Below are positions 1 to 64,000 of a stretch of DNA of 64,000 nucleotides, piece after piece. Source of the DNA: Pseudomonadota bacterium (GTDB lineage Bacteria > Campylobacterota > Campylobacteria > Campylobacterales > Sulfurimonadaceae). Below the pieces are notes generated by a model. It was given only the letters and a program-made list of their open reading frames with translations, did no database searches and was not told where the DNA came from. The stretch covers positions 128,001 through 192,000 of the forward strand of contig JAZDQA010000008.1 in the NCBI GenBank assembly GCA_043797085.1. Reading direction: 5' to 3'. The position numbers and the translations under genes were made by a program. Numbering within the stretch: position 1 is the first letter of the stretch; every line of letters starts with the position of its first letter.

Positions 1-28
1 TTTCGGCGATATAGTCTTGAATTGACAT
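1..28 (-). CDS. N-terminus of a gene running off the window edge (MSIQDYIAE...), unknown product
   Basis: ATG at 28-26 on the minus strand preceded by AAAGGA RBS; open to window edge; motif-like promoter at 60-76. Confidence 0.5.
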
Positions 29-59
29 GGGGGTCCTTTGGGTTTGTATAATCAAGTCA

Positions 60-76
60 ATACAATTATTGTTCTA
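60..76 (-). promoter_or_regulatory. Candidate nif-type -24/-12-like promoter (TAGAACAATAATTGTAT, 1 mismatch)
   Basis: Matches GAAC-N5-TTG(C)AT motif found before nifH/nifB/nifS; about 30 nt upstream of ATG at 28. Confidence 0.45.
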
Positions 77-81
77 GCTTT

Positions 82-98
82 TCGTATGATAATTGCAT
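82..98 (+). promoter_or_regulatory. Candidate nif-type -24/-12-like promoter (TCGTATGATAATTGCAT, weak)
   Basis: G and TTGCAT at motif spacing; upstream of AAA/VWA operon; back-to-back with 60-76. Confidence 0.35.
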
Positions 99-109
99 TC
101 CTTTGATTG

Positions 110-186
110 TGAACGCCATCGGAATACATCCCGATTGGCTACGCTTGCCGCTATGGCACTGAAGCTTGCCTCATTCGAGGCAGAAT
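110..186. repeat. 77-nt composite GTAG-REP-like repeat, copy A
   Basis: Minus strand GTAG followed by palindrome ccaatcgg-gatgtatt-ccgatgg; scaffold shared with 38943-39019 and palindrome shared with 4636-4670. Confidence 0.8.
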
Positions 187-208
187 ATTTTCTGTATGAA
201 GGAATAGA

Positions 209-1204
209 ATGAACCCTCAAAGTGCCAAACGATCCCTTGCTCATCTATGTGAACGTAAAGTTCCCGTCTTTTTATGGGGACCTCCGGGAATCGGTAAATC
301 CTCTATTGTCGCTCAGATTGCACGTGAAGCGGGGATCGGCTTTATTGATTTGCGTCTCTCACTCCTCGATCCGACTGATTTACGCGGTATCCCTTTTTTT
401 AACGCCAAAAACGACACAGCGATTTGGGCACCTCCCGCATTTTTACCGGATGGTCGTGAGGAAAAAGGGATATTGTTTCTCGATGAGCTCAACACTGCCG
501 CACCGATGGTTCAAGCCTCTGCATATCAGTTAATATTAGACCGTAAAATCGGTGAATACAGACTTCCTGATGGATGGGCGATTATCGCTGCAGGGAATCG
601 TGAGAGCGATCGAGGGGTGGTATTTCGCATGGCGGCACCGCTAGCAAACCGTTTTGTTCATTTGGAGATGGAGGCAAATGTGGCGGATTGGCGAAAATGG
701 GCGATAGGTGCAGGGATAGAGCCTTCGATTATTGCGTATATCTCCCACCGTCCGGATGCACTGTTCGTCTTTAACTCAGAGAGCCGATCGTTTGCAACTC
801 CTCGAACGTGGGCGTATGTACATGATATCATGGCTTCCAATCCTGAGGAAGATTTGGTGATGCCGATGGTTTCGGGGGCGATTGGGGAAGAGCTTGCCGC
901 CTCGTATCTTGGATTTCGTCTCGTTGCCTCACAGTTACCTGATTTGGATGCGATACTGGAAGGGACATGCAGTGATGTTCCCACTGACCCCTCGGCATTG
1001 CACATTCTCTCTACGGCACTTACTATGCGGGTTAATGATTACACGGGGAATAAGAAGCTCAACAACCTTATCACCTATACGTTGAAACTTCCCGGTGAGT
1101 TTGCTGTAATGATTATCCAAGACCTCAGAGCACGTAAAATCGAACTCGACCATGTTGAGAGCTGGCCGTTGTGGATGCGCCAGTTTAATACACTGCTACG
1201 ATAA
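209..1204 (+). CDS. MoxR-like AAA+ ATPase
   Basis: Walker A GPPGIGKS, Walker B LFLDE, AAGNR, LANRF, ATPRTW; adjacent VWA gene. Confidence 0.85.
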   Translation: MNPQSAKRSLAHLCERKVPVFLWGPPGIGKSSIVAQIAREAGIGFIDLRLSLLDPTDLRGIPFFNAKNDTAIWAPPAFLPDGREEKGILFLDELNTAAPMVQASAYQLILDRKIGEYRLPDGWAIIAAGNRESDRGVVFRMAAPLANRFVHLEMEANVADWRKWAIGAGIEPSIIAYISHRPDALFVFNSESRSFATPRTWAYVHDIMASNPEEDLVMPMVSGAIGEELAASYLGFRLVASQLPDLDAILEGTCSDVPTDPSALHILSTALTMRVNDYTGNKKLNNLITYTLKLPGEFAVMIIQDLRARKIELDHVESWPLWMRQFNTLLR

Positions 1205-2352
1205 TGTCGCACGAAGAACTTCTTTTACGGGCAAAAAGCCTTTTGAATGTGAAATATCCCTATTTCGGGATGCTGGCTTCACGGTTGCAACATGAACCAA
1301 GCGACACCGTATCAGGATATGCGAGTAATGGAAAACGGTTTATCTACAATGTCCAATTTTTGGAGCGTAGAAACGTCGAGGATGTGATGTTTATCCTCAC
1401 GAATGCCGTGATGCACCATGTCCTCTCCCATCAGCAGAGAAAACTCAATCGCAAAGGTAAGTTATGGCAGTTAGCGACCGACTACGCCATCAACAATCTC
1501 CTTTCCAAAAGCGGTCTGCATATCCCTATTGGGGCAAATTACAACAAAGAATACGAAGGTATGTACGCCGAAGAGATTTACGATGCACTTAAAAATGATG
1601 TAAATATTGGCGAGGGTGATGCCTTCGGTGAAAGTGGTGACAGTGCCCCCGAAGCTTCCACGATGGAGCAAGAGGATGATGACTCGTCAGGTTTTGCCAA
1701 TATTGACGGTATCGCGGATGAGCTTGACACCCAAGATGAATTGCAATGGCAATACGCCGCCTCGATCGCTCAGGAAGTAGCACAGCGTAAGGGATCTATG
1801 CCGTTGGGATTGGAGCGATTGGGGAAAAAGGTGAAGCCCAGCGATGTTGATTGGCGATTTGAACTTTATAATGCCGTCAACCGCCACATGCGCAACAACT
1901 ACGCCTTTATGCCTCCGAACAAAAAACATATCCATCGCGGAATAGCACTTCCATCCCTCACCAGTGATACTCTCAGTCTTTGTGTAGCCGTTGATACTTC
2001 CGGATCAATCGACGATCAGCTTTTGGGGGCATTTATGGAGGAGTTTAAAACCATCATGCAAAACTTTCCTTCCGTCAAAATCGAACTCATCATCGCCGAT
2101 GCCAAGGTGCATGCTCATCATACCTTCCAAGGGGGAGAACGGATGGATTTCGCGCTCAAAGGAGGAGGCGGAACCGATTATCGCCCGACGTTTGATTATG
2201 TCGAAGCGAATTTGCCGATGACGACAATGTTGTTGTATTTCACCGACGGGGAAGGGTCGTTTCCGCGTATTCCTCCAAATTATGAAGTGCTGTGGGCACT
2301 CTCACGAAAAGCAAAAGTTCCATTTGGACGGGGGATGGTAATTTTTAGTTAA
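1204..2352 (+). CDS. DUF2201-type metallopeptidase-like N-domain + VWA domain protein
   Basis: MIDAS DTSGS, GGGTDY, FTDG; acidic linker; N-domain has NAVMHH where HExxH is expected; translationally coupled to AAA gene. Confidence 0.8.
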   Translation: MSHEELLLRAKSLLNVKYPYFGMLASRLQHEPSDTVSGYASNGKRFIYNVQFLERRNVEDVMFILTNAVMHHVLSHQQRKLNRKGKLWQLATDYAINNLLSKSGLHIPIGANYNKEYEGMYAEEIYDALKNDVNIGEGDAFGESGDSAPEASTMEQEDDDSSGFANIDGIADELDTQDELQWQYAASIAQEVAQRKGSMPLGLERLGKKVKPSDVDWRFELYNAVNRHMRNNYAFMPPNKKHIHRGIALPSLTSDTLSLCVAVDTSGSIDDQLLGAFMEEFKTIMQNFPSVKIELIIADAKVHAHHTFQGGERMDFALKGGGGTDYRPTFDYVEANLPMTTMLLYFTDGEGSFPRIPPNYEVLWALSRKAKVPFGRGMVIFS

Positions 2353-2576
2353 AGATGATCGCTGTAATCGCAAGACCCATCGATCTCATGCATCTCTTTT
2401 ACTGATTTTTTCAAATCTGCTGCATATTGGGCCAAGAGCATGGCATCAACTTCACAATCCGCTGCGATAGCTATGATTTCGCTACTAGTGATGTCAGGGG
2501 AGCGTAGGCGTGCGAACTGATCGGCTGTGATGTTGATGTGAAATATTTTGTCGATGGAGTGAAGGGTGAGAATCAT
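2349..2576 (-). CDS. Hypothetical protein (75 aa)
   Basis: ATGA overlap with upstream ORF, GGAGGG RBS. Confidence 0.6.
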   Translation of the reverse strand: MILTLHSIDKIFHINITADQFARLRSPDITSSEIIAIAADCEVDAMLLAQYAADLKKSVKEMHEIDGSCDYSDHL

Positions 2577-3058
2577 CCCTCCATGCTCCGTAATGCGGTG
2601 TTAATCTGCTCTAATGCCAGAGACTTGGCATTTTCTACCTCTTTGTTATCCCACCAGTATTCGATGATAGCGTGTTCAATCTGTTCGATTTGCTCCATAC
2701 GTAAGTTGACAAAAACTTCATTCGTGTTGATTTCATCGGGGCTGAGTCCTTTGGAAGCGGCAATTTTATTCAGCGTTTCGACGATGCTTTTTTCGAGCGG
2801 TTTTGGGGTGCTTTCTTCACGGGCGTGATCGATCCATGCGCGAATTTCGTCCTCTAGGTAATCATGTCCCCACACCTGATAACACAAAATACGATTTGGC
2901 GTATAGATGATAGTGTGATCTTCACTCAATACGTCAGAGGATTTGACATTTCCGTCGTAGATATAGACTTCCAGACGTTCATTGTCGCGCAGGGTGCAGG
3001 CTTGTTCAAAAGCCGCTCGGGCGTGTTTTAGCACTTCGCTTTTTAGATTTTCATTCAT
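2573..3058 (-). CDS. Hypothetical protein (161 aa)
   Basis: AAGGAG RBS, operon-like spacing. Confidence 0.7.
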   Translation of the reverse strand: MNENLKSEVLKHARAAFEQACTLRDNERLEVYIYDGNVKSSDVLSEDHTIIYTPNRILCYQVWGHDYLEDEIRAWIDHAREESTPKPLEKSIVETLNKIAASKGLSPDEINTNEVFVNLRMEQIEQIEHAIIEYWWDNKEVENAKSLALEQINTALRSMEG

Positions 3059-3067
3059 AGTGACTCC

Positions 3068-3289
3068 TTAAGATACTTTTGCATTATGATAGTCCCATAG
3101 CCGTTTGTAATGGCTGTCGAGCTCAGATAGGGTTGAATCGACGGTGATGAGTTCATTGGTACGATCAAATCGTTTATTGTTGGTCTCATACCAGTTTTCC
3201 ATCTCTATTTTGAGAACATTGCGCTTCGCAGCAGTTTGGGCGATGAGTTGACGTATCTCTTCCATCTCTGAGGTGATGATATATTCCAT
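3068..3289 (-). CDS. Small coiled-coil hypothetical protein (73 aa)
   Basis: First gene after motif at 3324-3340; helical charged sequence. Confidence 0.65.
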   Translation of the reverse strand: MEYIITSEMEEIRQLIAQTAAKRNVLKIEMENWYETNNKRFDRTNELITVDSTLSELDSHYKRLWDYHNAKVS

Positions 3290-3323
3290 GTTGGACTCTT
3301 CGTGTATGTAATTAACAGCACTT

Positions 3324-3340
3324 ATGCATTTTTTATTCTT
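3324..3340 (-). promoter_or_regulatory. Candidate nif-type -24/-12-like promoter (AAGAATAAAAAATGCAT)
   Basis: 16/17 identical to 35384-35400; about 35 nt upstream of ATG 3289. Confidence 0.6.
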
Positions 3341-3345
3341 TAGGT

Positions 3346-3362
3346 GTGAACAACAATTGCAA
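3346..3362 (+). promoter_or_regulatory. Candidate nif-type -24/-12-like promoter (GTGAACAACAATTGCAA)
   Basis: GAAC-N5-TTGCA about 36 nt upstream of ATG 3399; heads Sel1-Nfu/TOBE/fdx/nifX operon. Confidence 0.65.
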
Positions 3363-3398
3363 TGGTTCTCTTAATAAGAGTAAAAATAGGGAGTGACC

Positions 3399-4127
3399 AT
3401 GGAAGAAGAGACATTGATGCAACAAGCGATTAAAGCCTACGATGCGAAAGATTTTATGAGTGCAAAAGCGATTTGGGAATCTCTTGGTGACTCTAACACG
3501 AATGCCATGGTCAATCTGGGAACAATGTATGTCAAAGGATTCGGGATGCCTAAAAACATCCATAAGGCATACGAGCTGTTTGAACGTGCGGCATCCTTGG
3601 GACATGAAACGGCTGCATTTTATCTGGGCGGCATGTATGAAAACGGCATCGGTGTCACTGCAAATTTGGAAGAATCGATTCGTCATTATACGGTAGCGGC
3701 AGAGGCCAATATGGCAACGGCACAGCTGAAACTTGGAATTTTACTCCGTAATGATGATGTTTTGAACTCGATGAAATGGATGATTAAAGCGGCACATGCA
3801 GGAGAAGCGCAAGCCCATTCACTGTTGACCTACGTGAGCAACCAAAATGAAGATAACGACATAAATGTCACATTTCGGATGATGGATCTCTCCTCTCAGC
3901 GTGCCAAAGTTGAAACCGTTATTAGTGAAAATCTCGGACCCATCCTTGCAAGCGACGGCGGCGGAGTCGAGTTGGTCAACTACGTAAGCGGTGATACTCC
4001 TGAAATATGGCTCCGATATTTGGGTGCATGTTCAGGATGTCATTTGGGACCAACCTCGACAGCGGGGATGATACTTGAGCAGTTTGAAAACGTTATCGAT
4101 AAAAGAATTGTTATTTATCTTTGGTAA
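3399..4127 (+). CDS. Sel1-repeat protein fused to C-terminal NifU/Nfu domain
   Basis: Sel1 repeats (AMVNLGTMYVKGFG, AAFYLGGMYENGIG); Nfu motif PILASDGGGVELV...YLGACSGC. Confidence 0.8.
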   Translation: MEEETLMQQAIKAYDAKDFMSAKAIWESLGDSNTNAMVNLGTMYVKGFGMPKNIHKAYELFERAASLGHETAAFYLGGMYENGIGVTANLEESIRHYTVAAEANMATAQLKLGILLRNDDVLNSMKWMIKAAHAGEAQAHSLLTYVSNQNEDNDINVTFRMMDLSSQRAKVETVISENLGPILASDGGGVELVNYVSGDTPEIWLRYLGACSGCHLGPTSTAGMILEQFENVIDKRIVIYLW

Positions 4128-4139
4128 TAGGAGTCTATT

Positions 4140-4592
4140 ATGAACTCATTTCCGGCATACGTGGAAGAGATAAAAAGTGATCAATTTTTTAGCTGCATCA
4201 CCGTTCGCACAAAAGAGACGGTCTTAAAACTTCTCAAAACCGAAGTACCTAAATGGCTAAAAATCGGTGATGAGGTGGAATGCCGTATCCAAGAAGCAGC
4301 GATTTCACTGTGTACGGGAGCCAAAGAGGGAAGTGTTTCGATTGAAAATCATCTCTCAGGTGAATTGCAACATTTTCGTAAGGGTTTGGTTTTGAGTGAA
4401 GTGAGCGTGGAAACACCTTGCGGGATTATGAATTCGCTTATTACCACGGATGCGTTTGATCGGATGGAGTTATGCGAGGGGTGCAGTGTAACATTGTTGC
4501 TTAAAGCGGTGGATATAAAACTTCTTCCCGTATTGGACTCCACCTCGTATGAAAATTGCAAAGACAAATTATATCAATTGAAAAATAGATAA
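4140..4592 (+). CDS. Tandem TOBE/Mop molybdate-binding protein (ModG-like)
   Basis: SIENHLSG...SLITTDAFDRMEL...LLLKAVDI Mop pattern; nif context. Confidence 0.7.
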   Translation: MNSFPAYVEEIKSDQFFSCITVRTKETVLKLLKTEVPKWLKIGDEVECRIQEAAISLCTGAKEGSVSIENHLSGELQHFRKGLVLSEVSVETPCGIMNSLITTDAFDRMELCEGCSVTLLLKAVDIKLLPVLDSTSYENCKDKLYQLKNR

Positions 4593-4593
4593 A

Positions 4594-4670
4594 GCACTTA
4601 AGTGCGCGGGCTCTCTGCCGAAGAGAACTTAGCGTTAGCGTAGCCAATCGGGACGTGTTCCGATGGCGTT
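4594..4670. repeat. GTAG-REP-like repeat, copy B (inverted relative to copy A)
   Basis: AGCGTAG-ccaatcgggacgtgttccgatgg-CGTT equals reverse complement of 112-145 with 2 loop changes; additional hairpins gcacttaagtgc and ctct..agag. Confidence 0.8.
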
Positions 4671-4697
4671 TTATAAAAATATACCAAGGAGTCTATT

Positions 4698-5072
4698 ATG
4701 GCTGTAATGATTACTGATTTATGTATTAACTGTGACGCGTGTATCGACGAGTGTCCCGTAGCGGCAATCGCAAGTGAGGGTGATTCACCGCGTGATGATT
4801 GGGAATATACCTACGTCAAACCGGAAAAATGTATCGAGTGTGTCGGTCATGCTGAAGTTCCTGCGTGTGCAGCCGCCTGTCCTACGGAAGAGTGTATCGT
4901 GTGGGATATGCCGTATACGGCTGAGTTTAATGATTATTATGTGAACAGTTCGGATTATGCGATTGGTTCGAGCAAAAAACGAGGATTGCTTTCTCCGGAA
5001 GTCTCTCCTCAAACGTTCCGTGATGATATTTCGATTGAAATGCGTCAAGCACGTGAAGCGGTAGCCGTCTAA
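4698..5072 (+). CDS. 2[4Fe-4S] ferredoxin (FdxN-like) with C-terminal extension
   Basis: CINCDACIDECP and CIEC-x8-CAAACP. Confidence 0.85.
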   Translation: MAVMITDLCINCDACIDECPVAAIASEGDSPRDDWEYTYVKPEKCIECVGHAEVPACAAACPTEECIVWDMPYTAEFNDYYVNSSDYAIGSSKKRGLLSPEVSPQTFRDDISIEMRQAREAVAV

Positions 5073-5453
5073 ATGTTAATCGCGTTCGCTTCATCGGATG
5101 GAATCTCTGTCAATCAACATTTTGGATGGTCGAAGAGTTTTGAGCTGTATCGTGTCACGCAAGAGACAGCCGAGTTTATCAAAACACTCGACAGCTCCCA
5201 AGACGCGATCGAAGACGAACACGAAAAGCTGGCGTACAAAATCGGGACGGTAAAAGAAGCAGATATCATGTTTTGCTCCCAAATCGGTCCGACGGCGTCG
5301 AAGATGGTGTTGGCTTCCAAAATTTATCCGATGCGTTCGGCAGAAAATGAACTTATTGAGGAAGCAATCAAAAAACTTCAAGAGTTATTATTGGGCAATC
5401 CGCCGCCGTGGTTGTTGCGAATTGTACACACAACAAAAGATAAGGAGATTTAA
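5073..5453 (+). CDS. nifX: NifX, FeMo-co precursor carrier
   Basis: IAFASSDG..VNQHFG, IGPTA, PPPWL C-terminus. Confidence 0.85.
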   Translation: MLIAFASSDGISVNQHFGWSKSFELYRVTQETAEFIKTLDSSQDAIEDEHEKLAYKIGTVKEADIMFCSQIGPTASKMVLASKIYPMRSAENELIEEAIKKLQELLLGNPPPWLLRIVHTTKDKEI

Positions 5454-5455
5454 TT

Positions 5456-5851
5456 ATGTCAGTAATTATCGATGATACCTGTATCACGTGCGATGCGTGT
5501 TTACAACAATGTCCGGTCAATGCAATCTTAGATGATACCACAAGCCCGATGGGGAACAAACGTTATTACGTTGAACCGGAAAAATGTATCGAATGCGTCA
5601 GTGTGTATGATGATCCGCAATGTGCGGCGATTTGTCCGAGTATCGGATGTATTACGTGGGATATGCCTTTTACCAAAGAGTTCGATGCTCATTTTCTTAA
5701 TGAAGAGATCTATAAATTAGGGACAAAAAACGGTGTTCCAAAATCTCCCGCCTTTAGAGAGAAAAAATACCGCAAAGATATTCCTATCGAAATGCGTGGA
5801 GTAGGGCATATCGTCCAAGAAGAACCGGAAAACCTCGAAGAAGTGGGATAA
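5456..5851 (+). CDS. Second 2[4Fe-4S] ferredoxin (FdxN-like) with C-terminal extension
   Basis: CITCDACLQQCP and CIEC-x8-CAAICP. Confidence 0.85.
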   Translation: MSVIIDDTCITCDACLQQCPVNAILDDTTSPMGNKRYYVEPEKCIECVSVYDDPQCAAICPSIGCITWDMPFTKEFDAHFLNEEIYKLGTKNGVPKSPAFREKKYRKDIPIEMRGVGHIVQEEPENLEEVG

Positions 5852-6192
5852 TGAACCCCATCAACAAAGTTGCCGCCAGACTCGACACTTTTGGCAGAGA
5901 TTGTGCGGTGACGGTCGCTTTGAAAATCAGCGATGATTCATGCAAGATGGATGAGGAACAGCGCTCTGTCTTTATGGCTCTTTACGATGCGCTTGAATCT
6001 TTTGAAAGTGAACTTTTTGATGAGAGTGTCAACACGCTAATTCATTCCGCCCGAACTGCTCCCTCCGCAACTCTTTATGCTCAGATCAAAAAAGAGCGTG
6101 AAATGGCAATGGCAATCATCACCCAAGAGAAGATGAAAGCGTTTAAAGCATCGGTTCGAGCCGCATTGCTGATCGCACAGTTAAATCAATAA
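5851..6192 (+). CDS. Hypothetical protein (113 aa), last gene of nifX operon
   Basis: TAATG coupling to ferredoxin gene. Confidence 0.7.
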   Translation: MNPINKVAARLDTFGRDCAVTVALKISDDSCKMDEEQRSVFMALYDALESFESELFDESVNTLIHSARTAPSATLYAQIKKEREMAMAIITQEKMKAFKASVRAALLIAQLNQ

Positions 6193-6239
6193 CCCAAAAT
6201 GCTCCCGTGCCGCAGAGGCATAATCTACATCACTTATCG

Positions 6240-6368
6240 TTATTTTTGTATCGCTTCGGATTCAGCGAAGGCTAACAGCTTTTTACCGATCCCTTTAGCT
6301 TGAAGTGATGGCTCAACCGTAAACAACCCGAAAGGGCTATCGTTTAGGGTGGCGTGTCTAAGAATCAT
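6240..6368 (-). pseudogene. Internally deleted, truncated GNAT acetyltransferase remnant (42 aa)
   Basis: Translates MILRHATLNDSPFGLFTVEPSLQAKGIGKKLLAFAESEAIQK*: GNAT-type N-terminus joined directly to motif A (QxxGxG). Confidence 0.7.
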
Positions 6369-6439
6369 GATGGGATTTTAGCATAGGATTAAGGGTAAAA
6401 GAGTATTATAAGACAATAAAAAACATCAAAGGGGTGCAC

Positions 6440-6838
6440 ATGGGTGAGGGATTGGTACGATGCCGACAACGGATGGTCAACTACACCAAATCACTTGCTC
6501 ATCTACGTACTACAGTCGAAAAAGAGAGCCTCAACGAGATCGAAAAAGCGGGGTTGATTCAGTTTTTCGAGGTGGCATTTGAACTTTCGTGGAAAGTGAT
6601 GAAAGATTATCTCATCACTGAGGGTTATGATGTCAAAAGCCCACGTGAAGCGATCAAAACGGCGTTTGATTACGGACTGATAACAGATGGAGCCAAATGG
6701 CTCGAAGCTCTCGAAAAACGAAACCTCGCCGCCCACACCTATGATGAATCGATCCTCGATGAACTCGAAGAGTTGATAACTCACACCTATTATCCGATGA
6801 TGGAAGCTCTCAGAATCTCTCTCGAAGAGCGGCTATGA
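6440..6838 (+). CDS. HEPN toxin (HI0074-family nucleotidyltransferase substrate-binding protein)
   Basis: GLIQFFEVAFELSWK, SPREAIK, RX4HXY motif RNLAAHTY. Confidence 0.85.
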   Translation: MGEGLVRCRQRMVNYTKSLAHLRTTVEKESLNEIEKAGLIQFFEVAFELSWKVMKDYLITEGYDVKSPREAIKTAFDYGLITDGAKWLEALEKRNLAAHTYDESILDELEELITHTYYPMMEALRISLEERL

Positions 6839-7128
6839 TCGGACTCTCACATTCGGAACTCCAAACACTCCGCGACGTTTTTTCCCGCTTTAGCGATATT
6901 TCCGAAGTGATCCTTTTCGGCTCCCGCGCACGAGGAACACACCGACCATCCTCCGATGTTGATCTCGCTCTCAAGGGGGGAAATCTCAGTATCGACACTC
7001 TCTCTAAACTCCGATATATCCTCGAAGAGGAGACCAATCTCCCTTATTTTTTTGATATTGTTGTTTATGATCGGGTGGAGAATGAGGCGTTGAAGAGGGA
7101 GATTGATGAGGATGGGGAAATAATATGA
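6835..7128 (+). CDS. Minimal nucleotidyltransferase (MNT) antitoxin
   Basis: GSX10DXD motif FGSRARGTHRPSSDVD; ATGA overlap with HEPN. Confidence 0.85.
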   Translation: MIGLSHSELQTLRDVFSRFSDISEVILFGSRARGTHRPSSDVDLALKGGNLSIDTLSKLRYILEEETNLPYFFDIVVYDRVENEALKREIDEDGEII

Positions 7129-7922
7129 AAATAATTATTATTGGTAATGGATTTGATTTAAATTTAGGACTAAAAACAAGTTATAAAGATTTTATTGAAA
7201 GTGATTATTTTCAATCTTTAGCTGAGGAAAACAATTCATTGGCTGAATATTTAATGAGTAAATCTGATCTCAACAATTGGGTGGATATTGAAAAAGAAAT
7301 TACAGAATATTCTATACGAATTCAAAATACAGATCCCAATGTAAAAAGTCATTTTCAAGCATTAAAAGTAGCATTAGCTAAATACTTACTGGAAGCCCAA
7401 GAAACTGAAATTTATCAGGATTCTCAGGCCTTTAAGATGATTAAAGAAGAAATAGAAACAGCTGATAAAATTTATAATTTTAACTATACAAGTACAGTAT
7501 ATAAAGTTGCCGAAATATTAGGTATTGATATTTCAAATAAACACTCATATGTTCATGGTTCGATTAGCAATATGGATATTATATTTGGAGTTGAGGATAA
7601 AGCTAGAATTTATCCAAACCATATTTTTTTAAAAAAATCATATAATAAAAACTTTGGTGAATCGGATATTAGTCATTTTCTTAGACGTGAAAATGATGTA
7701 GTTCTATTTGGACATTCGCTAGGAATTACTGATAGTTCTTATTTTTCATCTTATATTTTTCAGCTTACTAGTGAATTTGATAATCCAGAATTGAAATTTT
7801 ACCATTACGGTGAAAGTGGCTATGATGAAATGATGATCATGCTTGATAATTACACATATAATAATTTAACAGAGTTTAAACATTATAATAATTTTATACC
7901 GATTGATTCATCTATCAAATAA
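7125..7922 (+). CDS. AbiH-family abortive infection protein
   Basis: IIGNGFDLNLGLKTSYKDF, NFNYT, VHG, FGHSLG..D; very AT-rich. Confidence 0.85.
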   Translation: MKIIIIGNGFDLNLGLKTSYKDFIESDYFQSLAEENNSLAEYLMSKSDLNNWVDIEKEITEYSIRIQNTDPNVKSHFQALKVALAKYLLEAQETEIYQDSQAFKMIKEEIETADKIYNFNYTSTVYKVAEILGIDISNKHSYVHGSISNMDIIFGVEDKARIYPNHIFLKKSYNKNFGESDISHFLRRENDVVLFGHSLGITDSSYFSSYIFQLTSEFDNPELKFYHYGESGYDEMMIMLDNYTYNNLTEFKHYNNFIPIDSSIK

Positions 7923-7964
7923 TTTTTTACTTTCTCACTTGAATTGAGGCGGTTTAGCACCTCT

Positions 7965-8426
7965 TTATATCACCTTGCTACTACGAAATTTAGAAGAATG
8001 GGCAAAGATGATTAGCCCGAAAAAGAGTGCGGAGATACCCCCTAAAATCAGAAGAAGCCATGTATCACTCGGATCAACTTCCAACAAAATGAGTTTTCGG
8101 ATGATAACGACAAATCCGATTTCAAGCAGTGTAAGCGCATACAAATAGCCGTTACGGATAAAGAGCGTTCGGACGATTGCCAGTACAATCAGCGTAAACA
8201 GCGCATCAGTCAAAATAATTTTCATATTTGCAAAGTCGAGGGCACCATGTTGCAAAGTCAAGTCGATGAGTGTGGTGGAGAGACCGATGAGACAGGAAAA
8301 AAGATAGACGATCATAATGGCGATAAAAAAGAGACGGAGAGCCTGAATACCTATTTGCATAAACTCTTCGATTTTATGTTCCCAAACAGGAGCCATTTTA
8401 GAAATAGGTTCAGTTGTGTCACTCAT
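7965..8426 (-). CDS. PsiE-family membrane protein
   Basis: Four hydrophobic segments, EIGFVVIIRKLI motif. Confidence 0.6.
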   Translation of the reverse strand: MSDTTEPISKMAPVWEHKIEEFMQIGIQALRLFFIAIMIVYLFSCLIGLSTTLIDLTLQHGALDFANMKIILTDALFTLIVLAIVRTLFIRNGYLYALTLLEIGFVVIIRKLILLEVDPSDTWLLLILGGISALFFGLIIFAHSSKFRSSKVI

Positions 8427-8584
8427 TATAGGCTCTTTTGTAGAAATTTTTATGATTATAGTAATATCTCACTTCGAAAACAGTGAGGTTCTTTTATAAA
8501 CAATAATTGAGAAATCGTACAAGCGATTTAACTCTAAGTAAATAGGGGATAGACTTCCGAAAAACAATATCAAAGACCTATTTT

Positions 8585-9475
8585 ATGACTCAGTCAAATA
8601 CCACTGCACGCTATTATATCGGGATGATTGTTGCTATGCTCTTTTGGGGAGTTGCTTGGACGGCGGGCAAAGTTGCGGCTGAACATTCCAATGCTGAAGT
8701 AGCGGCATTTTGGCGTTATGCTATCTCGTTTATGACGATTATTCCTGTTATTTGGTATCTCAAAACACCGTTAAAAAGTGACAAAATTGGATATTTGTAT
8801 ATGCTTGCGGCTGGTGCCTTGACATCACTGTTTAACTACCTCTTTTTCGCAGGACTTTCACATGGTCAAGCGGGATATGGAGGGACGATGGTGACAGCAC
8901 TCGCTCCATTACTTACCTATTTTATGTCCATCGTAATTTTCGGGATAACAATAACAACGAGACAAATCATCGCATTGACCATCGGTATCTTTGGAGCGTC
9001 AATTTTATTGCGTATTCCATCCGAGGGATTTGCATTTTTAAATATTGAGAGTTCCTATTTTCTGGGATGTGCTTTGGTCTGGTCATTGGTAACGATCGTG
9101 TCTCAAAAAGCGACCAAGCGAGCCGATCCGATGTTTTATACCGTCATTGTTTTCGGTATTACGACGTTTATCAACATGCTCTTTGCCCTGCCGCACCATC
9201 CGTTTGATTTCGGTGCATATGATGTAGTATTTTGGTTGACGATCCTCTTTATCGGCGTGATTCCGGGGACATTTAGTACCGCGCTCTTTTTTCTCTCGGC
9301 AGGAAAAGTAGGGGCGCATCGAACGGGGGTGTTTATGTTTATCGTCCCCGTCGGAGCGATCGTATCGAGTTGGATCGTATACGGCGAAACGTTGGCAATC
9401 TCTACGCTCATCGGATGTCTGTTGGCATTTGCGGCTGTGATCTTGTTTAATGTGAAGAGATCAAAAAGAGTATAG
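8585..9475 (+). CDS. DMT/EamA transporter
   Basis: LFWG motif, about 10 TM helices in two repeats. Confidence 0.85.
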   Translation: MTQSNTTARYYIGMIVAMLFWGVAWTAGKVAAEHSNAEVAAFWRYAISFMTIIPVIWYLKTPLKSDKIGYLYMLAAGALTSLFNYLFFAGLSHGQAGYGGTMVTALAPLLTYFMSIVIFGITITTRQIIALTIGIFGASILLRIPSEGFAFLNIESSYFLGCALVWSLVTIVSQKATKRADPMFYTVIVFGITTFINMLFALPHHPFDFGAYDVVFWLTILFIGVIPGTFSTALFFLSAGKVGAHRTGVFMFIVPVGAIVSSWIVYGETLAISTLIGCLLAFAAVILFNVKRSKRV

Positions 9476-9492
9476 ACTTTACAATAATCCTC

Positions 9493-11208
9493 TTACCGCG
9501 AAGCTACTTTATTCCTACCCTCATTTTTGGCGATGTAAAGAGCTTCATCGGCTCTCTTTAGTATGTTTTCTATGGTCGTGTCCTGAGAATGATCGATTTG
9601 GGATACGCCCAAACTGATGGTAAATTTAACGATTTGACGGTTTTCAAGAGTGATGCAGCACGATTCAATTTTTTCTCTAAACTCTTCGGCAATGAGCACT
9701 GCACTGTTTGCATCGGTTTCCGGTAATAAAATCACAAACTCTTCACCGCCGTATCGGCACATGAAATCACTCTTTCTCAGAGACGCTTGTAAAATATTGG
9801 CAAGTTCGATTAGGACTTTATCTCCGTTTGGATGACCGAAAGTATCATTGATATTTTTAAATTTATCGATATCAATCATAATGAGGGATAACGGTTTTTT
9901 ATTTCGAAGAGAAAGATTAAAAAGTGTGTTCGATGCATCGGAAAAATATCTTCGGTTATATAAACGAGTCAGCGGATCGGTGATGGAGAGAGACTTTAAC
10001 TCTTCTTGAGCGGCTTCAAGTTCATTAACGGAGACGCTGATGAGATGGGAGAGGGCTCGGATAGTCGTACTTTTGCTTTTCGTGGTTTGAAAAGTTATAG
10101 CTCGATCGTTGTATTTATCCGATTCACTTAAAGCCAATACCGTCATGCTTTGATTTAATAACTCTTTGGTGAAAAATTCGCCGTAGGTAAAAAAGCCGCT
10201 GGTTGGAGCGATTTTGTTGTACACGAGTGTCTCTTGTTCTATTTCCAAAGGGATAAACCTCCTTCGAGCCATGCATGAGTAGATAAAGACAGTCTCAACG
10301 GGAATGTTTGTGAAATGGTTAATATGATTTTGTGTTTCTGCGAGGATAATATCCGCATCCGCGTACCCGAATCGTACTTCGTCGCCATTTTTCAGATTTC
10401 CGGCGAAAATGAGTGAACCGTCGCTCTCTTTTGCTATCGGCGCTCTGGCGATATGGTTATCGTCTCTTTGGATAATCAGGGGAAACTCAATCCCTACAAA
10501 GGGAAGTTCTGCTCCGATCTCTTTTCCCAAATAATAGTTATAGGTCTCAATGGCACTTTTATCGTCTATCGTATAAACGCGGTTGTTTTTGGCATGGGTG
10601 ATTTTCAACGTTTTCCCGATAGGAAGCCAGTTAAAACTATAATCGCTGTAAACTTTTAAAGAGGATGAACTCAAAGAGACTCCGACCACACCCTCCGAAA
10701 CGATTGCTTCTTTGGTAAAAACATAGGTTTTGCTAAAAGTTGCGTTGTCTCCTGCTAACCCGCCTGCAATAGTGATGTCCGGATTGATAGTATGTATTCC
10801 GTTTAAAAACTCTTCACCATTGCCTCCTAAGCCATCGATAAAAGCAATAATGGCTTTGGTATCGTCTTGGATCACGGCTGATGCCAAATCGCTCCCCGCT
10901 TGATGATAGGAATCAAAGGTATCGGAGATATACGACTTCAGACGTACTGATTCAAAGGTTGAGAAACTAATGACGGTTTTATGGGTCGATACATAGCCGT
11001 CTTTTATCTCTCCATCCGTAGTGGTTCCGATGAGTGCAGAGAGGGGAAAATAGATCGAAAAAAAGTTTGTAAGTTTGGTAATAAATTTGAAATCATTTTG
11101 GGCAGTAAAAATTTGGATTAGAAGTTTGGAAGAATCTTGTAAATTATGATCCTCAATGAACTCGTTTAAAAGGGTATCGGAGGTGTAATAAGTGTTTAGA
11201 GTAATCAT
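9493..11208 (-). CDS. FIST-N/FIST-C diguanylate cyclase
   Basis: IAGGLAGD, YSCMARR, GFFTYGEF; RYGGEEF with RxxD I-site. Confidence 0.9.
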   Translation of the reverse strand: MITLNTYYTSDTLLNEFIEDHNLQDSSKLLIQIFTAQNDFKFITKLTNFFSIYFPLSALIGTTTDGEIKDGYVSTHKTVISFSTFESVRLKSYISDTFDSYHQAGSDLASAVIQDDTKAIIAFIDGLGGNGEEFLNGIHTINPDITIAGGLAGDNATFSKTYVFTKEAIVSEGVVGVSLSSSSLKVYSDYSFNWLPIGKTLKITHAKNNRVYTIDDKSAIETYNYYLGKEIGAELPFVGIEFPLIIQRDDNHIARAPIAKESDGSLIFAGNLKNGDEVRFGYADADIILAETQNHINHFTNIPVETVFIYSCMARRRFIPLEIEQETLVYNKIAPTSGFFTYGEFFTKELLNQSMTVLALSESDKYNDRAITFQTTKSKSTTIRALSHLISVSVNELEAAQEELKSLSITDPLTRLYNRRYFSDASNTLFNLSLRNKKPLSLIMIDIDKFKNINDTFGHPNGDKVLIELANILQASLRKSDFMCRYGGEEFVILLPETDANSAVLIAEEFREKIESCCITLENRQIVKFTISLGVSQIDHSQDTTIENILKRADEALYIAKNEGRNKVASR

Positions 11209-11384
11209 TCAAGGGTTCTTTAATAAGATAAATTAATATAAAAGATTATAGCGTATATTATGTAGCTTATTTTTTTTGCTAAAATATTATTTATATTGAT
11301 AATTTTTTTATCTCAGTAACAATAACTGTTTCAGATTGCATGGTATGATTATAGACTAATGAGTTAACAGTGAGGAGAATGAAG

Positions 11385-11687
11385 ATGAACCCTTCTAAAG
11401 TGATCCGAGACAAAGTTACAAAACTCACCGATCTCCCAAATATCGGCAAGACGGTAGCCCATGATCTGACATTGATCGGGATTACCTCTCCTGAACAGCT
11501 CAAAGGGGAAGACCCTTATGATTTGTATATTCGTTTTTGCGAAGCATTCGGGGAGAGGCAAGATCCGTGTATGCTCGATGTTTTGATGTCGATCACCGAT
11601 TTTATGAACGGCGGTGAGGCTAGAGTGTGGTGGGACTATACCGCAGAGCGCAAAAAGCGGTACGGCAATGGGAGAATCGAAAATTAA
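11385..11687 (+). CDS. Helix-hairpin-helix protein (Cdd1/mitomycin-resistance-like)
   Basis: LTDLPNIGK, DPCMLD, WWDYTAERK. Confidence 0.75.
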   Translation: MNPSKVIRDKVTKLTDLPNIGKTVAHDLTLIGITSPEQLKGEDPYDLYIRFCEAFGERQDPCMLDVLMSITDFMNGGEARVWWDYTAERKKRYGNGRIEN

Positions 11688-11726
11688 AAGCAGGTCTTTT
11701 CAAAATCGTTTCGCATCGCTAATTCC

Positions 11727-12317
11727 TTATTTTATATTTTGTTTTAAATGTTCATTCAATCCGTTAAGGACACTGTTTAGATCAAATTCTGATTTATAGA
11801 CATCATGGACACTGTAGCTTGGATAGGGTTGCGCACCACAAAATTGCAGTGTCTTATGTAGAGCAACATTAGCCTCATCGACGCTCATTCCCTCAAAAAA
11901 GCCTTTGGGATTATTGAACTCACTCTCGGGACAGTTATAGGTGAAACTGAGCATGTATCGCTTGCCCTCCATCAATCCTCCGCTTCCATAAGTCTTTGAT
12001 GGATCATTTCGACTGCGACCATCACTGGAATATGTGACCGTATTTACTCCGCTTGAGAAAATGTCATCAATGTATTTTTTACCTAGCCATGGTAATCCCA
12101 TCCAAAAAACGGGTGACTGGATAAAAAAGAGATCAGCCCATTGAAATTTTTCCAACTCAGATGCTGTGTTGTAGCCTTCGTCAATATTGGTTTCTTTTAC
12201 TTCATAGCCATTGTGTAGAAAAAAAGTTTTTGCTTCATTTAACAGATCTCTTGTTAAATTGCCGTTGGCAAAACCTTCATATTTTTGGTGTAGATTTAGT
12301 AATAGTACACGTTTCAT
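11727..12317 (-). CDS. mdaB: MdaB-like NAD(P)H:quinone oxidoreductase (flavodoxin-2 fold)
   Basis: PVFWMGLPW, SDGRSR.DPSK.YGSGGLM, SFTYN. Confidence 0.8.
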   Translation of the reverse strand: MKRVLLLNLHQKYEGFANGNLTRDLLNEAKTFFLHNGYEVKETNIDEGYNTASELEKFQWADLFFIQSPVFWMGLPWLGKKYIDDIFSSGVNTVTYSSDGRSRNDPSKTYGSGGLMEGKRYMLSFTYNCPESEFNNPKGFFEGMSVDEANVALHKTLQFCGAQPYPSYSVHDVYKSEFDLNSVLNGLNEHLKQNIK

Positions 12318-12380
12318 TTATGCTCCTTAAAAGTAATCTTAGGTGAGATTTTATACAATACAGTGTTTTAAATCAAGAAC

Positions 12381-12413
12381 GTACTAAAAAGTACTGTACA
12401 TACTAAAAGGTAA
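12381..12413. promoter_or_regulatory. Tandem operator candidates for the HxlR-type regulator
   Basis: Perfect palindrome GTACT-AAAA-AGTAC (12381-12394) and degenerate copy ATACTAAAAGGTAA (12400-12413) between divergent genes. Confidence 0.55.
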
Positions 12414-12420
12414 CTATAAT

Positions 12421-12768
12421 ATGATTCAAGCTAACTTTAATTGCCATTTTGAGCTTACACTTGAATTGATAGGCGGAAAATGGAAAGGGCTTATCTTATG
12501 GCATCTGCTTGATAAAAAAGTTCTGCGTAACGGTGAAATGCTTCGTTTAATGCCGCGCATCACCCAAAAAATGCTGACTCAGCAACTGCGTGAGATGGAA
12601 GAGAATGGATTGATTTTGAGAGTGATTTATGAGCAAGTACCGCCCAAGGTAGAATACAGTCTAACGCCACATGGGACATCACTTCGCCCAATATTAGAAA
12701 TGATGATTGATTGGGGTGTGGATTACGCACAGGATAAAAATATCGTAATAGTTTGTAATAAAGGATAA
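12421..12768 (+). CDS. HxlR/DUF24 winged-helix regulator
   Basis: N-terminal Cys, IGGKWK, KMLTQQLRE, PPKVEYSLT. Confidence 0.9.
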   Translation: MIQANFNCHFELTLELIGGKWKGLILWHLLDKKVLRNGEMLRLMPRITQKMLTQQLREMEENGLILRVIYEQVPPKVEYSLTPHGTSLRPILEMMIDWGVDYAQDKNIVIVCNKG

Positions 12769-12770
12769 AT

Positions 12771-12998
12771 ATGGTTTCGGTTAAATATCTTCATGAGGTT
12801 CAAGCTGCATTGCTTTCAGGATTTATGAGTTTTATCATGTCAGGAGCGATTACGTTTATAAATCTTGGATTTGTTGATGGATTTATTGGGATATGGCTTC
12901 ATGCGTGGTTGGTTGCGTATGCCATTGCGTTTCCGACGATATTGCTAGTATTTCCATTTGCACGTAAGCTGGCGATGAAGATAGCAGCAAAACATTAG
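12771..12998 (+). CDS. DUF2798-like small membrane protein
   Basis: MSFIMSG...WLHAWLVAYAIAFP. Confidence 0.7.
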   Translation: MVSVKYLHEVQAALLSGFMSFIMSGAITFINLGFVDGFIGIWLHAWLVAYAIAFPTILLVFPFARKLAMKIAAKH

Positions 12999-13037
12999 GA
13001 CAGAAAAAATTATTGTTTTGATGATTAAAAAAAGAAG

Positions 13038-13114
<77 letters not shown>

Positions 13115-13286
13115 ACACTAGATGAAAGTATAGCAAAAAATCGAGGCATTTTTGATTGAATTGGTAGAATGTTTTCAATTTTGTCATGATTTGGCGTTTT
13201 TTCTAACAGTTTTTTCATAATCAAAATATGGTAACTCTATTGATTGTATGTTACAATTATTTACAATACACATAAAAGGCAAATGG

Positions 13287-14096
13287 ATGAAATTTTTTTT
13301 ACTAATGGTGATTAATATTCTTTTTTTAACCGCTCTTTTTGGAGAAAATCTTACATTTGGTGTCGTTCCGCAACAAAGTCCTATGAAACTTATGCAGGAC
13401 TGGAAGCCAATAATTGATTATCTTGAAAAAGCCACCGGGGATAAGATTACACTAAAAGTTGAACGTTCTATTCCGGAATTTGAAAAAGTTTTATACAGCG
13501 GCGGATACGACATCGCGTATATGAATCCGTATCATTATGTTGTTGCGCATAAAAAACAGGGGTATATCGCCAGTGTACGCGATGAAAAGAATTTAGTTGG
13601 GATTTTAGTGGTACGTAAAGAGAGCGGACTGCGTGATATTTCTATGCTCAAAGGAAAACAATTTCTTTTTCCTGCTCCGGATGCATTTGCAGCGACTTTG
13701 TTGACCAAATATGAGTTACTAAAAAAATACAATATCGATGTTGACCATAAGGAACAATTTCGTTATGTCAATTCTCATGATTCGGTTTATAAAGGTGTTG
13801 CTCGTGGAATCGGTGACGTAGGTGGGGGAATTCAAAGAACATTGGAAAATCTAAATGATCCAGAGGCAAAAGAAGCATTGATAATATTGTATAAAACAAA
13901 AGCCTATCCAAGCCATCCTTTTGCGATAAAACCATCAATCTCAGACAGAACAAAAGCAAAGCTAAGGAAAGCTCTTTTAGCCACACCTGAGGATCTTCTG
14001 GAGGATTTAAGCATAAAACATCTTATCAAAATTGAAGATTCTGAGTATGACAGTATCCGAGATATTGCAAAAGCTCTATCGCCGAATCAAGATTAA
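13287..14096 (+). CDS. PhnD-family periplasmic substrate-binding protein
   Basis: Signal peptide, FGVVPQ, YMNPYHY, SHDSV, YPSHPF. Confidence 0.8.
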   Translation: MKFFLLMVINILFLTALFGENLTFGVVPQQSPMKLMQDWKPIIDYLEKATGDKITLKVERSIPEFEKVLYSGGYDIAYMNPYHYVVAHKKQGYIASVRDEKNLVGILVVRKESGLRDISMLKGKQFLFPAPDAFAATLLTKYELLKKYNIDVDHKEQFRYVNSHDSVYKGVARGIGDVGGGIQRTLENLNDPEAKEALIILYKTKAYPSHPFAIKPSISDRTKAKLRKALLATPEDLLEDLSIKHLIKIEDSEYDSIRDIAKALSPNQD

Positions 14097-14099
14097 AGG

Positions 14100-17000
14100 A
14101 TGAGACTACCATTCCGTTATCAGTTTATTCTCTCTTTTTTGAGCATCGAGATCGTTTTTATCTCTTTGATTGTTTTTTTTAATTTTACATCACTTAGTAA
14201 GTTGTCACATTCTCTGATTGAAGAAAAAATTCAAACAGCGACAAGCCTTTTTGGTGAGATGATAAAAACTCCAATGATTACCTACGATCTTGGAACACTG
14301 GATAATCAAGTAGAAAGCTTTACCAATATCAAAAATATTGTAGCGGTGAAACTCTTTGATAATCAAAACAAACTGCTCAGCAATATCACATCAGATCCTA
14401 AATTTACTGTAGATAGTTTTCCAGAAGCCACAGGTGATATTCAACAAGAAAATCGAATATTTAGGCTGGTGAATGTCCCTATTACGGTTGATGGTGAAAT
14501 ATTGGGTAACGCTAAGGTACTGTTTGAACTGACAGAAAGTCTACATACAATTGATAAAAATAGAAACTTGACTTTTTTACTTATATTTATTGAGATTACT
14601 CTTAGCTCAATCGCTGCTTACCTTATTGGTCGTAAGCTCACAGGTGCATTGAATCAGTTAACATCATCTGCAGAGCAGATAGCACAAAGTGATGATGTTA
14701 TCATTCCTGATGTAGGCAAAGAGGGTGATGAGATGTCACTTCTTTCTCATACACTGCATCTAATGCAAAAACGCATCGCCGAACGTAATAGTAAATTACG
14801 AGATGTTGTTGAGAAGCTTCAAGAAGACATAATTGAACGTAAAGAGCTTGAAAGTAAACTTCTATACGAGCGAAATTTCAATAAAGCGCTCGTTGATAAT
14901 GCAAATGCCATCATTGCGGTCATTGATTCAAATGGGGTGATGAATTCAATTAATCCTTATGGCGAAGACTTTAGCGGATATACACAAGAGGAGATCGCTT
15001 CAGAGCCCTATTTTTGGAAGAGATTTCTGCACCCTCAGATGCAAGAAAAAGTTTTTGGCATCATAGAGAATGCAAAATCCGGAAAAATTGTCAAAAGTTT
15101 TCAGAATTCATGGATTTCAAAAGAGGGGAAAGAAGGTTTTTTTGAATGGTCTAATATGTTGGTTTGTAAGCCTGACGGGTCAATGGATTATCTTGCGACG
15201 ATTGGGATTGATATTTCGGATCAAGAATGGCAAAAGATGGAACTGCAACGACAAAAAGAAGAATTTGAAACCATTTTTAATATCTCAAAAGATGGAATCG
15301 CAATTCTTGATATGGAATCAAACTTTTTGGATTTTAATGATTCATATTTAGAAATGACCGGATTTTCCAGAGAAGATTTACTTACTAAATCATGCATCGG
15401 ATTAAGTGCTCCTGAAGACGTTTCTCGATCAATTGAAGCATTGAAGATTGTTTTTGAAAAAGGTTCAATAAGCAATTATGAAAAAACATGTATTGTAAAA
15501 GACGAGAAGCGTGTTGTCATCAATATGTCAGTTTCATTGATGCCGGATAAAAAGAGAATACTCATTAGTACAAAAGATATTACGCACAAGAAAAAAATTG
15601 AAGAAGCTATCCTCTTGGCAAAAGAACAAGCAGAATATGCTAACAAAGCTAAAAGTGAATTTTTGGCAAACATGAGCCATGAAATACGGACTCCGCTTAA
15701 CGGTATTATCGGATTAAATGATTTGGTATTAAAAACTTCTTTAACGGAAATACAGCACGATTACCTGACAAAAACACAGCAGTCGTCTAAAGCATTGCTA
15801 AGTGTTATCAATGATATCTTGGATTACTCTAAAATTGAAGCAGGTAAATTGGAATTTGAGGAAAAAGTTTTTTCCATTGAGAACCTATTGCGAAATGTTT
15901 CAGATTTGTTTGAATATGCCATTTCGGGGAAATCTCTTGAGATGCACATTGATATTCACCCTGATACACCGAGAATGCTAAAAGGAGATTCTCTTCGCGT
16001 AGGGCAAGTATTTAATAACCTTGTCGGGAATGCTATTAAGTTTACAGAAAAAGGGGATGTCACCCTCCATGTGAAACCGATTGCTCAAACAGATACCCAT
16101 GTTCAGCTGCAATGCTCTATTACGGATACGGGTATCGGAATGAGTGAAGAAGAGCAATCAAGACTGTTTCAGGCATTTTCTCAAACCGATACTTCCAATA
16201 CTCGTAAATATGGCGGAACCGGTCTTGGGCTTACGATTTGTAAACAACTGATTGAGCTCATGGGTGGGGAGATTTGGCAAGAGAGTGTAAAAGGAAGCGG
16301 GTCAACATTTACGTTTACACTGCAGCTTAAAAAAGATGAATCCCAAGAGACAGTAGCATATAGCAGCAATTATTTGCGTGACCAACGCTTTTTAGTTGTT
16401 GATGATAATCAGCTTGAGCGCGAGCTGATCGGAGGCATACTCACTTCATGGGGTGCTAATCCAACATTGTGCGGAAGTGGTGAAGATGCAATTAATTTAG
16501 CAGAAAACCAGCCGTTTGATTATTTAATCGTTGATTGGCAAATGCCTGGTATTGATGGACTTGATGTTATTAAAACTCTTCAAGAGGGCTTGAATACTAA
16601 ATTTCCTAAAGTTATAATGGTGACGGCTCATCTTAAAGATGAACTTTTGAAAGTTGCGGCAGCTCGACATATCACGGTAGAAAAAATTCTTCATAAACCG
16701 GTGAGCCCCTCTATATTATTTGAATCCATTACGGAGACGGTAAAGTCTGAAATAGACAAAGAAACAATGTCCGAAAAACGTTTTGTTGCTCACGGTAATA
16801 TACTGGTTGTTGAGGATAACGAGATCAACCAATTGGTAGCAAGAGATCTGCTTGAATTTTTTGGACTGAATGTAAGTATGGCAAATAATGGGCAAGAAGG
16901 GGTAGAAAAAGTTAAAAATCAATCCTATGATTTAGTTTTAATGGATCTGCAAATGCCCATAATGGACGGTTTTGAAGCAACTCGTAAGATTCGTGAGTTT

Positions 17001-17750
17001 AATCAAGATATCCCGATTATTGCTTTGAGTGCTGCTGTGATGGATCATGATAAAAAACTGACAAGAGATGTCGGAATGAATGAGCATCTTTCTAAACCAA
17101 TCGACATGGAAGAATTACAGCATCTGCTTAGTAACTATCTTGAAACAGATTGGATAGCTGAAGATGTGATTGTTGAAAAAAGTGATGATGTTTATGGAAT
17201 CGATATGACAGATTTATCCAATAAACTGAAAAAACCTGAACAAATCGAACGTTTTCTAAAGCTTTTTGCCCATGGATATCGTGAATTTTCACAAAAGATC
17301 ATGAATGTTCCTATCGGAAGTGAAGAGTTTAAGCAGCTGATTCATGGTATCAAAGGAGTCAGCGGTAATGTATCGGCAATGATGGTCTATGCTATTGTCA
17401 AAGTAATCGATGAATGCGACGATGCGGACATTCAAAAAGAGCTGGTACCCTCTTTAATTGAGGAACTGGATCATGTGATAGCCTCAATCGACGAGCGGTA
17501 TCCCAAAACAGCTATTGCAGCATCCAAAAATACTGATGCAGAGACTATGCGTTTAATTATAGAAGACATCGTCTCCAAACTGGAGAACAAAGAATTTATT
17601 GATGATGATCAGCTGGAAGATTGCATAGGCAGGCTCTCACAATTTATAGACGAAGAAACAATTTCGAAAATCAATAATTCAATAGAAAATTTTGAGTATG
17701 ATACGGCAAAAAAATTATTTCAAAGCGTCAAGGAACAATTGAATGGATAA
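14100..17750 (+). CDS. Hybrid sensor kinase (TM-HAMP-PAS-PAS-HisKA-HATPase-REC-REC-HPt)
   Basis: [35 protein letters not shown], two receiver domains, HGIKG HPt. Confidence 0.92.
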
Positions 17751-18990
17751 GCCTAGTATTTTAATTGTTGATGATGAACCGCTTAATCTTAAGCTAGTAG
17801 CACAAAGCTTGAGAGAACGTTACTCTATATTTGTTGTTCGCAGTGGAGTAGAAGCCCTTGCTTTGTTGGTTGACCATAACATAAATTTAATTTTACTTGA
17901 TATAAATATGCCCGATATGGATGGGTTTGAAGTAGCTCATGAGCTGAAAAAACTACCAAATACTGCAAAGATCCCGGTCATCTTTTTAACGGCGGATAAG
18001 ACGCAAGAAACCATTGTCAGAGCATTTCAAGCAGGTGCGGTTGATTACATCACAAAGCCCTTTCAGCCTGAAGAGCTAAATGCTCGGGTAGACAATCATA
18101 TCCGAGCTAATCAACTCCAAAAAGAGTTAAAAAAAGCGTCGAAAAACAATATCCATTTGCTTGAGATTATTAATGCCTATGTCTCATTTATAAAAGTAGA
18201 TCCAAAAGGAATCATTCAAGAAATTAGCGACAATTTTTGTAAGCAGCTTGAATGTAATAAAGAATATATCATAGGTAAGAATATCAATATACTTAAGTCT
18301 GGCAATATGGATCATTCTTTTTATCAAGAAATATGGCAGAGGATACTTTCTGGGGAAACATTTTCATATGATATTGAAGACGGAAATTTTTCAGGAGGAA
18401 CCAATTGGTATCATGTTACGGTATCACAGGATTACAATCATAAAAATGAACTTATTGGATTTATCGCTTTTTATGAAAATATTGATGAAAAAATGCGTTA
18501 TATGTATGATGCTCAAACGGATAGATTAACGGGATTACTTAACAGAGCAAAAATAGATGATATTTTACAATCTGAAATCAAACGTGCCACACGCAATGAG
18601 TTTGCACTTTCTGTGATCCTTGTAGACATTGATTATTTTAAAGAGGTCAATGACAAATATGGCCATCAGACAGGTGACTTGATTTTGAGTGAGTTTGCAA
18701 CTTTATTGTCCAACAATATACGAGAAACAGATTTTATAGGACGATGGGGAGGAGAAGAATTTTTGATAATCTGCCCTCATACGGATTCTGATGGTACTTT
18801 TGCATTGGCAGAAAATCTTAGAAAAAGAGTAGAATCGACTACTTTTTCTGTAATTGGCAATAAAACATCAAGTTTTGGAATTGCTCAATTATACAAAAGT
18901 GATACGATTGAAGACATATTCAAGAACGTTGATTTTGCTCTTTATCATGCGAAAAAAATGGGAAGAAATCAAGTTCAGCGTTATAAATAA
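17743..18990 (+). CDS. REC-PAS-GGDEF response regulator diguanylate cyclase
   Basis: IVDD..LLDINMP..TKP; RWGGEEF. Confidence 0.9.
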   Translation: MDKPSILIVDDEPLNLKLVAQSLRERYSIFVVRSGVEALALLVDHNINLILLDINMPDMDGFEVAHELKKLPNTAKIPVIFLTADKTQETIVRAFQAGAVDYITKPFQPEELNARVDNHIRANQLQKELKKASKNNIHLLEIINAYVSFIKVDPKGIIQEISDNFCKQLECNKEYIIGKNINILKSGNMDHSFYQEIWQRILSGETFSYDIEDGNFSGGTNWYHVTVSQDYNHKNELIGFIAFYENIDEKMRYMYDAQTDRLTGLLNRAKIDDILQSEIKRATRNEFALSVILVDIDYFKEVNDKYGHQTGDLILSEFATLLSNNIRETDFIGRWGGEEFLIICPHTDSDGTFALAENLRKRVESTTFSVIGNKTSSFGIAQLYKSDTIEDIFKNVDFALYHAKKMGRNQVQRYK

Positions 18991-19018
18991 ACACAGAATC
19001 CACAATCCAATATAAATC

Positions 19019-19933
19019 TTAAATACCTCTTTTGAAAATCAAATTTTTAAGGCTTCGGTCTTCATTGCTTGCGGGGAAGCTCTTTAGATTCTCCAGTCTT
19101 TCAATATAACGAAATTCAGGGGCATTTTCTTTAAAAAGAGTTTTAATAAATTCAGGGTCCAATTCTGGAGCATTGAGTGCGGATAAAATAGTACATTCTT
19201 CTGACGCGAATTCATGAAGTCTACGGATGATTTTCTCATAGTCGCTGGTTGCTGCGAACGAGCCTTTTTGGAAGCTTGGTGGATCGATGATGATCAGGTC
19301 GTAAGGTCCTGATTTACGGATACGACTCCATGATTTTAGAATATTGTACGGCATAAATTCCACTTTTTTTGTGTCAAGTCCGTTTAGTCGATGATTTTCT
19401 CTTCCTATGCTGAGAACATTTTTGTTCATATCGACATTTACAACGGCCTTTGCTTCTGCTGCAATAGCTGCAACAGAGAAAGAACAGGTATAGGAAAAGA
19501 GATTTAAGACATTTTTGTTACTGGCATGAGCACGGACAAACGATCTTCCATTTTTCATGTCGGGAAAGAAACCAATATTTTGGGCATTGAGAAAATTGAG
19601 ATGATATTTGAGACCGTTTTCTGTGGCGAACGTCTCTTGGGGTAACTCTCCTGCAATCACCGTAGAGGGAGCCTGTGGAAGATAGCGTTGTTGGACGATC
19701 ATTGCGTCCCATTTTTGCTCATGATAATAGAAATCACTTAACATGGCAATAATCGTTTCTTCATCATCAGCCGCGTCAAATAATACGATAAATAATACCT
19801 TGTCCACACTGTCTACTGTGAGAAATCGATACCCCTCGTATACGTCGCCTCGTCCGTGAAATAATCGGGTATATTCTTCGGTTTTGTTTTGAGCGTTGAT
19901 GCTTATGAGCTGCTGTAAATCATTTAGGGTCAT
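19019..19933 (-). CDS. Class I SAM methyltransferase, RlmI/K-like
   Basis: VLNLFSYTCSFS, IIDPPSF. Confidence 0.8.
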   Translation of the reverse strand: MTLNDLQQLISINAQNKTEEYTRLFHGRGDVYEGYRFLTVDSVDKVLFIVLFDAADDEETIIAMLSDFYYHEQKWDAMIVQQRYLPQAPSTVIAGELPQETFATENGLKYHLNFLNAQNIGFFPDMKNGRSFVRAHASNKNVLNLFSYTCSFSVAAIAAEAKAVVNVDMNKNVLSIGRENHRLNGLDTKKVEFMPYNILKSWSRIRKSGPYDLIIIDPPSFQKGSFAATSDYEKIIRRLHEFASEECTILSALNAPELDPEFIKTLFKENAPEFRYIERLENLKSFPASNEDRSLKNLIFKRGI

Positions 19934-20046
19934 ATTTATGTATCTTTTATATAAGTGGTGAAAGTATAGCAGGAGTTGGATGGATCGCTCAGAAGAGTTC
20001 AGGATGCAATATCATCGTGATATAATACCTCAAGCGAGGGAACGGC

Positions 20047-21306
20047 ATGGAAATAATGGATTACAGTGACCGTTCTAAAATAGAGTTTGGCTTAACTGAA
20101 AAAATAGCTTCCAAAACGATGCAGTGGGCAGTAAAAAAGTACCTTCATCTAAAAACAACTCAAAAAGTATTACCGACTGCACCTGATCAAACACTGCGTC
20201 TATTGTACATTCACATCCCTTTTTGTCTGACACTGTGCCCGTATTGCTCATTCCATAAATTCAGATTTGACGAGCCAAGCGCCAAACGATATTTTAAACT
20301 GTTGCACAAAGAGATGCAGATGATTCACTCTCTTGGGTATCGATTTGATTCGATTTATTTAGGAGGCGGAACGACGACGATTTTACCCTCAGAGTTGGGA
20401 GAGACAATCGATTTGGCTAAATCGATATTCGATATCCGTGAGGTGTCGTGTGAGAGCGATCCACAACATTTGATAGATTTGGAGGATGCAAATCTAATCG
20501 GTAAGATTGATCGTCTTTCTATAGGGATTCAGAGTTTTAATGATGATACTCTCAAACAAATTGGGCGATATAAAAAGTTTGGTTCTGCTGAAAACCAGTA
20601 TGCAAAAGTAGAACGTGCTATCCAGAATTTTCCGATCGTAAACATAGATATGATTTATAATTATCCGAATCAAAGCGAAGAAGCTTTGCACCATGAGATC
20701 GATACGATTCTCAAACTCCGCCCGCCACAAGTGACTTTTTATCCGCTGATGTATGCACCTGGAATTCGAGAGAGTCTCAGTAAGCGGTGGGGAGATCTCA
20801 GCGATACCAAGGAAGCAAAACTTTATCGTATCATCATGGAAAGGATGAACGGGATTTATACTCAGCGGTCGAGTTGGGCATGGTCATTGGAGAAAGAGGG
20901 CATTATCGATGAATACGTGATCGAGAGGAGTGAATATGTCGGGATCGGAAGCGGTGCATTTAGCTTTATAAGTGATACTCTCTACGCTAATACGTTTTCA
21001 TTGCCTGAATATGCAGAAGCATTAGCTGATAACCGATTGCCCATCACGTACGCGATCTCTTTCCCCTCACGTGCAATTCGTCAATATAGGATGATGGTGG
21101 AATTGTTTGGTTTCTCACCAGCAACAGAGCACTTATGGATAGAAAATACTCTTTTAAAACTGTTTGGTGGATACACAAAAGGGAAAGTAAATGCCAAAGG
21201 CTCTTATCTTTTTTCCGTCATGATGAGGGAGTTTTATAACGGAATGGATTACGTCCGCGAGACAATGCGTCATAATCTGACGAATAAAGATGGTTTGATC
21301 GAGTAG
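20047..21306 (+). CDS. HemN-like class C radical SAM, probable menaquinone methyltransferase MqnK/MenK
   Basis: YIHIPFCLTLCPYCSFH, GGGT, QVTFYPLM, MMREFY C-terminus. Confidence 0.6.
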   Translation: MEIMDYSDRSKIEFGLTEKIASKTMQWAVKKYLHLKTTQKVLPTAPDQTLRLLYIHIPFCLTLCPYCSFHKFRFDEPSAKRYFKLLHKEMQMIHSLGYRFDSIYLGGGTTTILPSELGETIDLAKSIFDIREVSCESDPQHLIDLEDANLIGKIDRLSIGIQSFNDDTLKQIGRYKKFGSAENQYAKVERAIQNFPIVNIDMIYNYPNQSEEALHHEIDTILKLRPPQVTFYPLMYAPGIRESLSKRWGDLSDTKEAKLYRIIMERMNGIYTQRSSWAWSLEKEGIIDEYVIERSEYVGIGSGAFSFISDTLYANTFSLPEYAEALADNRLPITYAISFPSRAIRQYRMMVELFGFSPATEHLWIENTLLKLFGGYTKGKVNAKGSYLFSVMMREFYNGMDYVRETMRHNLTNKDGLIE

Positions 21307-21443
21307 AAATATACTTTGAAACCGTTAAGTGAGCGAAAAAGTAATGATTTTTTTTATGGACTTCAAAATAAAGATTAATATTAAACTTTAAAATAAAAAT
21401 ATATTTTGCTACAATAGTTATATAAATTTGAGATTTATGCAGG

Positions 21444-24400
21444 ATGATACGTATGAAAAGAACAACATTGGCCTCGATATTAACTAAAAATGTAACCACA
21501 CTTTCCATTGATGTCACGGTATCGTATGCCATGGAAGTGATGACTCTTGGTAACCTCAGTTCTTTAATTATTGTTGATGCTGATAATAGACCGATAGGAA
21601 TTTTCACTGAACGAGACAGTTTAAAAGTAATTTCAGGAAAAATAGCCTTAGACTCTCATTTAGGTGATGCGATGAGCCAGGGGGTTTATACAGTACATCG
21701 GGATGATGAGATCCATGACACCTACGCCATTATGTCTGACAAAGGTTTTCGGCATTTGGTTATCGTAGATGATGAAGGAAGGCTAGAAGGAGTAGCGACC
21801 CAAGGCGATTTCCTTCGTCATATCGGTTTTGACAATATGACGTATAGCAAAAATATTACGACAGTAATGACCAAATCGGTTGTGATGCTGAATCGTGATT
21901 CAACTATCACCTATGCAGCTTCTTTGATGGCAGAGCATCATAGTGACTATGCTGTCATTACGGAGGGTACGATTCCGGTTGGTCTTATTACTGAACGGGA
22001 TATTTTGCAGTATGCTTCAGCTAAAAATGAATTCGGTGATGATCCGATTTGGAGTGTCTATCAGAGTGATTTTCCTGTGTGCACAGAAGAGACATCTTTG
22101 TCTGAAGCGGCTTCACTTATGGAGCATCATGGTGTTCATCAACTGATTATTGCGGATGATGATGGGAATCTCGTCGGATTATTGACGCGTTATGATCTTT
22201 TACAGGCATTGCATGGGAGTTATTTTGAGTTTTTGATTCGCCAAGTTGATAGCAAAAGTACAGCTTTGACTGAACTCAAAGATGTATATGCTAAGCTGGT
22301 ACAAGACCAAGATGATTTGAGCAAAAGTGAAGAAAAATTCCGAACGTTATTTGACATGCTTCCTGATGGGGTTGTGCTTGTAGATCCTATTACCCATCAA
22401 ACCGTTGATTTTAACAGTGTTGCTGCACAGCAATTGGGTTATACGGCAGATGAGTTTTTAGAGATCAATATAAGTGATTATGAAACGATTGAAACAAAAG
22501 AAGAAACAAATGCACATGTTCAAGCGATTCTTCATGATGGACAACATGAATTTGATACGGTTCACCGTCGAAAAAATGGATCATTGATGGACGTTCGTGT
22601 GACTGTTTCTGGAGTGACTATTCGAGAAAATCCCTATCTTTTAGCCTATTATCGTGATATTACAGATAAAAAAAGACAAGCGATTCGTTTACAAGCACAG
22701 TTAGATCTTTTAGGGATAATAGCTACAAATATACCGATGCAGGAATTGCTTGAAACGATCTCATTATTTGTTGAAAAGCAATGTAATGGAATCAAGTGCT
22801 CGATTTTATTGGCTGACGATAAAACACAGACGCTTCAAAATGGTGCGGCACCGAGTATTCCTTTATCGTATACAAATTCAATTATTGGAGTGCCTATAGC
22901 GCAAGGAAATGGTTCTTGCGGAACTGCGTGTGCGACTAGATTGCCCGTTGTTGTGAGTGACGTCTTAACTGATCCTCTTTGGCATCAGTATCTTTCGTTG
23001 ATTAAACCGTATTCATGGCTTCGTGCATGCTGGTCAACACCATTTTTTGATCAAGACAAAAATTTACTTGGTACATTTGCCCTTTATGCCGATACCCAGA
23101 GAAATCCTGATGCCAATGAACAAGAACTAATGACGTATTCCGCGTCACTTGCGGGTATGGTAGTAGAACGCTTTTCACGGCAGGAAGCATACGCTCAGCA
23201 AGCCGTATTTTTACATACACTGATCAATACAATTCCCGATTTAGTCTGGGTGAAAGATATGGCAGGAGTATATCTCGCGTGTAATGAGATGTTTGAACGT
23301 CTTTATAATGCCAAAGAGCTAGAGATTATAGGTAAAACAGATTTTGATTTTGTAGATTCTGAGCTTGCGCAATTTTTTCAAGATCATGATCGAGCAGCCA
23401 TAGCAGCAGGGGGATCAAAAACCAATGAAGAATTTTTAAAATTTGCCGATGGAAGCTATGAAGGGTTGTTTGATACGATCAAAACACCCATGAAAGATGC
23501 AGAGGGTACTATTATCGGAGTACTTGGAATTGCCCGTGATATTACCGATCGAAAACGTTATGAAGAGCGACTCGAGACGTTGGCAAACTATGATACATTG
23601 ACAGGCTTAGCAAATCGTGCATTATTCTCTTCACATCTGCAAAGCTCGATTGAAAAAGCTAAGCGTCACAAAACTCAAATTGCTGTATTAATGTTTGATT
23701 TAGACCGCTTTAAAGATGTTAATGACAGCTTCGGGCATGCAGCAGGAGATGAGCTGCTTCAGCAAGTAGCACAGCGGTTTGATGTGAGATTACGCGATGG
23801 AGATATTATCAGCCGTTTGGGCGGAGATGAGTTTGCTATTGTCTTGGAACATCTTAATCGTCCAGAAGATGCGGGTAGGATCGCAAAAGAAATGATCGAT
23901 GCACAAAATGCTCCCTATAAACTGATCGGCGGCGCACTAGTGCATATCGGGATGAGTGCCGGGATTGTTCTTTTTCCTGATCATGGAGAGAGTGCTTCTG
24001 AGTTACTTCAGCATGCTGATGCAGCTTTGTATAAAGCGAAAGGGGAGGGGCGAGGTATCTATCGCTACTATACCGATGAATTAACCGATTCCGCACGTCA
24101 ACGGATTGAATATGAAACCTGTTTGCGTCGAGCAGTTACGAATAATGAATTTGAGGTGTATTATCAGCCACAGGTTCATATCGCAACCGGAAAGATTGTT
24201 GGTGCTGAAGCGTTGGTACGCTGGAATGATCCTGAGAAAGGGATAATCTATCCTAGTCTGTTTATTCCTATCGCTGAGGATACGGGTCTGATTGGTGCAA
24301 TCGGTGAATGGGTACTAAACGAGACGTGCCGACAGGGAAAAATTTGGCTGGACGGCGGGCATCGACTGACGCTTGCGGTCAATCTCTCTGCGCATCAAGT

Positions 24401-24860
24401 ACGTCACCAGAATATTCCGGCAATGGTTGAATCAGCTCTTAAAAAGTCAGGATATCCGGCAGATAAGCTCGAGCTCGAACTCACAGAAAGCGCTCTTATG
24501 CAAAGGGAAGAGGAGACGGTGGCAATGCTTCATATGCTTCGTGCACAGGGGATACGACTTGCCATTGATGACTTCGGTACTGGATATTCGTCACTCTCCT
24601 ATCTGAAACGGTTTCCGATTGATGTATTAAAAATTGATAAAAGTTTTGTGGATGATCTTCCGTTTGATGCAGATGATATGGCGATTGTTACGGCCATTAT
24701 CGCTATGGGGACAGCACTTGGTTTTCAGATTTTAGCGGAGGGAACAGAGCGTATCGAGCAGATTGAATTCTTAAAAGAGCGTGGATGTACAATGTATCAA
24801 GGGTATTATAAAAGTCCGCCACTACCTGCAAAAGAGTTTTTTGAACTGTTATGCAAATAG
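21444..24860 (+). CDS. 4xCBS-PAS-GAF-PAS-GGDEF-EAL protein
   Basis: GIFTERD/GLITERD CBS pairs, GSCGTA GAF, RLGGDEF, AEAL, DDFGTGYSS. Confidence 0.9.
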   Translation: MIRMKRTTLASILTKNVTTLSIDVTVSYAMEVMTLGNLSSLIIVDADNRPIGIFTERDSLKVISGKIALDSHLGDAMSQGVYTVHRDDEIHDTYAIMSDKGFRHLVIVDDEGRLEGVATQGDFLRHIGFDNMTYSKNITTVMTKSVVMLNRDSTITYAASLMAEHHSDYAVITEGTIPVGLITERDILQYASAKNEFGDDPIWSVYQSDFPVCTEETSLSEAASLMEHHGVHQLIIADDDGNLVGLLTRYDLLQALHGSYFEFLIRQVDSKSTALTELKDVYAKLVQDQDDLSKSEEKFRTLFDMLPDGVVLVDPITHQTVDFNSVAAQQLGYTADEFLEINISDYETIETKEETNAHVQAILHDGQHEFDTVHRRKNGSLMDVRVTVSGVTIRENPYLLAYYRDITDKKRQAIRLQAQLDLLGIIATNIPMQELLETISLFVEKQCNGIKCSILLADDKTQTLQNGAAPSIPLSYTNSIIGVPIAQGNGSCGTACATRLPVVVSDVLTDPLWHQYLSLIKPYSWLRACWSTPFFDQDKNLLGTFALYADTQRNPDANEQELMTYSASLAGMVVERFSRQEAYAQQAVFLHTLINTIPDLVWVKDMAGVYLACNEMFERLYNAKELEIIGKTDFDFVDSELAQFFQDHDRAAIAAGGSKTNEEFLKFADGSYEGLFDTIKTPMKDAEGTIIGVLGIARDITDRKRYEERLETLANYDTLTGLANRALFSSHLQSSIEKAKRHKTQIAVLMFDLDRFKDVNDSFGHAAGDELLQQVAQRFDVRLRDGDIISRLGGDEFAIVLEHLNRPEDAGRIAKEMIDAQNAPYKLIGGALVHIGMSAGIVLFPDHGESASELLQHADAALYKAKGEGRGIYRYYTDELTDSARQRIEYETCLRRAVTNNEFEVYYQPQVHIATGKIVGAEALVRWNDPEKGIIYPSLFIPIAEDTGLIGAIGEWVLNETCRQGKIWLDGGHRLTLAVNLSAHQVRHQNIPAMVESALKKSGYPADKLELELTESALMQREEETVAMLHMLRAQGIRLAIDDFGTGYSSLSYLKRFPIDVLKIDKSFVDDLPFDADDMAIVTAIIAMGTALGFQILAEGTERIEQIEFLKERGCTMYQGYYKSPPLPAKEFFELLCK

Positions 24861-24880
24861 GAAGCTCTTCTTTGTATGAA

Positions 24881-26074
<1,194 letters not shown>

Positions 26075-26099
26075 TCATGTGTCGTTATTATAAGGACTA

Positions 26100-26116
26100 A
26101 TGCAAGATTTGTTCGA
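26100..26116 (-). promoter_or_regulatory. Candidate nif-type -24/-12-like promoter of nifS (TCGAACAAATCTTGCAT)
   Basis: GAAC-N5-TTGCAT about 35 nt upstream of ATG. Confidence 0.7.
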
Positions 26117-26130
26117 GAAGGAAGGTCACT

Positions 26131-28038
26131 CTACTTGATCCACTCCGAGTGTGAACGCCAAGTAGCTAACCAATCAGGTAACTCATGCGCTGGCATTGGG
26201 CGAGCGATGGCGTAGCCTTGTGCACATTCACATCCCATTTTTAATAACAGTTCTCCGTGCGCTATGGTTTCTACCCCCTCAGCGATTATATTCAAATGAA
26301 ATGCATCAGCAAGGCTGATAATCCCTGATAAGATTGCAAGATCATTGGGATTATTAAACATATCGCGAATAAAGCTTTGATCAATCTTTATCGTGGCGAT
26401 GGGTAACTGCTGGAGATACGTGAGAGAGGAATAACCGGTACCAAAATCATCAAGCGAAAATAATACTTCGAACTCTCTGCACGATTGTATGATTTTAGAG
26501 ATTCGGCTCATGTCTTCTAGCTTACTGGTTTCCAACACTTCCAGTTCTAAATGAGCAGGGTTTATGTCCGGATGTAATGCTAAAATCTCCTGCAAACGGT
26601 TGACGAAATTATCTTCTTGAAGCTGTCGGGCACTAATATTAACGCTTACGTGAACATCGACTCCCTCGTGATGCCAAAGTTCCATTTGGGTTAAGGCAGC
26701 ATTGATAACCCACTCTCCTAGATCAATTGAGAGTGGATGATCTTCGATCATAGGTAAAAAGTGGGCTGGTTGTAAGAGACCGTTTTGGGGATGTTGCCAT
26801 CGAATCAGCGCCTCTACTCCAATAACGACACCTGTTTTCATATTGACTTTTGGCTGATAATAGAGGAGAAATTCAGATAATTGCATTGCTTTATGCATAT
26901 TTTCTATAAATTCATATCTTTCTCGAAGAAGTGTATCTTGCTGTGTATCAAAAACATGATAGCGATTTCTGCCGGCTAATTTGGCTTGATACATTGCTTG
27001 ATCTGCTTGTCGCAAGAGTAAATCTGTATCTATTTTTTGAGCTTGCGGGTAAAAAGTGACCCCAAGACTTGCAGTGATTTGTAATAATAGATTATCGACA
27101 TTTAATGGCTTGGAAGTTGCCTCTAAAAGACGGATAATCATAGGAATAGCATCTTCGATAGTATTCAAATCAAGTAAAAGTATAACGAACTCATCTCCAC
27201 CTATTCGAGCGATGGTATCCCCCTCTCGAAGGGTTTGTTTCATTTGATTAGAGAGGGTAATGAGGACATGATCTCCTACTTCATGACCATGAGTATCATT
27301 GACTTCTTTAAATCCATCCAAGTCGAGATAAACAACGGCCAAAGGGAGTCCATGACGTTGGGACTGAGCCATCCCTTGACTGAGGCGATCGGATAGCAGT
27401 ACACGATTGGGAAGATTGGTCAGTGCATCGTATTGGGCAATTCGGTTTAATTCATTTTCGTATATCTTTTTTTCGGTAATATCGCTCATTACTAAGCGAA
27501 CGACGGAAATGTCATCACTGTTTTTTGTAACAGTCGTCACTAGATGTGCCCAAAAAGGGGGATTTTCTTCACGAAGCAAACGTAATTCAAAAGAGAATTT
27601 TTCATCCGATTTAAAGAATTTTTTGCGGTACAGATAGTAGTTGTTTTGATCTTCTTTGTGGACAAATTCAGACATGAGCCGTCCAACTAGCTTACTTCGA
27701 CTAATCCCAAACAGTACAGCAGCGGTTAAGTTGGCTTCTAAAATTAATCCCGTCTCAGAAAGAGTACAATAGCCTACAGGCGCCAGGTCATAGAGATCAA
27801 AATAACGCTCACGTTGGGCATCAAGCTCTATTTGCGTTTGACGTAATTCCTCGTTTTGCATTTCCAATTCGATTTGATGAACACGTAATTCATGCAGTAT
27901 ACGACCGATTTCTTCGGGCAACATTTTTTCTAAGTTTTCTCGTGACTCATCCATGTTTTCGCGAGCGATTCTTTCGGCTTGCAAACGTAAGTTTTTTGGT
28001 AGGATGTCTACGTCTTTAAAGTTTCCATCCATAATCAT
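26131..28038 (-). CDS. PAS-GGDEF-EAL protein
   Basis: HELRVHQIELEMQNEELR coil, RIGGDEF, VEAL, DDFGTGYSS. Confidence 0.9.
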   Translation of the reverse strand: MIMDGNFKDVDILPKNLRLQAERIARENMDESRENLEKMLPEEIGRILHELRVHQIELEMQNEELRQTQIELDAQRERYFDLYDLAPVGYCTLSETGLILEANLTAAVLFGISRSKLVGRLMSEFVHKEDQNNYYLYRKKFFKSDEKFSFELRLLREENPPFWAHLVTTVTKNSDDISVVRLVMSDITEKKIYENELNRIAQYDALTNLPNRVLLSDRLSQGMAQSQRHGLPLAVVYLDLDGFKEVNDTHGHEVGDHVLITLSNQMKQTLREGDTIARIGGDEFVILLLDLNTIEDAIPMIIRLLEATSKPLNVDNLLLQITASLGVTFYPQAQKIDTDLLLRQADQAMYQAKLAGRNRYHVFDTQQDTLLRERYEFIENMHKAMQLSEFLLYYQPKVNMKTGVVIGVEALIRWQHPQNGLLQPAHFLPMIEDHPLSIDLGEWVINAALTQMELWHHEGVDVHVSVNISARQLQEDNFVNRLQEILALHPDINPAHLELEVLETSKLEDMSRISKIIQSCREFEVLFSLDDFGTGYSSLTYLQQLPIATIKIDQSFIRDMFNNPNDLAILSGIISLADAFHLNIIAEGVETIAHGELLLKMGCECAQGYAIARPMPAHELPDWLATWRSHSEWIK

Positions 28039-31000
28039 GAGTCTACTCTCTTCATATTGATTTTTGATTCAATCATCCGTTCCGTGGTGGCTACTGCATA
28101 GATATTACCGCTTTCGTTTACTAAAGCAGTAGCCGTCAACCAGACTTCTACTATTTGAGCGTCTTTTCTCATTCGTTGCGTAAATAATGGCTCCAAAATT
28201 TCAGCTTGGCTCAACTGATGTACTCGCACTAGCGCTTCTTCTTGGAGAGCTTTTGGTATGCGGTCGCATACATTCATTTTTAGCGCTTCCTCTTCACTCC
28301 AACCATACATTTTCACGGCTCCGGGATTCCAGGCAAGAATCGTACCATCCAAGCTTTGAACGGTAATGGCATCATGCGCATCACGTACAACTACGGCTAA
28401 ACGGAGTAACTCATTGACTTTGAGCTGTGCTTCTGCTGCTTCTTTGCGAGCCGTATTGTCTGTACCGATGAGTAAGTAGCCGATAATCTTCTCTTTATCG
28501 TCACGTAAAGCCGTCACAGAAACGACTGCGGGGAAGCGACTGCCATCTTTACGAACATACGTAAGCTCATAAATATCCTCGATCTCACGGGAAGCTTTAA
28601 ACACCAATGCTTCAAAGCCCGGGGCTATGGGTGTGTTGAATTCCAAACTTAAACTTTCAGCCCTCTGGATGATTTCTGTCGGATCAGAAATATCCGCCGG
28701 TGTGATTTTGTTCATCACCTCCGTGGCGGCATAGCCTAACATTTTCTCTGCACCAACGTTGAAAATTTGAATAACTCCCTTTTTATCGGTAGCAATACTG
28801 GAGAAATTAGTACTGTTAAAAATAGCTCTTTGAAGCGTTCCTGCTTTATAGAGTGCGGCTTCGGCTTCTTTACGGGCGGTATTGTCTATAAAAGTAATGA
28901 CAGCACCCTCTATGACGTTGTCAATCGTTCGGTAGGGGAGGATACGCATCGTGTACCATTTACCAATCACGGTTTGGACATCCAACTCTTTTGGCATCAA
29001 GGTATCCAGCACCGCCTGCACATCATCCACTAGGTTACTATAGCCGATTAAGTTGGAACCAATATGAGAGACAGGTCTTCCTTCATCGCCGGATATAAGG
29101 TTGATTATCATTTTAGCTTCAGGAGTGAAACGGAGAATACGCAGTTGGTGATCCACAAAAACCGTACCAACCCCCGTACCCGCGAGTAAATTGTTCATAT
29201 CATTATTGGCAAGGGATAAATCAGAGACTTTGGTTTGCAGTTCGATATTAACGGTCGCCAACTCTTCATTCGCGGATTGCAACTCTTCTTTCGACGTTTC
29301 AAGCTCTTCATTGGTCGATTGTAACTCTTCGTTTATGGATTGCATCTCTTCGTTTGAGGATTTCAGCTTTTCATTGGAGCTTTCCATCTCTTCATTGGCA
29401 ATTTGAAGATATTCTTCTTTCGCCCACAACTCTTTTTTCAATAGCTCAATACTAAAATGCTCTTCTTGATTTGATCCATCTTCTTGTGATAATGCTTGGA
29501 GGGCCTTTTTTTGAGCTCTTTGTACCTCTATAATCGGTACTTCTTCAAGAATAATCAAGTACAAAGGCGACTCAGGTGTTACCGTAGGATCGACAGAAAC
29601 CACTACGGGGCGGATGGTGAGATTGATGGTATTGAAATGGCCATTAACATTGATGCTCAAACTAGAGTAGCGAACAATCTCTTTTGAGGAGACGGCTTTA
29701 TGCAAAGCAATCGTCAAATCACGCTGTAAGCCTTCACGTGCCATTTTTAGAATATTAATACGGCTGGTTTCACCCACAGGTAATTCCAGATACATTCCCA
29801 TACGCCCATAAAGATAGAGAATGTCACCTTTTATAGTTACAAGTGCTCCTGCGGGTGCAATTTGCTGTAAGAGTGCCTGTTCGGTTAGCTCGCGAAGGGG
29901 TAGTTTTCGCTCAGAGGGCTTTCCTGCTGGCTGAGAAATGACCGTGCGAATGGTGCTTATAGAGGGAAGGAGCTGTTTTATATTAGTCCGTTTTACTCCA
30001 TAGAGCTGTTCTTTTCGTTGGTAAATTTTTGCTTTTCGATCCATTACCGAAAATAGGTCGGTAAAATCGCCGATGCATTCGGAGGTGCCTAAAAAAAGGA
30101 TACCATTGGAATTAAGTGCATAATGAAATAATGGAAAAAGTTTTTTTTGCAACTCTGACCCCATATAAATGAGAAGATTGCGGCAGGAAATGAGGTCCAG
30201 CCTAGAGAAGGGAGGATCTTTAATAATATTATGCTCTGAAAAAATCAGCATATCACGAATATTTTTATGGATTCGATACATACTGCCATCGGGCTCAGCT
30301 GTAAAAAAACGTCCCAGTCGTTCTGCTGTAACATCAGTTGAAATACTGGATGAAAATAGCCCTGTACGGGCTTTTGCTATTGCTTGAGCATCGATGTCCG
30401 TAGCAAAGATCTGAACCACATGGTGCAATTTCATGGCTTCCATATACTCTGACAAAAGTATTGCTATGGAGTACGCTTCTTCGCCCGTAGAACATCCCGT
30501 CGACCAAATTCGAATGACACTTCCTTCGGGTTTAGCGATAAAAAGTTTGGGAATGATATATTCTTCAAGTAGCTTAAATGCTTCTGGGTCACGGAAAAAA
30601 TTGGTGACACCAATTAACAAGTCACGAAACAATGCTACTATCTCGGTCGGTGTATTTTGTAAATATTTAACGTATTTGCCTATCTCATCAATTTGGTGAA
30701 CCACCATGCGTCGTTCAATACGACGATAAATGGTACTAGGCTTATAGAGAGAAAAATCATGACTAGTTTGGGCACGAAGAAGGATAAAAATTTTCTTGAG
30801 CGAATTTTCATACTGTAATGTTGGAGAGGTGGGAGTGCGTGGCAGAGTTCCAAACGCATGGGTCACATAGTCTATCAGTTTGAGGGGCATTTCAGAGGGC
30901 GTAAGCTCGTAATCCACAAGTCCTGTTGCAATGGCACTGCTAGGCATTCCATCGTACTCAGCAGAATTGAGGCTTTGAGCCATCACCATTCCACCTTCTG

Positions 31001-31508
31001 CCTTAATGGCTTGTATTCCTAATGTTCCATCACTGCCAGTACCGGTCAAGATGATAGCGATAGCTTTTTGTGCCTGATCTTGTGCCAAAGAACGAAAAAA
31101 GTAATTAATGGGTAAACGATGACCATGCAGTTCAGTAGGCTCAAAAAGTTGCAGGATTCCATTTAAAATAGCCATATCCTGACCTGGTGGAATGACATAA
31201 ACACAGTTGGGCTGTACCGCCATACCATCTTCAACTTCGAAAACTTTCATACTGGTATAGTGGCTGATGAGTTCTGTCAGGATACTTTTATGCTCGGGAG
31301 AAAGATGCTGAACGAGCACATACGCCATTTCAGAATCAACATTAGCGGGCAAACCTGAAAAGAAAGCCTCAAAAGCCGCTAAACCTCCAGCGGAAGCACC
31401 TATGCCTACAATGGGAAAATTTAATTGGGTATCAGTATCGTAAGGTTCAATGGTATTTTTGGTTTCAGAGAATTGGTCTGGTTGAGCATTCTCCGTTATT
31501 ACTGTCAT
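28035..31508 (-). CDS. CheB/CheR fusion with coiled coil and PAS domains
   Basis: GASAGG, VQH, GTGSDG; GCSTGEEAYS, SCRNLLIY; NEELQS repeats. Confidence 0.9.
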   Translation of the reverse strand: MTVITENAQPDQFSETKNTIEPYDTDTQLNFPIVGIGASAGGLAAFEAFFSGLPANVDSEMAYVLVQHLSPEHKSILTELISHYTSMKVFEVEDGMAVQPNCVYVIPPGQDMAILNGILQLFEPTELHGHRLPINYFFRSLAQDQAQKAIAIILTGTGSDGTLGIQAIKAEGGMVMAQSLNSAEYDGMPSSAIATGLVDYELTPSEMPLKLIDYVTHAFGTLPRTPTSPTLQYENSLKKIFILLRAQTSHDFSLYKPSTIYRRIERRMVVHQIDEIGKYVKYLQNTPTEIVALFRDLLIGVTNFFRDPEAFKLLEEYIIPKLFIAKPEGSVIRIWSTGCSTGEEAYSIAILLSEYMEAMKLHHVVQIFATDIDAQAIAKARTGLFSSSISTDVTAERLGRFFTAEPDGSMYRIHKNIRDMLIFSEHNIIKDPPFSRLDLISCRNLLIYMGSELQKKLFPLFHYALNSNGILFLGTSECIGDFTDLFSVMDRKAKIYQRKEQLYGVKRTNIKQLLPSISTIRTVISQPAGKPSERKLPLRELTEQALLQQIAPAGALVTIKGDILYLYGRMGMYLELPVGETSRINILKMAREGLQRDLTIALHKAVSSKEIVRYSSLSINVNGHFNTINLTIRPVVVSVDPTVTPESPLYLIILEEVPIIEVQRAQKKALQALSQEDGSNQEEHFSIELLKKELWAKEEYLQIANEEMESSNEKLKSSNEEMQSINEELQSTNEELETSKEELQSANEELATVNIELQTKVSDLSLANNDMNNLLAGTGVGTVFVDHQLRILRFTPEAKMIINLISGDEGRPVSHIGSNLIGYSNLVDDVQAVLDTLMPKELDVQTVIGKWYTMRILPYRTIDNVIEGAVITFIDNTARKEAEAALYKAGTLQRAIFNSTNFSSIATDKKGVIQIFNVGAEKMLGYAATEVMNKITPADISDPTEIIQRAESLSLEFNTPIAPGFEALVFKASREIEDIYELTYVRKDGSRFPAVVSVTALRDDKEKIIGYLLIGTDNTARKEAAEAQLKVNELLRLAVVVRDAHDAITVQSLDGTILAWNPGAVKMYGWSEEEALKMNVCDRIPKALQEEALVRVHQLSQAEILEPLFTQRMRKDAQIVEVWLTATALVNESGNIYAVATTERMIESKINMKRVDS

Positions 31509-31658
31509 AGGTATTTCCCTGTTGTATAAACTTATTACTTATTGATCATAATAAGCTTATACATATTAACTGGCTACCCTTAAGATTGAGCGTAATTGTA
31601 TACTTTGACAGACAAAGCATACAAAAGAGTGAATTCTCTACGGTGATGATACAGAAGC

Positions 31659-32873
31659 TTACGCCTGTACGCTCTCTTCTTTATAAACATAGATAGGTTC
31701 GTTACTCGAATCTTCGATCACCGCTTCGGTGATGGTGAGGCTTTGTAGATTCTTTTTTGACGGACAGCTAAATTGCAACGGCAACATTGCTTCTTCGATA
31801 ATACTGCGTAATCCGCGTGCTCCGACACCACGATCGATTGCTTTTTGGGCAACGGCATCGAGGGCTTTGGCTTCAAAGTTCAGCTCGATACCGTCCATAT
31901 CAAACAGCGCTTGAAACTGTTTGATGAGGGCATTATCCGGTTCTTGGAGAATCTGAACCATTTGCTCTTTGGTTAGCTCGGTTAGCTGTGCAACGACGGG
32001 AATACGTCCGATAAACTCAGGGATGATTCCATAGTGAACGAGCGCTTTGGCATCAATCTTTTTAGGTTTAACGACGGTTTCGGCAGTGCTTTTGCTAAAT
32101 CCGACTTTATTCGATTTTTTAGTATGGGTATCGGGTACAAGTCCTACGAACGCACCTCCACAGACGAAGAGGACGTGGGTGGTGTTAAACAATACCGTTT
32201 CAGTGGTGGAATTTTTACGGCTCCCTTTGACGGGGACGTAGACTTCTGCCCCTTCTAGGATTTTGAGTAAGCCTTGTTGTACACCTTCACCTGAAACATC
32301 ACGTCCCATGGTAGAAGATTCCGATTTACGGGCGATTTTATCAATCTCGTCGATGTAGATGATCCCGCGCTGAGCCAATTCGATGTCATAGTTTGCTGCC
32401 GCAAGCAAACGAGAGAGGATACTCTCAACGTCTTCTCCTACGTAGCCAGCTTCGGTGAGTGCGGTCGCATCGGCAACGGCAAACGGAACTTGCATGATTT
32501 TCGAGAGCGATTTGGCGAGCAATGTTTTACCGCTACCCGTTGGACCTACGAGCATAATGTTGGATTTTTCGAGTTCTACGTTGTTGTAGATCGGGTTTTC
32601 AATCCGTTTGTAATGGTTGTAGAGAGCAACGGCAAGGACTTTTTTCGCATCGACTTGACCGATGATGTATTTGTCCAAAAACTCAACGATTTTTTCAGGA
32701 GTAGGGAGCTGTTGCTGCATAGCAGAGCGTTGCTCGTACCGTACCTCTTTTTGCAAAATTGCAGAACAGGTGGTGATACACTCATTACAAATATGGGTTG
32801 TCTCCGAGGAGAACATTTTTTTTACTTCGCTCTGTTTACGACCACAAAATGAGCAGGTTTTTTCAGTATTCAT
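31659..32873 (-). CDS. clpX: ClpX ATPase (nif-associated copy)
   Basis: CSFC..CNEC zinc finger, [29 protein letters not shown] loop. Confidence 0.92.
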
Positions 32874-32876
32874 CAC

Positions 32877-33470
32877 TCAATCCTTCGCACTGAATTTAGT
32901 CAAAATTGTATCCGCTAATCCAAACTCGATCGCTTCATGGGCTTCCATGTAGTTGTCACGGTCGGACTCTTTTTCGATGATTTTGGCACTTTTACCGGTT
33001 GCCTCGGCTAAGATGGCATACAAACGACGTTTGAGATTGAGGATATGTTTCGTATGAATCTCGATGTCGCTCGCCTGACCCGAATACCCGCCCAGTGGTT
33101 GATGAATCATCACTTCGGCATTAGGGAGCATATAACGATGCCCTTTTTCCCCGCAGGTAAACAGTACCGCCGCCATTGATGCAACCATTCCCATGGCGTA
33201 GGTATGCACGGGGGCATTGATTAAGTTCATAGTATCTAATATGGCTAATCCGCTCATCACTGAACCACCCGGTGAACTGATGTAAACATGAATCGGCTCT
33301 TCGGAATCCATAGCTTCCAAATAAAGCAGTTGAGAGACGACAATCCCCATCATGTGATCATCAATCGCTTCAGTGATAACGATGACACGATCGCCTAAAA
33401 GTTTGGAAAACAAATCGAAATATCGCTCTCCGCGAGGCGAAACATCTTTAACAGTTGGTAAATATGGCAT
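32877..33470 (-). CDS. clpP: ClpP peptidase (nif-associated copy)
   Basis: SPGGSV, ASMAA (Ser), IHQP (His), DRDNY (Asp). Confidence 0.92.
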   Translation of the reverse strand: MPYLPTVKDVSPRGERYFDLFSKLLGDRVIVITEAIDDHMMGIVVSQLLYLEAMDSEEPIHVYISSPGGSVMSGLAILDTMNLINAPVHTYAMGMVASMAAVLFTCGEKGHRYMLPNAEVMIHQPLGGYSGQASDIEIHTKHILNLKRRLYAILAEATGKSAKIIEKESDRDNYMEAHEAIEFGLADTILTKFSAKD

Positions 33471-33482
33471 CTTAAGCTCCTT

Positions 33483-34313
33483 TTATACAAATGCTTGAAT
33501 AAATTCTTGAAGTGACATAGGGATCACTTCAATATTGTGTTTCTCGATAAACTTTTTCTCTTTTTTCCCCAGCTCTTGATCGGTGATGACGTATCCCCCC
33601 TCCAAATCAAAGCTAAGCTCATTGGCAACCATCCGATCGGTATCGTGACCGAAGGATGTCCCTAAAAAGAGATATTTTTTCGCTTTACGGTAGGTTTTGA
33701 GTACCTTCGGCACGGCAAATCCACCCATCGCTTCGGTAAGCCAATCGACGTAATCGGCATCGGAGATGACAAAGGTCGGATTAGGAAGCGGTGATCCCAT
33801 CGGTTTAAAGAGGATTTTTTCGGCATTATCCAGTACCTCGTCATCTACGAGAAAATACTTTTGATTTTCAACATCGTACTCATACGTTTCATAGCGATTT
33901 AGATCACCCATGATACGTGATTTTCCGATGATGAGACAGTGCGGTGTAAATGCGAGAAGCTCTTGAAGCTTCGTGTCGCGGTTGGTATCAACGATGTAGC
34001 GAGGAAGCATATCGACTATCGCTTTGTGCAACGGTGTCGGGTCAAACGGCTTGGTATAAATATGATTGATAAGCTGTGTCATATACTCCACACCGCGACG
34101 CTGTTCCAAATGCATCGCCGCACGTGAGTACTCAAACATGAGGCGTGGTGCCATAGCCCGCCCGCCATTCATCGCCAAAATCAGCGAATCACTGTCATGA
34201 GGAACCGCTTCACCCTCTTTGGTCATGATTCCCTCAAATACACCTAATCCGAAGTAGGGAATGGTGGTCTGATTGCGTAACTCTTTTTTGATTGTTTCGA
34301 TTTGTGTATCCAT
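33483..34313 (-). CDS. SIR2-like (SIR2_2) domain protein
   Basis: PYFGLG, DTNRD, KPMGS, SDADY, YLFLG pattern; family known near nif genes. Confidence 0.7.
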   Translation of the reverse strand: MDTQIETIKKELRNQTTIPYFGLGVFEGIMTKEGEAVPHDSDSLILAMNGGRAMAPRLMFEYSRAAMHLEQRRGVEYMTQLINHIYTKPFDPTPLHKAIVDMLPRYIVDTNRDTKLQELLAFTPHCLIIGKSRIMGDLNRYETYEYDVENQKYFLVDDEVLDNAEKILFKPMGSPLPNPTFVISDADYVDWLTEAMGGFAVPKVLKTYRKAKKYLFLGTSFGHDTDRMVANELSFDLEGGYVITDQELGKKEKKFIEKHNIEVIPMSLQEFIQAFV

Positions 34314-34344
34314 CGTGATCCCTTTTGGAACTTTGAATGGAATA

Positions 34345-34361
34345 TTGCATTTTGCGTTCTT
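34345..34361 (-). promoter_or_regulatory. Candidate nif-type -24/-12-like promoter (AAGAACGCAAAATGCAA)
   Basis: About 32 nt upstream of ATG 34313. Confidence 0.65.
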
Positions 34362-34443
34362 GTTGGAAATAGGAGTAAAATTATCTTATTTTGTAGGATT
34401 TTGGAGAGAATGGGGTGATAAGGGACAAAAATGTCACCTCTAC

Positions 34444-34950
34444 TTACCCGTGACACCCTTTGCCTGTATAACAGCTATTGGCAGCGACGATCTTTGCAAG
34501 TGCTTTGTCAATACTAAATGGAGCGTTTAGATCACTTAGTATTTCATGGTAGAAGACTGCTCCATCTTTGGAGATAATAAATAGCGATTTGGCAAGTTCT
34601 TTGCTAGAAAGTCGAACACCGTAATAATCCCCGTATGCCTCATCATAATCATATCCGCTTAACCACTCTTGGAGTGTTGGCAATTCATGTTGGTCATTTG
34701 CGACGATGAGCGCTTTGGTAATTCCTCCCAGTGCATTGAGCGAGAGAAGCGTATCCACCTCAGTTAACTGAGAAATGAGTGCTTCATCGATAAATGCTGT
34801 ACTAATAAGGAGTTGTGTAAATCCGTTTTGCCCTCCGATGGTAAATGTCTCATCCTTGTGATTTTTAAGGCTCACTTTTTCAGAGGCATAACCGACATCG
34901 AGAGGCATATCTTCAAGATACAGCGTGGATGTGTTGTAATTTATCTGCAA
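34444..34950 (-). CDS. Thiol-peroxidase (Tpx)-like protein lacking the peroxidatic Cys
   Basis: LDVG.., YGDYYGV..LAKSLFIISKDG.V.YHEI pattern; TTG start with AGGAG. Confidence 0.6.
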   Translation of the reverse strand: MQINYNTSTLYLEDMPLDVGYASEKVSLKNHKDETFTIGGQNGFTQLLISTAFIDEALISQLTEVDTLLSLNALGGITKALIVANDQHELPTLQEWLSGYDYDEAYGDYYGVRLSSKELAKSLFIISKDGAVFYHEILSDLNAPFSIDKALAKIVAANSCYTGKGCHG

Positions 34951-35356
34951 TTTCGACTCCTATAATAAAATGGTTCATTGCTTCGTGTATCGTTTTCATA
35001 AAGGGAGGAATCTTATGAATTTTTATCCCGACGTTGCGCATCGCATAAAAGGTATTGAGACAATATTGACCTGTGATGAGATAGTCGCATTTGCCGATGA
35101 CTTCCAAAAGTGCGTAATGCTCACTGATGTGGTGAGGATCGAGGCTCTTATCTGTGTCGCAGCTGCTTTCTTTCATCTTTGGATCACACACCATCTCCCC
35201 ATCGCATTTCTTCCAAGGGTTAAGTTTGGACCCAATATGCCGATAGCGAATGTCGTTACGTTCTCCGGTAAGCTCATACAGTGCGAACATTATTGCGCTA
35301 CACGGATTGTAGTGGTAGACACGCTTGAATGCATCTATCGGTATAGCAACGATCAT
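34913..35356 (-). CDS. NifB/NifX-family (dinitrogenase FeMo-co-binding-like) protein
   Basis: MIVAIP start after AAGGAG; ..IGKCDYLI..C..AMRNVGIKI pattern; Cys/His-rich. Confidence 0.5.
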   Translation of the reverse strand: MIVAIPIDAFKRVYHYNPCSAIMFALYELTGERNDIRYRHIGSKLNPWKKCDGEMVCDPKMKESSCDTDKSLDPHHISEHYALLEVIGKCDYLITGQYCLNTFYAMRNVGIKIHKIPPFMKTIHEAMNHFIIGVEIADKLQHIHAVS

Positions 35357-35383
35357 TGTCAGCTCCTTATATTGACTAGATTT

Positions 35384-35400
35384 ATGCAATTTTTATTCTT
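35384..35400 (-). promoter_or_regulatory. Candidate nif-type -24/-12-like promoter (AAGAATAAAAATTGCAT)
   Basis: About 28 nt upstream of corrected start 35356. Confidence 0.65.
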
Positions 35401-35496
35401 GCTTTCATTATGTATAGGGTTTAAAAAGAAGACAACGGCTTTGTTTGGATAAATACAAAATTGTCACGATTGCACTCCGATTTCTTCATAATCGAT

Positions 35497-35513
35497 AAGA
35501 ACGCTATTTGCAT
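35497..35513 (+). promoter_or_regulatory. Candidate nif-type -24/-12-like promoter of nifB (AAGAACGCTATTTGCAT)
   Basis: GAAC-N5-TTGCAT upstream of nifB. Confidence 0.7.
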
Positions 35514-35586
35514 AACTGGATTTCAGATAATGATTGGCACCGGATGAGGCAAGATCATTGAAAAATGATAATAACAAGGAGATACT

Positions 35587-37002
35587 ATGAGCTGTTCATC
35601 AACTGGAACTGAAGCTTTTATGCCCGATGATATTAAGGAAAAGATCCACAATCATCCATGCTATTCTGAGGGTGCCCACCACCACTATGCCCGTATTCAC
35701 GTAGCGGTTGCCCCTGCGTGCAATATCCAATGCAATTATTGTAACCGTAAATACGACTGTTCGAACGAGTCACGTCCGGGTGTAACCTCTGAGCGCCTCT
35801 CGCCTGTGGAAGCCGCGAAGAAAGTCATGTTCGTCGGCGGAGAAGTACAACGTATGAGCGTACTTGGGATTGCAGGTCCCGGCGATGCGTTGGCGAATCC
35901 TAAAAAGACGTTTGAGACGTTTGGAATGGTGCGTGAGTTTGCTCCGGATCTTAAACTGTGTCTCTCTACAAACGGATTGGAATTGCCTAATTTTATCGAT
36001 GAAATGGTCGAATACAATATCGATCATATCACCGTCACCATTAACAGCGTTGATGAGACGGGAGAGATCGGAAGTTTGATTTATCCGTGGATTTTCCATA
36101 ATAACAAGCGTATTTATGGAAAAGAAGCCGCACAAATCCTCCTTGAAAATCAGCTTGAGGGGATGCGTAAATGTGTCGAAAAAGGGATTTTGATCAAAGC
36201 CAATTCCGTTTTGATCCCAGGTATTAACGATCAGCATCTACCGGAAGTATCCCGCAAACTCAAAGAGATCGGCGTGTTTTTGCACAACATTATGCCTATT
36301 CTTTCCGAGCCTGAGTTCGGAACCAAATTTGCCCTCGATGGCGTTCCTAGTGCGACCGATCAAGAGCAAATGGCAGCTCAAGAAGCATGCGGTCATGATA
36401 TGAAACTCATGCAGCACTGCCGTCAGTGCCGTGCGGATGCCGTAGGGCTTATCGGTGAAGACCGTGGCGGAGAGTTTACGAAAGATACGTTTGCAGGGCT
36501 TAGTTTCGATGAGCTACAAATCAAATACGATCTCGAAGCGCGTCAAGAAGCACAAGCGAAGATCGAAGAATTCCGATTCTTCCTTGATCGTGCAAATGAC
36601 CGTGTTCGAAAAGAAAAAGAAGAACTCAGCTCCAACGGTGTGACAATCCTCGTTGCGGTTACGACTGCGGGCGAGGGGATGATTAACATGCACTTCGGAA
36701 GCGTTAAAGAGTTCTTGATTTACGAAGCAGGGGACAAAGGTATACGATTTATCCATCATCGTAAAGTCGATGCAGAATATTGTGCAGGTCCAGACGGTAC
36801 TAATCCGCTCGCTCCGATTTTAGAGAAACTCAAAGACGTACAGATGGTTCTGACTGCAAAAATCGGCGGATGCCCGCAAGATGATCTAAAAGCAGCCGGA
36901 ATTGTGGCAGATCAAAGCTATGCGTATGAGCCGATTGAGATTTCGGTACTGAAAGCATCACGCAAATATTTCGGTGTGGATGAAAACGCGGAAGTGAATT
37001 AA
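35587..37002 (+). CDS. nifB: NifB radical SAM with C-terminal NifX-like domain
   Basis: HPC, CNIQCNYC, ESRPG, AGPGD, TVTIN, CRQCRADA, HFG. Confidence 0.97.
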   Translation: MSCSSTGTEAFMPDDIKEKIHNHPCYSEGAHHHYARIHVAVAPACNIQCNYCNRKYDCSNESRPGVTSERLSPVEAAKKVMFVGGEVQRMSVLGIAGPGDALANPKKTFETFGMVREFAPDLKLCLSTNGLELPNFIDEMVEYNIDHITVTINSVDETGEIGSLIYPWIFHNNKRIYGKEAAQILLENQLEGMRKCVEKGILIKANSVLIPGINDQHLPEVSRKLKEIGVFLHNIMPILSEPEFGTKFALDGVPSATDQEQMAAQEACGHDMKLMQHCRQCRADAVGLIGEDRGGEFTKDTFAGLSFDELQIKYDLEARQEAQAKIEEFRFFLDRANDRVRKEKEELSSNGVTILVAVTTAGEGMINMHFGSVKEFLIYEAGDKGIRFIHHRKVDAEYCAGPDGTNPLAPILEKLKDVQMVLTAKIGGCPQDDLKAAGIVADQSYAYEPIEISVLKASRKYFGVDENAEVN

Positions 37003-37006
37003 TACC

Positions 37007-38122
37007 ATGGCACTCATAAATGACACTACTTTGCGCGACGGAGAGCAAGCTGCTTACGTCGCATTCAATACCGAGGAAAAAATCCGCATCGCAACATTGC
37101 TGGATGCATGCGGAGCGGATGAACTCGAAATTGGTATTGCGGCAATGGGTGTCAAAGAACGCGAGGATATAAAAACGCTTCTTTCTCTGGGTTTGAGAGC
37201 GCGAATGATGACGTGGAATCGGATGAAGATGGAGGATCTTGATGCATCGCTTTCTTGCGGTGTGCAAGCGGTTGATTTATCGATTCCCATTTCGGATCTT
37301 TTGATCGATGTCAAATTCGGCGGAAGTAAAATAAAAGTATTGCACGAACTCGAACGTGTCGTTACGGCTGCCACTCGCGAAGGACTGTTTGTCTGTATTG
37401 GCGGCGAAGACAGTTCACGGGGCAGTTTTGAATTTATCAAAGATGTGATGGAACTTTCCCGTGAATGCGGAGCACAGCGTTTCCGCTATTGCGATACGAT
37501 CGGTATTATGACACCTACACAAACGTATAAAGCGGTCAAGTCACTGACGGATTTAAATCTCCTCCCGATAGAAATGCACACGCACAACGATTTTGGACTC
37601 GCCAACGCCAATGCCCTCAGCGGCATCGACGCAGGGGCAATCAGTATGAACACGACGGTCATGGGTTTAGGCGAGAGGGCGGGTAATGCTTCATTTGAAC
37701 AGATTCTCATGGCATTGAAACATCTTTACGGCGAGGCACGCCCCATTGACCCTCTCTTGATACGAAATCTGGTTGGAACGGTAGCAAGTGCCGCTAACAT
37801 GACACTTGCACCCAATGCCCCTATCGTGGGAGAACATATCTTCGCCCACGAGAGTGGCATTCATGCAAGCGGTATGATGAAAGACTCCCATGCGTATGAA
37901 CCGTATTCAGCATGTGAAGTAGGATTGGAAAGTTCGTATCCTATCGGTAAACACTCTGGAAGTGCAACGATCCGCTACCATCTCAAACGGATGGGAATCA
38001 GTGCGGATAACAGCATCTTAAGTGATCTTCTCCCAAAAATCCGAGAGATCGTTACTTCACGTAAGCGGGTATTGGATGTATTCGAACTTAAATCTCTCTA
38101 TCAGGATGCAGCATGTATATAG
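37007..38122 (+). CDS. nifV: Homocitrate synthase
   Basis: DTTLRDGEQ, HTHNDFG, GERAGNA, FAHESGIH, GKHSG; follows nifB. Confidence 0.93.
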   Translation: MALINDTTLRDGEQAAYVAFNTEEKIRIATLLDACGADELEIGIAAMGVKEREDIKTLLSLGLRARMMTWNRMKMEDLDASLSCGVQAVDLSIPISDLLIDVKFGGSKIKVLHELERVVTAATREGLFVCIGGEDSSRGSFEFIKDVMELSRECGAQRFRYCDTIGIMTPTQTYKAVKSLTDLNLLPIEMHTHNDFGLANANALSGIDAGAISMNTTVMGLGERAGNASFEQILMALKHLYGEARPIDPLLIRNLVGTVASAANMTLAPNAPIVGEHIFAHESGIHASGMMKDSHAYEPYSACEVGLESSYPIGKHSGSATIRYHLKRMGISADNSILSDLLPKIREIVTSRKRVLDVFELKSLYQDAACI

Positions 38123-38940
38123 GGTGGTTAAAGTTTGTTGATGTTCCTGAATTGATTAAAATTTCCGAAGAGACGGGCTGGCTGCTGGATGGTTATCATG
38201 TCAAACTCATGATGATGCATGCCCCGCATTTGTGTTATGGAGCATACGATGAGGGGGTTCTTGTCGGTGCTGTGATGGCAATCGAGTTTGAATCCTCCGC
38301 AATGATAAAATATTTCATGGTTAAACCCACACATCAAAAGCAGGGGATCGGACGGCGGCTTTTTAATACCCTCTTTGGTGTTTTAAAAGAAGAACACCCA
38401 TCGCTGTATTTGCACGCCAATCCGCATCTTCAAACTTTTTTCGAGCAGAGCGGTTTTAAAGCGGTTATGGAAGTAGGGCGATATCTGAATGTCGGCAAAG
38501 TCCCTCCGTTTAGTTTTACCAATGCACAAGCCAAAGAGCTTGACGGCGGAAACTTCGACGCGATGATTCGCAAAATTGATTTTGAGACGTTCGGTGAAGA
38601 TCGGATGGGCTTTATGCTCGATGAGATGGAACGTAACAGTTCGCTGAAATTTGCTCTTCCAAACTCGTTTCAGCACTCAAGCGTTATCAATGCGCGCGGA
38701 GTTTATCTGGGACCATGGCAATGCCGTGAGGGGTTTGAAGAGGAAGCGGAAAAAATGATGCAGGGAGTTTTGTATTTTAGAGGATTAAAGAAAGTCCTCT
38801 CCGATATTCCAATGGGAAATACAAAAGCCGTTGCATTGTACGAGAAATACCACTTTCAACAAAAAGGGACGTTTATCCACATGTCGTATGGTGAAGCTCA
38901 TGCTGTCAAATTTGAAAATATCTACGCATTTTCACTTTAA
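38113..38940 (+). CDS. Tandem GNAT acetyltransferase
   Basis: HQKQGIGRRLF motif A; N..AVALYEKYHF. Confidence 0.75.
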   Translation: MYIGWLKFVDVPELIKISEETGWLLDGYHVKLMMMHAPHLCYGAYDEGVLVGAVMAIEFESSAMIKYFMVKPTHQKQGIGRRLFNTLFGVLKEEHPSLYLHANPHLQTFFEQSGFKAVMEVGRYLNVGKVPPFSFTNAQAKELDGGNFDAMIRKIDFETFGEDRMGFMLDEMERNSSLKFALPNSFQHSSVINARGVYLGPWQCREGFEEEAEKMMQGVLYFRGLKKVLSDIPMGNTKAVALYEKYHFQQKGTFIHMSYGEAHAVKFENIYAFSL

Positions 38941-38942
38941 TT

Positions 38943-39019
38943 TGAACGAGGCAGGAGTAAAACCCCTGCCTCTACGCTTGCCGCTATGGCACTAAAGCTT
39001 GCCCCTTTGGGGGCAGAAT
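38943..39019. repeat. 77-nt composite GTAG-REP-like repeat, copy C
   Basis: Same scaffold and length as 110-186 but palindrome aggcagg-agtaaaacc-cctgcct. Confidence 0.8.
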
Positions 39020-39037
39020 TTTTGAAAGGATTATTCC

Positions 39038-39262
39038 ATGAACCTGCTTGAAAGCTGTGTGAATGAAAAATGCAAAGTCCTTTCTATAGATTTGAGTGAT
39101 GATCTAAAGCGACATCTTTGTGATATGGGACTGTGTGCGAATGCTACCGTGTGCGTTAAACGGTATGGTTTGTTCAAAAGCAGTGTCCAAGTCCAAATTG
39201 GTCAGAGATTGATTGCACTGGGAAAAAATCAAGCCCGAAACATTGAGATACGTGTAGCCTAA
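39038..39262 (+). CDS. feoA: FeoA-family protein
   Basis: RHLCDMGL...IALGKNQARNIEI. Confidence 0.75.
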   Translation: MNLLESCVNEKCKVLSIDLSDDLKRHLCDMGLCANATVCVKRYGLFKSSVQVQIGQRLIALGKNQARNIEIRVA

Positions 39263-39299
39263 CTTTAGGCGTATAAAATTAAATAAAAAGGGAACGATT

Positions 39300-39497
39300 A
39301 TGTCTGAAATGACCGAAGTAGAACACAAAAAAGAGTTGGCAAAGCTCAAACGTTTGGCGATTGAAGTTGCCTCTGAAATTCACGATATTGTTGAAGACAC
39401 GGTTTGGAGTAATCACGTGAAAATGCCTGAACTGGCTGAAAAACTCTACATTGCCGTCGAAAAAGCAAATGCGTATAAAGCAGAGCACTCTCTGTAA
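39300..39497 (+). CDS. CCE_0567/DUF683 (Rop-like) nif-associated metalloprotein
   Basis: LAKLKRLA..ASEIHDIVED..W. Confidence 0.7.
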   Translation: MSEMTEVEHKKELAKLKRLAIEVASEIHDIVEDTVWSNHVKMPELAEKLYIAVEKANAYKAEHSL

Positions 39498-39508
39498 AGG
39501 AGGCTCGT

Positions 39509-39787
39509 ATGCCTACCAAAGAAGAAATCTTAGCCCACGAAATCTGTGAATGCGGCGGCAAGAGTGTTGCCGATGCTATCAAAATATTTCAAGATACCTC
39601 CCTTCCTTATAAAAAAGCCAAAAAACTCGTTACCGAGTGTGACAAGAGCTGCTGCCGTGCTGCACTTCTACGAATATTTGATATGGCGTATACGGGTAAA
39701 TTTGATTACGATGAGATCGATCGACTCATTCAATTACGCAACGATAAACTGGGCGAAATACTCGAGAGGATGAAAAGTGGGCGCTGA
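39509..39787 (+). CDS. Small Cys-rich BFD-like putative [2Fe-2S] protein
   Basis: ICEC...CDKSCC spacing. Confidence 0.5.
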   Translation: MPTKEEILAHEICECGGKSVADAIKIFQDTSLPYKKAKKLVTECDKSCCRAALLRIFDMAYTGKFDYDEIDRLIQLRNDKLGEILERMKSGR

Positions 39788-40238
39788 AATAACCATTCGA
39801 GACGCTCATTATGATGATGTTGGCGTAATGGCTGCTTTGTTGGTAGAGTTGTTTCTTATAGAAGACGATTTTAGCATTGACATTGAGAAACAAATACAGG
39901 GGTTAGAACTCTTACTCGAAACCCAAAACTGCCTTGTTTTGGTTGCTGAAATTTCCGGACAAGTGATAGGAATGATTTCCATGCAAGGTCTTGTTTCTAC
40001 TGCGATGGGTGAACGTGTAGGTTTAATCGAAGACATGATCGTATCGCATGAGTTTCGCGGTATCGGAGTTGGTCGATTACTTCTTGGTTCTATGCTTGAA
40101 CATGCAAATAGTCTTGGGTATGGACGTATTGCATTGGGAGCGGATAGACGAAATGAACGAGCTATTAATTTTTATTCTAAGTTTGGATTTGAGACGAGCA
40201 ATATGGGGTTGATGTATTATCTACCCCGTGCTCCATAA
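39777..40238 (+). CDS. GNAT acetyltransferase
   Basis: FRGIGVGRLLL, NERAINFYSKFGF. Confidence 0.85.
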   Translation: MGAEITIRDAHYDDVGVMAALLVELFLIEDDFSIDIEKQIQGLELLLETQNCLVLVAEISGQVIGMISMQGLVSTAMGERVGLIEDMIVSHEFRGIGVGRLLLGSMLEHANSLGYGRIALGADRRNERAINFYSKFGFETSNMGLMYYLPRAP

Positions 40239-40774
40239 TGATAAGCGCCTTTATCTTCGAAAACCTCTTTGATTTCTAATACAACAGGTGTTGATTTCTC
40301 TTGCTGGGTAAAATGGCTTAATTCGTCAAATTTCTCATCCGATAAACTCATCAGCTGTGCTTCAAAAATACGGAGTTTTTGTTTTAGTTTATCTGAGAGC
40401 TGGACAATCTCTTCATAATAGCGTTGAGAGAATTCGATTTCATGGGAACTTGCACGCGTTTTCCCCCCTAAAAATTCACTCAGAAGATTACGTTTTCTAT
40501 TTCCATAATAGATAGGATAAATTTTCGTGTATTTATCATGTAACTCCATTAAGAGAGTTTCAATATCTTCGAGTGCTAATTGACTTGTTCCTAAGCTAAA
40601 AAGCATTGCTTCATTGTAATACCATACTCCAAATTGTGAATGGGTTGCATCCAGCGTGATTTGTTTCTCATCGACATCAATACCGGAAACCAGCAGTTTG
40701 ATTGCGTTGACCCAGCGTATATGTGCGGTTCTGGCTTGATGCATGTTATGGATAAATTTTTCTTTATTGGTCAT
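40217..40774 (-). CDS. CZB-like domain protein
   Basis: AHIRWV, SQFGVWY, ELHDKY. Confidence 0.6.
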   Translation of the reverse strand: MTNKEKFIHNMHQARTAHIRWVNAIKLLVSGIDVDEKQITLDATHSQFGVWYYNEAMLFSLGTSQLALEDIETLLMELHDKYTKIYPIYYGNRKRNLLSEFLGGKTRASSHEIEFSQRYYEEIVQLSDKLKQKLRIFEAQLMSLSDEKFDELSHFTQQEKSTPVVLEIKEVFEDKGAYHYGARGR

Positions 40775-40975
40775 AGCAGCCCCTTTTTTACGGAAGTTTA
40801 ACCATTTAGGATGATTTATTCGCAGATAGACAGTTTAATTTTTAATCAGTTGATAAATATTGGGTGAGAAATGTCGTAATTTTAACGAAGCTGACCCCTG
40901 CAACTCATATTCCTACAATTTTGTTTCATTGTCGTAACTTTGTAACGGTTGTTTTGCTAAATGTCCAAAAAACCG

Positions 40976-40992
40976 TAGAACACCCTTTGCAT
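40976..40992 (+). promoter_or_regulatory. Candidate nif-type -24/-12-like promoter of nifH (TAGAACACCCTTTGCAT)
   Basis: GAAC-N5-TTGCAT 34 nt upstream of ATG. Confidence 0.7.
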
Positions 40993-41017
40993 CTATCTGG
41001 ATGAAGTTCAAAAATAA

Positions 41018-41941
<924 letters not shown>

Positions 41942-41950
41942 GTAAAACGG

Positions 41951-41966
41951 TTCCTCTTTTGAGGAA
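41951..41966 (+). other. Hairpin after nifH (TTCCTC-TTTT-GAGGAA), possible transcript-stabilising or attenuating stem
   Basis: Perfect 6-bp stem, no U tract. Confidence 0.45.
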
Positions 41967-42043
41967 TCTTCAATGGCTGTCATGTAAATGACCAATAACA
42001 TCTTGTTAATAATGAAAAGAAAACAACAGAAAAAGGAGATTAG

Positions 42044-42403
42044 ATGTTTGTATTAGGTTTTCACTTCCCAGCTTCAATGGGGAATCAAGTTCCAGACGAA
42101 TTAGTTGCAGAAAAAATTGCCGATGTTGATATCAGTGACGTTAAAGAGATCAAACTTTTGATGGGTACTAAAGAGAGAGATAAAGAGTGGTTGAGCTACA
42201 CGAACAAAGATACGTTCTTGTTCCGTGCAATGGTTCATTACTTCAAAGAAGAGAACCCAGATAGTATTCAAAAATACATGATCTACATGAACCGTTACCA
42301 AATGTCTGCTATCTCTAAACGTGTTGATGCAGCAGATGATGAGACAATGAAATTGTGTCATAACTTAGATTCGATGGAACAATTCCGCATCGAAATCGCG
42401 TAA
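42044..42403 (+). CDS. Unknown 119-aa protein between nifH and nifD
   Basis: Strong AAGGAG RBS, codon style like nifHDK, 14 nt from nifD. Confidence 0.85.
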
Positions 42404-42417
42404 GGAAGAGGTGTACT

Positions 42418-43887
42418 ATGGGTCCAGAAACACTAGAAGCTAAACAAAAAGCGGCCATTGAAGAGATCTTAAAAGCGTATCCTGAGAAAGCGGCGAAAAA
42501 CCGTGAAAAACATCTCGGTGTCGGATCTCCAAATGATGAAAATCAAAAAACGTGCGGTGATGTCCGTTCAAACAAAAAAACCGTTCCCGGAGTTATGAGC
42601 CAACGCGGTTGTGCTTATGCAGGTTCTAAAGGGGTTGTATGGGGTCCGATCAAAGATATGATTCATATCTCTCACGGTCCTATCGGGTGTGGTCAATATA
42701 GCCGTGCAGGTCGTCGTAACTATTATATCGGTGTAACCGGTGTTGATACGTTCGTAACGATGAACTTTAGCTCGGATTTCCAAGAGAACAACATCGTTTT
42801 CGGTGGAGACAAAAAATTGGGTAAATGTATCGATGAAATCGAAGAACTTTTCCCATTGAATAACGGTATCTCTGTTCAATCAGAATGTCCAATCGGTTTG
42901 ATCGGGGATGATATCAACGCGGTAGCAAAAATGAAAGCGAAAGAGATCGGTAAAACGATCGTTCCTGTAAACTGTGAAGGTTTCCGTGGGGTTTCTCAAT
43001 CACTTGGTCACCACATCGCAAATGACACGATTCGTGACTATATCTTTGATGGCGATTTGAGTCACATCGATATCAGTGATGTGACACCGACTGAGTATGA
43101 CGTTGCGATCATCGGGGACTACAACATCGGTGGTGACACATGGTCAAGCCGTATCCTTCTCGAAGAGATGGGTCTACGTGTTGTAGCACAATGGTCAGGC
43201 GATGCGACAATGAAAGAGATGGCATTGACACCTAAAGTTAAATTGAACTTGCTTCACTGCTACCGTTCAATGAACTACATCAGCCGTCACATGGAAAAAG
43301 AGTTCGGGATTCCTTGGATCGAATATAACTTCTTTGGACCATCACAAACCATCAAATCACTTCGCAAAATTGCGTCGTTCTTTGACGAGAGCATCCAAGC
43401 TAAATGTGAAGAAGTTATCGCTAAATATCAACCAATGATCGATGCGGTTATTGCAAAATATAAACCTCGTCTCGAAGGTAAAACAGTAATGTTGTTCGTC
43501 GGCGGTCTTCGTCCTCGTCACGTTATCGGTGCTTACGAAGATTTAGGTATGGAAGTAATCGGAACAGGATATGAGTTCGCTCATGATGATGACTACAAAC
43601 GTACTAAAGAAGAGATCTTCCGTTCAACTGTTATCTACGATGACGTTAACGAGTATGAGCTTGAAGCATTTGTAAAAAAACTTCAACCTGACCTAGTAGC
43701 TTCTGGGATCAAAGAGAAGTATGTATTCCAAAAAATGGGTCTTCCGTATCGTCAGATGCACTCATGGGATTACAGCGGACCTTACCACGGGTACGACGGA
43801 TTTGCGATTTTCGCACAAGATATGGATTTAGCAATTAATTCACCTGTATGGGCGCACTCAAAAGCACCATGGGAAAAGGAAGGTTGA
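42418..43887 (+). CDS. nifD: Nitrogenase MoFe protein alpha chain
   Basis: RGCAYAG, HGPIGC, ECPIG, HCYRS (Cys275), MHSWDY (His442). Confidence 0.99.
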
Positions 43888-43891
43888 GACT

Positions 43892-45436
43892 ATGCAAGAA
43901 GTAGAAAAAATTGTAAACGGGAAAGACCTGTTTAAACGCCCTGAGTACAAAGAAGTACTCGCAAACAAAAAACAATTCGAATCGTCTATGCTCGCAATCA
44001 ACCCTGCGAAAGTAGATGAAATCGCTGAGTGGACTAAATCATGGGATTACCGTGAGAAAAACTTGGCCCGTGAAGCGGTTACCGTCAATCCTGCAAAAGC
44101 ATGTCAGCCTCTTGGGGCTGTTATGGTTGCACTCGGGTTTGAGGGTACTATGCCTTACGTTCATGGTTCTCATGGATGTGTTGCGTATTTCCGTTCATAC
44201 TTTACCAAACACTTCAAAGAGCCGACTCCATGTGTTTCTGACTCTATGACTGAAGATGCTGCGGTATTCGGTGGATTGGTGAATATGAAAGAGGGTCTTA
44301 AAAACTGTGCAGCAGTGTATAAACCTAAAATGATCGCGGTTTCTACTACTTGTATGGCAGAAGTTATCGGGGATGATTTACAAGCGTTTATCATTGCGGC
44401 TAAAGAAGAAGATAAAGGTGAGTTTTTAGCAGCTGATTATCCAATTCCTTATGCACATACTCCTTCATTCGTAGGAAGTCATATCACTGGATATGACAAC
44501 ATGATGCACGGTATCATGTCACAGCTTACAGAAGGACAAAAAGGTGAAACAAAACAACGTATCAACATCATCCCTGGTTTTGAAACGTATATCGGAAGCC
44601 TTCGTTCAGTAAAAACTATCGTAGAAGCGTTCGGCACAGACTATATCATGTTGGGTGACCACTCTGATCAATGGGATATGCCTGCCGGTAACTATGAAAT
44701 GTTCCAAGGCGGAACAAAATTGGATGATGCAAAAGATTGTATCAATTCAAGTGCAACTATCAGTTTGCAAAAATATGCAACGGCTAAAACCATGAAAATG
44801 GTCGAAAAACGTTGGAAACATGCAGGTGGATTCTCTAACCCAGTCGGTCTCAAAGGGACAGATGAGTTCGTTATGAAACTTGCAGAATTAACAGGAACCG
44901 AAGTTCCACAAAAACTCAAAGTAGAGCGCGGCCGTTTGGTTGATGCTATGCAAGATAGCTATCCGTACATGCACGGTAAAAAATTCGCTATCTGGGGTGA
45001 TCCTGACTTCCTAATCGGTGCAGTATCATTCCTTCTTGAGATGGGTGCTGAGCCTACTCACGTTCTTTGTCACAATGCACCAAACGGTTGGGAAGCAGAG
45101 ATGAGAGCAATGCTCGATACTTCTCCTGCAAAAGACAGTTTGAATGTATGGGCTGGTAAAGATTTATGGGCAATGCGTTCACTTCTCTTCACTGAGCCTG
45201 TTGATTTCATGATCGGTAACAGCTACGGTAAAGAGTTGATGCGTGACACTGGTACTCCGTTGATCTACATCGGATTCCCAATCTTTGACCGTCACCACCT
45301 ACACCGTTACTCTATCAGCGGGTACGATGGAGCGTTGAACCTTCTTACTTGGATCACGAACAAAGTTCTTGACCAATTGGATGAAGATACCAAAGGTATC
45401 GCAACAACTGACTATTTCTTCGACCTCGTTCGCTAA
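43892..45436 (+). CDS. nifK: Nitrogenase MoFe protein beta chain
   Basis: PAKACQPLG, HGSHGC, TTCMAEVIGDD, FDLVR. Confidence 0.99.
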   Translation: MQEVEKIVNGKDLFKRPEYKEVLANKKQFESSMLAINPAKVDEIAEWTKSWDYREKNLAREAVTVNPAKACQPLGAVMVALGFEGTMPYVHGSHGCVAYFRSYFTKHFKEPTPCVSDSMTEDAAVFGGLVNMKEGLKNCAAVYKPKMIAVSTTCMAEVIGDDLQAFIIAAKEEDKGEFLAADYPIPYAHTPSFVGSHITGYDNMMHGIMSQLTEGQKGETKQRINIIPGFETYIGSLRSVKTIVEAFGTDYIMLGDHSDQWDMPAGNYEMFQGGTKLDDAKDCINSSATISLQKYATAKTMKMVEKRWKHAGGFSNPVGLKGTDEFVMKLAELTGTEVPQKLKVERGRLVDAMQDSYPYMHGKKFAIWGDPDFLIGAVSFLLEMGAEPTHVLCHNAPNGWEAEMRAMLDTSPAKDSLNVWAGKDLWAMRSLLFTEPVDFMIGNSYGKELMRDTGTPLIYIGFPIFDRHHLHRYSISGYDGALNLLTWITNKVLDQLDEDTKGIATTDYFFDLVR

Positions 45437-45483
45437 AAAATCCCCTTCTCCGGGGGAACTAATTTCATTGATTCTCGTCACTT

Positions 45484-45504
45484 TCTCCCTTCGGGGAGAT
45501 TTTT
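45484..45504 (+). terminator. Rho-independent terminator after nifK
   Basis: TCTCCC-TTCG-GGGAGA-TTTTT. Confidence 0.85.
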
Positions 45505-45550
45505 GGTTGAATATTCTTAGGAATGTTGAGTCAAACAAAGAGGAAAATTT

Positions 45551-45739
45551 ATGGCAGACGTTCACGAAAAAATCAAAGAGCAGCTTATGGTTGAAATTTA
45601 TGCGAGTATCGATCGTATCTACGACTCAATCGAGCAGCATTTTGAGTTGGATGAAACACGACGTGATAATGTTATCAAACATCTCAACACGCTCAAAGAC
45701 GAACTGTATTTTGTGGTTCAGACGACACCATTGTCTTAA
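45551..45739 (+). CDS. Hypothetical protein (62 aa)
   Basis: AGAGG RBS; helical charged sequence. Confidence 0.6.
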   Translation: MADVHEKIKEQLMVEIYASIDRIYDSIEQHFELDETRRDNVIKHLNTLKDELYFVVQTTPLS

Positions 45740-45975
45740 AGTGATTCTTCGTCTTCAAATTCTTGAAATGCTTCGCTAAGGTCAGAGGGCTTGACAATCT
45801 CATTCTCCATCTTCTCAGCATATTCAGCTTCTTCAACTTTTGCATGCGCTTCTTCGACATAATCAATAAATGTTTCGATATCTTGCTGGGGTTGATAAAA
45901 TTGTGCATACCCCAACGCAATATCTATAAATTCTGTTCCACACCCATAATTCACTAATTGCTGTTTTAAATCCAT
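45736..45975 (-). CDS. Acidic hypothetical protein (79 aa)
   Basis: GAGG RBS; convergent stop overlap. Confidence 0.55.
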   Translation of the reverse strand: MDLKQQLVNYGCGTEFIDIALGYAQFYQPQQDIETFIDYVEEAHAKVEEAEYAEKMENEIVKPSDLSEAFQEFEDEESL

Positions 45976-46048
45976 AATAGTTACCTCTTCTTTTAATTCG
46001 CGGTATTATAAACAAGAACAGTTGAAATACCAATGTCTTAGAAATAAG

Positions 46049-46600
46049 TTACTTTTCTTTTAGATCATCTCGAAGTTTTGGGAGTTCTTTGCGATAACGT
46101 TCACCGTCTCCGTAAGGGGTAAATTTAAAGTAATGGGCGTGGTGAAAGCGCAGTTTGCGTGCGTGTCGAATCGGGCACCAAAATTGTTCTGTTCGTGCGA
46201 TTATTTCAGTCGTATAAGCCAAAAGACCGCTAAAGTATGAGCAATAAAAGCAGTTAATTTTTTCAACAATATTTAGAAATTCCAAGCTTGCACGATCAAA
46301 GGCAAAATACTCTTTACGCACAACCGGGTTGATCTTATAGACCCGAAAATTGATCATTTGATAGACAAACAAGAAAAATTCCAAAATAAATGCAGGGATG
46401 ATACCGGCATAGATAATAGGAGCTGTCAAAAGATGCAGTAACGGTGCGCGAGCTAAATAAACAAGCAAATTGACTTTAAACTTCTTTTGTGCAGCTAGAA
46501 GATCGCGTGAAAGCTTTTGCTCTTCTTTATCTATTTCTTTCAACAGGTTCTCTTCCAGAAGACGCATTGCAAGGAAAAGTTCATCTATTTTTGAGTTCAT
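46049..46600 (-). CDS. Conserved-looking hypothetical membrane protein
   Basis: NCFYCSY and EQFWCPIRH motifs; one hydrophobic hairpin. Confidence 0.7.
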   Translation of the reverse strand: MNSKIDELFLAMRLLEENLLKEIDKEEQKLSRDLLAAQKKFKVNLLVYLARAPLLHLLTAPIIYAGIIPAFILEFFLFVYQMINFRVYKINPVVRKEYFAFDRASLEFLNIVEKINCFYCSYFSGLLAYTTEIIARTEQFWCPIRHARKLRFHHAHYFKFTPYGDGERYRKELPKLRDDLKEK

Positions 46601-46672
46601 GAAGTATCTTTGAATCTAGGATACATAATACTATCAGGTGAACCCTCAAAGCCTTATGATTTTAGAAAATAA

Positions 46673-47170
46673 CTAGCGAATCAATATTTTCTTTGCTGTT
46701 TTCTTTCCATTTTTTGGAATGGTTATTATTAATGATCCTTTTTTAAAAACAGCATCTATTTTATTAATATCAGCATTTTCGGGTAAGACGATACTTTGAT
46801 GATAAGAGCTATACGATTGTTGTGATTTATTTTTTATTTTTTCTTTAACATTTCGTTCGGCAGCAATGACGAGCACATTGTTTACGACATTGATGAAAAT
46901 GTCTTTTTTTTCGATATCAGGTAAGAAAACATTAATGGTGTAAAATTTACCGGTTTCTTTGAAACTCATGGATGATTGATAATGAAGGGTAGGATGAACA
47001 AGAATTGAACGGCTAAATATTTCATCAATATTAGGAAACCACAACCCTTGACATTCGTATTCATTGGGTATTGCCGGTTCTTTGGCAGCAAAGGCAACGG
47101 AAGATGTTGCCAGTACTGTCATGAGAAGACTGGATAGAAGGACATTTTTTATTATAGAATGTGCATACAT
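46673..47170 (-). CDS. Hsp20/alpha-crystallin protein with signal-peptide-like N-terminus
   Basis: LPENAD..IDAVFKKGSLIITIPK; hydrophobic N-term ending AFA. Confidence 0.75.
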   Translation of the reverse strand: MYAHSIIKNVLLSSLLMTVLATSSVAFAAKEPAIPNEYECQGLWFPNIDEIFSRSILVHPTLHYQSSMSFKETGKFYTINVFLPDIEKKDIFINVVNNVLVIAAERNVKEKIKNKSQQSYSSYHQSIVLPENADINKIDAVFKKGSLIITIPKNGKKTAKKILIR

Positions 47171-47255
47171 TGTTATTCCTCCACTTATTATGTAATATCA
47201 AATTGTAAATTAGTGAAATTAGATTTTTATGAGATAAGTCTATGGCAGTGTAAAT

Positions 47256-47870
47256 TTATGTGATAAGCGGAACGAAACGAAAGCCCGGTAATTCATAGAC
47301 GTTTATTTCACCGTTGATTTCTTTTGTAATACGCCAAACGCTCTCTAAAATAGGAATAACCAGCACTCCAACGGGTTTGAGCTGATTTAATAATGCCATT
47401 GGCATATCCTCAGCACTTGCAGAGACGAGGATACGGTCATACAGATGTCCTGGTTTTCCAAGAACAGAGGCTTTTGCCAATTCAATCGATGCATTGTCAA
47501 TATGCGCCTTCTTTAAATTTTTTTGACCATATTCCACGAGAGAGGGGATACGCTCAATCCCTTCCACAAATCCATCTTTACCGACTGCTGTTGCTAAAAG
47601 GGCGGTTGTCCATCCTGAACCTGAACCAATATCTAAGATCTTGTCACCTTGTTTAGGCTGTAAAAGTTCCAGCATAATCGAGACGGTGGTGGGTTGAGAA
47701 ATAGTTTGTCCTATACCGATTGGCAGAGGGTAATCTCCGTAGATATCATCCAATGACCTTTCAGGGACAAAAAGACTACGGTCACATTTGCGAAATGCTT
47801 TTATCAGCACAGGGGAGTGAAGAACACCTGAGTTAATGAGATGATTAATAAGTTCTGTATTGCTGTTCAT
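47256..47870 (-). CDS. pcm: Protein-L-isoaspartate O-methyltransferase
   Basis: GQTISQP, LDIGSGSGW, YDRILVSA, FVPL. Confidence 0.9.
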   Translation of the reverse strand: MNSNTELINHLINSGVLHSPVLIKAFRKCDRSLFVPERSLDDIYGDYPLPIGIGQTISQPTTVSIMLELLQPKQGDKILDIGSGSGWTTALLATAVGKDGFVEGIERIPSLVEYGQKNLKKAHIDNASIELAKASVLGKPGHLYDRILVSASAEDMPMALLNQLKPVGVLVIPILESVWRITKEINGEINVYELPGFRFVPLIT

Positions 47871-47895
47871 CGTATTGCAATTCTACTGAATATGT

Positions 47896-48234
47896 TTAGA
47901 CATGAACAACGGTTCTTGCTGATGGATTGGCTATCAATCGCTCAATGGGAATCTTTTTGGCGGTTTTTTCACATATACCGTAAACTCCCGATTTGATACG
48001 ATTTAATGCCGCATCAATCTCGGCTAATTCTGTTTCAAGCCTATGCAAAAGTGCTTGATCGGAAGTGTTGTCGATTTGCAATTGCGCCATATCTTCGATA
48101 TCATCAATATCATCATCAATGACAAGCGCATCGATTTCCGCTTTTAAAGTGTCAATATTACTAAGGACTTTTTTCTTATCTGCAAGGAGAATTTTTTCAA
48201 AAACCTTGTGGTTTAAATCATTTCTGGTGCTCAT
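47896..48234 (-). CDS. DksA/TraR-family protein with degenerate zinc finger
   Basis: DIEDMA coiled-coil tip, AALNRI..G.YGICE, ERLIANP.ART. Confidence 0.8.
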   Translation of the reverse strand: MSTRNDLNHKVFEKILLADKKKVLSNIDTLKAEIDALVIDDDIDDIEDMAQLQIDNTSDQALLHRLETELAEIDAALNRIKSGVYGICEKTAKKIPIERLIANPSARTVVHV

Positions 48235-48258
48235 TTTTTATCCTTTTTCGGTTAAATT

Positions 48259-49284
48259 TTACTGCCAAATACCATGAAGCGGATAAGCACATGCAGGGCA
48301 CTGATTGTTATTGACTAAATGGTTCGTTACATACTGTCCAATATGGCCGTGACGGTCGATGACCAGCATCCCGCATTTCGGACAGTAGGTTGATTCTCTT
48401 GCCTCATCATCAATGTTTCCGACATACACATACTTTAATCCAACGTCTTTGCCGATATCATAGGCACGTCGGAGTGTTTGAGCGGGTGTACGAGGAACAT
48501 TTAACATTTTATACATCGGATGGAAGGCACTGATGTGCCATGGCATGTTTGTATCAAGATTCGCTTGAAATTGGGCAATTGAGCGAATCTCTTCATCCGA
48601 ATCGTTGTATCCCGAAATGAGCAGAGTTGTTGTCTCTATCCATATCCCTTTTTTGTGGGCGTATTCGATCGTATCCAGCACAGGCTTGAGAGATGCACCG
48701 CAAATGTCTTTGTAAAATGACTGACTATATCCTTTAATATCAATATTCATACCATCCAAATAAGGAGCTATGGTATCGATGGCTTTGTGCGTTTCATACC
48801 CGCTGGTGACGTAGATGTTTTTTAAACCTGCTTCATGCGCGAGTTTCGCGGTATCGTAGGTGTATTCGAAAAAGACAACCGGTTCATTGTACGTGTATGC
48901 AATGCTTTTACAGCCGTTTTTAAGTGCAAAATCAACGGCTCGCTGAGGAGACAAAGGATGCCCGATTATTTCGTGATTATGCTCTTTCGGATATTGCGAA
49001 ATATCGGCGTTTTGACAAAATTTACAGGATAAATTACACCCGACCGTTCCAAATGAAAAAACGCTTGAACCGGGTAAAAAATGAAACATCGGTTTTTTCT
49101 CTATCGGGTCGACATTAACCGCTGCTGCAAGTCCATACGTCAGCAAATAAAGCTCACCGTTTTCGACTTTACGAATCCCGCAAATACCGTATTCGCCTTC
49201 GTTTAGTATGCAGTGCTGATTGCATGCCTCACACGCGATCCTGCCATCGTCTAGTTTTTTGGACAGCCATGCTATGGATGACAT
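48259..49284 (-). CDS. amrS: AmmeMemoRadiSam radical SAM enzyme
   Basis: CEACNQHC, DPIEKKP, GCNLSCKFCQN, TYNEP. Confidence 0.9.
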   Translation of the reverse strand: MSSIAWLSKKLDDGRIACEACNQHCILNEGEYGICGIRKVENGELYLLTYGLAAAVNVDPIEKKPMFHFLPGSSVFSFGTVGCNLSCKFCQNADISQYPKEHNHEIIGHPLSPQRAVDFALKNGCKSIAYTYNEPVVFFEYTYDTAKLAHEAGLKNIYVTSGYETHKAIDTIAPYLDGMNIDIKGYSQSFYKDICGASLKPVLDTIEYAHKKGIWIETTTLLISGYNDSDEEIRSIAQFQANLDTNMPWHISAFHPMYKMLNVPRTPAQTLRRAYDIGKDVGLKYVYVGNIDDEARESTYCPKCGMLVIDRHGHIGQYVTNHLVNNNQCPACAYPLHGIWQ

Positions 49285-49311
49285 TTGGACCCCTTTAAAA
49301 AAATATCTGCG

Positions 49312-49743
49312 TTATTTTGTAAAATGTTCCAATAACTGATCATCAGGAGTTTTGGTCAAATCCGAATGAAGGTTTATAAACATCGTCATTTTGACTTTTG
49401 GATTCAGTAATTCGACTATTTGCTTATTGATGGCTTTAGGTGCCGCAAAATACCAGGATAATGGTGCATGCTGTTCAATCGTTTTGTTGATTTGGTCTGC
49501 GATATCTTTAATACGGCGATGCTCTTCTTCCAGTTCTATATTATGATCTTCCCCTGATCCGCTGGCACCGAAACCTTTAAAATTCCCCTGCTGATCTGAA
49601 ACTTTTTCTCTCAATCGCTGATGTATATCGAGGCTTTCACTCCCTTCCATGAGTTCAACGGCTTCTCTTCCTAGCGGATCTTCTTTGGTAACAAAGAGTT
49701 TAAAACGCTGTAAATCAGCTACGATAATAAGTTTTGATGACAT
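49312..49743 (-). CDS. Host-attachment (AtsE)/baeRF-like protein
   Basis: IIVAD, SDQQG.F, FAAP, SDLTK. Confidence 0.7.
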   Translation of the reverse strand: MSSKLIIVADLQRFKLFVTKEDPLGREAVELMEGSESLDIHQRLREKVSDQQGNFKGFGASGSGEDHNIELEEEHRRIKDIADQINKTIEQHAPLSWYFAAPKAINKQIVELLNPKVKMTMFINLHSDLTKTPDDQLLEHFTK

Positions 49744-49807
49744 GATAACTCCCTTCTTCATTAAGTTTATTTATCGTAACAATAATTAATGAGCAAAATA
49801 TGATTTT

Positions 49808-50053
49808 TTATCTCTGATGCAGTGAAAAATACCCCACCATATGCTCCAGTGTATCGACTTTTGCATAATCGGATTCGGGAACTTCGACTCCTAGTATCTC
49901 ACTTAAAGCCGTTAATATTTTTAAAAAATCGAACGAATCGATTTCCAATGAACGCTGAATATTATTATCGGGAATAATTTGAGCTTCGTCAATATCAGGG
50001 GCAATTTCTAATATTTGTTCGATGATAGCGGATTTTATTTGCTCTTGGTTCAT
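49808..50053 (-). CDS. Acyl carrier protein
   Basis: LEIDSFDF phosphopantetheine Ser, GVEVPESD. Confidence 0.85.
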   Translation of the reverse strand: MNQEQIKSAIIEQILEIAPDIDEAQIIPDNNIQRSLEIDSFDFLKILTALSEILGVEVPESDYAKVDTLEHMVGYFSLHQR

Positions 50054-51126
50054 AGTAGCTCCTGTGGGTGTTGTAATAGATCGTTTAGTTTTTCCAGAAA
50101 CTTTGCACCGGTTCGTCCATCTGTGGCGCGGTGGTCCCCTGCGAGTGTTGCCTTCATCACTTTACGTACACACAGAGCATCTCCCTCTGCCCATGGAGTG
50201 TCTAAAATACGCCCCAGCCCAACAAGAGCAATCTGTGGCGGATAGATAACACCGGATACGCTCTCTACGCCTAAATCTCCGAGATTGGTGATTGTGATAG
50301 TTTGCTGAGTGATCTCAGTGTTTCTCAATTTTCCTGATCGGGTGCGTGTGATTAGATCATCAAGCTGATGCATTGTTTCATCCAGTCCCATCGTATCGGC
50401 AGCTAAAAGAGCCGGAGTAATCAGTCCCTCTTTGCGTAAAGCTATGGCGATTGCGGGATTAATCTCAGTCATGATTTTGGGAGCATCATTTTCCCAAAAC
50501 CCGTTGAGTTCAGGGACTGTTTTAAGAGAAAGTACGACGGCACGAATCAGCAAGGCAGCGGGGAGAATCCGCTCTTTGATACCTCTGGCAGCATTGAGAG
50601 TTTCAAGCCAGTGGAGTGCCGGTGTCATGTTGATGGAGGTGGTGAGATAATAGTGGGGAATTTCGGCATTGGAACGGCTCATGGCACGAGCAATGGCCTG
50701 ACGCATAGCACTCGTTTGGGGAGAATTGTCGAGCTTTTTTGAACTAGCTTCTACTTCAGCCAGTCCGACTCCCCTTGTATCGGAGGCTAAATCGGCAAGT
50801 TCGATTCCCAGCTCTTTTGCTTTTTTCCTTGCGGCAGGGGAGGCTTTTATTCGTTGGCTTTGGGGAACATCTTGTGTGATAGGTGTTTCTCCCTCAGCAC
50901 GGATGATTGCCAACGGGGTGCCAACTGTGCATTCTGTCTCCTCGTTTACGAGAATCTTTTCGATAATTCCCTCTTCGAATATTTCTATTTCTATGACTCC
51001 TTTACTCGTTTCCACCTCTGCGACAACTTGTCCTTTGGTGACGTGATCTCCCTCTTTTATATGCCATTGCATCAATACAGCAGATTCCATGTCGGCACCC
51101 AAGCTGGGCATTACAAAGTTGCTCAT
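50050..51126 (-). CDS. 2-oxoacid dehydrogenase E2 (one lipoyl domain)
   Basis: MPSLG, VETSKG, ASPAARK, DHRATDG. Confidence 0.9.
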
Positions 51127-52106
51127 GATTTCTCCATTAGTTTTTTAGCCATCGCCACAATCTTATACGGTTGCGGGAGGGCAGCATCTTCGAGATGTTT
51201 GGGATAGGGCATGGGTATATCAACCGTACATACCCGCTCCATCGGGGCATCAAGTTCAAAAAAAATCTGTTCGTTGATTCGTGCCATAATCTCAGCCGAA
51301 ATGCTTCCCGATTTCCATCCCTCATCAACAATCATGACACGGTGGGTTTTTGTCACCGATTTCATGATACTTTCATCATCTAAAGGGCGAAGAGAACGCA
51401 AATCGATTACTTCAGCATCAATTCCATCAGTCGCTAGAGTTTTCGCCGCCTCAAGTGCTTTGAAGAGGCTGCTTCCGTAGGTTAAAATGGTTAGATCTTT
51501 GCCTTCTCGCTGTATTTGTGCTTTTCCAATAGCCAAGGGAAGGGCTTGGGTATCTAGTTCCCCTTTAGAATTGTAAAGGATCGCGCTCTCAAAAATCAGT
51601 ACCGGATCAGGATCTGCAAGCGCCAAACCTAGCATATCATGTGCATCTTGTATGGTTGCAGGGGTTAGTACTTTTAGTCCGGGGATATGCGCATACCAGC
51701 CTTCCAGAGAATGAGAGTGTTGTGCAGCGAGCTGGTTGCCTCCTCCGGTTGCCATTCGGATGACCAGCGGAACATTAAACTGACCTCCCGACATCTCCAA
51801 AAATGTTGCTGCATTGTTCATGATTTGATCAAGTGCCAAGAGGCTGAAGTTGACCGTCATAATCTCGACTATGGGTCGCATTCCGCCCAAAGCAGCACCG
51901 ATACCCGCACCGGTAAATGCCGACTCAGACAAGGGAGTGTCAATAATCCGCTTTGGACCAAAGTGTTGAAAAAGTCCCATACTTACGGCGTAACTTCCTC
52001 CATAGCGTCCGACATCTTCGCCCATCAAAAAAACTCGTTCATCGTGTTCCATGGCTTCTCGCAGTGCGAGTCGTACTGCTTTTCGATAGGTCATAATTGA
52101 GTTCAT
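51123..52106 (-). CDS. pdhB: Pyruvate/2-oxoacid dehydrogenase E1 beta
   Basis: [26 protein letters not shown]. Confidence 0.88.
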
Positions 52107-53053
52107 TGGACAACCTCACTGGAGTAAACAAATTTTTCTAAATCTTCGATGGGTTCGAATGTACCGTTTTCGGCAAAGGTTACCGCTTCGTTGATGATGT
52201 CGGCAATCTCGATTTCATATTTATCAATATCAATATCCTGCCAATGCTGATGCAATAGAATAAGAGGATCTTTTTTCTTCCACTCAGCCACCTCTGTTTT
52301 TTCACGGTAAAGTTCTGCATCAAACATGGAGTGGGCTCGAAAACGGTACGTGAAGTATTCGATAAATATCGGACCATTGCCCAATCGAATTTCTGCAACT
52401 GCTTCTTGTGCTGATTTTGTGACCTCTGAAATATCCATGCCATCTGCTTGTCGGGAACTGATACGGTAGGATGCTGCCTTTTTAGCAAGATTTGTTTCTG
52501 ACTGGGTGAACTCAAGTGCGGTTCCCATCGCGTAGAGGTTATTTTCACAGACGAAGAGAATCGGAAGATGCCATAAAGCGGCTAGATTGAGTGATTCATG
52601 AAATTCTCCCTCAGCTACGGCACCGTCACCGAAAATACATAGGGTAACTCTGTTGCGTTTCATCAGCTTATCTGAGAGAGCCATTCCCACAGCCAAGGGC
52701 AAACCACTTGCCACAATAGCACTACCGCCGTAAAATCGTGTCGCAACATCAAAAAGGTGCATGGAACCGCCTCTCCCGTGAGAGCATCCTTGCGCTTTAC
52801 CGTACAACTCCGCCATGATCTTTTTCGGATCAATTCCGCGTGCGATAGCTTGTCCATGATCTCGATAAGTAGTAAAGATGGCATCTTCAGGGGAGAGAGC
52901 ATGCATAAGACCCACACCAATGGCTTCTTGCCCGATGTACAGATGCAAAAATCCTCTGATTTTCTCTTTACCGTAAAGCTCTATGCATTTTTCTTCAAAT
53001 CGACGAATCAAAAGCATCTTTCGATATAACTCATTTGCTAAAACTAAATCCAT
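52103..53053 (-). CDS. pdhA: Pyruvate/2-oxoacid dehydrogenase E1 alpha
   Basis: [22 protein letters not shown] ThDP motif, YRFRAHS. Confidence 0.88.
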
Positions 53054-53065
53054 TTTTAACCCCTT

Positions 53066-54817
53066 TTAATCTTCTAATGTAGAGATATCGCCCTCTGGCA
53101 ATCCCATTTCTCGCGCTTTTAGTAAACGCCGCATGATTTTTCCGCTTCGTGTTTTTGGTATGTTTTGAATAAATTCTATCTCTTTGGGTGCTACGGCACT
53201 GCCTAGTCTCTTGCGCCCAAATCCGATTAGTTCGCGTCGGAGTTCTTCGCTTGGCTCAAAACCGGTTTTTAGAGCAATAAAAGCTTTGACCAATTGCCCT
53301 ATCATCGCATCCGGTTTGCCGATGACACCTGCTTCCGCAACACTTGGATGTTCCATCAGGGTGCTTTCGACTTCAAAAGGTCCCACCATGTGTCCGGAGG
53401 TTTTGATGATGTCATCACTGCGTCCGACAAACCAGAAATAGCCATCTTCGTCTTTATAGGCGAGGTCGCCTGAGAGATACCAACCACCGACAAAACACTT
53501 TGAATAGCGATCATCATCATGAAGATAGTTGCGAAACATGGAGGGCCAGCCTGGTTTTAGGGCGAGCTCTCCTTCTTTATTTGCTTCGGTAACTTCCGTA
53601 ACAGTACCATCATCATGTTGATGGACTATGGATGCTTCGATTCCCGGAAGCGGTCGTCCCATCGAACCTGCGCGTATGTGCTGAGAGAGGAAGTTGGCAA
53701 TCATAATTCCCCCCGTTTCCGTTTGCCACCAGTTATCATGGATCGGCATTTTCAGTTTTTCCATACCCCAAATGACTGCTTCAGGATTGAGCGGTTCGCC
53801 GACGCTTTGGATGAGGCGCAAATGAGACAGATCATATTCTTTGGTCGGTTCATTATCCAGTCTCATTAACCGTCTGATCGCTGTCGGTGCCGTATACCAA
53901 ACCGTGACCTTCTCGTTTTGCAAAACACTGTACCATCGTGCGGCGTCAAACTCGGCTTCATCGACTATATTGGTAATGCCATGCAGCCAAGGGGTGATAA
54001 TCCCATATGAGGTTCCAGTAACCCATCCCGGATCGGCGGTGCACCAGTAAACATCATTGGGATGAAAATCGAGAACATAGTAACCGCTCATCCAGTGATT
54101 GTACAGGGCTTTATGGACATGAACTACCCCTTTTGGCATACCCGTCGTTCCGCTTGTGAAGTGCAGTATCGACATATCTTCAGGATCGGTAGGCAAAATG
54201 GTAAAGGAGTCGGAGGCTTTTTCCATCAGGCGAGGGAGTGAGCGGATACGTTCACTCTCGTCTTCTTGAGAATCGATCAAGAGTACATAGCGAAGATCGT
54301 TCAGTTGTTCCATTAGAGGACGAACTTTTTTTTCAAAAAGAGCTTTGGTCGTCAGAAGAACTTTGGCATCCCCTCGTTGCATTCGCTGAAATATAGGTTC
54401 AGGACCGAATTGGGAAAAAAGAGGGCAAAGGACACTACGGTTTTTGAGAATACCAATCGCGGCGATATAGAGTTCAGGCAACCGTGTAGAGAGGGTAAAT
54501 ATCCGCTCCCCTTTGGAAATTCCCAAAGATTGGAGTAGGTTGGCAAATTTGGCACTTTGTTTTTTTAAATCGATAAAAGTATAGGTTTTTCTCTCACCGT
54601 TTTCTCCTACCCATATCAATGCCGCTTTATCGCAAAGCGGACCATTAGCATGTCGGTCGATTGCTTCATGGGCGATATTGAGCCCGCCTGAGGGTAATCC
54701 ATCAAACTCTTTAGCCACATTTTCCCAACTGAAAGATTCTCGTTCATGGAGGTACTCCATTAGGTTTGGTTTGATGGAAAAAGCGTTCAGATTTTTTTCG
54801 ATCCAATTTTTATTCAT
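53066..54817 (-). CDS. acsA: Acetate--CoA ligase (Bacillus AcsA-type)
   Basis: [34 protein letters not shown]. Confidence 0.88.
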
Positions 54818-54925
54818 CGTCTTTTTACCTCATTTAAAACTTCGTTCTGTTTGATAAAATCAAGTTTCGATTGAAAAAAGTATAAGTTAAATTAGTGATA
54901 AAAAAATGAAGTAAAGGGCGCAATT

Positions 54926-55714
54926 ATGATGACGCATACCGCATGGCGTTTCTTCGATACAGGGATGAAAAATGGTGCGTGGAATATGGCGGTAGATGAA
55001 CTGTTTTTGGAGGATTTCAAAGAGGGGGATATGCCGATCATAAGAGTGTATGGATGGGAAAATACCCTGAGTCTCGGACGATTTTCGATGTTTTCAAAGA
55101 ATCTTCATCATGAAAATATTCAGTCAAAAAATATTCCATTGGTTCGGCGTATGAGCGGAGGAGGAATATTGATCCATGGCGGTGATCTCTCTTACACTCT
55201 CATCATGCCGCGCATGAGAGACAGAAGCGTCAAAGATAATTATCGGTATGTATGCGGATTTCTCATCTCTTTGTATCAAAAGATGGGTTATGAGGCTCAA
55301 TTTGCGTGTGAACTTCATCTCAACGAACAACGCTCAACCCTTTGTCTTGGAGGAATTGAACCCTATGATATTGTAATTGAGGGAAAAAAGATGGGAGGAA
55401 ATGCTCAGCGTTATACGAGACATGCGGTATTTCAGCACGGAAGTATCCCTATGAGAATCGATGAATCCTTTTTTAAACCGCTTTTTTTGGAAGATTCAGG
55501 ATTAGAGCGGGCGGCAACATTGGAGATGCTTGGAACTGTGATGTCGTATGAGGAGCTTTGCGCATTGGTTCGAGAAGCATTTTGTGAAACATTTGCTGTT
55601 GAGCTCGTAACGGATTTTCTCACCGTATCGCAAGAGCAGCGCGTGATGCAACTAAGTGCGGAAAAATACACTCAGGAAAGTTGGAATCTACATGGAAAAA
55701 ACACTCATTCATAA
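54926..55714 (+). CDS. Lipoate-protein ligase/octanoyltransferase (LplA/LipM family)
   Basis: NMAVDE, RRMSGGG..H, KKMGGNAQ, QHGSI. Confidence 0.85.
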   Translation: MMTHTAWRFFDTGMKNGAWNMAVDELFLEDFKEGDMPIIRVYGWENTLSLGRFSMFSKNLHHENIQSKNIPLVRRMSGGGILIHGGDLSYTLIMPRMRDRSVKDNYRYVCGFLISLYQKMGYEAQFACELHLNEQRSTLCLGGIEPYDIVIEGKKMGGNAQRYTRHAVFQHGSIPMRIDESFFKPLFLEDSGLERAATLEMLGTVMSYEELCALVREAFCETFAVELVTDFLTVSQEQRVMQLSAEKYTQESWNLHGKNTHS

Positions 55715-56549
55715 GCCGCTATGGCTTCGTAAAAAGATTATTTTAAGTGACCTAAGCGCAATGGAGAGAGTATTGTCTCAAGGGCGTGTTCACACCATTT
55801 GTGAAGAGGCGATGTGTCCGAATATCAGCGAGTGCTTTAGTCAAAATGTGGCAAGCTTTATGATTTTAGGGACAGTTTGTACACGCGCATGCAGTTTTTG
55901 TGCTGTTGGCAGGGGAATTCCGTTGGCTTTAAATCCTTATGAACCTGAGAATGTTGCACGAACGGTTTCGCATCTGGGATTAAAACATGTGGTCATTACC
56001 AGTTCTACCCGTGATGATTTGAGTGATGGAGGCGCCGATCATTTTTGTAAAACGGTTCGTGCGATAAAGGCATTGGATAATTCTATCCTCGTAGAGCTTC
56101 TGATACCCGATATGAAAGAAAATCTCTCGGCACTGCGACAAGTGGCGGTAAGTGGAGCTGAGATTATCGGACATAATCTCGAAACCGTACCGAGGTTGTA
56201 TCATGTCCGAAAAGGGTCTGATTATGAACGCTCTCTTAGGGTATTGGCGATGCTTCATATTTTGAATCCTGATATTGCGCTCAAAAGCGGCATTATGCTT
56301 GGCTTTGGTGAGCGAGATGATGAGGTGGTGAGTCTTATGGAAGATTTACGGGAGGCGGGCTGTCGCTATTTGAGTATCGGACAGTATCTTGCCCCCTCGA
56401 ATAAACATGAAACGCTTGTAGAGTATGTGGAGCCAAAACGGTTCGAGTATCTTCGAGCGCGGGGAATGAAGATGGGTTTTTCATATATTAAAAGCTCTCC
56501 CTATACCCGCAGCAGCTATATGGCACATGAATATTTGGAGACAAGATGA
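55692..56549 (+). CDS. lipA: Lipoyl synthase
   Basis: CEEAMCPNISEC, CTRACSFC, RSSY. Confidence 0.93.
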   Translation: MEKTLIHKPLWLRKKIILSDLSAMERVLSQGRVHTICEEAMCPNISECFSQNVASFMILGTVCTRACSFCAVGRGIPLALNPYEPENVARTVSHLGLKHVVITSSTRDDLSDGGADHFCKTVRAIKALDNSILVELLIPDMKENLSALRQVAVSGAEIIGHNLETVPRLYHVRKGSDYERSLRVLAMLHILNPDIALKSGIMLGFGERDDEVVSLMEDLREAGCRYLSIGQYLAPSNKHETLVEYVEPKRFEYLRARGMKMGFSYIKSSPYTRSSYMAHEYLETR

Positions 56550-57892
56550 AACACTTTGATGCAGTCGTAATCGGGGCAGGACCGGGGGGATATGAAGGGG
56601 CTATTGAGCTTGGAAGGGCAGGGCTAAAAACACTGCTGATCGATAAAAGTAAAGACCGTATTGGAGGGACTTGTCTAAATGAGGGGTGTATCTCAACCAA
56701 AAATTATTTAGAGAGTGCTTCATATGCGTCAAAAGCAGCTTATTTTTCTGATTGCGGATTGGAGATGGAAGTCAAGGGACTGGACATGGAGCGTCTTCGC
56801 CAGAAGACATTAGCGCTTAAAAATGAGCTGCGTTCAGGTGTCGTATGGAGGCTGGAGCAAGCCGGTGTTGAAACTTTTTTTGGTGAAGCATCTTTTATTG
56901 ATTTTCACACAATTGATGTTTCGGGTGAGAAAATCGGTTTTGAGAAATGCATTATCGCCACAGGTGCGAAAGTTCGAGAGACACCGCTGCTTGCTCTGGA
57001 TGGTAAACGTATCCTTTCTAGCCGTGAGGTATTTGAACTGACAGCTCTCCCTAAATCGATCGTTATCGTCGGAGGAGGAGCCATCGGATGCGAATTCGCG
57101 ACATTTTTCAACGCTTTTGGAGTAAAAGTGACACTCATAGCACGAGGCATTCAACTCCTCTCCGGTGAAGATGAAGAGATTTCCAAGGCGTTACTGCGAA
57201 GCTTCAAAAAATCCGCTATCACGGTCATGACCTCCACCTCGATTTTAAAAGCCCAAGTGCATACCGATGGGGTTACACTGAGCGTTCAAGGGGAAATGGA
57301 AGAGACTATTGAGTGTGAACTCGTACTGTGTGCAATAGGGCGAGATCCCTATACCCAAGAGCTTCATCTTGAAAACGCAGGAGTGCAATTGTCTCACAAA
57401 GGTTTTATCCGTGTGAATGACTCTTTTCAAACCATTCAACCTAATATTTACGCGCTCGGTGATTGCATTGACACACCGGCATACGCCCATATCGCCTACA
57501 GCGAAGCAAAAATCGCCGCTCATAATCTCATCAGCGGCGGTACGCAATGCAATGACCATATTAATCCCACCACCGTCTTTTCGAATCCTCAAATTGCAAG
57601 CTGCGGATTGAGTGAAAAAGGGGCGCAAGCGCAAGAGAGAGCTATACACGTTAAAAAAGCTTTTTTTAAAGCCAATGCAAAAGCGAAGATTAACGGAGAT
57701 GATTCCGGATTTGTGAAGATGATTGTCTGCTCGCAAAGTGATGTGATTTTAGGAGCTTCGATCATTGGAGGAGAAGCAACGGAAATGATTCACGAGATGG
57801 TCGTGGCGGTTGAGAAAAAACTCACGTCCAAAGAGCTTACGAATATGATCCATGTCCACCCAAGCGTCTCTGAAATCTTTAGGAATCTTTGA
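56546..57892 (+). CDS. lpdA: Dihydrolipoamide dehydrogenase E3
   Basis: GAGPGG, GGTCLNEGC, GGGAIG, HPSVSE. Confidence 0.9.
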   Translation: MKHFDAVVIGAGPGGYEGAIELGRAGLKTLLIDKSKDRIGGTCLNEGCISTKNYLESASYASKAAYFSDCGLEMEVKGLDMERLRQKTLALKNELRSGVVWRLEQAGVETFFGEASFIDFHTIDVSGEKIGFEKCIIATGAKVRETPLLALDGKRILSSREVFELTALPKSIVIVGGGAIGCEFATFFNAFGVKVTLIARGIQLLSGEDEEISKALLRSFKKSAITVMTSTSILKAQVHTDGVTLSVQGEMEETIECELVLCAIGRDPYTQELHLENAGVQLSHKGFIRVNDSFQTIQPNIYALGDCIDTPAYAHIAYSEAKIAAHNLISGGTQCNDHINPTTVFSNPQIASCGLSEKGAQAQERAIHVKKAFFKANAKAKINGDDSGFVKMIVCSQSDVILGASIIGGEATEMIHEMVVAVEKKLTSKELTNMIHVHPSVSEIFRNL

Positions 57893-57925
57893 TAGAGTAT
57901 TTATATAAAAACATGAGGCGAATGT

Positions 57926-60532
57926 ATGAATACGATGACTCTTCCCGAAGTATTTTTAGCATTTGACACCTCGGATGAGGGATTGAATGAGGATGAAGTT
58001 ATACGGCGGAAGCAGCGATACGGACTGAACGTACTCTCCAAGATACCCACAAAACCATGGCTCTATAAATTAGCCGCACAATTTACCCATTTCTTCGCCC
58101 TGTTGCTTTGGGCTGCAGCGATCATCAGTTTCGGTACGGCGTGGATTGATCCTGCTTCCAATATGCTTCCAATTGGCTGGGCCATTGTTATTGTTATTAT
58201 TTTAAATGGGGCTTTTGGTTTTTATCAGGAGTTTCGTACCGAAAAAAGCTTGGAAGCTCTGCGAAATTTTCTTCCTCTGAAAGTCACTGTGTACCGTGAA
58301 GGAAATGAGCAAGAAATATTAGCCGAAGAACTGGTTCCAGGGGACATCATACTTTTGAATGAAGGGGATAAAGTTCCCTCCGATGTTTATGTCATACAGG
58401 CATTTGACTTGTGGCTTAATGAAAGTACCTTGACCGGTGAGAGTGAACTGGTTTCAGCCGATGCCGTTGGATCGGGTCATGTCAAAACAATTCTTTATTC
58501 GGGGACGTATGTCGTTAAAGGGGAAGCGAAAGGATTGGTCTTTGCAACAGGAAAGGAGAGCCGATACGGAACGATTGCCGCATTGACACAGAGTGTGGAT
58601 GCGGGAGAGAGTCACCTGCAAAAAGAGATTGCTCATATTTCAAAAGTTGTTGCTTTGACATCCGTGGTGATTGCCGGAAGTTTGATCATTCTCTCAGGAT
58701 TCGGAGAAAATGAATTATGGAAAACATTTTTGTTTTCACTGGGTGTACTGGTCGCATTGATCCCCGAGGGGCTATTGCCTACCGTTACCTTGTCATTAGC
58801 TTTTGGTGCACAGCGGATGGCTTCTAAGGGATTTTTAGTCAATGGACTTTCTGTTATTGAGAATCTTGGAGCCGTGACGGTGATTGCGACGGACAAAACG
58901 GGGACGATTACTCAAAACAAGATGGAAGTGGCCGCATGGGACGAGGATGAAAAACAAGAGCCGTCACAAGAATTGCTTGATGCTGCACTTTTGTGCAACC
59001 GGGCTGACGCATCGACCGGGGATCCGGTAGAGCAAGCTCTTTTTAAATTCGCAGCCGGCTATATCGATGTTGCAGCAAGGCGTAATGAATATCCGCTTGT
59101 GGGTGATTATACCTTTGATTATCATCTCAAACGGATGAGTACCGTACACAAGACCAAAGAAGGTTTCTTCGTTTTTTGCAAAGGGGCACCTGAAGTGATT
59201 TTGGAGTTATGTAATAAGGTCTTTACGTCCGAAGGAGAAAAAGAGATCACCGCCGATGAAACCCAAAAACTGATGGAAAAGCATGACCGTATGGCGGCAC
59301 TTGGGTATCGGGTAATCGCATTTGCCAAACGTGATTGTGCTGCGTTGCCAACCTCACGAACACAAGCCGAAAGCGGATTGATCTTTATCGGTTTTATTGC
59401 TATGGTTGATCCGATGAGAGATGATATTATTGAATCCATTGGATTGTGTCATCTGGCTGGGATACGACTATTGATGATTACTGGGGATCATCCCCTGACG
59501 GCTGGAGCGATTGGGATGAGTGCAGGGATTATTACGTCAATAACAGAAGTCACGACGGGGGAATTACTGGATAAACTTCCCCCGTCGGCAATCAAACATT
59601 TGTTACGGAAAAATCATGTTTTTGCCCGTGTCTCTCCGGAGCAAAAACTCACCCTCGTGACACTCCTTAAAGAGATGGGAGAAACGGTGGCGGTGACCGG
59701 TGATGGGGTAAACGATGCACCCGCACTCAAACGTGCCGATGTCGGGATCGCTATGGGATCAGGGACCGATGTGGCGAAACAATCCGCCGATGTGATTTTA
59801 ATGGACAATCATTTTGCGACGATTGTCAAAGGGATCGAAGAGGGGAGAGCCGTCTATGAAAACATACGAAGGTTTATCACCTATATGTTGGCGAGCAATC
59901 TCCCTGAAGCCGTTCCGTATGTTATTTTCTTTTTGCTCGGTCTCCCTTTGGCGCTTCCCGTTCCGCTGGTCTTGGCGATTGATTTGGGGACGGACATTCT
60001 TCCGGGGATGGCTTTGGGAACGGAATTACCGCATAAGGGATTGATGAATCAAAAACCCCGAAGCCGTAAAGAGCATATCTTGACGATGGGTGTCTATTGG
60101 CGGGCCTTTGGATTTTTGGGACTCTTGACGGCGGTGCTCTCTATAGGGCTTTTTTGGTTCTATCTTAATGCACACGGTTGGAACGGTGAACCCTTGTCGT
60201 GGACGAATCCTCTCTATCTTCAAGCGACAACTGTGACGTTTACGGCGATTGTTTTTGCACAGATCGCAAACGGTCTCTCGTGCCGAAGCGTAGATGAGTC
60301 TTTATTTGCGATCGGATGGTGGAGTAATCGTTATTACTGGATCGGTGTTGCGGTGGAATTGAGCGTTTTGGGAATAATTATTTTTTTCACCCCTCTCACG
60401 CATATTTTCGGAACCGCTCCATTCGACCCGATTTATTGGTGGGCGGTTGTAGCCGTTACTGTGATCGTTTTGGCAGCGGAAGAGGGGAGAAAAGGGTTGA
60501 TGAGGTATTGGAATAAAAAACGCAGCCGATAA
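57926..60532 (+). CDS. Type II cation-transporting P-type ATPase
   Basis: TGES, PEGL, DKTGT, KGAPE, GDGVND, IDLGTD. Confidence 0.92.
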   Translation: MNTMTLPEVFLAFDTSDEGLNEDEVIRRKQRYGLNVLSKIPTKPWLYKLAAQFTHFFALLLWAAAIISFGTAWIDPASNMLPIGWAIVIVIILNGAFGFYQEFRTEKSLEALRNFLPLKVTVYREGNEQEILAEELVPGDIILLNEGDKVPSDVYVIQAFDLWLNESTLTGESELVSADAVGSGHVKTILYSGTYVVKGEAKGLVFATGKESRYGTIAALTQSVDAGESHLQKEIAHISKVVALTSVVIAGSLIILSGFGENELWKTFLFSLGVLVALIPEGLLPTVTLSLAFGAQRMASKGFLVNGLSVIENLGAVTVIATDKTGTITQNKMEVAAWDEDEKQEPSQELLDAALLCNRADASTGDPVEQALFKFAAGYIDVAARRNEYPLVGDYTFDYHLKRMSTVHKTKEGFFVFCKGAPEVILELCNKVFTSEGEKEITADETQKLMEKHDRMAALGYRVIAFAKRDCAALPTSRTQAESGLIFIGFIAMVDPMRDDIIESIGLCHLAGIRLLMITGDHPLTAGAIGMSAGIITSITEVTTGELLDKLPPSAIKHLLRKNHVFARVSPEQKLTLVTLLKEMGETVAVTGDGVNDAPALKRADVGIAMGSGTDVAKQSADVILMDNHFATIVKGIEEGRAVYENIRRFITYMLASNLPEAVPYVIFFLLGLPLALPVPLVLAIDLGTDILPGMALGTELPHKGLMNQKPRSRKEHILTMGVYWRAFGFLGLLTAVLSIGLFWFYLNAHGWNGEPLSWTNPLYLQATTVTFTAIVFAQIANGLSCRSVDESLFAIGWWSNRYYWIGVAVELSVLGIIIFFTPLTHIFGTAPFDPIYWWAVVAVTVIVLAAEEGRKGLMRYWNKKRSR

Positions 60533-60553
60533 TTATTATATTGATCTTTATTC

Positions 60554-60579
60554 AGCGTAAAATTTTTACGCTTTATTTT
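60554..60579. terminator. Possible terminator between convergent genes
   Basis: AGCGTAAAA-T-TTTTACGCT followed by T-rich tract. Confidence 0.45.
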
Positions 60580-60642
60580 ACGCGAGACAATGCCAATCTT
60601 TGGCATATCCAAACCATTGGTATGGAAAAAGATAAAAAATGA

Positions 60643-61143
60643 TTATAGTGCCCACTCCTTCACTATTTCATAGTGTGCTCCATCACTGTGAAGAACACTT
60701 TTGTAGAGGGCTATTTTAGATTCAAGAATACCAATCGTTTCACATGGAGGATTTGTGAGGAGATGGGTGAAAATATCGGAGTCATTGATTTTTTTAACCC
60801 GTATCATAGTGACATGAGGATTTAATTCAATAGGTTCAAGCCCAAGAAAAAGTGCAAGTCGGTCATAAAGAATTTGCAGAGTATGGTTTTGTGTTGTTGC
60901 TACAAATACGCGGCTTGCAGAAAAATAATCGAATTTTGTTAATTCGGATGGTTTAAATGACCAATCAAAGTCACAAAGCTTATCGATCAGTATATCCTGC
61001 TGAAATTGATGACCAAAAAAAGCGATCGTAGCATGAAGATAATCTTCTTCTCTCCATCTTCCTTCTAGCAGTGGGCTAAATTCTTGTTTAATTCGTTCAT
61101 AGTTGTAAAGACGTACCGGAACGGCTAGGAAAAGACGTATCAT
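60643..61143 (-). CDS. thpR: RNA 2',3'-cyclic phosphodiesterase (2H family)
   Basis: RLFLA, LHAT and PHVT motifs, LYKS..GAHY. Confidence 0.85.
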   Translation of the reverse strand: MIRLFLAVPVRLYNYERIKQEFSPLLEGRWREEDYLHATIAFFGHQFQQDILIDKLCDFDWSFKPSELTKFDYFSASRVFVATTQNHTLQILYDRLALFLGLEPIELNPHVTMIRVKKINDSDIFTHLLTNPPCETIGILESKIALYKSVLHSDGAHYEIVKEWAL

Positions 61144-61153
61144 ATAAAATTCT

Positions 61154-61630
61154 TTATTTTTTTTCCTGTGCGATTATTTGGTCAAGATGGTAAAAAAGAT
61201 TTGGATATTTTTGTTTGATCTCATTAAGAAGCCAATTCAGATCAAGATTTACTACAGTGCTCTCAGGACGACCTAGCGCAAGTGTACGTATTCGATCCAT
61301 GGCAACTTCCCATACGTCATGAAAATCGATCGGTAGATGCTGCCAAATCACTTTTTCAAGTTTAAGTTTAAAGTTTTCACTCTGTGCAGAGGTCAAAAAT
61401 CGAACCATCTGTGTGAGCGATTCAGCTGTTGAGAGTGTATAGATATTATCTTCATCGTCAAGAATTATCCACGGATGTTTTTTATCCCAGCTGCCTTGAA
61501 GAAGCTCTAAATTTTTGTGCCGCTCATCACTGCCTGGTCTCATCCTTACAACAGTCAATTCTAAAATATTGATTCCCATATTTTCAGCTATTTGTCCAAA
61601 ATCTTTTTTTAGATGTTCTGGATAAGTCAT
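61154..61630 (-). CDS. DUF2603-like protein
   Basis: ENFKLKLEK.I..HLPIDFHDVW.VAM, IK.KYPNLF. Confidence 0.7.
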   Translation of the reverse strand: MTYPEHLKKDFGQIAENMGINILELTVVRMRPGSDERHKNLELLQGSWDKKHPWIILDDEDNIYTLSTAESLTQMVRFLTSAQSENFKLKLEKVIWQHLPIDFHDVWEVAMDRIRTLALGRPESTVVNLDLNWLLNEIKQKYPNLFYHLDQIIAQEKK

Positions 61631-61777
61631 AAATCACCTCTTTCTAAAATAGTTTGAGTAGTACATTTTATGTTATTATTAATAATAACATATATTTATG
61701 AGATGATGCATGCTTAGTATTTTTTTGACATCACATAAGCGATTTGGGTACACTAAACAACTTTATAAATCGGGACA

Positions 61778-62641
61778 ATGCCAATGAAACAGATGATGCA
61801 GATATATCGTGATAACCGAGAAGCCGTTGAGGGGTTTTTGCTGACGACGATCAGTGACAATCCTCACCAAGATTTGGATGATGTGCAGGTACAAAACTTT
61901 TTCAAACGGCTCCCATGTCTGAGTGATATGTATCTGATTAACGAAAAAGGGGAACAAATTACCCCAACTTGGCGAAGAAAAGGTCATGATATGGCGATGA
62001 AAGGGACGGATAGGGGATATTTCATCAACCGTATCCGATTTGATGACAACGGCAACTACGTCTCCAGCCCTTACATCTGCGCCAACAGCGGCGTATCAAA
62101 AGTTTCCATTGCACGCAAATATTCGGATGGCAGAATTGCCGTATTTGATTTGGATCTTGTTTCTGTACTGACCAAAATGCATCTGATTGACAGTGACCGT
62201 ATTATTTCAAAACTTTCCGTTTGGGTTTACGCACTTTTGGGCGGGGGATTAGTGTTGTTGGCGCTGTTTCTCGGTGTCTATGGATTGATCGGATTTGCAA
62301 AAGCGCTAATGAGTTTCGGAGATGAGACGCTGCAGCATGTGTTCAAATCGATCATCGGGATAACCCTTGCGATTGCGATTTACGATTTGGCGAAAACGAT
62401 TTTGGAACAGGAAGTATTCTATCGTTCTTTGACGCTCGAAGAAGGGAACGAATACAAAACCCTCACTAAATTCCTCACCTCGATCATCATCGCCCTCTCT
62501 ATCGAATCACTTATGGTCGTATTTAAAGTAGCGATTGACGATATCCGCAACATGAATTATGCTTTTTATCTCATCAGCGGGGTCGGTATTTTGATCGTCT
62601 CCATGGCGGTTTTAAATTATGTCAGCCGTAAAAATCGGTAA
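61778..62641 (+). CDS. PDC-like sensor domain fused to PsiE-like membrane domain
   Basis: DRGYF..YVSSPY; TLAIAIYDLAKTI, IIIALSIESLM. Confidence 0.65.
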   Translation: MPMKQMMQIYRDNREAVEGFLLTTISDNPHQDLDDVQVQNFFKRLPCLSDMYLINEKGEQITPTWRRKGHDMAMKGTDRGYFINRIRFDDNGNYVSSPYICANSGVSKVSIARKYSDGRIAVFDLDLVSVLTKMHLIDSDRIISKLSVWVYALLGGGLVLLALFLGVYGLIGFAKALMSFGDETLQHVFKSIIGITLAIAIYDLAKTILEQEVFYRSLTLEEGNEYKTLTKFLTSIIIALSIESLMVVFKVAIDDIRNMNYAFYLISGVGILIVSMAVLNYVSRKNR

Positions 62642-62647
62642 CTTTTA

Positions 62648-64000
62648 CTAGCTGATGTTACGCAGCAGTTTTTCTATTGCATCCAGTGGCATTGGCTTGT
62701 GATAGTAGTATCCTTGGATCGAGTCAATGCCGTTCTTACGTAAAAATTCAACTTCTTCTTGGGATTCTGCCCCTTCGGCTAGCACTTGCATATTTAACCC
62801 TTTAGCCAGTGCAATAATCGTTTGAACAATAATCTGATTTTTGGGTTCATGAGTCACATTTCGGACAAAAGATATGTCGATTTTTAGTTTATCGATGGGG
62901 AGATTTTTGAGATAGGAGAGTGAGGAATAACCGGTGCCGAAATCATCGATCGAGATGTAAAATCCTTTACTTTTAATTACCCACAGTAAAGCAATGATTT
63001 TTTCGGGATTTTCTAAAATTGAGCTTTCAGTGATTTCCAGTTCGAGCCACTGCGGATTACAATTTGTTTCCTCTAATATGACCTCTAAGATAGAGATGAA
63101 ATTTGGATGGATTAGTTGACGTGCTGAAACATTTATGGCAATACGTCCCTGCAATATTCCTGCTTCATGCCATCTTGTTGCAGTTTTGCACCCCTCACGA
63201 AGTACAAGTTCCCCAATTTCTAAAATAAGACCTGTATTTTCTGCTACAGGAATAAAGAGTGAAGGAGCGATCATACCAGTGGGACTAAACCACCGTAGTA
63301 ATGCTTCCATGCCGAGTATTTTTTGATTTTTAGGATCAATTTGAGGTTGAAAATAGAGACTAAACTCTCCATTTTGAAGTGCTTTTTTCAAATTAGTGGT
63401 TATAGTAGTTTGTTGGAGGGCTTTTAGTGTCAGGTTTTGAGTGTAAAAACTAAAGGTATTTTTCCCCATTCTTTTTGCATTGTACATAGCCGCATCGGCT
63501 TTTTGGAGAAGTTCTTCAGCGTTATTGGCATCGTTTGGATACATGACAATCCCGATACTTGCCGTGATATAAACATCAGTTTCATCGATGTGGAGAGGAT
63601 GATTGAGTATCTCGATTAGCCGATTCATTGTAAGGTTAATGATATCCTGATTTTTTTGACATGACAGCAGTATGACAAATTCATCGCCTCCGGTATGAAC
63701 AATAAAGGTTTCAGGCGGAAATATTTCCTGCAATAAGGAGGAAACACGAATCAAAAGTTCATCTCCAAATCGGTGACCGTAGGAATCATTAATTTCTTTG
63801 AAGCCATCCAAATCGAGGAAGAAAAGGGCAAAAGGGTGATCTTCCATTTCGAATGTTTTGAGTTGTAGCTTTTCGGTTAAACTGAGGCGATTAGGGAGAT
63901 TGGTGAGGGTGTCGAAGTGTGCTAAACGATCAAATCGTTCTTTGGCTTCAAAAATTTTGATTTCATGCTTTTTTTGTTCGCTGATGTGCTGTGTGTACTC
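62648..64000 (-). CDS. GGDEF-EAL protein, N-terminus beyond window
   Basis: Frame open to 64000 (HFDTLTNLPNR), TGGDEF, MEAL, DDFGTGYSS. Confidence 0.9.
   Translation of the reverse strand, partial: EYTQHISEQKKHEIKIFEAKERFDRLAHFDTLTNLPNRLSLTEKLQLKTFEMEDHPFALFFLDLDGFKEINDSYGHRFGDELLIRVSSLLQEIFPPETFIVHTGGDEFVILLSCQKNQDIINLTMNRLIEILNHPLHIDETDVYITASIGIVMYPNDANNAEELLQKADAAMYNAKRMGKNTFSFYTQNLTLKALQQTTITTNLKKALQNGEFSLYFQPQIDPKNQKILGMEALLRWFSPTGMIAPSLFIPVAENTGLILEIGELVLREGCKTATRWHEAGILQGRIAINVSARQLIHPNFISILEVILEETNCNPQWLELEITESSILENPEKIIALLWVIKSKGFYISIDDFGTGYSSLSYLKNLPIDKLKIDISFVRNVTHEPKNQIIVQTIIALAKGLNMQVLAEGAESQEEVEFLRKNGIDSIQGYYYHKPMPLDAIEKLLRNIS

Follow-up and report, generated by a model that had tools for sequence, protein, structure and literature searches.

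Promoters read by sigma-54 have the canonical form GG-N10-GC, and the first G of the doublet is usually invariant and held to be essential. Two described systems come closest to the locus analysed here. In Rhodobacter (Cereibacter) sphaeroides, RpoN1 acts with NifA on nif genes and RpoN2 acts with FleQ on flagellar genes, with the two separated partly at position −11 (PMC11999139). The other system is synthetic. Orthogonal sigma-54 variants carrying R456H, R456Y or R456L were engineered together with rewired −24 elements, and one reported use was to drive a nif cluster (PMC12096077). The discussion of that study regards recognition by natural sigma-54 as fixed on R456 and TGGCA. In the literature, we found no paper describing a second sigma-54 with variant nif promoters.

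The DNA analysed is a stretch of 64,000 nucleotides (hereafter the window) on contig C8 of a sulfur-oxidising member of the Sulfurimonadaceae. Its nif and nitrogen genes carry the motif H-GAAC-N6-TGCA (H = not G), 25-38 nt upstream of the start codons. Genome-wide, 19 variant promoters were accepted; a nif island spanning some 85 kb of a single contig holds 16 of them. The GG doublet at −25/−24 is absent from this set: the −25 base is A in 12, C in 4, T in 3 and G in 0 of 19, while G at −24 is retained in all 19. TGC stands at sigma-54 spacing, ten bases after the GG position, in 18 of 19, the exception being the site at window position 60(−), which has TGT. The regulon reaches beyond the window to nifE, nifN, nifU, nifQ, PII, rpoN2, amt and others; nifE and nifN have AGCAC-N6-TGCA and CGCAC-N6-TGCA, respectively. 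Within the window, GAAY-N6-TGCA occurs at 13 sites compared to 6.45 ± 2.50 in shuffled sequence, and 1 of 100 shuffles reaches 13. In a scan of the whole genome up to 100 nt upstream of 2285 predicted starts, H-GAAY-N6-TGCA was found 19 times in the sense orientation and 7 times in antisense; 200 mononucleotide shuffles gave 5.13 ± 2.24 and never more than 13. The distance to the start is 25-44 nt for fifteen of these 19 sense sites, and 13 of the 19 map to the 87-170 kb interval of contig C8.

The nifHDK promoter, TAGAACACCCTTTGCAT (40976-40992, +), has 35 nt between TGCA and the ATG at 41027; downstream come nifH, a 119-aa ORF without a known family, nifD and nifK (41027-45436, +). The nifB and nifV genes (35587-38122, +) follow AAGAACGCTATTTGCAT (35497-35513, +), 74 nt from the ATG at 35587, and orthologous sites lie upstream of nifB in the relatives G083, G038 and G087. 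For nifS, of the epsilon-type NifS family (24881-26065, −), the promoter TCGAACAAATCTTGCAT (26100-26116, −) is 35 nt from the ATG at 26065; orthologous CGAAC sites are present upstream of nifS in G010 and G083. The site AAGAATAAAAATTGCAT (35384-35400, −) precedes two genes of 147 aa and 154 aa (34444-35356) with no known family, and G010 and G087 orthologues likewise follow the motif. The 147-aa gene (34913-35356, −) had been labelled NifX-like, a label without support (0 Pfam and 0 NCBIfam families). Another site, AAGAACGCAAAATGCAA (34345-34361, −), stands before an operon of SIR2-like, clpP and clpX genes (31659-34313). This clpX is a second genomic copy, the other being on C11. Two divergent promoters complete the set. 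The operon of Sel1/NifU-like, TOBE, ferredoxin, nifX and ferredoxin genes (3399-6192), whose orthologues in G083 and G038 are behind the motif, follows GTGAACAACAATTGCAA (3346-3362, +), and three small function-unknown genes (2349-3289) follow AAGAATAAAAAATGCAT (3324-3340, −).

These seven are the strong copies reported by the first-pass annotation, and all have the coordinates and strands it gave. It placed seven copies about 28-36 nt before the ATG; measured from the TGCA end, six of the seven strong ones fall at 25-38 nt and nifB, at 74 nt, does not fit. The two weaker copies that it listed are also present. The site TAGAACAATAATTGTAT (60-76, −), in which GT replaces GC, is a PWM site 28 nt upstream of a 186-aa gene that has no known family and ends just left of the window. 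It is probably a weak promoter, and full AGAAY-N6-TGCA sites precede the orthologues of this gene in G010, G083 and G038. The copy TCGTATGATAATTGCAT (82-98, +) lacks GAAC and is doubtful: this PWM site, 107 nt upstream of an AAA+ gene, scores 11.8, in the range of chance matches. The first G was said to be replaced in every copy, which holds for the copies listed there, but two GG...TGCA sites lie nearby. One is just beyond the window at C8:193635(+). The other, GGAATATGAGTTGCA (40899-40913, −), is 124 nt upstream of a CZB-domain gene (40217-40774) and is a candidate of mixed class, with GG and A at −11.

Flagellar promoters in the same genome have a distinct form, GGAAY-N6-TTGCT, in line with the earlier proposal that nif promoters are separate from the flagellar sigma-54 class. 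We compared the classes using a pattern that leaves −25 and −11 free,.G.A.......TGC., which gave 122 intergenic sites. Among these candidates, GG with T at −11 was found at every gene matching a flagellar Pfam family (7 of 7: fliD, flgH, a rod protein, fliW, flgG/F-like, a flagellin-N protein and pseB). H at −25 with A at −11 was found at nifH, nifB, nifS, nifU, nifQ, rpoN2, PII, amt, ferredoxin and other nif or nitrogen genes. The nif and flagellar classes differ in H versus G at −25 and A versus T at −11, by definitions that are partly circular because the sites were located via the motif. In the sense orientation before starts, GG...TGCT occurs 13 times against 1.00 expected from shuffles, and the mixed forms are not enriched there (GG...TGCA, 2 versus 1.22; H...TGCT, 4 versus 4.37 expected). 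The variant shares its spacing, −24 G, TGC at −14 to −12 and distance to the gene with the canonical and host flagellar promoters, and its GAAC, from the G on, matches the flagellar class. It differs in the absence of G at −25 (0/19), in having A rather than the flagellar T at −11, and in a weaker T-run before TGC.

The consensus RpoN box is ARRTVAKYR. The host genome has two rpoN genes, both over the NCBIfam cut-off. The second, rpoN2 (C8:87625-88890), lies inside the nif island and is preceded by the variant motif; its product has the Pfam domains Sigma54_AID, Sigma54_CBD and Sigma54_DBD and scores 317.9 bits against TIGR02395 (cut-off, 277.35). A second rpoN with a changed box is what the first-pass annotation had suggested looking for, and RpoN2 has RRLIAKYR where the housekeeping RpoN1 has RRTIAKYR. 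In the full host RpoN2 box, VRRLIAKYR, both arginines and KYR are intact and Thr is replaced by L. In E. coli numbering these residues are R455, R456 and T457 (PMC12096077, PMC2715252). The latter reports that T457 hydrogen-bonds to the −24 sequence and that DNA binding is lost in a 457/458 mutant (PMC2715252). Residue 457 is T in 43 of 45 listed non-RpoN2-type proteins (30 of 32 tree rows and 13 further RpoN1) and S in the other two, G287 and G169a, both of the nif-associated clade. Among the listed RpoN2-type proteins, the 16 from Sulfuricurvum and G029 have V (14) or L (2), and all others have S. Serine 457 is also present in lineages with a GG nifH promoter (G083, G287), so that residue alone is not decisive.

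A sigma-54 system requires a sigma-54 and an AAA+ enhancer-binding activator, and the host genome encodes two rpoN genes, a NifA-like protein and FlgR. These two activators are the only strong matches to the sigma-54 activator domain (253 and 242 bits); nine other matches score at most 29 bits each. The NifA-like protein, encoded in the same island as the nif genes, has the Pfam domains GAF, Sigma54_activat, AAA_lid_14 and HTH_8, that is, a GAF domain, an AAA+ domain whose GAFTGA-type loop reads GAFTDA, and a C-terminal HTH. FlgR, the flagellar activator, consists of REC and AAA+ without an HTH or DNA-binding domain. The FTDA loop is present in both, and thus the sequences give no sign of activator-by-sigma specificity. 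The NifA enhancer consensus is TGT-N10-ACA. It occurred in only 1 of 17 promoter regions examined, the one shared by nifB and the 147-aa gene, and was no commoner at nif-type than at flagellar promoters.

Of 121 genomes of the family, 48 have nifH, and 44 of these 48 encode an RpoN2-type protein (at least 68% identity), as do 3 of the 73 that lack nifH. The nifH motif is conserved across genera: all 29 usable relatives have it, 21 with A and 8 with G at −25. RpoN1 was detected in 20 of the 21 relatives with A and in 2 of the 8 with G. Upstream of rpoN2, the motif is present at 26 of 29 loci. The genomes compared are related and non-independent, and the contrast between single and dual rpoN comes from about two lineages against seven. 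The complete genomes G010, G047 and G083 have a single rpoN, of the RpoN2 type, and no fliF. Within nif islands, −25 is G at 2 of 9 sites in G010 and 5 of 14 in G083, both RpoN2-only, compared to 0 of 14 in G038 and 0 of 9 in G087, which have both rpoN genes. RpoN2-only relatives thus carry GG as well as HG promoters, indicating that the first G is dispensable, not forbidden. In genomes with both factors, GG is rare. The altered −24 specificity proposed earlier agrees with the changed box and the HG promoters, but the preference for the first G looks relaxed rather than switched. Genus g18 (G018, G036) has both rpoN types and yet a GG nifH promoter, and in G066 nifH has A at −25 and RpoN1 was not found. 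These exceptions indicate that purging of GG is not universal.

We consider it likely that the 17-mers are core promoters for nitrogen fixation, read by RpoN2 polymerase and activated by the NifA-like protein. These sites keep the sigma-54 layout, with an invariant −24 G in GAAC or GCAC, ten bases from G to GC and TGC at −14 to −12, and they have A at −11; such a promoter would not require the upstream G at −25. The flagellar GG promoters with T at −11 are presumably read by housekeeping RpoN1 with FlgR. RpoN2 would accept any base at −25, probably because of the RpoN box change (Thr to S, V or L) and of a second contact residue that has also changed. In two-factor cells, nif promoters would have lost the G at −25; this loss, together with A at −11, would shield the nif genes from RpoN1 and from FlgR, which is enhancer-independent. 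With rpoN2 behind its own promoter type, positive feedback is expected. From this computational evidence we infer the insulation, what the residue changes do, and the pairing of each sigma factor with a promoter class, which follows gene position and co-occurrence only. More tentatively, and as an idea that may well not hold, RpoN2 of the Sulfurimonadaceae could be a naturally evolved orthogonal sigma-54, in which the threonine swap and a lysine at a second contact freed the upstream G, and selection in flagellated lineages against firing by RpoN1/FlgR stripped GG regulon-wide. If true, one cell would contain two insulated sigma-54 channels of natural origin.

The non-G bases at −25 could instead reflect neutral drift under relaxed specificity and not serve insulation, with RpoN2 reading the nif promoters and discrimination provided by −11 and activator pairing alone. 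All nif-type promoters have A at −11, even the GG-type ones of nifH from two other families, where it follows GC or GT in 10 of 10; −11 is the known discriminator in R. sphaeroides, and g18 retains its GG promoter despite both rpoN types. However, in a genome of about 41% G+C, drift by itself should retain G at roughly one fifth of −25 sites, and G is found at 0 of 19 here and 0 of 23 in two dual-rpoN genomes, whereas a pair of RpoN2-only genomes has it at 7 of 23. We therefore regard drift as unlikely. If both sigma-54s used either class, rpoN2 would have travelled with the island as a redundant or dosage copy, and the classes would reflect separate island and flagellar histories. Mixed promoter forms are not enriched and the classes stay separate across many genera. 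The two sigma-54s share only 40-46% identity, with differences at residues reported to touch the −24 element, and the RpoN2 clade has a long stem branch (0.51; quick tree, no outgroup). These points make redundancy quite improbable, even with redundant rpoN pairs reported in other bacteria and with other families of the order in which a nif-associated rpoN accompanies a GG nifH promoter, as fits an island arriving with its own promoters.

Hardest to sustain is the reading of the motif as another regulator's binding site or part of a sigma-70-type promoter. It would explain why the doublet's first G, usually held essential, is missing. Yet the motif lines up exactly with the host flagellar sigma-54 promoters (−24 G, AA, C/T, six bases, TGC), its orientation and its distance to starts (25-44 nt) are fixed, sequences inspected by eye have no common −10-like hexamer at a fixed distance, and the genome has a dedicated rpoN and a NifA-like activator. 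We give this reading very little weight and favour core promoters read by RpoN2.

Nif-associated rpoN genes sampled from five families of the order cluster together, apart from the flagellar ones (quick tree, no outgroup). In G164, G287, G300, G185, G322 and G349, from other families, and in G075, the gene order is as in the host, and in several loci a 2Fe-2S ferredoxin gene lies just upstream of rpoN. These genomes have nifH, their RpoN proteins fall in the same large clade (quick tree), and −11 is A. Unlike in the host, the box of these proteins keeps Thr (RRTITKYR, one S) and GG-type promoters precede nifH in 10 of 10. The likeness to R. sphaeroides is that one cell has nif and flagellar sigma-54s, each with its activator, and promoter classes that differ at −11. 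The host has two rpoN genes, two activators and two promoter classes, joined by a putative link between sigma factor and class. Its system belongs to a different phylum, is known here from sequence alone, and additionally has the upstream G lost from the doublet and the RpoN box itself changed. The engineered R456 variants also pair a changed RpoN box with a changed −24 element to form a separate transcription channel. Those are laboratory mutants that alter the preference for the second G, from GG to GA, GC or GT, whereas the host RpoN2 keeps both arginines, has the adjacent threonine replaced, and appears to have freed the first G.

The first-pass annotation of the window had singled out nine 17-mers as sigma-54-like nif promoters. 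The seven strong 17-mers were found where it had placed them, the two weak copies are present as well, and the motif it described is genuine, at a frequency clearly beyond chance. The window holds 13 copies of GAAY-N6-TGCA, where 6.45 ± 2.5 were expected, and 1 of 100 shuffles reached 13. Across the genome under study (14 contigs, 2.40 Mb, G+C about 41%; 2287 genes called with a simple codon-usage script, 92.7% coding), H-GAAY-N6-TGCA, where H is any base except G, has 133 copies. Nineteen of these stand in sense orientation within 100 nt upstream of a predicted start, versus 7 in antisense; 200 shuffles gave 5.13 ± 2.24 and never more than 13. Thirteen of the 19 fall in C8:87-170 kb, on the contig that holds the window (C8:128001-192000).

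A weight matrix trained on 14 sites of this nif class returned 14 genomic matches scoring at least 18.5, 12 of them training sites. The new site AGAACACCATTTGCA lies 36 nt upstream of nifU, measured from the core motif; the nifU start had initially been masked in the gene calls by a spurious small ORF. A match inside a gene on contig C4 is probably due to chance. Where GCAC replaces GAAC, the score is lower; such sites are found 30 nt upstream of nifE and about 26 nt upstream of the true start of nifN. Further nif-class sites precede the ammonium transporter gene (amt), a ferredoxin gene on contig C11 and the gene for a double-TOBE protein on C6. The sites at window 82 (+) and at window 39060 (+), the latter 225 nt upstream of a Rop-like gene, were not counted, as their matrix scores are within the chance range. 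In some nif-class promoters, TGT replaces TGC at −14 to −12, namely upstream of nifH at two relatives' loci (L211 in genome G322 and L217 in G075) and at window 60-76 (−); with GC changed to GT, the second hallmark doublet is variable as well.

Window genes were identified by NCBIfam and Pfam scans. They include nifH, a 119-aa ORF, nifD and nifK (window 41027-45436), nifB and nifV (35587-38122), nifS (24881-26065, minus strand), an operon of a Sel1/NifU-like gene, a TOBE protein gene, two ferredoxin genes and nifX (3399-6192), and a SIR2-like gene with clpP and clpX (31659-34313, minus strand). The 119-aa ORF between nifH and nifD (42044-42403, +) matched no Pfam or NCBIfam family. The clpP–clpX pair, behind the SIR2-like gene and a nif-class promoter, is a second one, the housekeeping clpX being on C11. 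In Azotobacter vinelandii, clpX2 is linked to nif. Directly 3′ of the nifX–ferredoxin operon is an HI0074-family/MntA-like nucleotidyltransferase pair, type VII toxin–antitoxin-like (6434-7128, +), and from 9493 to 31508 nif operons are interleaved with many GGDEF/EAL, PAS, hybrid kinase and CheB/CheR-fusion genes (c-di-GMP/sensor). Rfam at gathering thresholds, applied to the window and two neighbouring loci, returned one tRNA (window 13041-13114, minus strand) and nothing else. Family scans showed that the nif island extends leftward on C8 beyond the window, with nifN, a nifX-like gene, DUF269, flavodoxin, nifW, nifZ and a 2Fe-2S ferredoxin gene, then rpoN, PII, nifU, nifT, a NifA-like gene, a redoxin operon, a flavodiiron protein gene and nifQ. 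nifE is on a separate contig, C3.

The genome carries two classes of sigma-54-like promoter. We surveyed intergenic matches to.G.A.......TGC. located up to 250 nt from a start; this pattern, which leaves positions −25 and −11 free, gave 122 sites. Annotation of the genes behind the GG sites showed that GGAAY-N4-TTTTGCT(T) precedes fliD, flgH, a rod protein gene, fliW, a flgG/F-like gene, a flagellin-N protein gene and pseB. In class sets that were partly picked through the motif, the 14 flagellar sites all have G at −25 and T at −11, and the 14 nif sites have A (9), C (3) or T (2) and never G at −25, with A at −11 in all. Both classes have G at −24, A at −22, C or T at −21 and TGC at −14 to −12; A at −23 is found in 14/14 flagellar and 12/14 nif sites. 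Because of how the sets were picked, the enrichment test is the cleaner result. Upstream of starts, sense copies of GG...TGCT number 13 against 1.00 expected and those of H...TGCA 19 against 5.13, while the mixed forms are at background genome-wide (GG...TGCA, 2 vs 1.22; H...TGCT, 4 vs 4.37). One mixed-class site, GGAACGCATTATGCA, with GG and A at −11, is located just right of the window (C8:193635-193649, +), 26 nt upstream of a pair of short ORFs (75 and 70 aa); a Pfam scan of the 75-aa ORF found no family.

The rpoN family model identified two rpoN genes in this genome. The housekeeping gene (RpoN1) follows an ABC-ATPase gene at C8:33.3-34.5 kb and encodes the RpoN box MVRRTIAKYR. The second, rpoN2, follows the 2Fe-2S ferredoxin gene of the nif island (C8:87625-88890), encodes the box MVRRLIAKYR and is itself located 38 nt behind a nif-class site, AGAACAAAATATGCA. 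A nif-dedicated RpoN paralogue had been proposed in the first-pass annotation, and every computational test suggested there supported it, including the finding of a second rpoN with a changed RpoN box in the nif island. The sigma-54 activator domain has only two strong protein matches, at 253 and 242 bits; the other nine reach at most 29 bits. One is a NifA-like protein of 542 aa with GAF, AAA+ and HTH_8 domains, encoded in the nif island; the other is FlgR-like, 384 aa with receiver and AAA+ domains, and ends directly after the AAA lid without an HTH. No specificity of activator for sigma factor is visible in the activator and sigma sequences.

We compared 121 genomes of the family, including this one. 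An RpoN2-type protein (68–93% identical to RpoN2; the housekeeping type is 40–46% identical) is present in 47/121, and in 44 of the 48 genomes with nifH versus 3 of the 73 without. Of the remaining four nifH genomes, two have RpoN2-type fragments, a third is 74% complete, and in the fourth, G075, the second rpoN is a different one. In relatives G010, G083, G038 and G087, BLAST placed nif-island sites ahead of orthologues of rpoN2, PII, nifU, nifS, nifB, nifH, nifQ, nifE, nifN, nifW, the redoxin and ferredoxin genes and the window's unknown genes. The nifH promoter motif is kept in 29/29 usable loci, all with A at −11. The 13 loci of the window's genus, Sulfuricurvum, and that of genome G029 read TAGAAC or TAGAAT (14/14); in other genera, −25 is A in 7 and G in 8.

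RpoN1 was found in 20/21 genomes with A at nifH −25, versus 2/8 with G. In each of the complete genomes G010, G047 and G083, the only rpoN is of RpoN2 type and fliF is absent. Among promoter-positioned NGAAY-N6-TGCA sites of the nif island, G at −25 occurs in 2/9 (G010) and 5/14 (G083) where RpoN2 is alone, versus 0/14 (G038) and 0/9 (G087) in dual-rpoN genomes, a contrast drawn from few independent lineages. Genus g18 is a counter-example, having both rpoN types and yet a GG nifH promoter. rpoN2 also has the motif upstream in 26/29 loci, 24 of which carry A at −25; this includes genus g11, where the nifH promoter is GG, and an RpoN2-only cell therefore uses both forms. Judged from these promoters, the first G is dispensable for RpoN2, not excluded by it. 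G058, another Sulfuricurvum genome, has two RpoN2-type genes besides RpoN1 (C7:34743-36005 and C10:31846-33105), with 91% and 74% identity to the query. The RpoN box of the second is of the S type found in other genera, suggesting either transfer of a second nif island or contamination.

In a wider sample of 251 genomes of the phylum, two other families have second or sole rpoN copies 47–51% identical to RpoN2, often after the same ferredoxin gene and in genomes with nifH. Their RpoN box is RRTITKYR, with the threonine kept (one has S), and their nifH promoters read GGAAC-N6-TGCA (8/10) or GGAAC-N6-TGTA (2/10). For 46 RpoN proteins, a quick maximum-likelihood tree rooted only at the midpoint split a nif-associated clade from the housekeeping/flagellar clade (99% SH-aLRT), and the RpoN2 group lies inside the former with 99% support, set off by a long stem branch (0.51 changes per site). 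A homologue search with RpoN2 did not reveal the origin of the paralogue, as the best 120 matches all belong to its own clade. Within RpoN2 the RpoN-box threonine is replaced by S in most genera, V in Sulfuricurvum, and L in the genome under study and one other. Loss of the first G thus coincides with the threonine-replaced RpoN2 clade. Serine at this position also co-occurs with GG promoters.

The replaced residue is T457. A single sentence in a mutant-library study states, from the Aquifex structure, that the −24 sequence can be hydrogen-bonded by three residues of Klebsiella sigma-54, D439, T457 and N471, and the library includes a 457/458 double mutant with 0% activity and 2% DNA binding (PMC2715252). 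By a hand alignment of the C-terminal tails, N471 would be matched by S in RpoN1, and by K both in RpoN2 and in the other nif-associated copies.

No enhancer was identified. TGT-N10-ACA and TGTC/GACA words were not enriched upstream of nif-class promoters, and 8-mers common to the rpoN2, PII/nifU and amt upstream regions were rejected as part of a dispersed hairpin repeat. This repeat, ATTCCCGC-N4-GCGGGAAT, has 14 exact copies and 22 with one mismatch over nine contigs (for example C8:104843-104862 and C7:16933-16952; reversed control, 0), and a weaker relative lies upstream of rpoN2 (C8:87430-87520). It is embedded in an element of about 90 nt with more inverted repeats, copies of which are directly upstream of the PII/nifU and amt promoters, and resembles dispersed elements of the REP or MITE kind rather than a nif enhancer. 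Two or three TTGTC/ATGTC words about 20 nt apart are kept across genera upstream of nifH and may be activator sites; they are not common to other promoters. A GAAGT(T/A)CA block about 12–20 nt after TGC, kept across genera in most nifH loci (window 41003-41013; L068-L097), should lie at the beginning of the nifH transcript. A search for RNA runs gave 22, all in the form of assembled contigs and each with at most a quarter of the sampled words; four were compared with window 40200-42500. Relatives' contigs cover nifH. An RNA-library contig begins 19 nt past the C of TGC, at 41009, and others cross the promoter. Nothing was drawn from these contigs, which reveal neither start nor strand.

These results suggest how the two regulons could be kept apart. 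Most likely, the NifA-like protein senses nitrogen status via its GAF domain and activates RpoN2 holoenzyme bound at HGAAC-N6-TGCA promoters, with feedback implied by the presence of rpoN2 and a PII gene in the regulon. FlgR has no DNA-binding domain here, and such an activator, on the model of Helicobacter and Campylobacter FlgR, acts on the holoenzyme from solution. An FlgR of this kind would fire any promoter holding RpoN1 along with the flagellar programme. This, we infer, would account for nif promoters avoiding GG and T at −11 in the presence of RpoN1. The genome offers a testable reason for two sigma-54 factors in one bacterium, a flagellar activator without a DNA-binding domain.

The GG doublet is the accepted hallmark of sigma-54 promoters, and promoter-prediction matrices depend on it; scans built on GG would probably score this nif regulon poorly. 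At the level of listings and abstracts, and with subscription journals outside the search, we found no account of a second rpoN, nif promoter or nitrogen-fixation control in the papers returned on Campylobacterota, and nothing describing a second rpoN or nif promoter of this phylum in those on non-canonical sigma-54 promoters. If our reading is true, a natural sigma-54 indifferent to the first G and with an altered RpoN box would illustrate how a sigma factor and its promoters co-evolve after duplication, and would identify residues setting the −24 readout. It would also be a ready-made second sigma-54 channel, like those lately made by mutagenesis for synthetic biology (PMC12096077). In those orthogonal pairs, R456 was mutated and the preference for the second G changed, and the discussion describes natural recognition as settled on R456 and TGGCA; RpoN2 differs from the engineered factors in keeping both arginines. 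In Rhodobacter sphaeroides, according to PMC11999139 and PMC12316311, RpoN1 with NifA serves nif and RpoN2 with FleQ the flagellar genes, and position −11 matters. The system described here resembles such specialised RpoN paralogues, and differs from them in its altered hallmark GG doublet and RpoN box.

What the first reader, a model, noticed from the sequence alone, without database searches (positions are those of the whole stretch)
42044..42403. Unknown protein embedded in the nifH-nifD-nifK operon
Seen: a 119-aa ORF with a strong RBS and the same biased codons as nifHDK, 14 nt before nifD, downstream of a hairpin after nifH. Known: this slot holds PII-like nifI1/nifI2 in many anaerobes, but I see no PII T-loop or GDGKIF motif. 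Inference: a stoichiometric nitrogenase partner such as a switch-off regulator, O2-protection factor or extra subunit.
Basis: partly seen in the sequence, partly recalled or inferred. Interest (0 to 1): 0.75.

Follow-up and report, generated by a model that had tools for sequence, protein, structure and literature searches.

The report
Orphan NifH-binding protein in nifHDK
A small protein of no known family sits between nifH and nifD in every Campylobacterales molybdenum-nitrogenase operon examined and is predicted to clamp onto the nitrogenase iron protein, which would make it an unrecognised component of this enzyme.

Summary
The 119-aa ORF (42044-42403) is real, has an AAGGAG ribosome site, ends 14 nt before nifD and shares the codon bias of nifHDK (rank 4 of 64 window ORFs).

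It is a conserved gene, with dN/dS about 0.10. Relatives were found only in Campylobacterales, always in the order nifH-X-nifD-nifK. In 301 genomes of the order, 64 have nifD over the curated cut-off. Of these, 63 have a full X beside it and the 64th has X cut by a contig end. Two genomes with a different nitrogenase carry two P-II genes (nifI1/nifI2-like) in that slot instead.

X matches no Pfam, NCBIfam, PDB sequence or solved fold. A search of 1.84 billion representatives found 22 hits.

A controlled complex prediction placed X on NifH with score 0.84 (best control 0.00). It uses exactly X's invariant motifs. The footprint lies on the edge strand and helices beside NifH's adenine pocket, next to the segment that NifM acts on, and away from the residues that dock on NifDK.

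Best reading: an obligate Fe-protein accessory subunit. Binding is predicted, not shown, and the function is inferred. NifDK binding was not tested.

The parts
41027..41941 (+). nifH (Fe protein, 304 aa), the predicted binding partner of X. Predicted X footprint: residues 202, 204, 207-210, 213, 216-217, 220-228, 251, 254-255, 258, 262, 265-270.
   Evidence: TIGR01287 418.3 bits, over the cut-off. Interface. Numbering against solved NifH.
41270..41311 (+). Lineage-specific 9-residue insertion in NifH (residues about 82-95), between the positions equivalent to Tyr80 and Gly81 of the solved NifH chains.
   Evidence: Gap in the three alignments to solved NifH that were printed. A 9-12 residue insertion is present in all 27 X-linked NifH sequences printed and absent from the NifH of the nifI1I2 operon L095. 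It is not part of the predicted X interface.
41949..41968 (+). Hairpin just after the nifH stop (GGTTCCTC-TTTT-GAGGAATC), without a T-run.
   Evidence: Motif kept in 15 of 18 spacers.
41979..41992 (+). Second small hairpin (GTCAT-GTAA-ATGAC). In relatives the stem is kept and the loop varies.
41997..42043 (+). A-rich leader (AACATCTT...AAAAAGGAGATTAG) holding the AAGGAG ribosome site at 42033-42038. Nearly unchanged among Sulfuricurvum-type loci.
42044..42403 (+). X: 119-aa protein of an orphan family. Invariant in 32 diverse members: M1, F2, G5, F8, A10, G13, N83, Y85, Q86.
42418..43887 (+). nifD (MoFe protein alpha chain, 489 aa).
   Evidence: TIGR01282 832.6 bits. Closest solved chains are MoFe-nitrogenase alpha chains.
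43892..45436 (+). nifK (MoFe protein beta chain, 514 aa).
   Evidence: TIGR01286 796.8 bits.
45482..45499 (+). Terminator-like hairpin followed by TTTTT, 46 nt after nifK. Likely the end of the nifH-X-nifD-nifK unit.

Best explanation
X is a Campylobacterales-specific accessory protein of the nitrogenase Fe protein.

It is translated from the nifH-X-nifD-nifK message at a level comparable to the structural genes. This is inferred from the strong ribosome site, the nifHDK-like codon bias and the 14-nt spacing to nifD.

One X docks on each NifH monomer. Its strand at residues 80-83 pairs with NifH's strand I224-P228 (IHFVP), which I take to be the edge of NifH's sheet (recalled topology). Its invariant N-terminal motif MF.LGFHFPA..GN and its Y..Y.NRYQ motif pack against the two NifH helices at residues 207-217 and 251-266. 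This is predicted, not measured.

The site touches Pro228, the equivalent of A. vinelandii Pro212, which hydrogen-bonds the adenine of the bound nucleotide. It ends two residues before the Pro256/Pro258-equivalent segment on which the maturase NifM is thought to act. By my recalled topology of the NifH fold it is the end of NifH far from the [4Fe-4S] cluster; the cited passages show only that the named docking residues lie outside it.

Both faces are hydrophobic or aromatic. X contributes F2, H7, Y78, Y81 and Y85. NifH has M204 and Y209 where the solved A. vinelandii protein has Asn and Asp. I therefore read X as a permanent, subunit-like partner (NifH2X2) that stabilises or completes the Fe-protein fold in organisms without NifM, and that may also tune nucleotide exchange. 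This last step is inference.
For: Linkage:
- 89 of 92 loci show nifH directly upstream and nifD directly downstream. The other 3 are cut by contig ends.
- In 301 genomes of the order, 64 have nifD over the cut-off and 64 have X; 63 have both.
- The one nifD-positive genome without a hit (G046) has the C-terminal 22 residues of X at the contig end.
- The one X-positive genome without a full nifD (G133) has frameshifted nifH, nifD and nifK.
- X was found in none of the other 236 genomes lacking nifD over the cut-off.

A real gene: dN/dS 0.10 over 142 pairs, against 0.047 for nifH and 0.040 for nifD. Met1 and the N-terminal motif are invariant.

Expression proxy: codon score rank 4 of 64. Contigs from three runs labelled RNA, from three studies, cover X. 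Two of them bridge X and nifD: X6 record 19 at 42353-42518 and X12 record 3 at 42090-42524.

Binding: NifH x2 + [4Fe-4S] + X scored ipSAE 0.84 in all three runs, with 0.00 as the best of 3 controls. Partner pLDDT was 90, with 47-53 contacts, and the runs agreed in at least 93% of contacts. In the tool's calibration this mark was reached by 116 of 157 solved complexes and 2 of 215 mismatched pairs. The X residues at the interface (1-2, 5, 7, 9-10, 13-15, 78, 80-83, 85, 89, 109, 111, 113) are the invariant and near-invariant columns of the family.

Not recalled from a solved complex: X has no PDB relative by sequence (best E 1.4) or by fold.

Footprint against known NifH sites: Pro212 contacts adenine N6 and Pro256/258 is the NifM target region (PMC12691677, abstract and discussion). 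The residues implicated in NifDK docking, Arg100, Glu112, Arg140 and Lys143 (PMC9571451, passages), lie outside the footprint.

No true nifM in this genome: best match 82 bits against a cut-off of 168.2.
Against: - Nothing here is experimental. Binding rests on one prediction job, run with my own unpaired alignments and a ligand riding along, so the calibration holds only roughly.
X could bind both components.
- Substitutions that are conserved in X-linked NifH but differ in the X-less NifH of L095 are not significantly enriched at the interface (8 of 29 against 50 of 244 positions, Fisher p 0.35).
- Covariation between X and NifH columns is swamped by phylogeny.
- The NifH insertion that co-occurs with X is not in the predicted interface.
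- X diverges about three times faster than NifH (35-40% against 78% identity in the distant families), which is unusual for a core subunit.
- Contigs from RNA libraries cannot prove transcription or give levels.
- The hairpins between nifH and X could lower X expression relative to nifH.
Confidence: 0.5

Rival explanations
1. X is a conditional regulator or protector of the Fe protein. It binds NifH beside the adenine pocket only under a signal such as energy state, ammonium or O2. It then blocks ADP/ATP exchange or locks NifH in an inactive, protected state. In outcome this resembles NifI1I2, DraT/DraG or Shethna protein II, but it acts at a different site by a different fold.
For: - The predicted footprint includes Pro228 (equivalent to Pro212, the adenine N6 contact) and flanks Asn201, Arg229 and Gln252. 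That the last three line the base pocket is recalled, not taken from a call.
- The same operon slot holds the P-II switch-off pair in G039.
- DraT was not found in this genome, though that search had no positive control.
- These organisms fix N2 while respiring O2 (PMC12029903 and PMC11474244, passages).
- Cys105 is kept in 28 of 32 members.
Against: - There is no recognisable sensor: no cofactor motif, only one non-invariant Cys, and no ligand-binding family hit.
- The interface is strongly hydrophobic and aromatic on both sides, which fits a permanent contact better than a switchable one.
- A confident complex is predicted without any ligand or modification.
Confidence: 0.22
2. X is a transient maturation factor for NifH. 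It would stand in for NifM by holding the C-terminal part of NifH during folding, dimerisation or cluster insertion, and then leave.
For: - The footprint ends at V270, two residues before the Pro256/Pro258-equivalent prolines (P272, P274).
- No true nifM is present.
- PMC12691677 reports that some NifH proteins appear to need additional native-host proteins for proper folding (section 7).
Against: - Maturases such as NifM, NifW and NifZ are encoded outside the structural operon, as NifW, NifZ and NifT are here.
- X has no PPIase domain.
- Structural-gene codon bias and placement inside nifHDK argue for an abundant protein.
- The prediction is with folded, dimeric NifH.
Confidence: 0.13
3. X mainly binds the MoFe protein NifDK, like the delta subunit VnfG/AnfG, CowN or NifI1I2, and the NifH prediction is a false positive.
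For: - Most known small nitrogenase partners bind component 1 (recalled, and PMC13474568 passages).
- X lies 14 nt before nifD, which suggests translational coupling.
- NifDK was not tested.
Against: - The NifH complex scored 0.84 against 0.00 for its controls, with the family's invariant residues at the interface.
- 2 of 215 mismatched pairs reached the mark in calibration.
- In other genera the X-nifD spacing ranges from about 15 to 330 nt, so tight coupling is not conserved.
Confidence: 0.1
4. X is a passenger gene with no role in nitrogen fixation, or not a gene at all.
For: No known domain and no experimental data.
Against: - Fixed position in 89 of 92 loci.
- Present in 64 of 64 nifD-positive genomes and in none of 236 genomes without nif.
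- dN/dS 0.10.
- nifHDK-like codon use.
Confidence: 0.03

Closest known systems
NifI1/NifI2 (P-II family switch-off regulators encoded between nifH and nifD)
   Same: Same operon slot, similar size (about 105-125 aa), co-expressed with the structural genes. A genome of the same order (G039) has this pair exactly where X lies.
   Different: X has no P-II domain or GDGKIF-type motif. The model is a different alpha/beta fold. X is one gene, not two. The predicted partner is NifH, at the end I take from recalled topology to be far from the cluster, whereas NifI1I2 bind NifDK (recalled).
VnfG/AnfG, the delta subunit of the alternative nitrogenases
   Same: A small (about 115-120 aa) cofactor-less extra protein encoded inside the structural operon, acting as a stoichiometric subunit.
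   Different: X has no PF03139 hit at E <= 1. X lies between H and D, not between D and K. It belongs to a Mo-nitrogenase. The predicted partner is the Fe protein, not the D subunit.
NifM (PpiC-type maturase of NifH)
   Same: It acts on NifH. X's predicted footprint ends next to the Pro256/Pro258 segment assigned to NifM. X occurs in a lineage without a true nifM.
   Different: X has no PPIase domain and no TIGR02933 hit. It is 119 aa; the nifM model has 256 positions. It is encoded in the structural operon. It is predicted to bind folded NifH stably.
Shethna protein II (FeSII) and CowN (protective nitrogenase-binding proteins)
   Same: Small proteins that bind nitrogenase components to protect activity (PMC13474568 passages).
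   Different: FeSII carries a [2Fe-2S] cluster, whereas X has a single, non-invariant Cys. CowN binds NifDK. X matches neither family in Pfam or NCBIfam.
N-terminal domain of C. jejuni DapD (PDB 2rij), the best fold match
   Same: An alpha/beta domain of similar size: 106 residues aligned, Z 5.9, rmsd 4.4 A.
   Different: Z is below the 7-8 that the tool reports as typical for best matches of models without a clear relative. Sequence identity is 8%. The next row is Z 3.8. Foldseek gives E 0.76. I treat this as no established similarity.

Membership tests
P-II / NifI1-NifI2 (PF00543) | Match to the P-II profile, including the T-loop and the C-terminal GDGKIF-type motif. | tested here: not met
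   No PF00543 hit at E <= 1. The motif is absent from all 25 and all 32 aligned members. Positive control: the two genes in the same slot of L095 hit PF00543 at 2e-17 and 3.9e-22.
P-II / NifI1-NifI2 (PF00543) | Two paralogous genes in tandem between nifH and nifD. | tested here: not met
   A single gene lies in the slot in 89 of 92 loci.
VnfG/AnfG delta subunit (PF03139) | Profile match. | tested here: not met
   No hit at E <= 1 in Pfam.
VnfG/AnfG delta subunit (PF03139) | Gene between the D and K genes of a V- or Fe-only nitrogenase. | tested here: not met
   X lies between nifH and nifD. The D gene is the nifD equivalog (832.6 bits), not vnfD or anfD (290 and 254 bits, both under their cut-offs).
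NifM (TIGR02933, PpiC isomerase domain) | PpiC-type PPIase domain. | tested here: not met
   No NCBIfam or Pfam hit. X is 119 aa against a model of 256 positions.
Shethna protein II (plant-type [2Fe-2S] ferredoxin) | Four cluster-binding cysteines. | tested here: not met
   One Cys (C105), replaced in 4 of 32 members.
CowN | Match to a curated CowN model. | tested here: inconclusive
   No NCBIfam or Pfam family of any kind at E < 0.08. I did not confirm that a CowN model is in the copies searched.
NifW / NifZ / NifT | Profile match. | tested here: not met
   X has no hit. All three are encoded elsewhere on the same contig: PF03206 at C8:86267, PF04319 at C8:86715, PF06988 at C8:108880.
Phosphopentomutase (a source's label on 9 of the 55 homologue rows) | Match to a phosphopentomutase or metalloenzyme-superfamily profile, at about 390 aa length. 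| tested here: not met
   No such hit for X in Pfam or NCBIfam. The members are 115-120 aa.
DapD N-terminal domain fold | Clear structural superposition. | tested here: inconclusive
   Z 5.9, rmsd 4.4 A, 106 residues aligned, 8% identity. Foldseek E 0.76.

The most novel reading that the evidence does not exclude
The Fe protein of Campylobacterales Mo-nitrogenase is not a simple NifH homodimer. It would be a NifH2X2 heterotetramer, with X as a previously unseen third kind of nitrogenase polypeptide. X would sit over the nucleotide-base pocket at what I take to be the cluster-distal end of NifH. It would be needed for Fe-protein stability and would set the rate of ADP/ATP exchange. This could be an adaptation that lets these microaerophiles fix N2 while respiring O2.
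Probability: 0.3. Interest if true: 0.9.

Novelty: new variant of a known kind. Interest (0 to 1): 0.75.

Why it matters
Nitrogenase is among the most studied enzymes, and its reductase component is described as a plain NifH homodimer. Here an entire order of environmentally important diazotrophs (Sulfurimonas, Sulfurovum, Sulfuricurvum, Sulfurospirillum and Arcobacter-type genera) carries an extra, conserved gene inside nifHDK. The six papers I read in part, four of them on these organisms, describe the cluster simply as nifHDK or do not mention these organisms at all.

If X is a Fe-protein subunit or chaperone:
- it defines a new way of handling NifH, at a site no known partner uses;
- it bears on the open question of how NifM-independent NifH proteins mature (PMC12691677);
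- it becomes a required part for any attempt to express these nitrogenases in other hosts.

Diazotrophic isolates exist (PMC11474244, PMC12029903), so the question is directly testable.

Tried and rejected
- **Family and fold look-ups gave nothing usable.** Pfam and NCBIfam best E values were 0.08-0.16, all chance-level. The PDB profile search gave E 1.4 at best. Foldseek against PDB found nothing at E <= 0.001. VIA-align against 48,161 chains gave Z 5.9 at best. The ESM Atlas returned only unnamed, mostly eukaryotic clusters and holds no structure for X.
- **No fused or longer forms.** The exhaustive profile search, which has no length filter, gave 22 hits. The only long ones (1040 and 1911 aa) have E 3e-4 to 1e-3 with repeated short stretches, and I take them as chance.
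- **The NifH insertion as X's docking site** was my own idea. It co-occurs with X but is not in the predicted interface. It remains an unexplained co-occurrence.
- **Interface-specific substitutions** were not significant: 8 of 29 against 50 of 244 positions, p 0.35, with a single X-less outgroup.
- **Mutual information between X and NifH columns** (83 distinct pairs): only 4 of the 25 listed contact pairs are variable on both sides. The one high-ranking pair (NifH 223 with X 82, rank 20 of 7360) is matched by many non-contact NifH columns that merely separate Sulfuricurvum from the rest. Phylogeny dominates.
- **Sigma-54 promoter pattern.** One 2-mismatch site lies 36 nt before nifH (40976-40991), but the 25 matches in the window compare with 27.5 expected by chance. 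It is not evidence.
- **Rfam:** no RNA family in 40700-45800 at E <= 1.
- **DraT:** not found, but nothing rang in the control genomes either, so this is uninformative.
- **The phylum-level search drew only genomes of the same order,** so it sets no wider taxonomic limit. Its three extra hits (E 3e-4 to 9e-4, inside frames of 404-848 aa) are chance-level.
- **RNA-library contigs** cover X but cannot show transcription, strand or level.
- **Earlier findings of this scan:** nothing for this place or this sequence.
- **Literature:** seven searches and passages of six papers turned up no mention of a gene between nifH and nifD in Campylobacterota. Figures and supplements were not seen, and the gene may be drawn unlabelled in gene-cluster figures such as Fig. 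5B of PMC11474244 and Fig. 3B of PMC12029903.

Full report
**1. What is in the sequence**

The ORF is at 42044-42403 on the + strand. It starts with ATG and encodes 119 aa. AAGGAG lies at 42033-42038, 5 nt before the ATG. The stop codon is followed by 14 nt and then the ATG of the next gene.

The neighbours are nifH (41027-41941), nifD (42418-43887) and nifK (43892-45436). Each is over the curated NCBIfam equivalog cut-off: 418.3 against 394.35, 832.6 against 653.55, and 796.8 against 427.3 bits. The closest solved structures are Mo-nitrogenase Fe-protein and MoFe-protein chains. A terminator-like hairpin with a T-run follows nifK at 45482-45499.

Directly after the nifH stop there is an 8-pair hairpin at 41949-41968 and a smaller one at 41979-41992. 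Neither has a T-run. The spacer as a whole does not fold better than shuffles (z -1.2). The first hairpin's motif is kept in 15 of the 18 Sulfuricurvum-type spacers I printed. The A-rich leader up to the ribosome site is almost invariant there.

On a log-odds score of nifHDK codon use against 60 other ORFs of the window, X scores +0.176 per codon. That is rank 4 of 64, directly behind nifH, nifD and nifK, while the other 60 ORFs average -0.267 (sd 0.081). X was in neither training set.

**2. It is a real, conserved gene**

- The word-indexed search returned 55 homologues of 80-120 aa at 55-94% identity.
- The scan of one genome per species confirmed 110 loci, of which 80 were kept.
- Over 142 pairs of Sulfuricurvum-type orthologues, dN/dS is 0.10. 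It is 0.047 for nifH (66 pairs) and 0.040 for nifD (81 pairs).
- In an alignment of 32 members reaching down to 34% identity, M1, F2, G5, F8, A10, G13, N83, Y85 and Q86 are invariant. This also fixes the start codon.
- Cys105 is replaced in 4 of the 32 members.

**3. Where it occurs**

In 89 of 92 loci, tblastn finds nifH directly upstream and nifD directly downstream on the same strand. The other three (L050, L051, L092) are cut by contig ends.

In a draw of 301 genomes of the order:
- 64 have a nifD match over the cut-off, and 64 have X. 63 genomes are in both sets.
- The single nifD-positive genome without an X hit, G046, has nifD 181 nt from the end of a 4795-base contig. The open frame at that end reads as the last 22 residues of an X protein.
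- The single X-positive genome without a full nifD, G133, has nifH, nifD and nifK each broken into out-of-frame pieces. This is a decaying operon in which X is still open.
- So X accompanies nifD in 64 of 64 genomes, and was found in none of the other 236.

Two genomes of one genus (G039, G209) have a 544-aa NifD-like protein just under the nifD cut-off and no X. In G039 the nifH-nifD slot holds two P-II genes.

Record titles name Sulfuricurvum, Sulfurimonas, Sulfurovum, Sulfurospirillum and unclassified Campylobacterales. The one exception is a MAG contig labelled Marichromatium. My phylum-level draw contained only same-order genomes, so it adds no outer limit.

The exhaustive profile search of 1.84 billion representatives found only 22 proteins at E <= 0.001 and 12 at E <= 1e-10. 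All confident ones are about 120 aa or fragments, with no fused form. Where sources give a name it is 'hypothetical protein', or, in 9 of 55 rows, 'phosphopentomutase'. No profile supports that second label.

**4. What it is not**

X has no Pfam or NCBIfam family better than E 0.08. In particular it shows no P-II, no VnfG/AnfG, no NifM or PpiC domain, and no NifW, NifZ or NifT.

NifW, NifZ and NifT are encoded elsewhere on the same contig, so X does not replace them. The genome has no true nifM; its best match is 82 bits against a cut-off of 168.2.

The AlphaFold2 model is confident (mean pLDDT 84.3, pTM 0.81). It is alpha/beta: helices at 18-26, 58-70, 84-94 and 99-110, and strands at 36-41, 46-52 and 113-118, plus short N-terminal strands. 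It has no convincing structural relative:
- Foldseek finds nothing at E <= 0.001.
- The Foldseek-independent search gives Z 5.9 at best (C. jejuni DapD N-terminal domain). This is below the level the tool reports as typical for unrelated best hits.
- The PDB profile search and the ESM Atlas add nothing.

**5. Partner**

My reason was that all 27 X-linked NifH sequences I printed carry a 9-12 residue insertion. It is missing from the three solved NifH chains whose alignments were printed and from the X-less NifH of G039.

The job used two NifH copies (24-sequence alignment), one [4Fe-4S] cluster, and X as partner (32-sequence alignment). Results:
- ipSAE 0.84 in each of three runs, against 0.00 for the best of three controls.
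- Partner pLDDT 90, 47-53 contacts, and at least 93% of contacts shared between runs.
- The tool's calibration: the mark was reached by 116 of 157 solved complexes and by 2 of 215 mismatched pairs. The tool warns that own alignments and a ligand make these counts approximate.

Since X has no solved relative, the pass cannot be a recalled complex.

The interface does not use the insertion. On X it is residues 1-2, 5, 7, 9-10, 13-15, 78, 80-83, 85, 89, 109, 111 and 113, that is, the invariant N-terminal and Y..Y.NRYQ motifs. On one NifH monomer it is residues 202, 204, 207-210, 213, 216-217, 220-228, 251, 254-255, 258, 262 and 265-270. The lowest-error pairs join NifH 225-228 to X 80-82, which is a strand-to-strand contact.

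Using the printed alignment to solved NifH, window numbering minus 16 gives the usual A. vinelandii numbering in this part of the protein. The footprint is therefore roughly residues 186-254.
- It includes Pro212, which hydrogen-bonds adenine N6 (PMC12691677, discussion).
- It stops two residues before Pro256/Pro258, the segment assigned to NifM (same paper, abstract and discussion).
- It contains none of Arg100, Glu112, Arg140 or Lys143, the residues implicated in docking on NifDK, and neither cluster ligand Cys97 nor Cys132 (PMC9571451, passages).

My placement of this surface at the cluster-distal edge of the NifH sheet rests on recalled topology of the NifH fold, not on coordinates. The tool returns none.

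**6. Weaker or negative tests of the interface**

At eight interface positions (A202, M204, Y209, D210, E258, K262, D267, K269) the residue is at least 90% conserved in X-linked NifH and differs in the X-less NifH of G039. M204 and Y209 replace Asn and Asp of the solved A. vinelandii protein. But the enrichment of such positions at the interface (8 of 29 against 50 of 244) is not significant (p 0.35). Mutual-information covariation is dominated by the Sulfuricurvum-versus-rest split. These analyses neither add to nor detract from the prediction.

**7. Expression**

Contigs assembled from three runs labelled RNA, from three different studies, lie on X at 88% identity or more. X6 record 19 (42353-42518, 2 differences) and X12 record 3 (42090-42524) bridge the X/nifD junction. 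X7 record 25 (42025-42190) covers the ribosome site and 5' end. Such contigs show that the sequence is present in RNA libraries. They do not show transcription, strand or level.

**8. Mechanism**

| Status | Finding |
|---|---|
| Shown | A conserved gene under purifying selection |
| Shown | Strictly linked to Mo-nitrogenase nifHDK in one bacterial order |
| Shown | Structural-gene codon use |
| Shown | No known family or fold |
| Predicted with controls | Binding to NifH through X's invariant motifs, next to the adenine pocket and the NifM-target segment, not overlapping the residues implicated in NifDK docking |
| Inferred | The contact is permanent, giving NifH2X2 |

The inference of a permanent contact rests on three points. 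Both faces are hydrophobic or aromatic. The gene sits inside the structural operon. The prediction needs no ligand.

On that reading X stabilises or completes the Fe protein in a lineage without NifM, and may influence nucleotide exchange. I give this 0.5.

Rivals and their weights:
- a conditional regulator or protector acting at the nucleotide pocket (0.22);
- a transient NifM-like maturation factor (0.13);
- a protein that mainly binds NifDK (0.10);
- a passenger gene (0.03).

**9. Known or new**

Seven full-text searches and passages of six papers gave no mention of a gene between nifH and nifD in these organisms.
- Three papers describe the Campylobacterota cluster as nifHDK or NifHDKENB plus accessory genes: PMC12029903, PMC11474244 and PMC4674564.
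- A 2026 review of nitrogenase-like systems contains neither 'Campylobacter' nor 'Epsilonproteobacteria' (PMC13474568).

I did not see figures or supplements, where the gene may be drawn unlabelled.

In concept the closest known things are NifI1I2 (same slot), VnfG/AnfG (an extra subunit in the structural operon) and NifM (acts on the same part of NifH). X fails the defining features of each. I class it as a new variant of the known kind 'small nitrogenase accessory protein'. The family, the fold and the predicted site on NifH are all without precedent in what I could search.

Noticed in passing
window 41270-41311 (NifH residues about 82-95); also L052-L112: All 27 X-linked NifH proteins printed carry a 9-12 residue insertion (for example PGAGIFAPDAPGGW). 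It lies between the positions of Tyr80 and Gly81 of solved NifH. It is absent from the three solved NifH chains whose alignments were printed and from the NifH of the nifI1I2 operon in L095. It is not in the predicted X interface, and its role and wider distribution are unknown.
   Followed up: partly
window 45551-45739 (+): A 62-aa ORF lies after the nifK terminator. It is conserved at the same place in 38 of 92 loci (44-98% identity), has the fifth-highest nifHDK-like codon score of 64 ORFs, and has no family hit.
   Followed up: partly
L017, L037, L039, L046, L049 (nifH-X spacers): In five of the 18 spacers compared (the window's and 17 relatives'), the nifH-X spacer has gained 60-110 nt of GC-rich, hairpin-forming repeat-like sequence, with shared pieces such as GGGCCTAC.GCCGA.GT. 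The leader next to the X ribosome site is untouched.
   Followed up: no
L094 (G133:C1:1433000-1441000): A decaying nif operon: nifH, nifD and nifK are each split into out-of-frame pieces, while the X frame remains open (44% identity).
   Followed up: partly
L095 (G039:C14:1-12000): A second type of nitrogenase occurs in the same order: a 274-aa NifH without the insertion, two P-II genes (123 and 125 aa), and a 544-aa NifD at 39% identity. It has no X.
   Followed up: partly
window 39300-39787 (+): Upstream of nifH there is a 65-aa Rop-like protein (PF05082, E 6e-9) and a 92-aa Cys-containing ORF with no family. They are conserved in 45 and 49 of 92 loci. They lie between a FeoA-like gene and a GNAT acetyltransferase, downstream of nifB-nifV.
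   Followed up: no
homologue rows: One source labels nine of the 55 homologue rows 'phosphopentomutase'. No profile supports this, and it looks like a propagated mis-annotation.
   Followed up: partly
window 40976-40991 (+): TAGAACACCCTTTGCA lies 36 nt before nifH and resembles a sigma-54 -24/-12 element, but lacks the GG. The pattern is no more frequent in the window than chance.
   Followed up: partly
window 4698-6192 and 24881-26065: Further nif-related genes lie far from nifHDK in the window: nifX flanked by two YfhL-type ferredoxins, and an epsilon-type nifS next to c-di-GMP signalling genes. nifE is on another contig (G000:C3).
   Followed up: no
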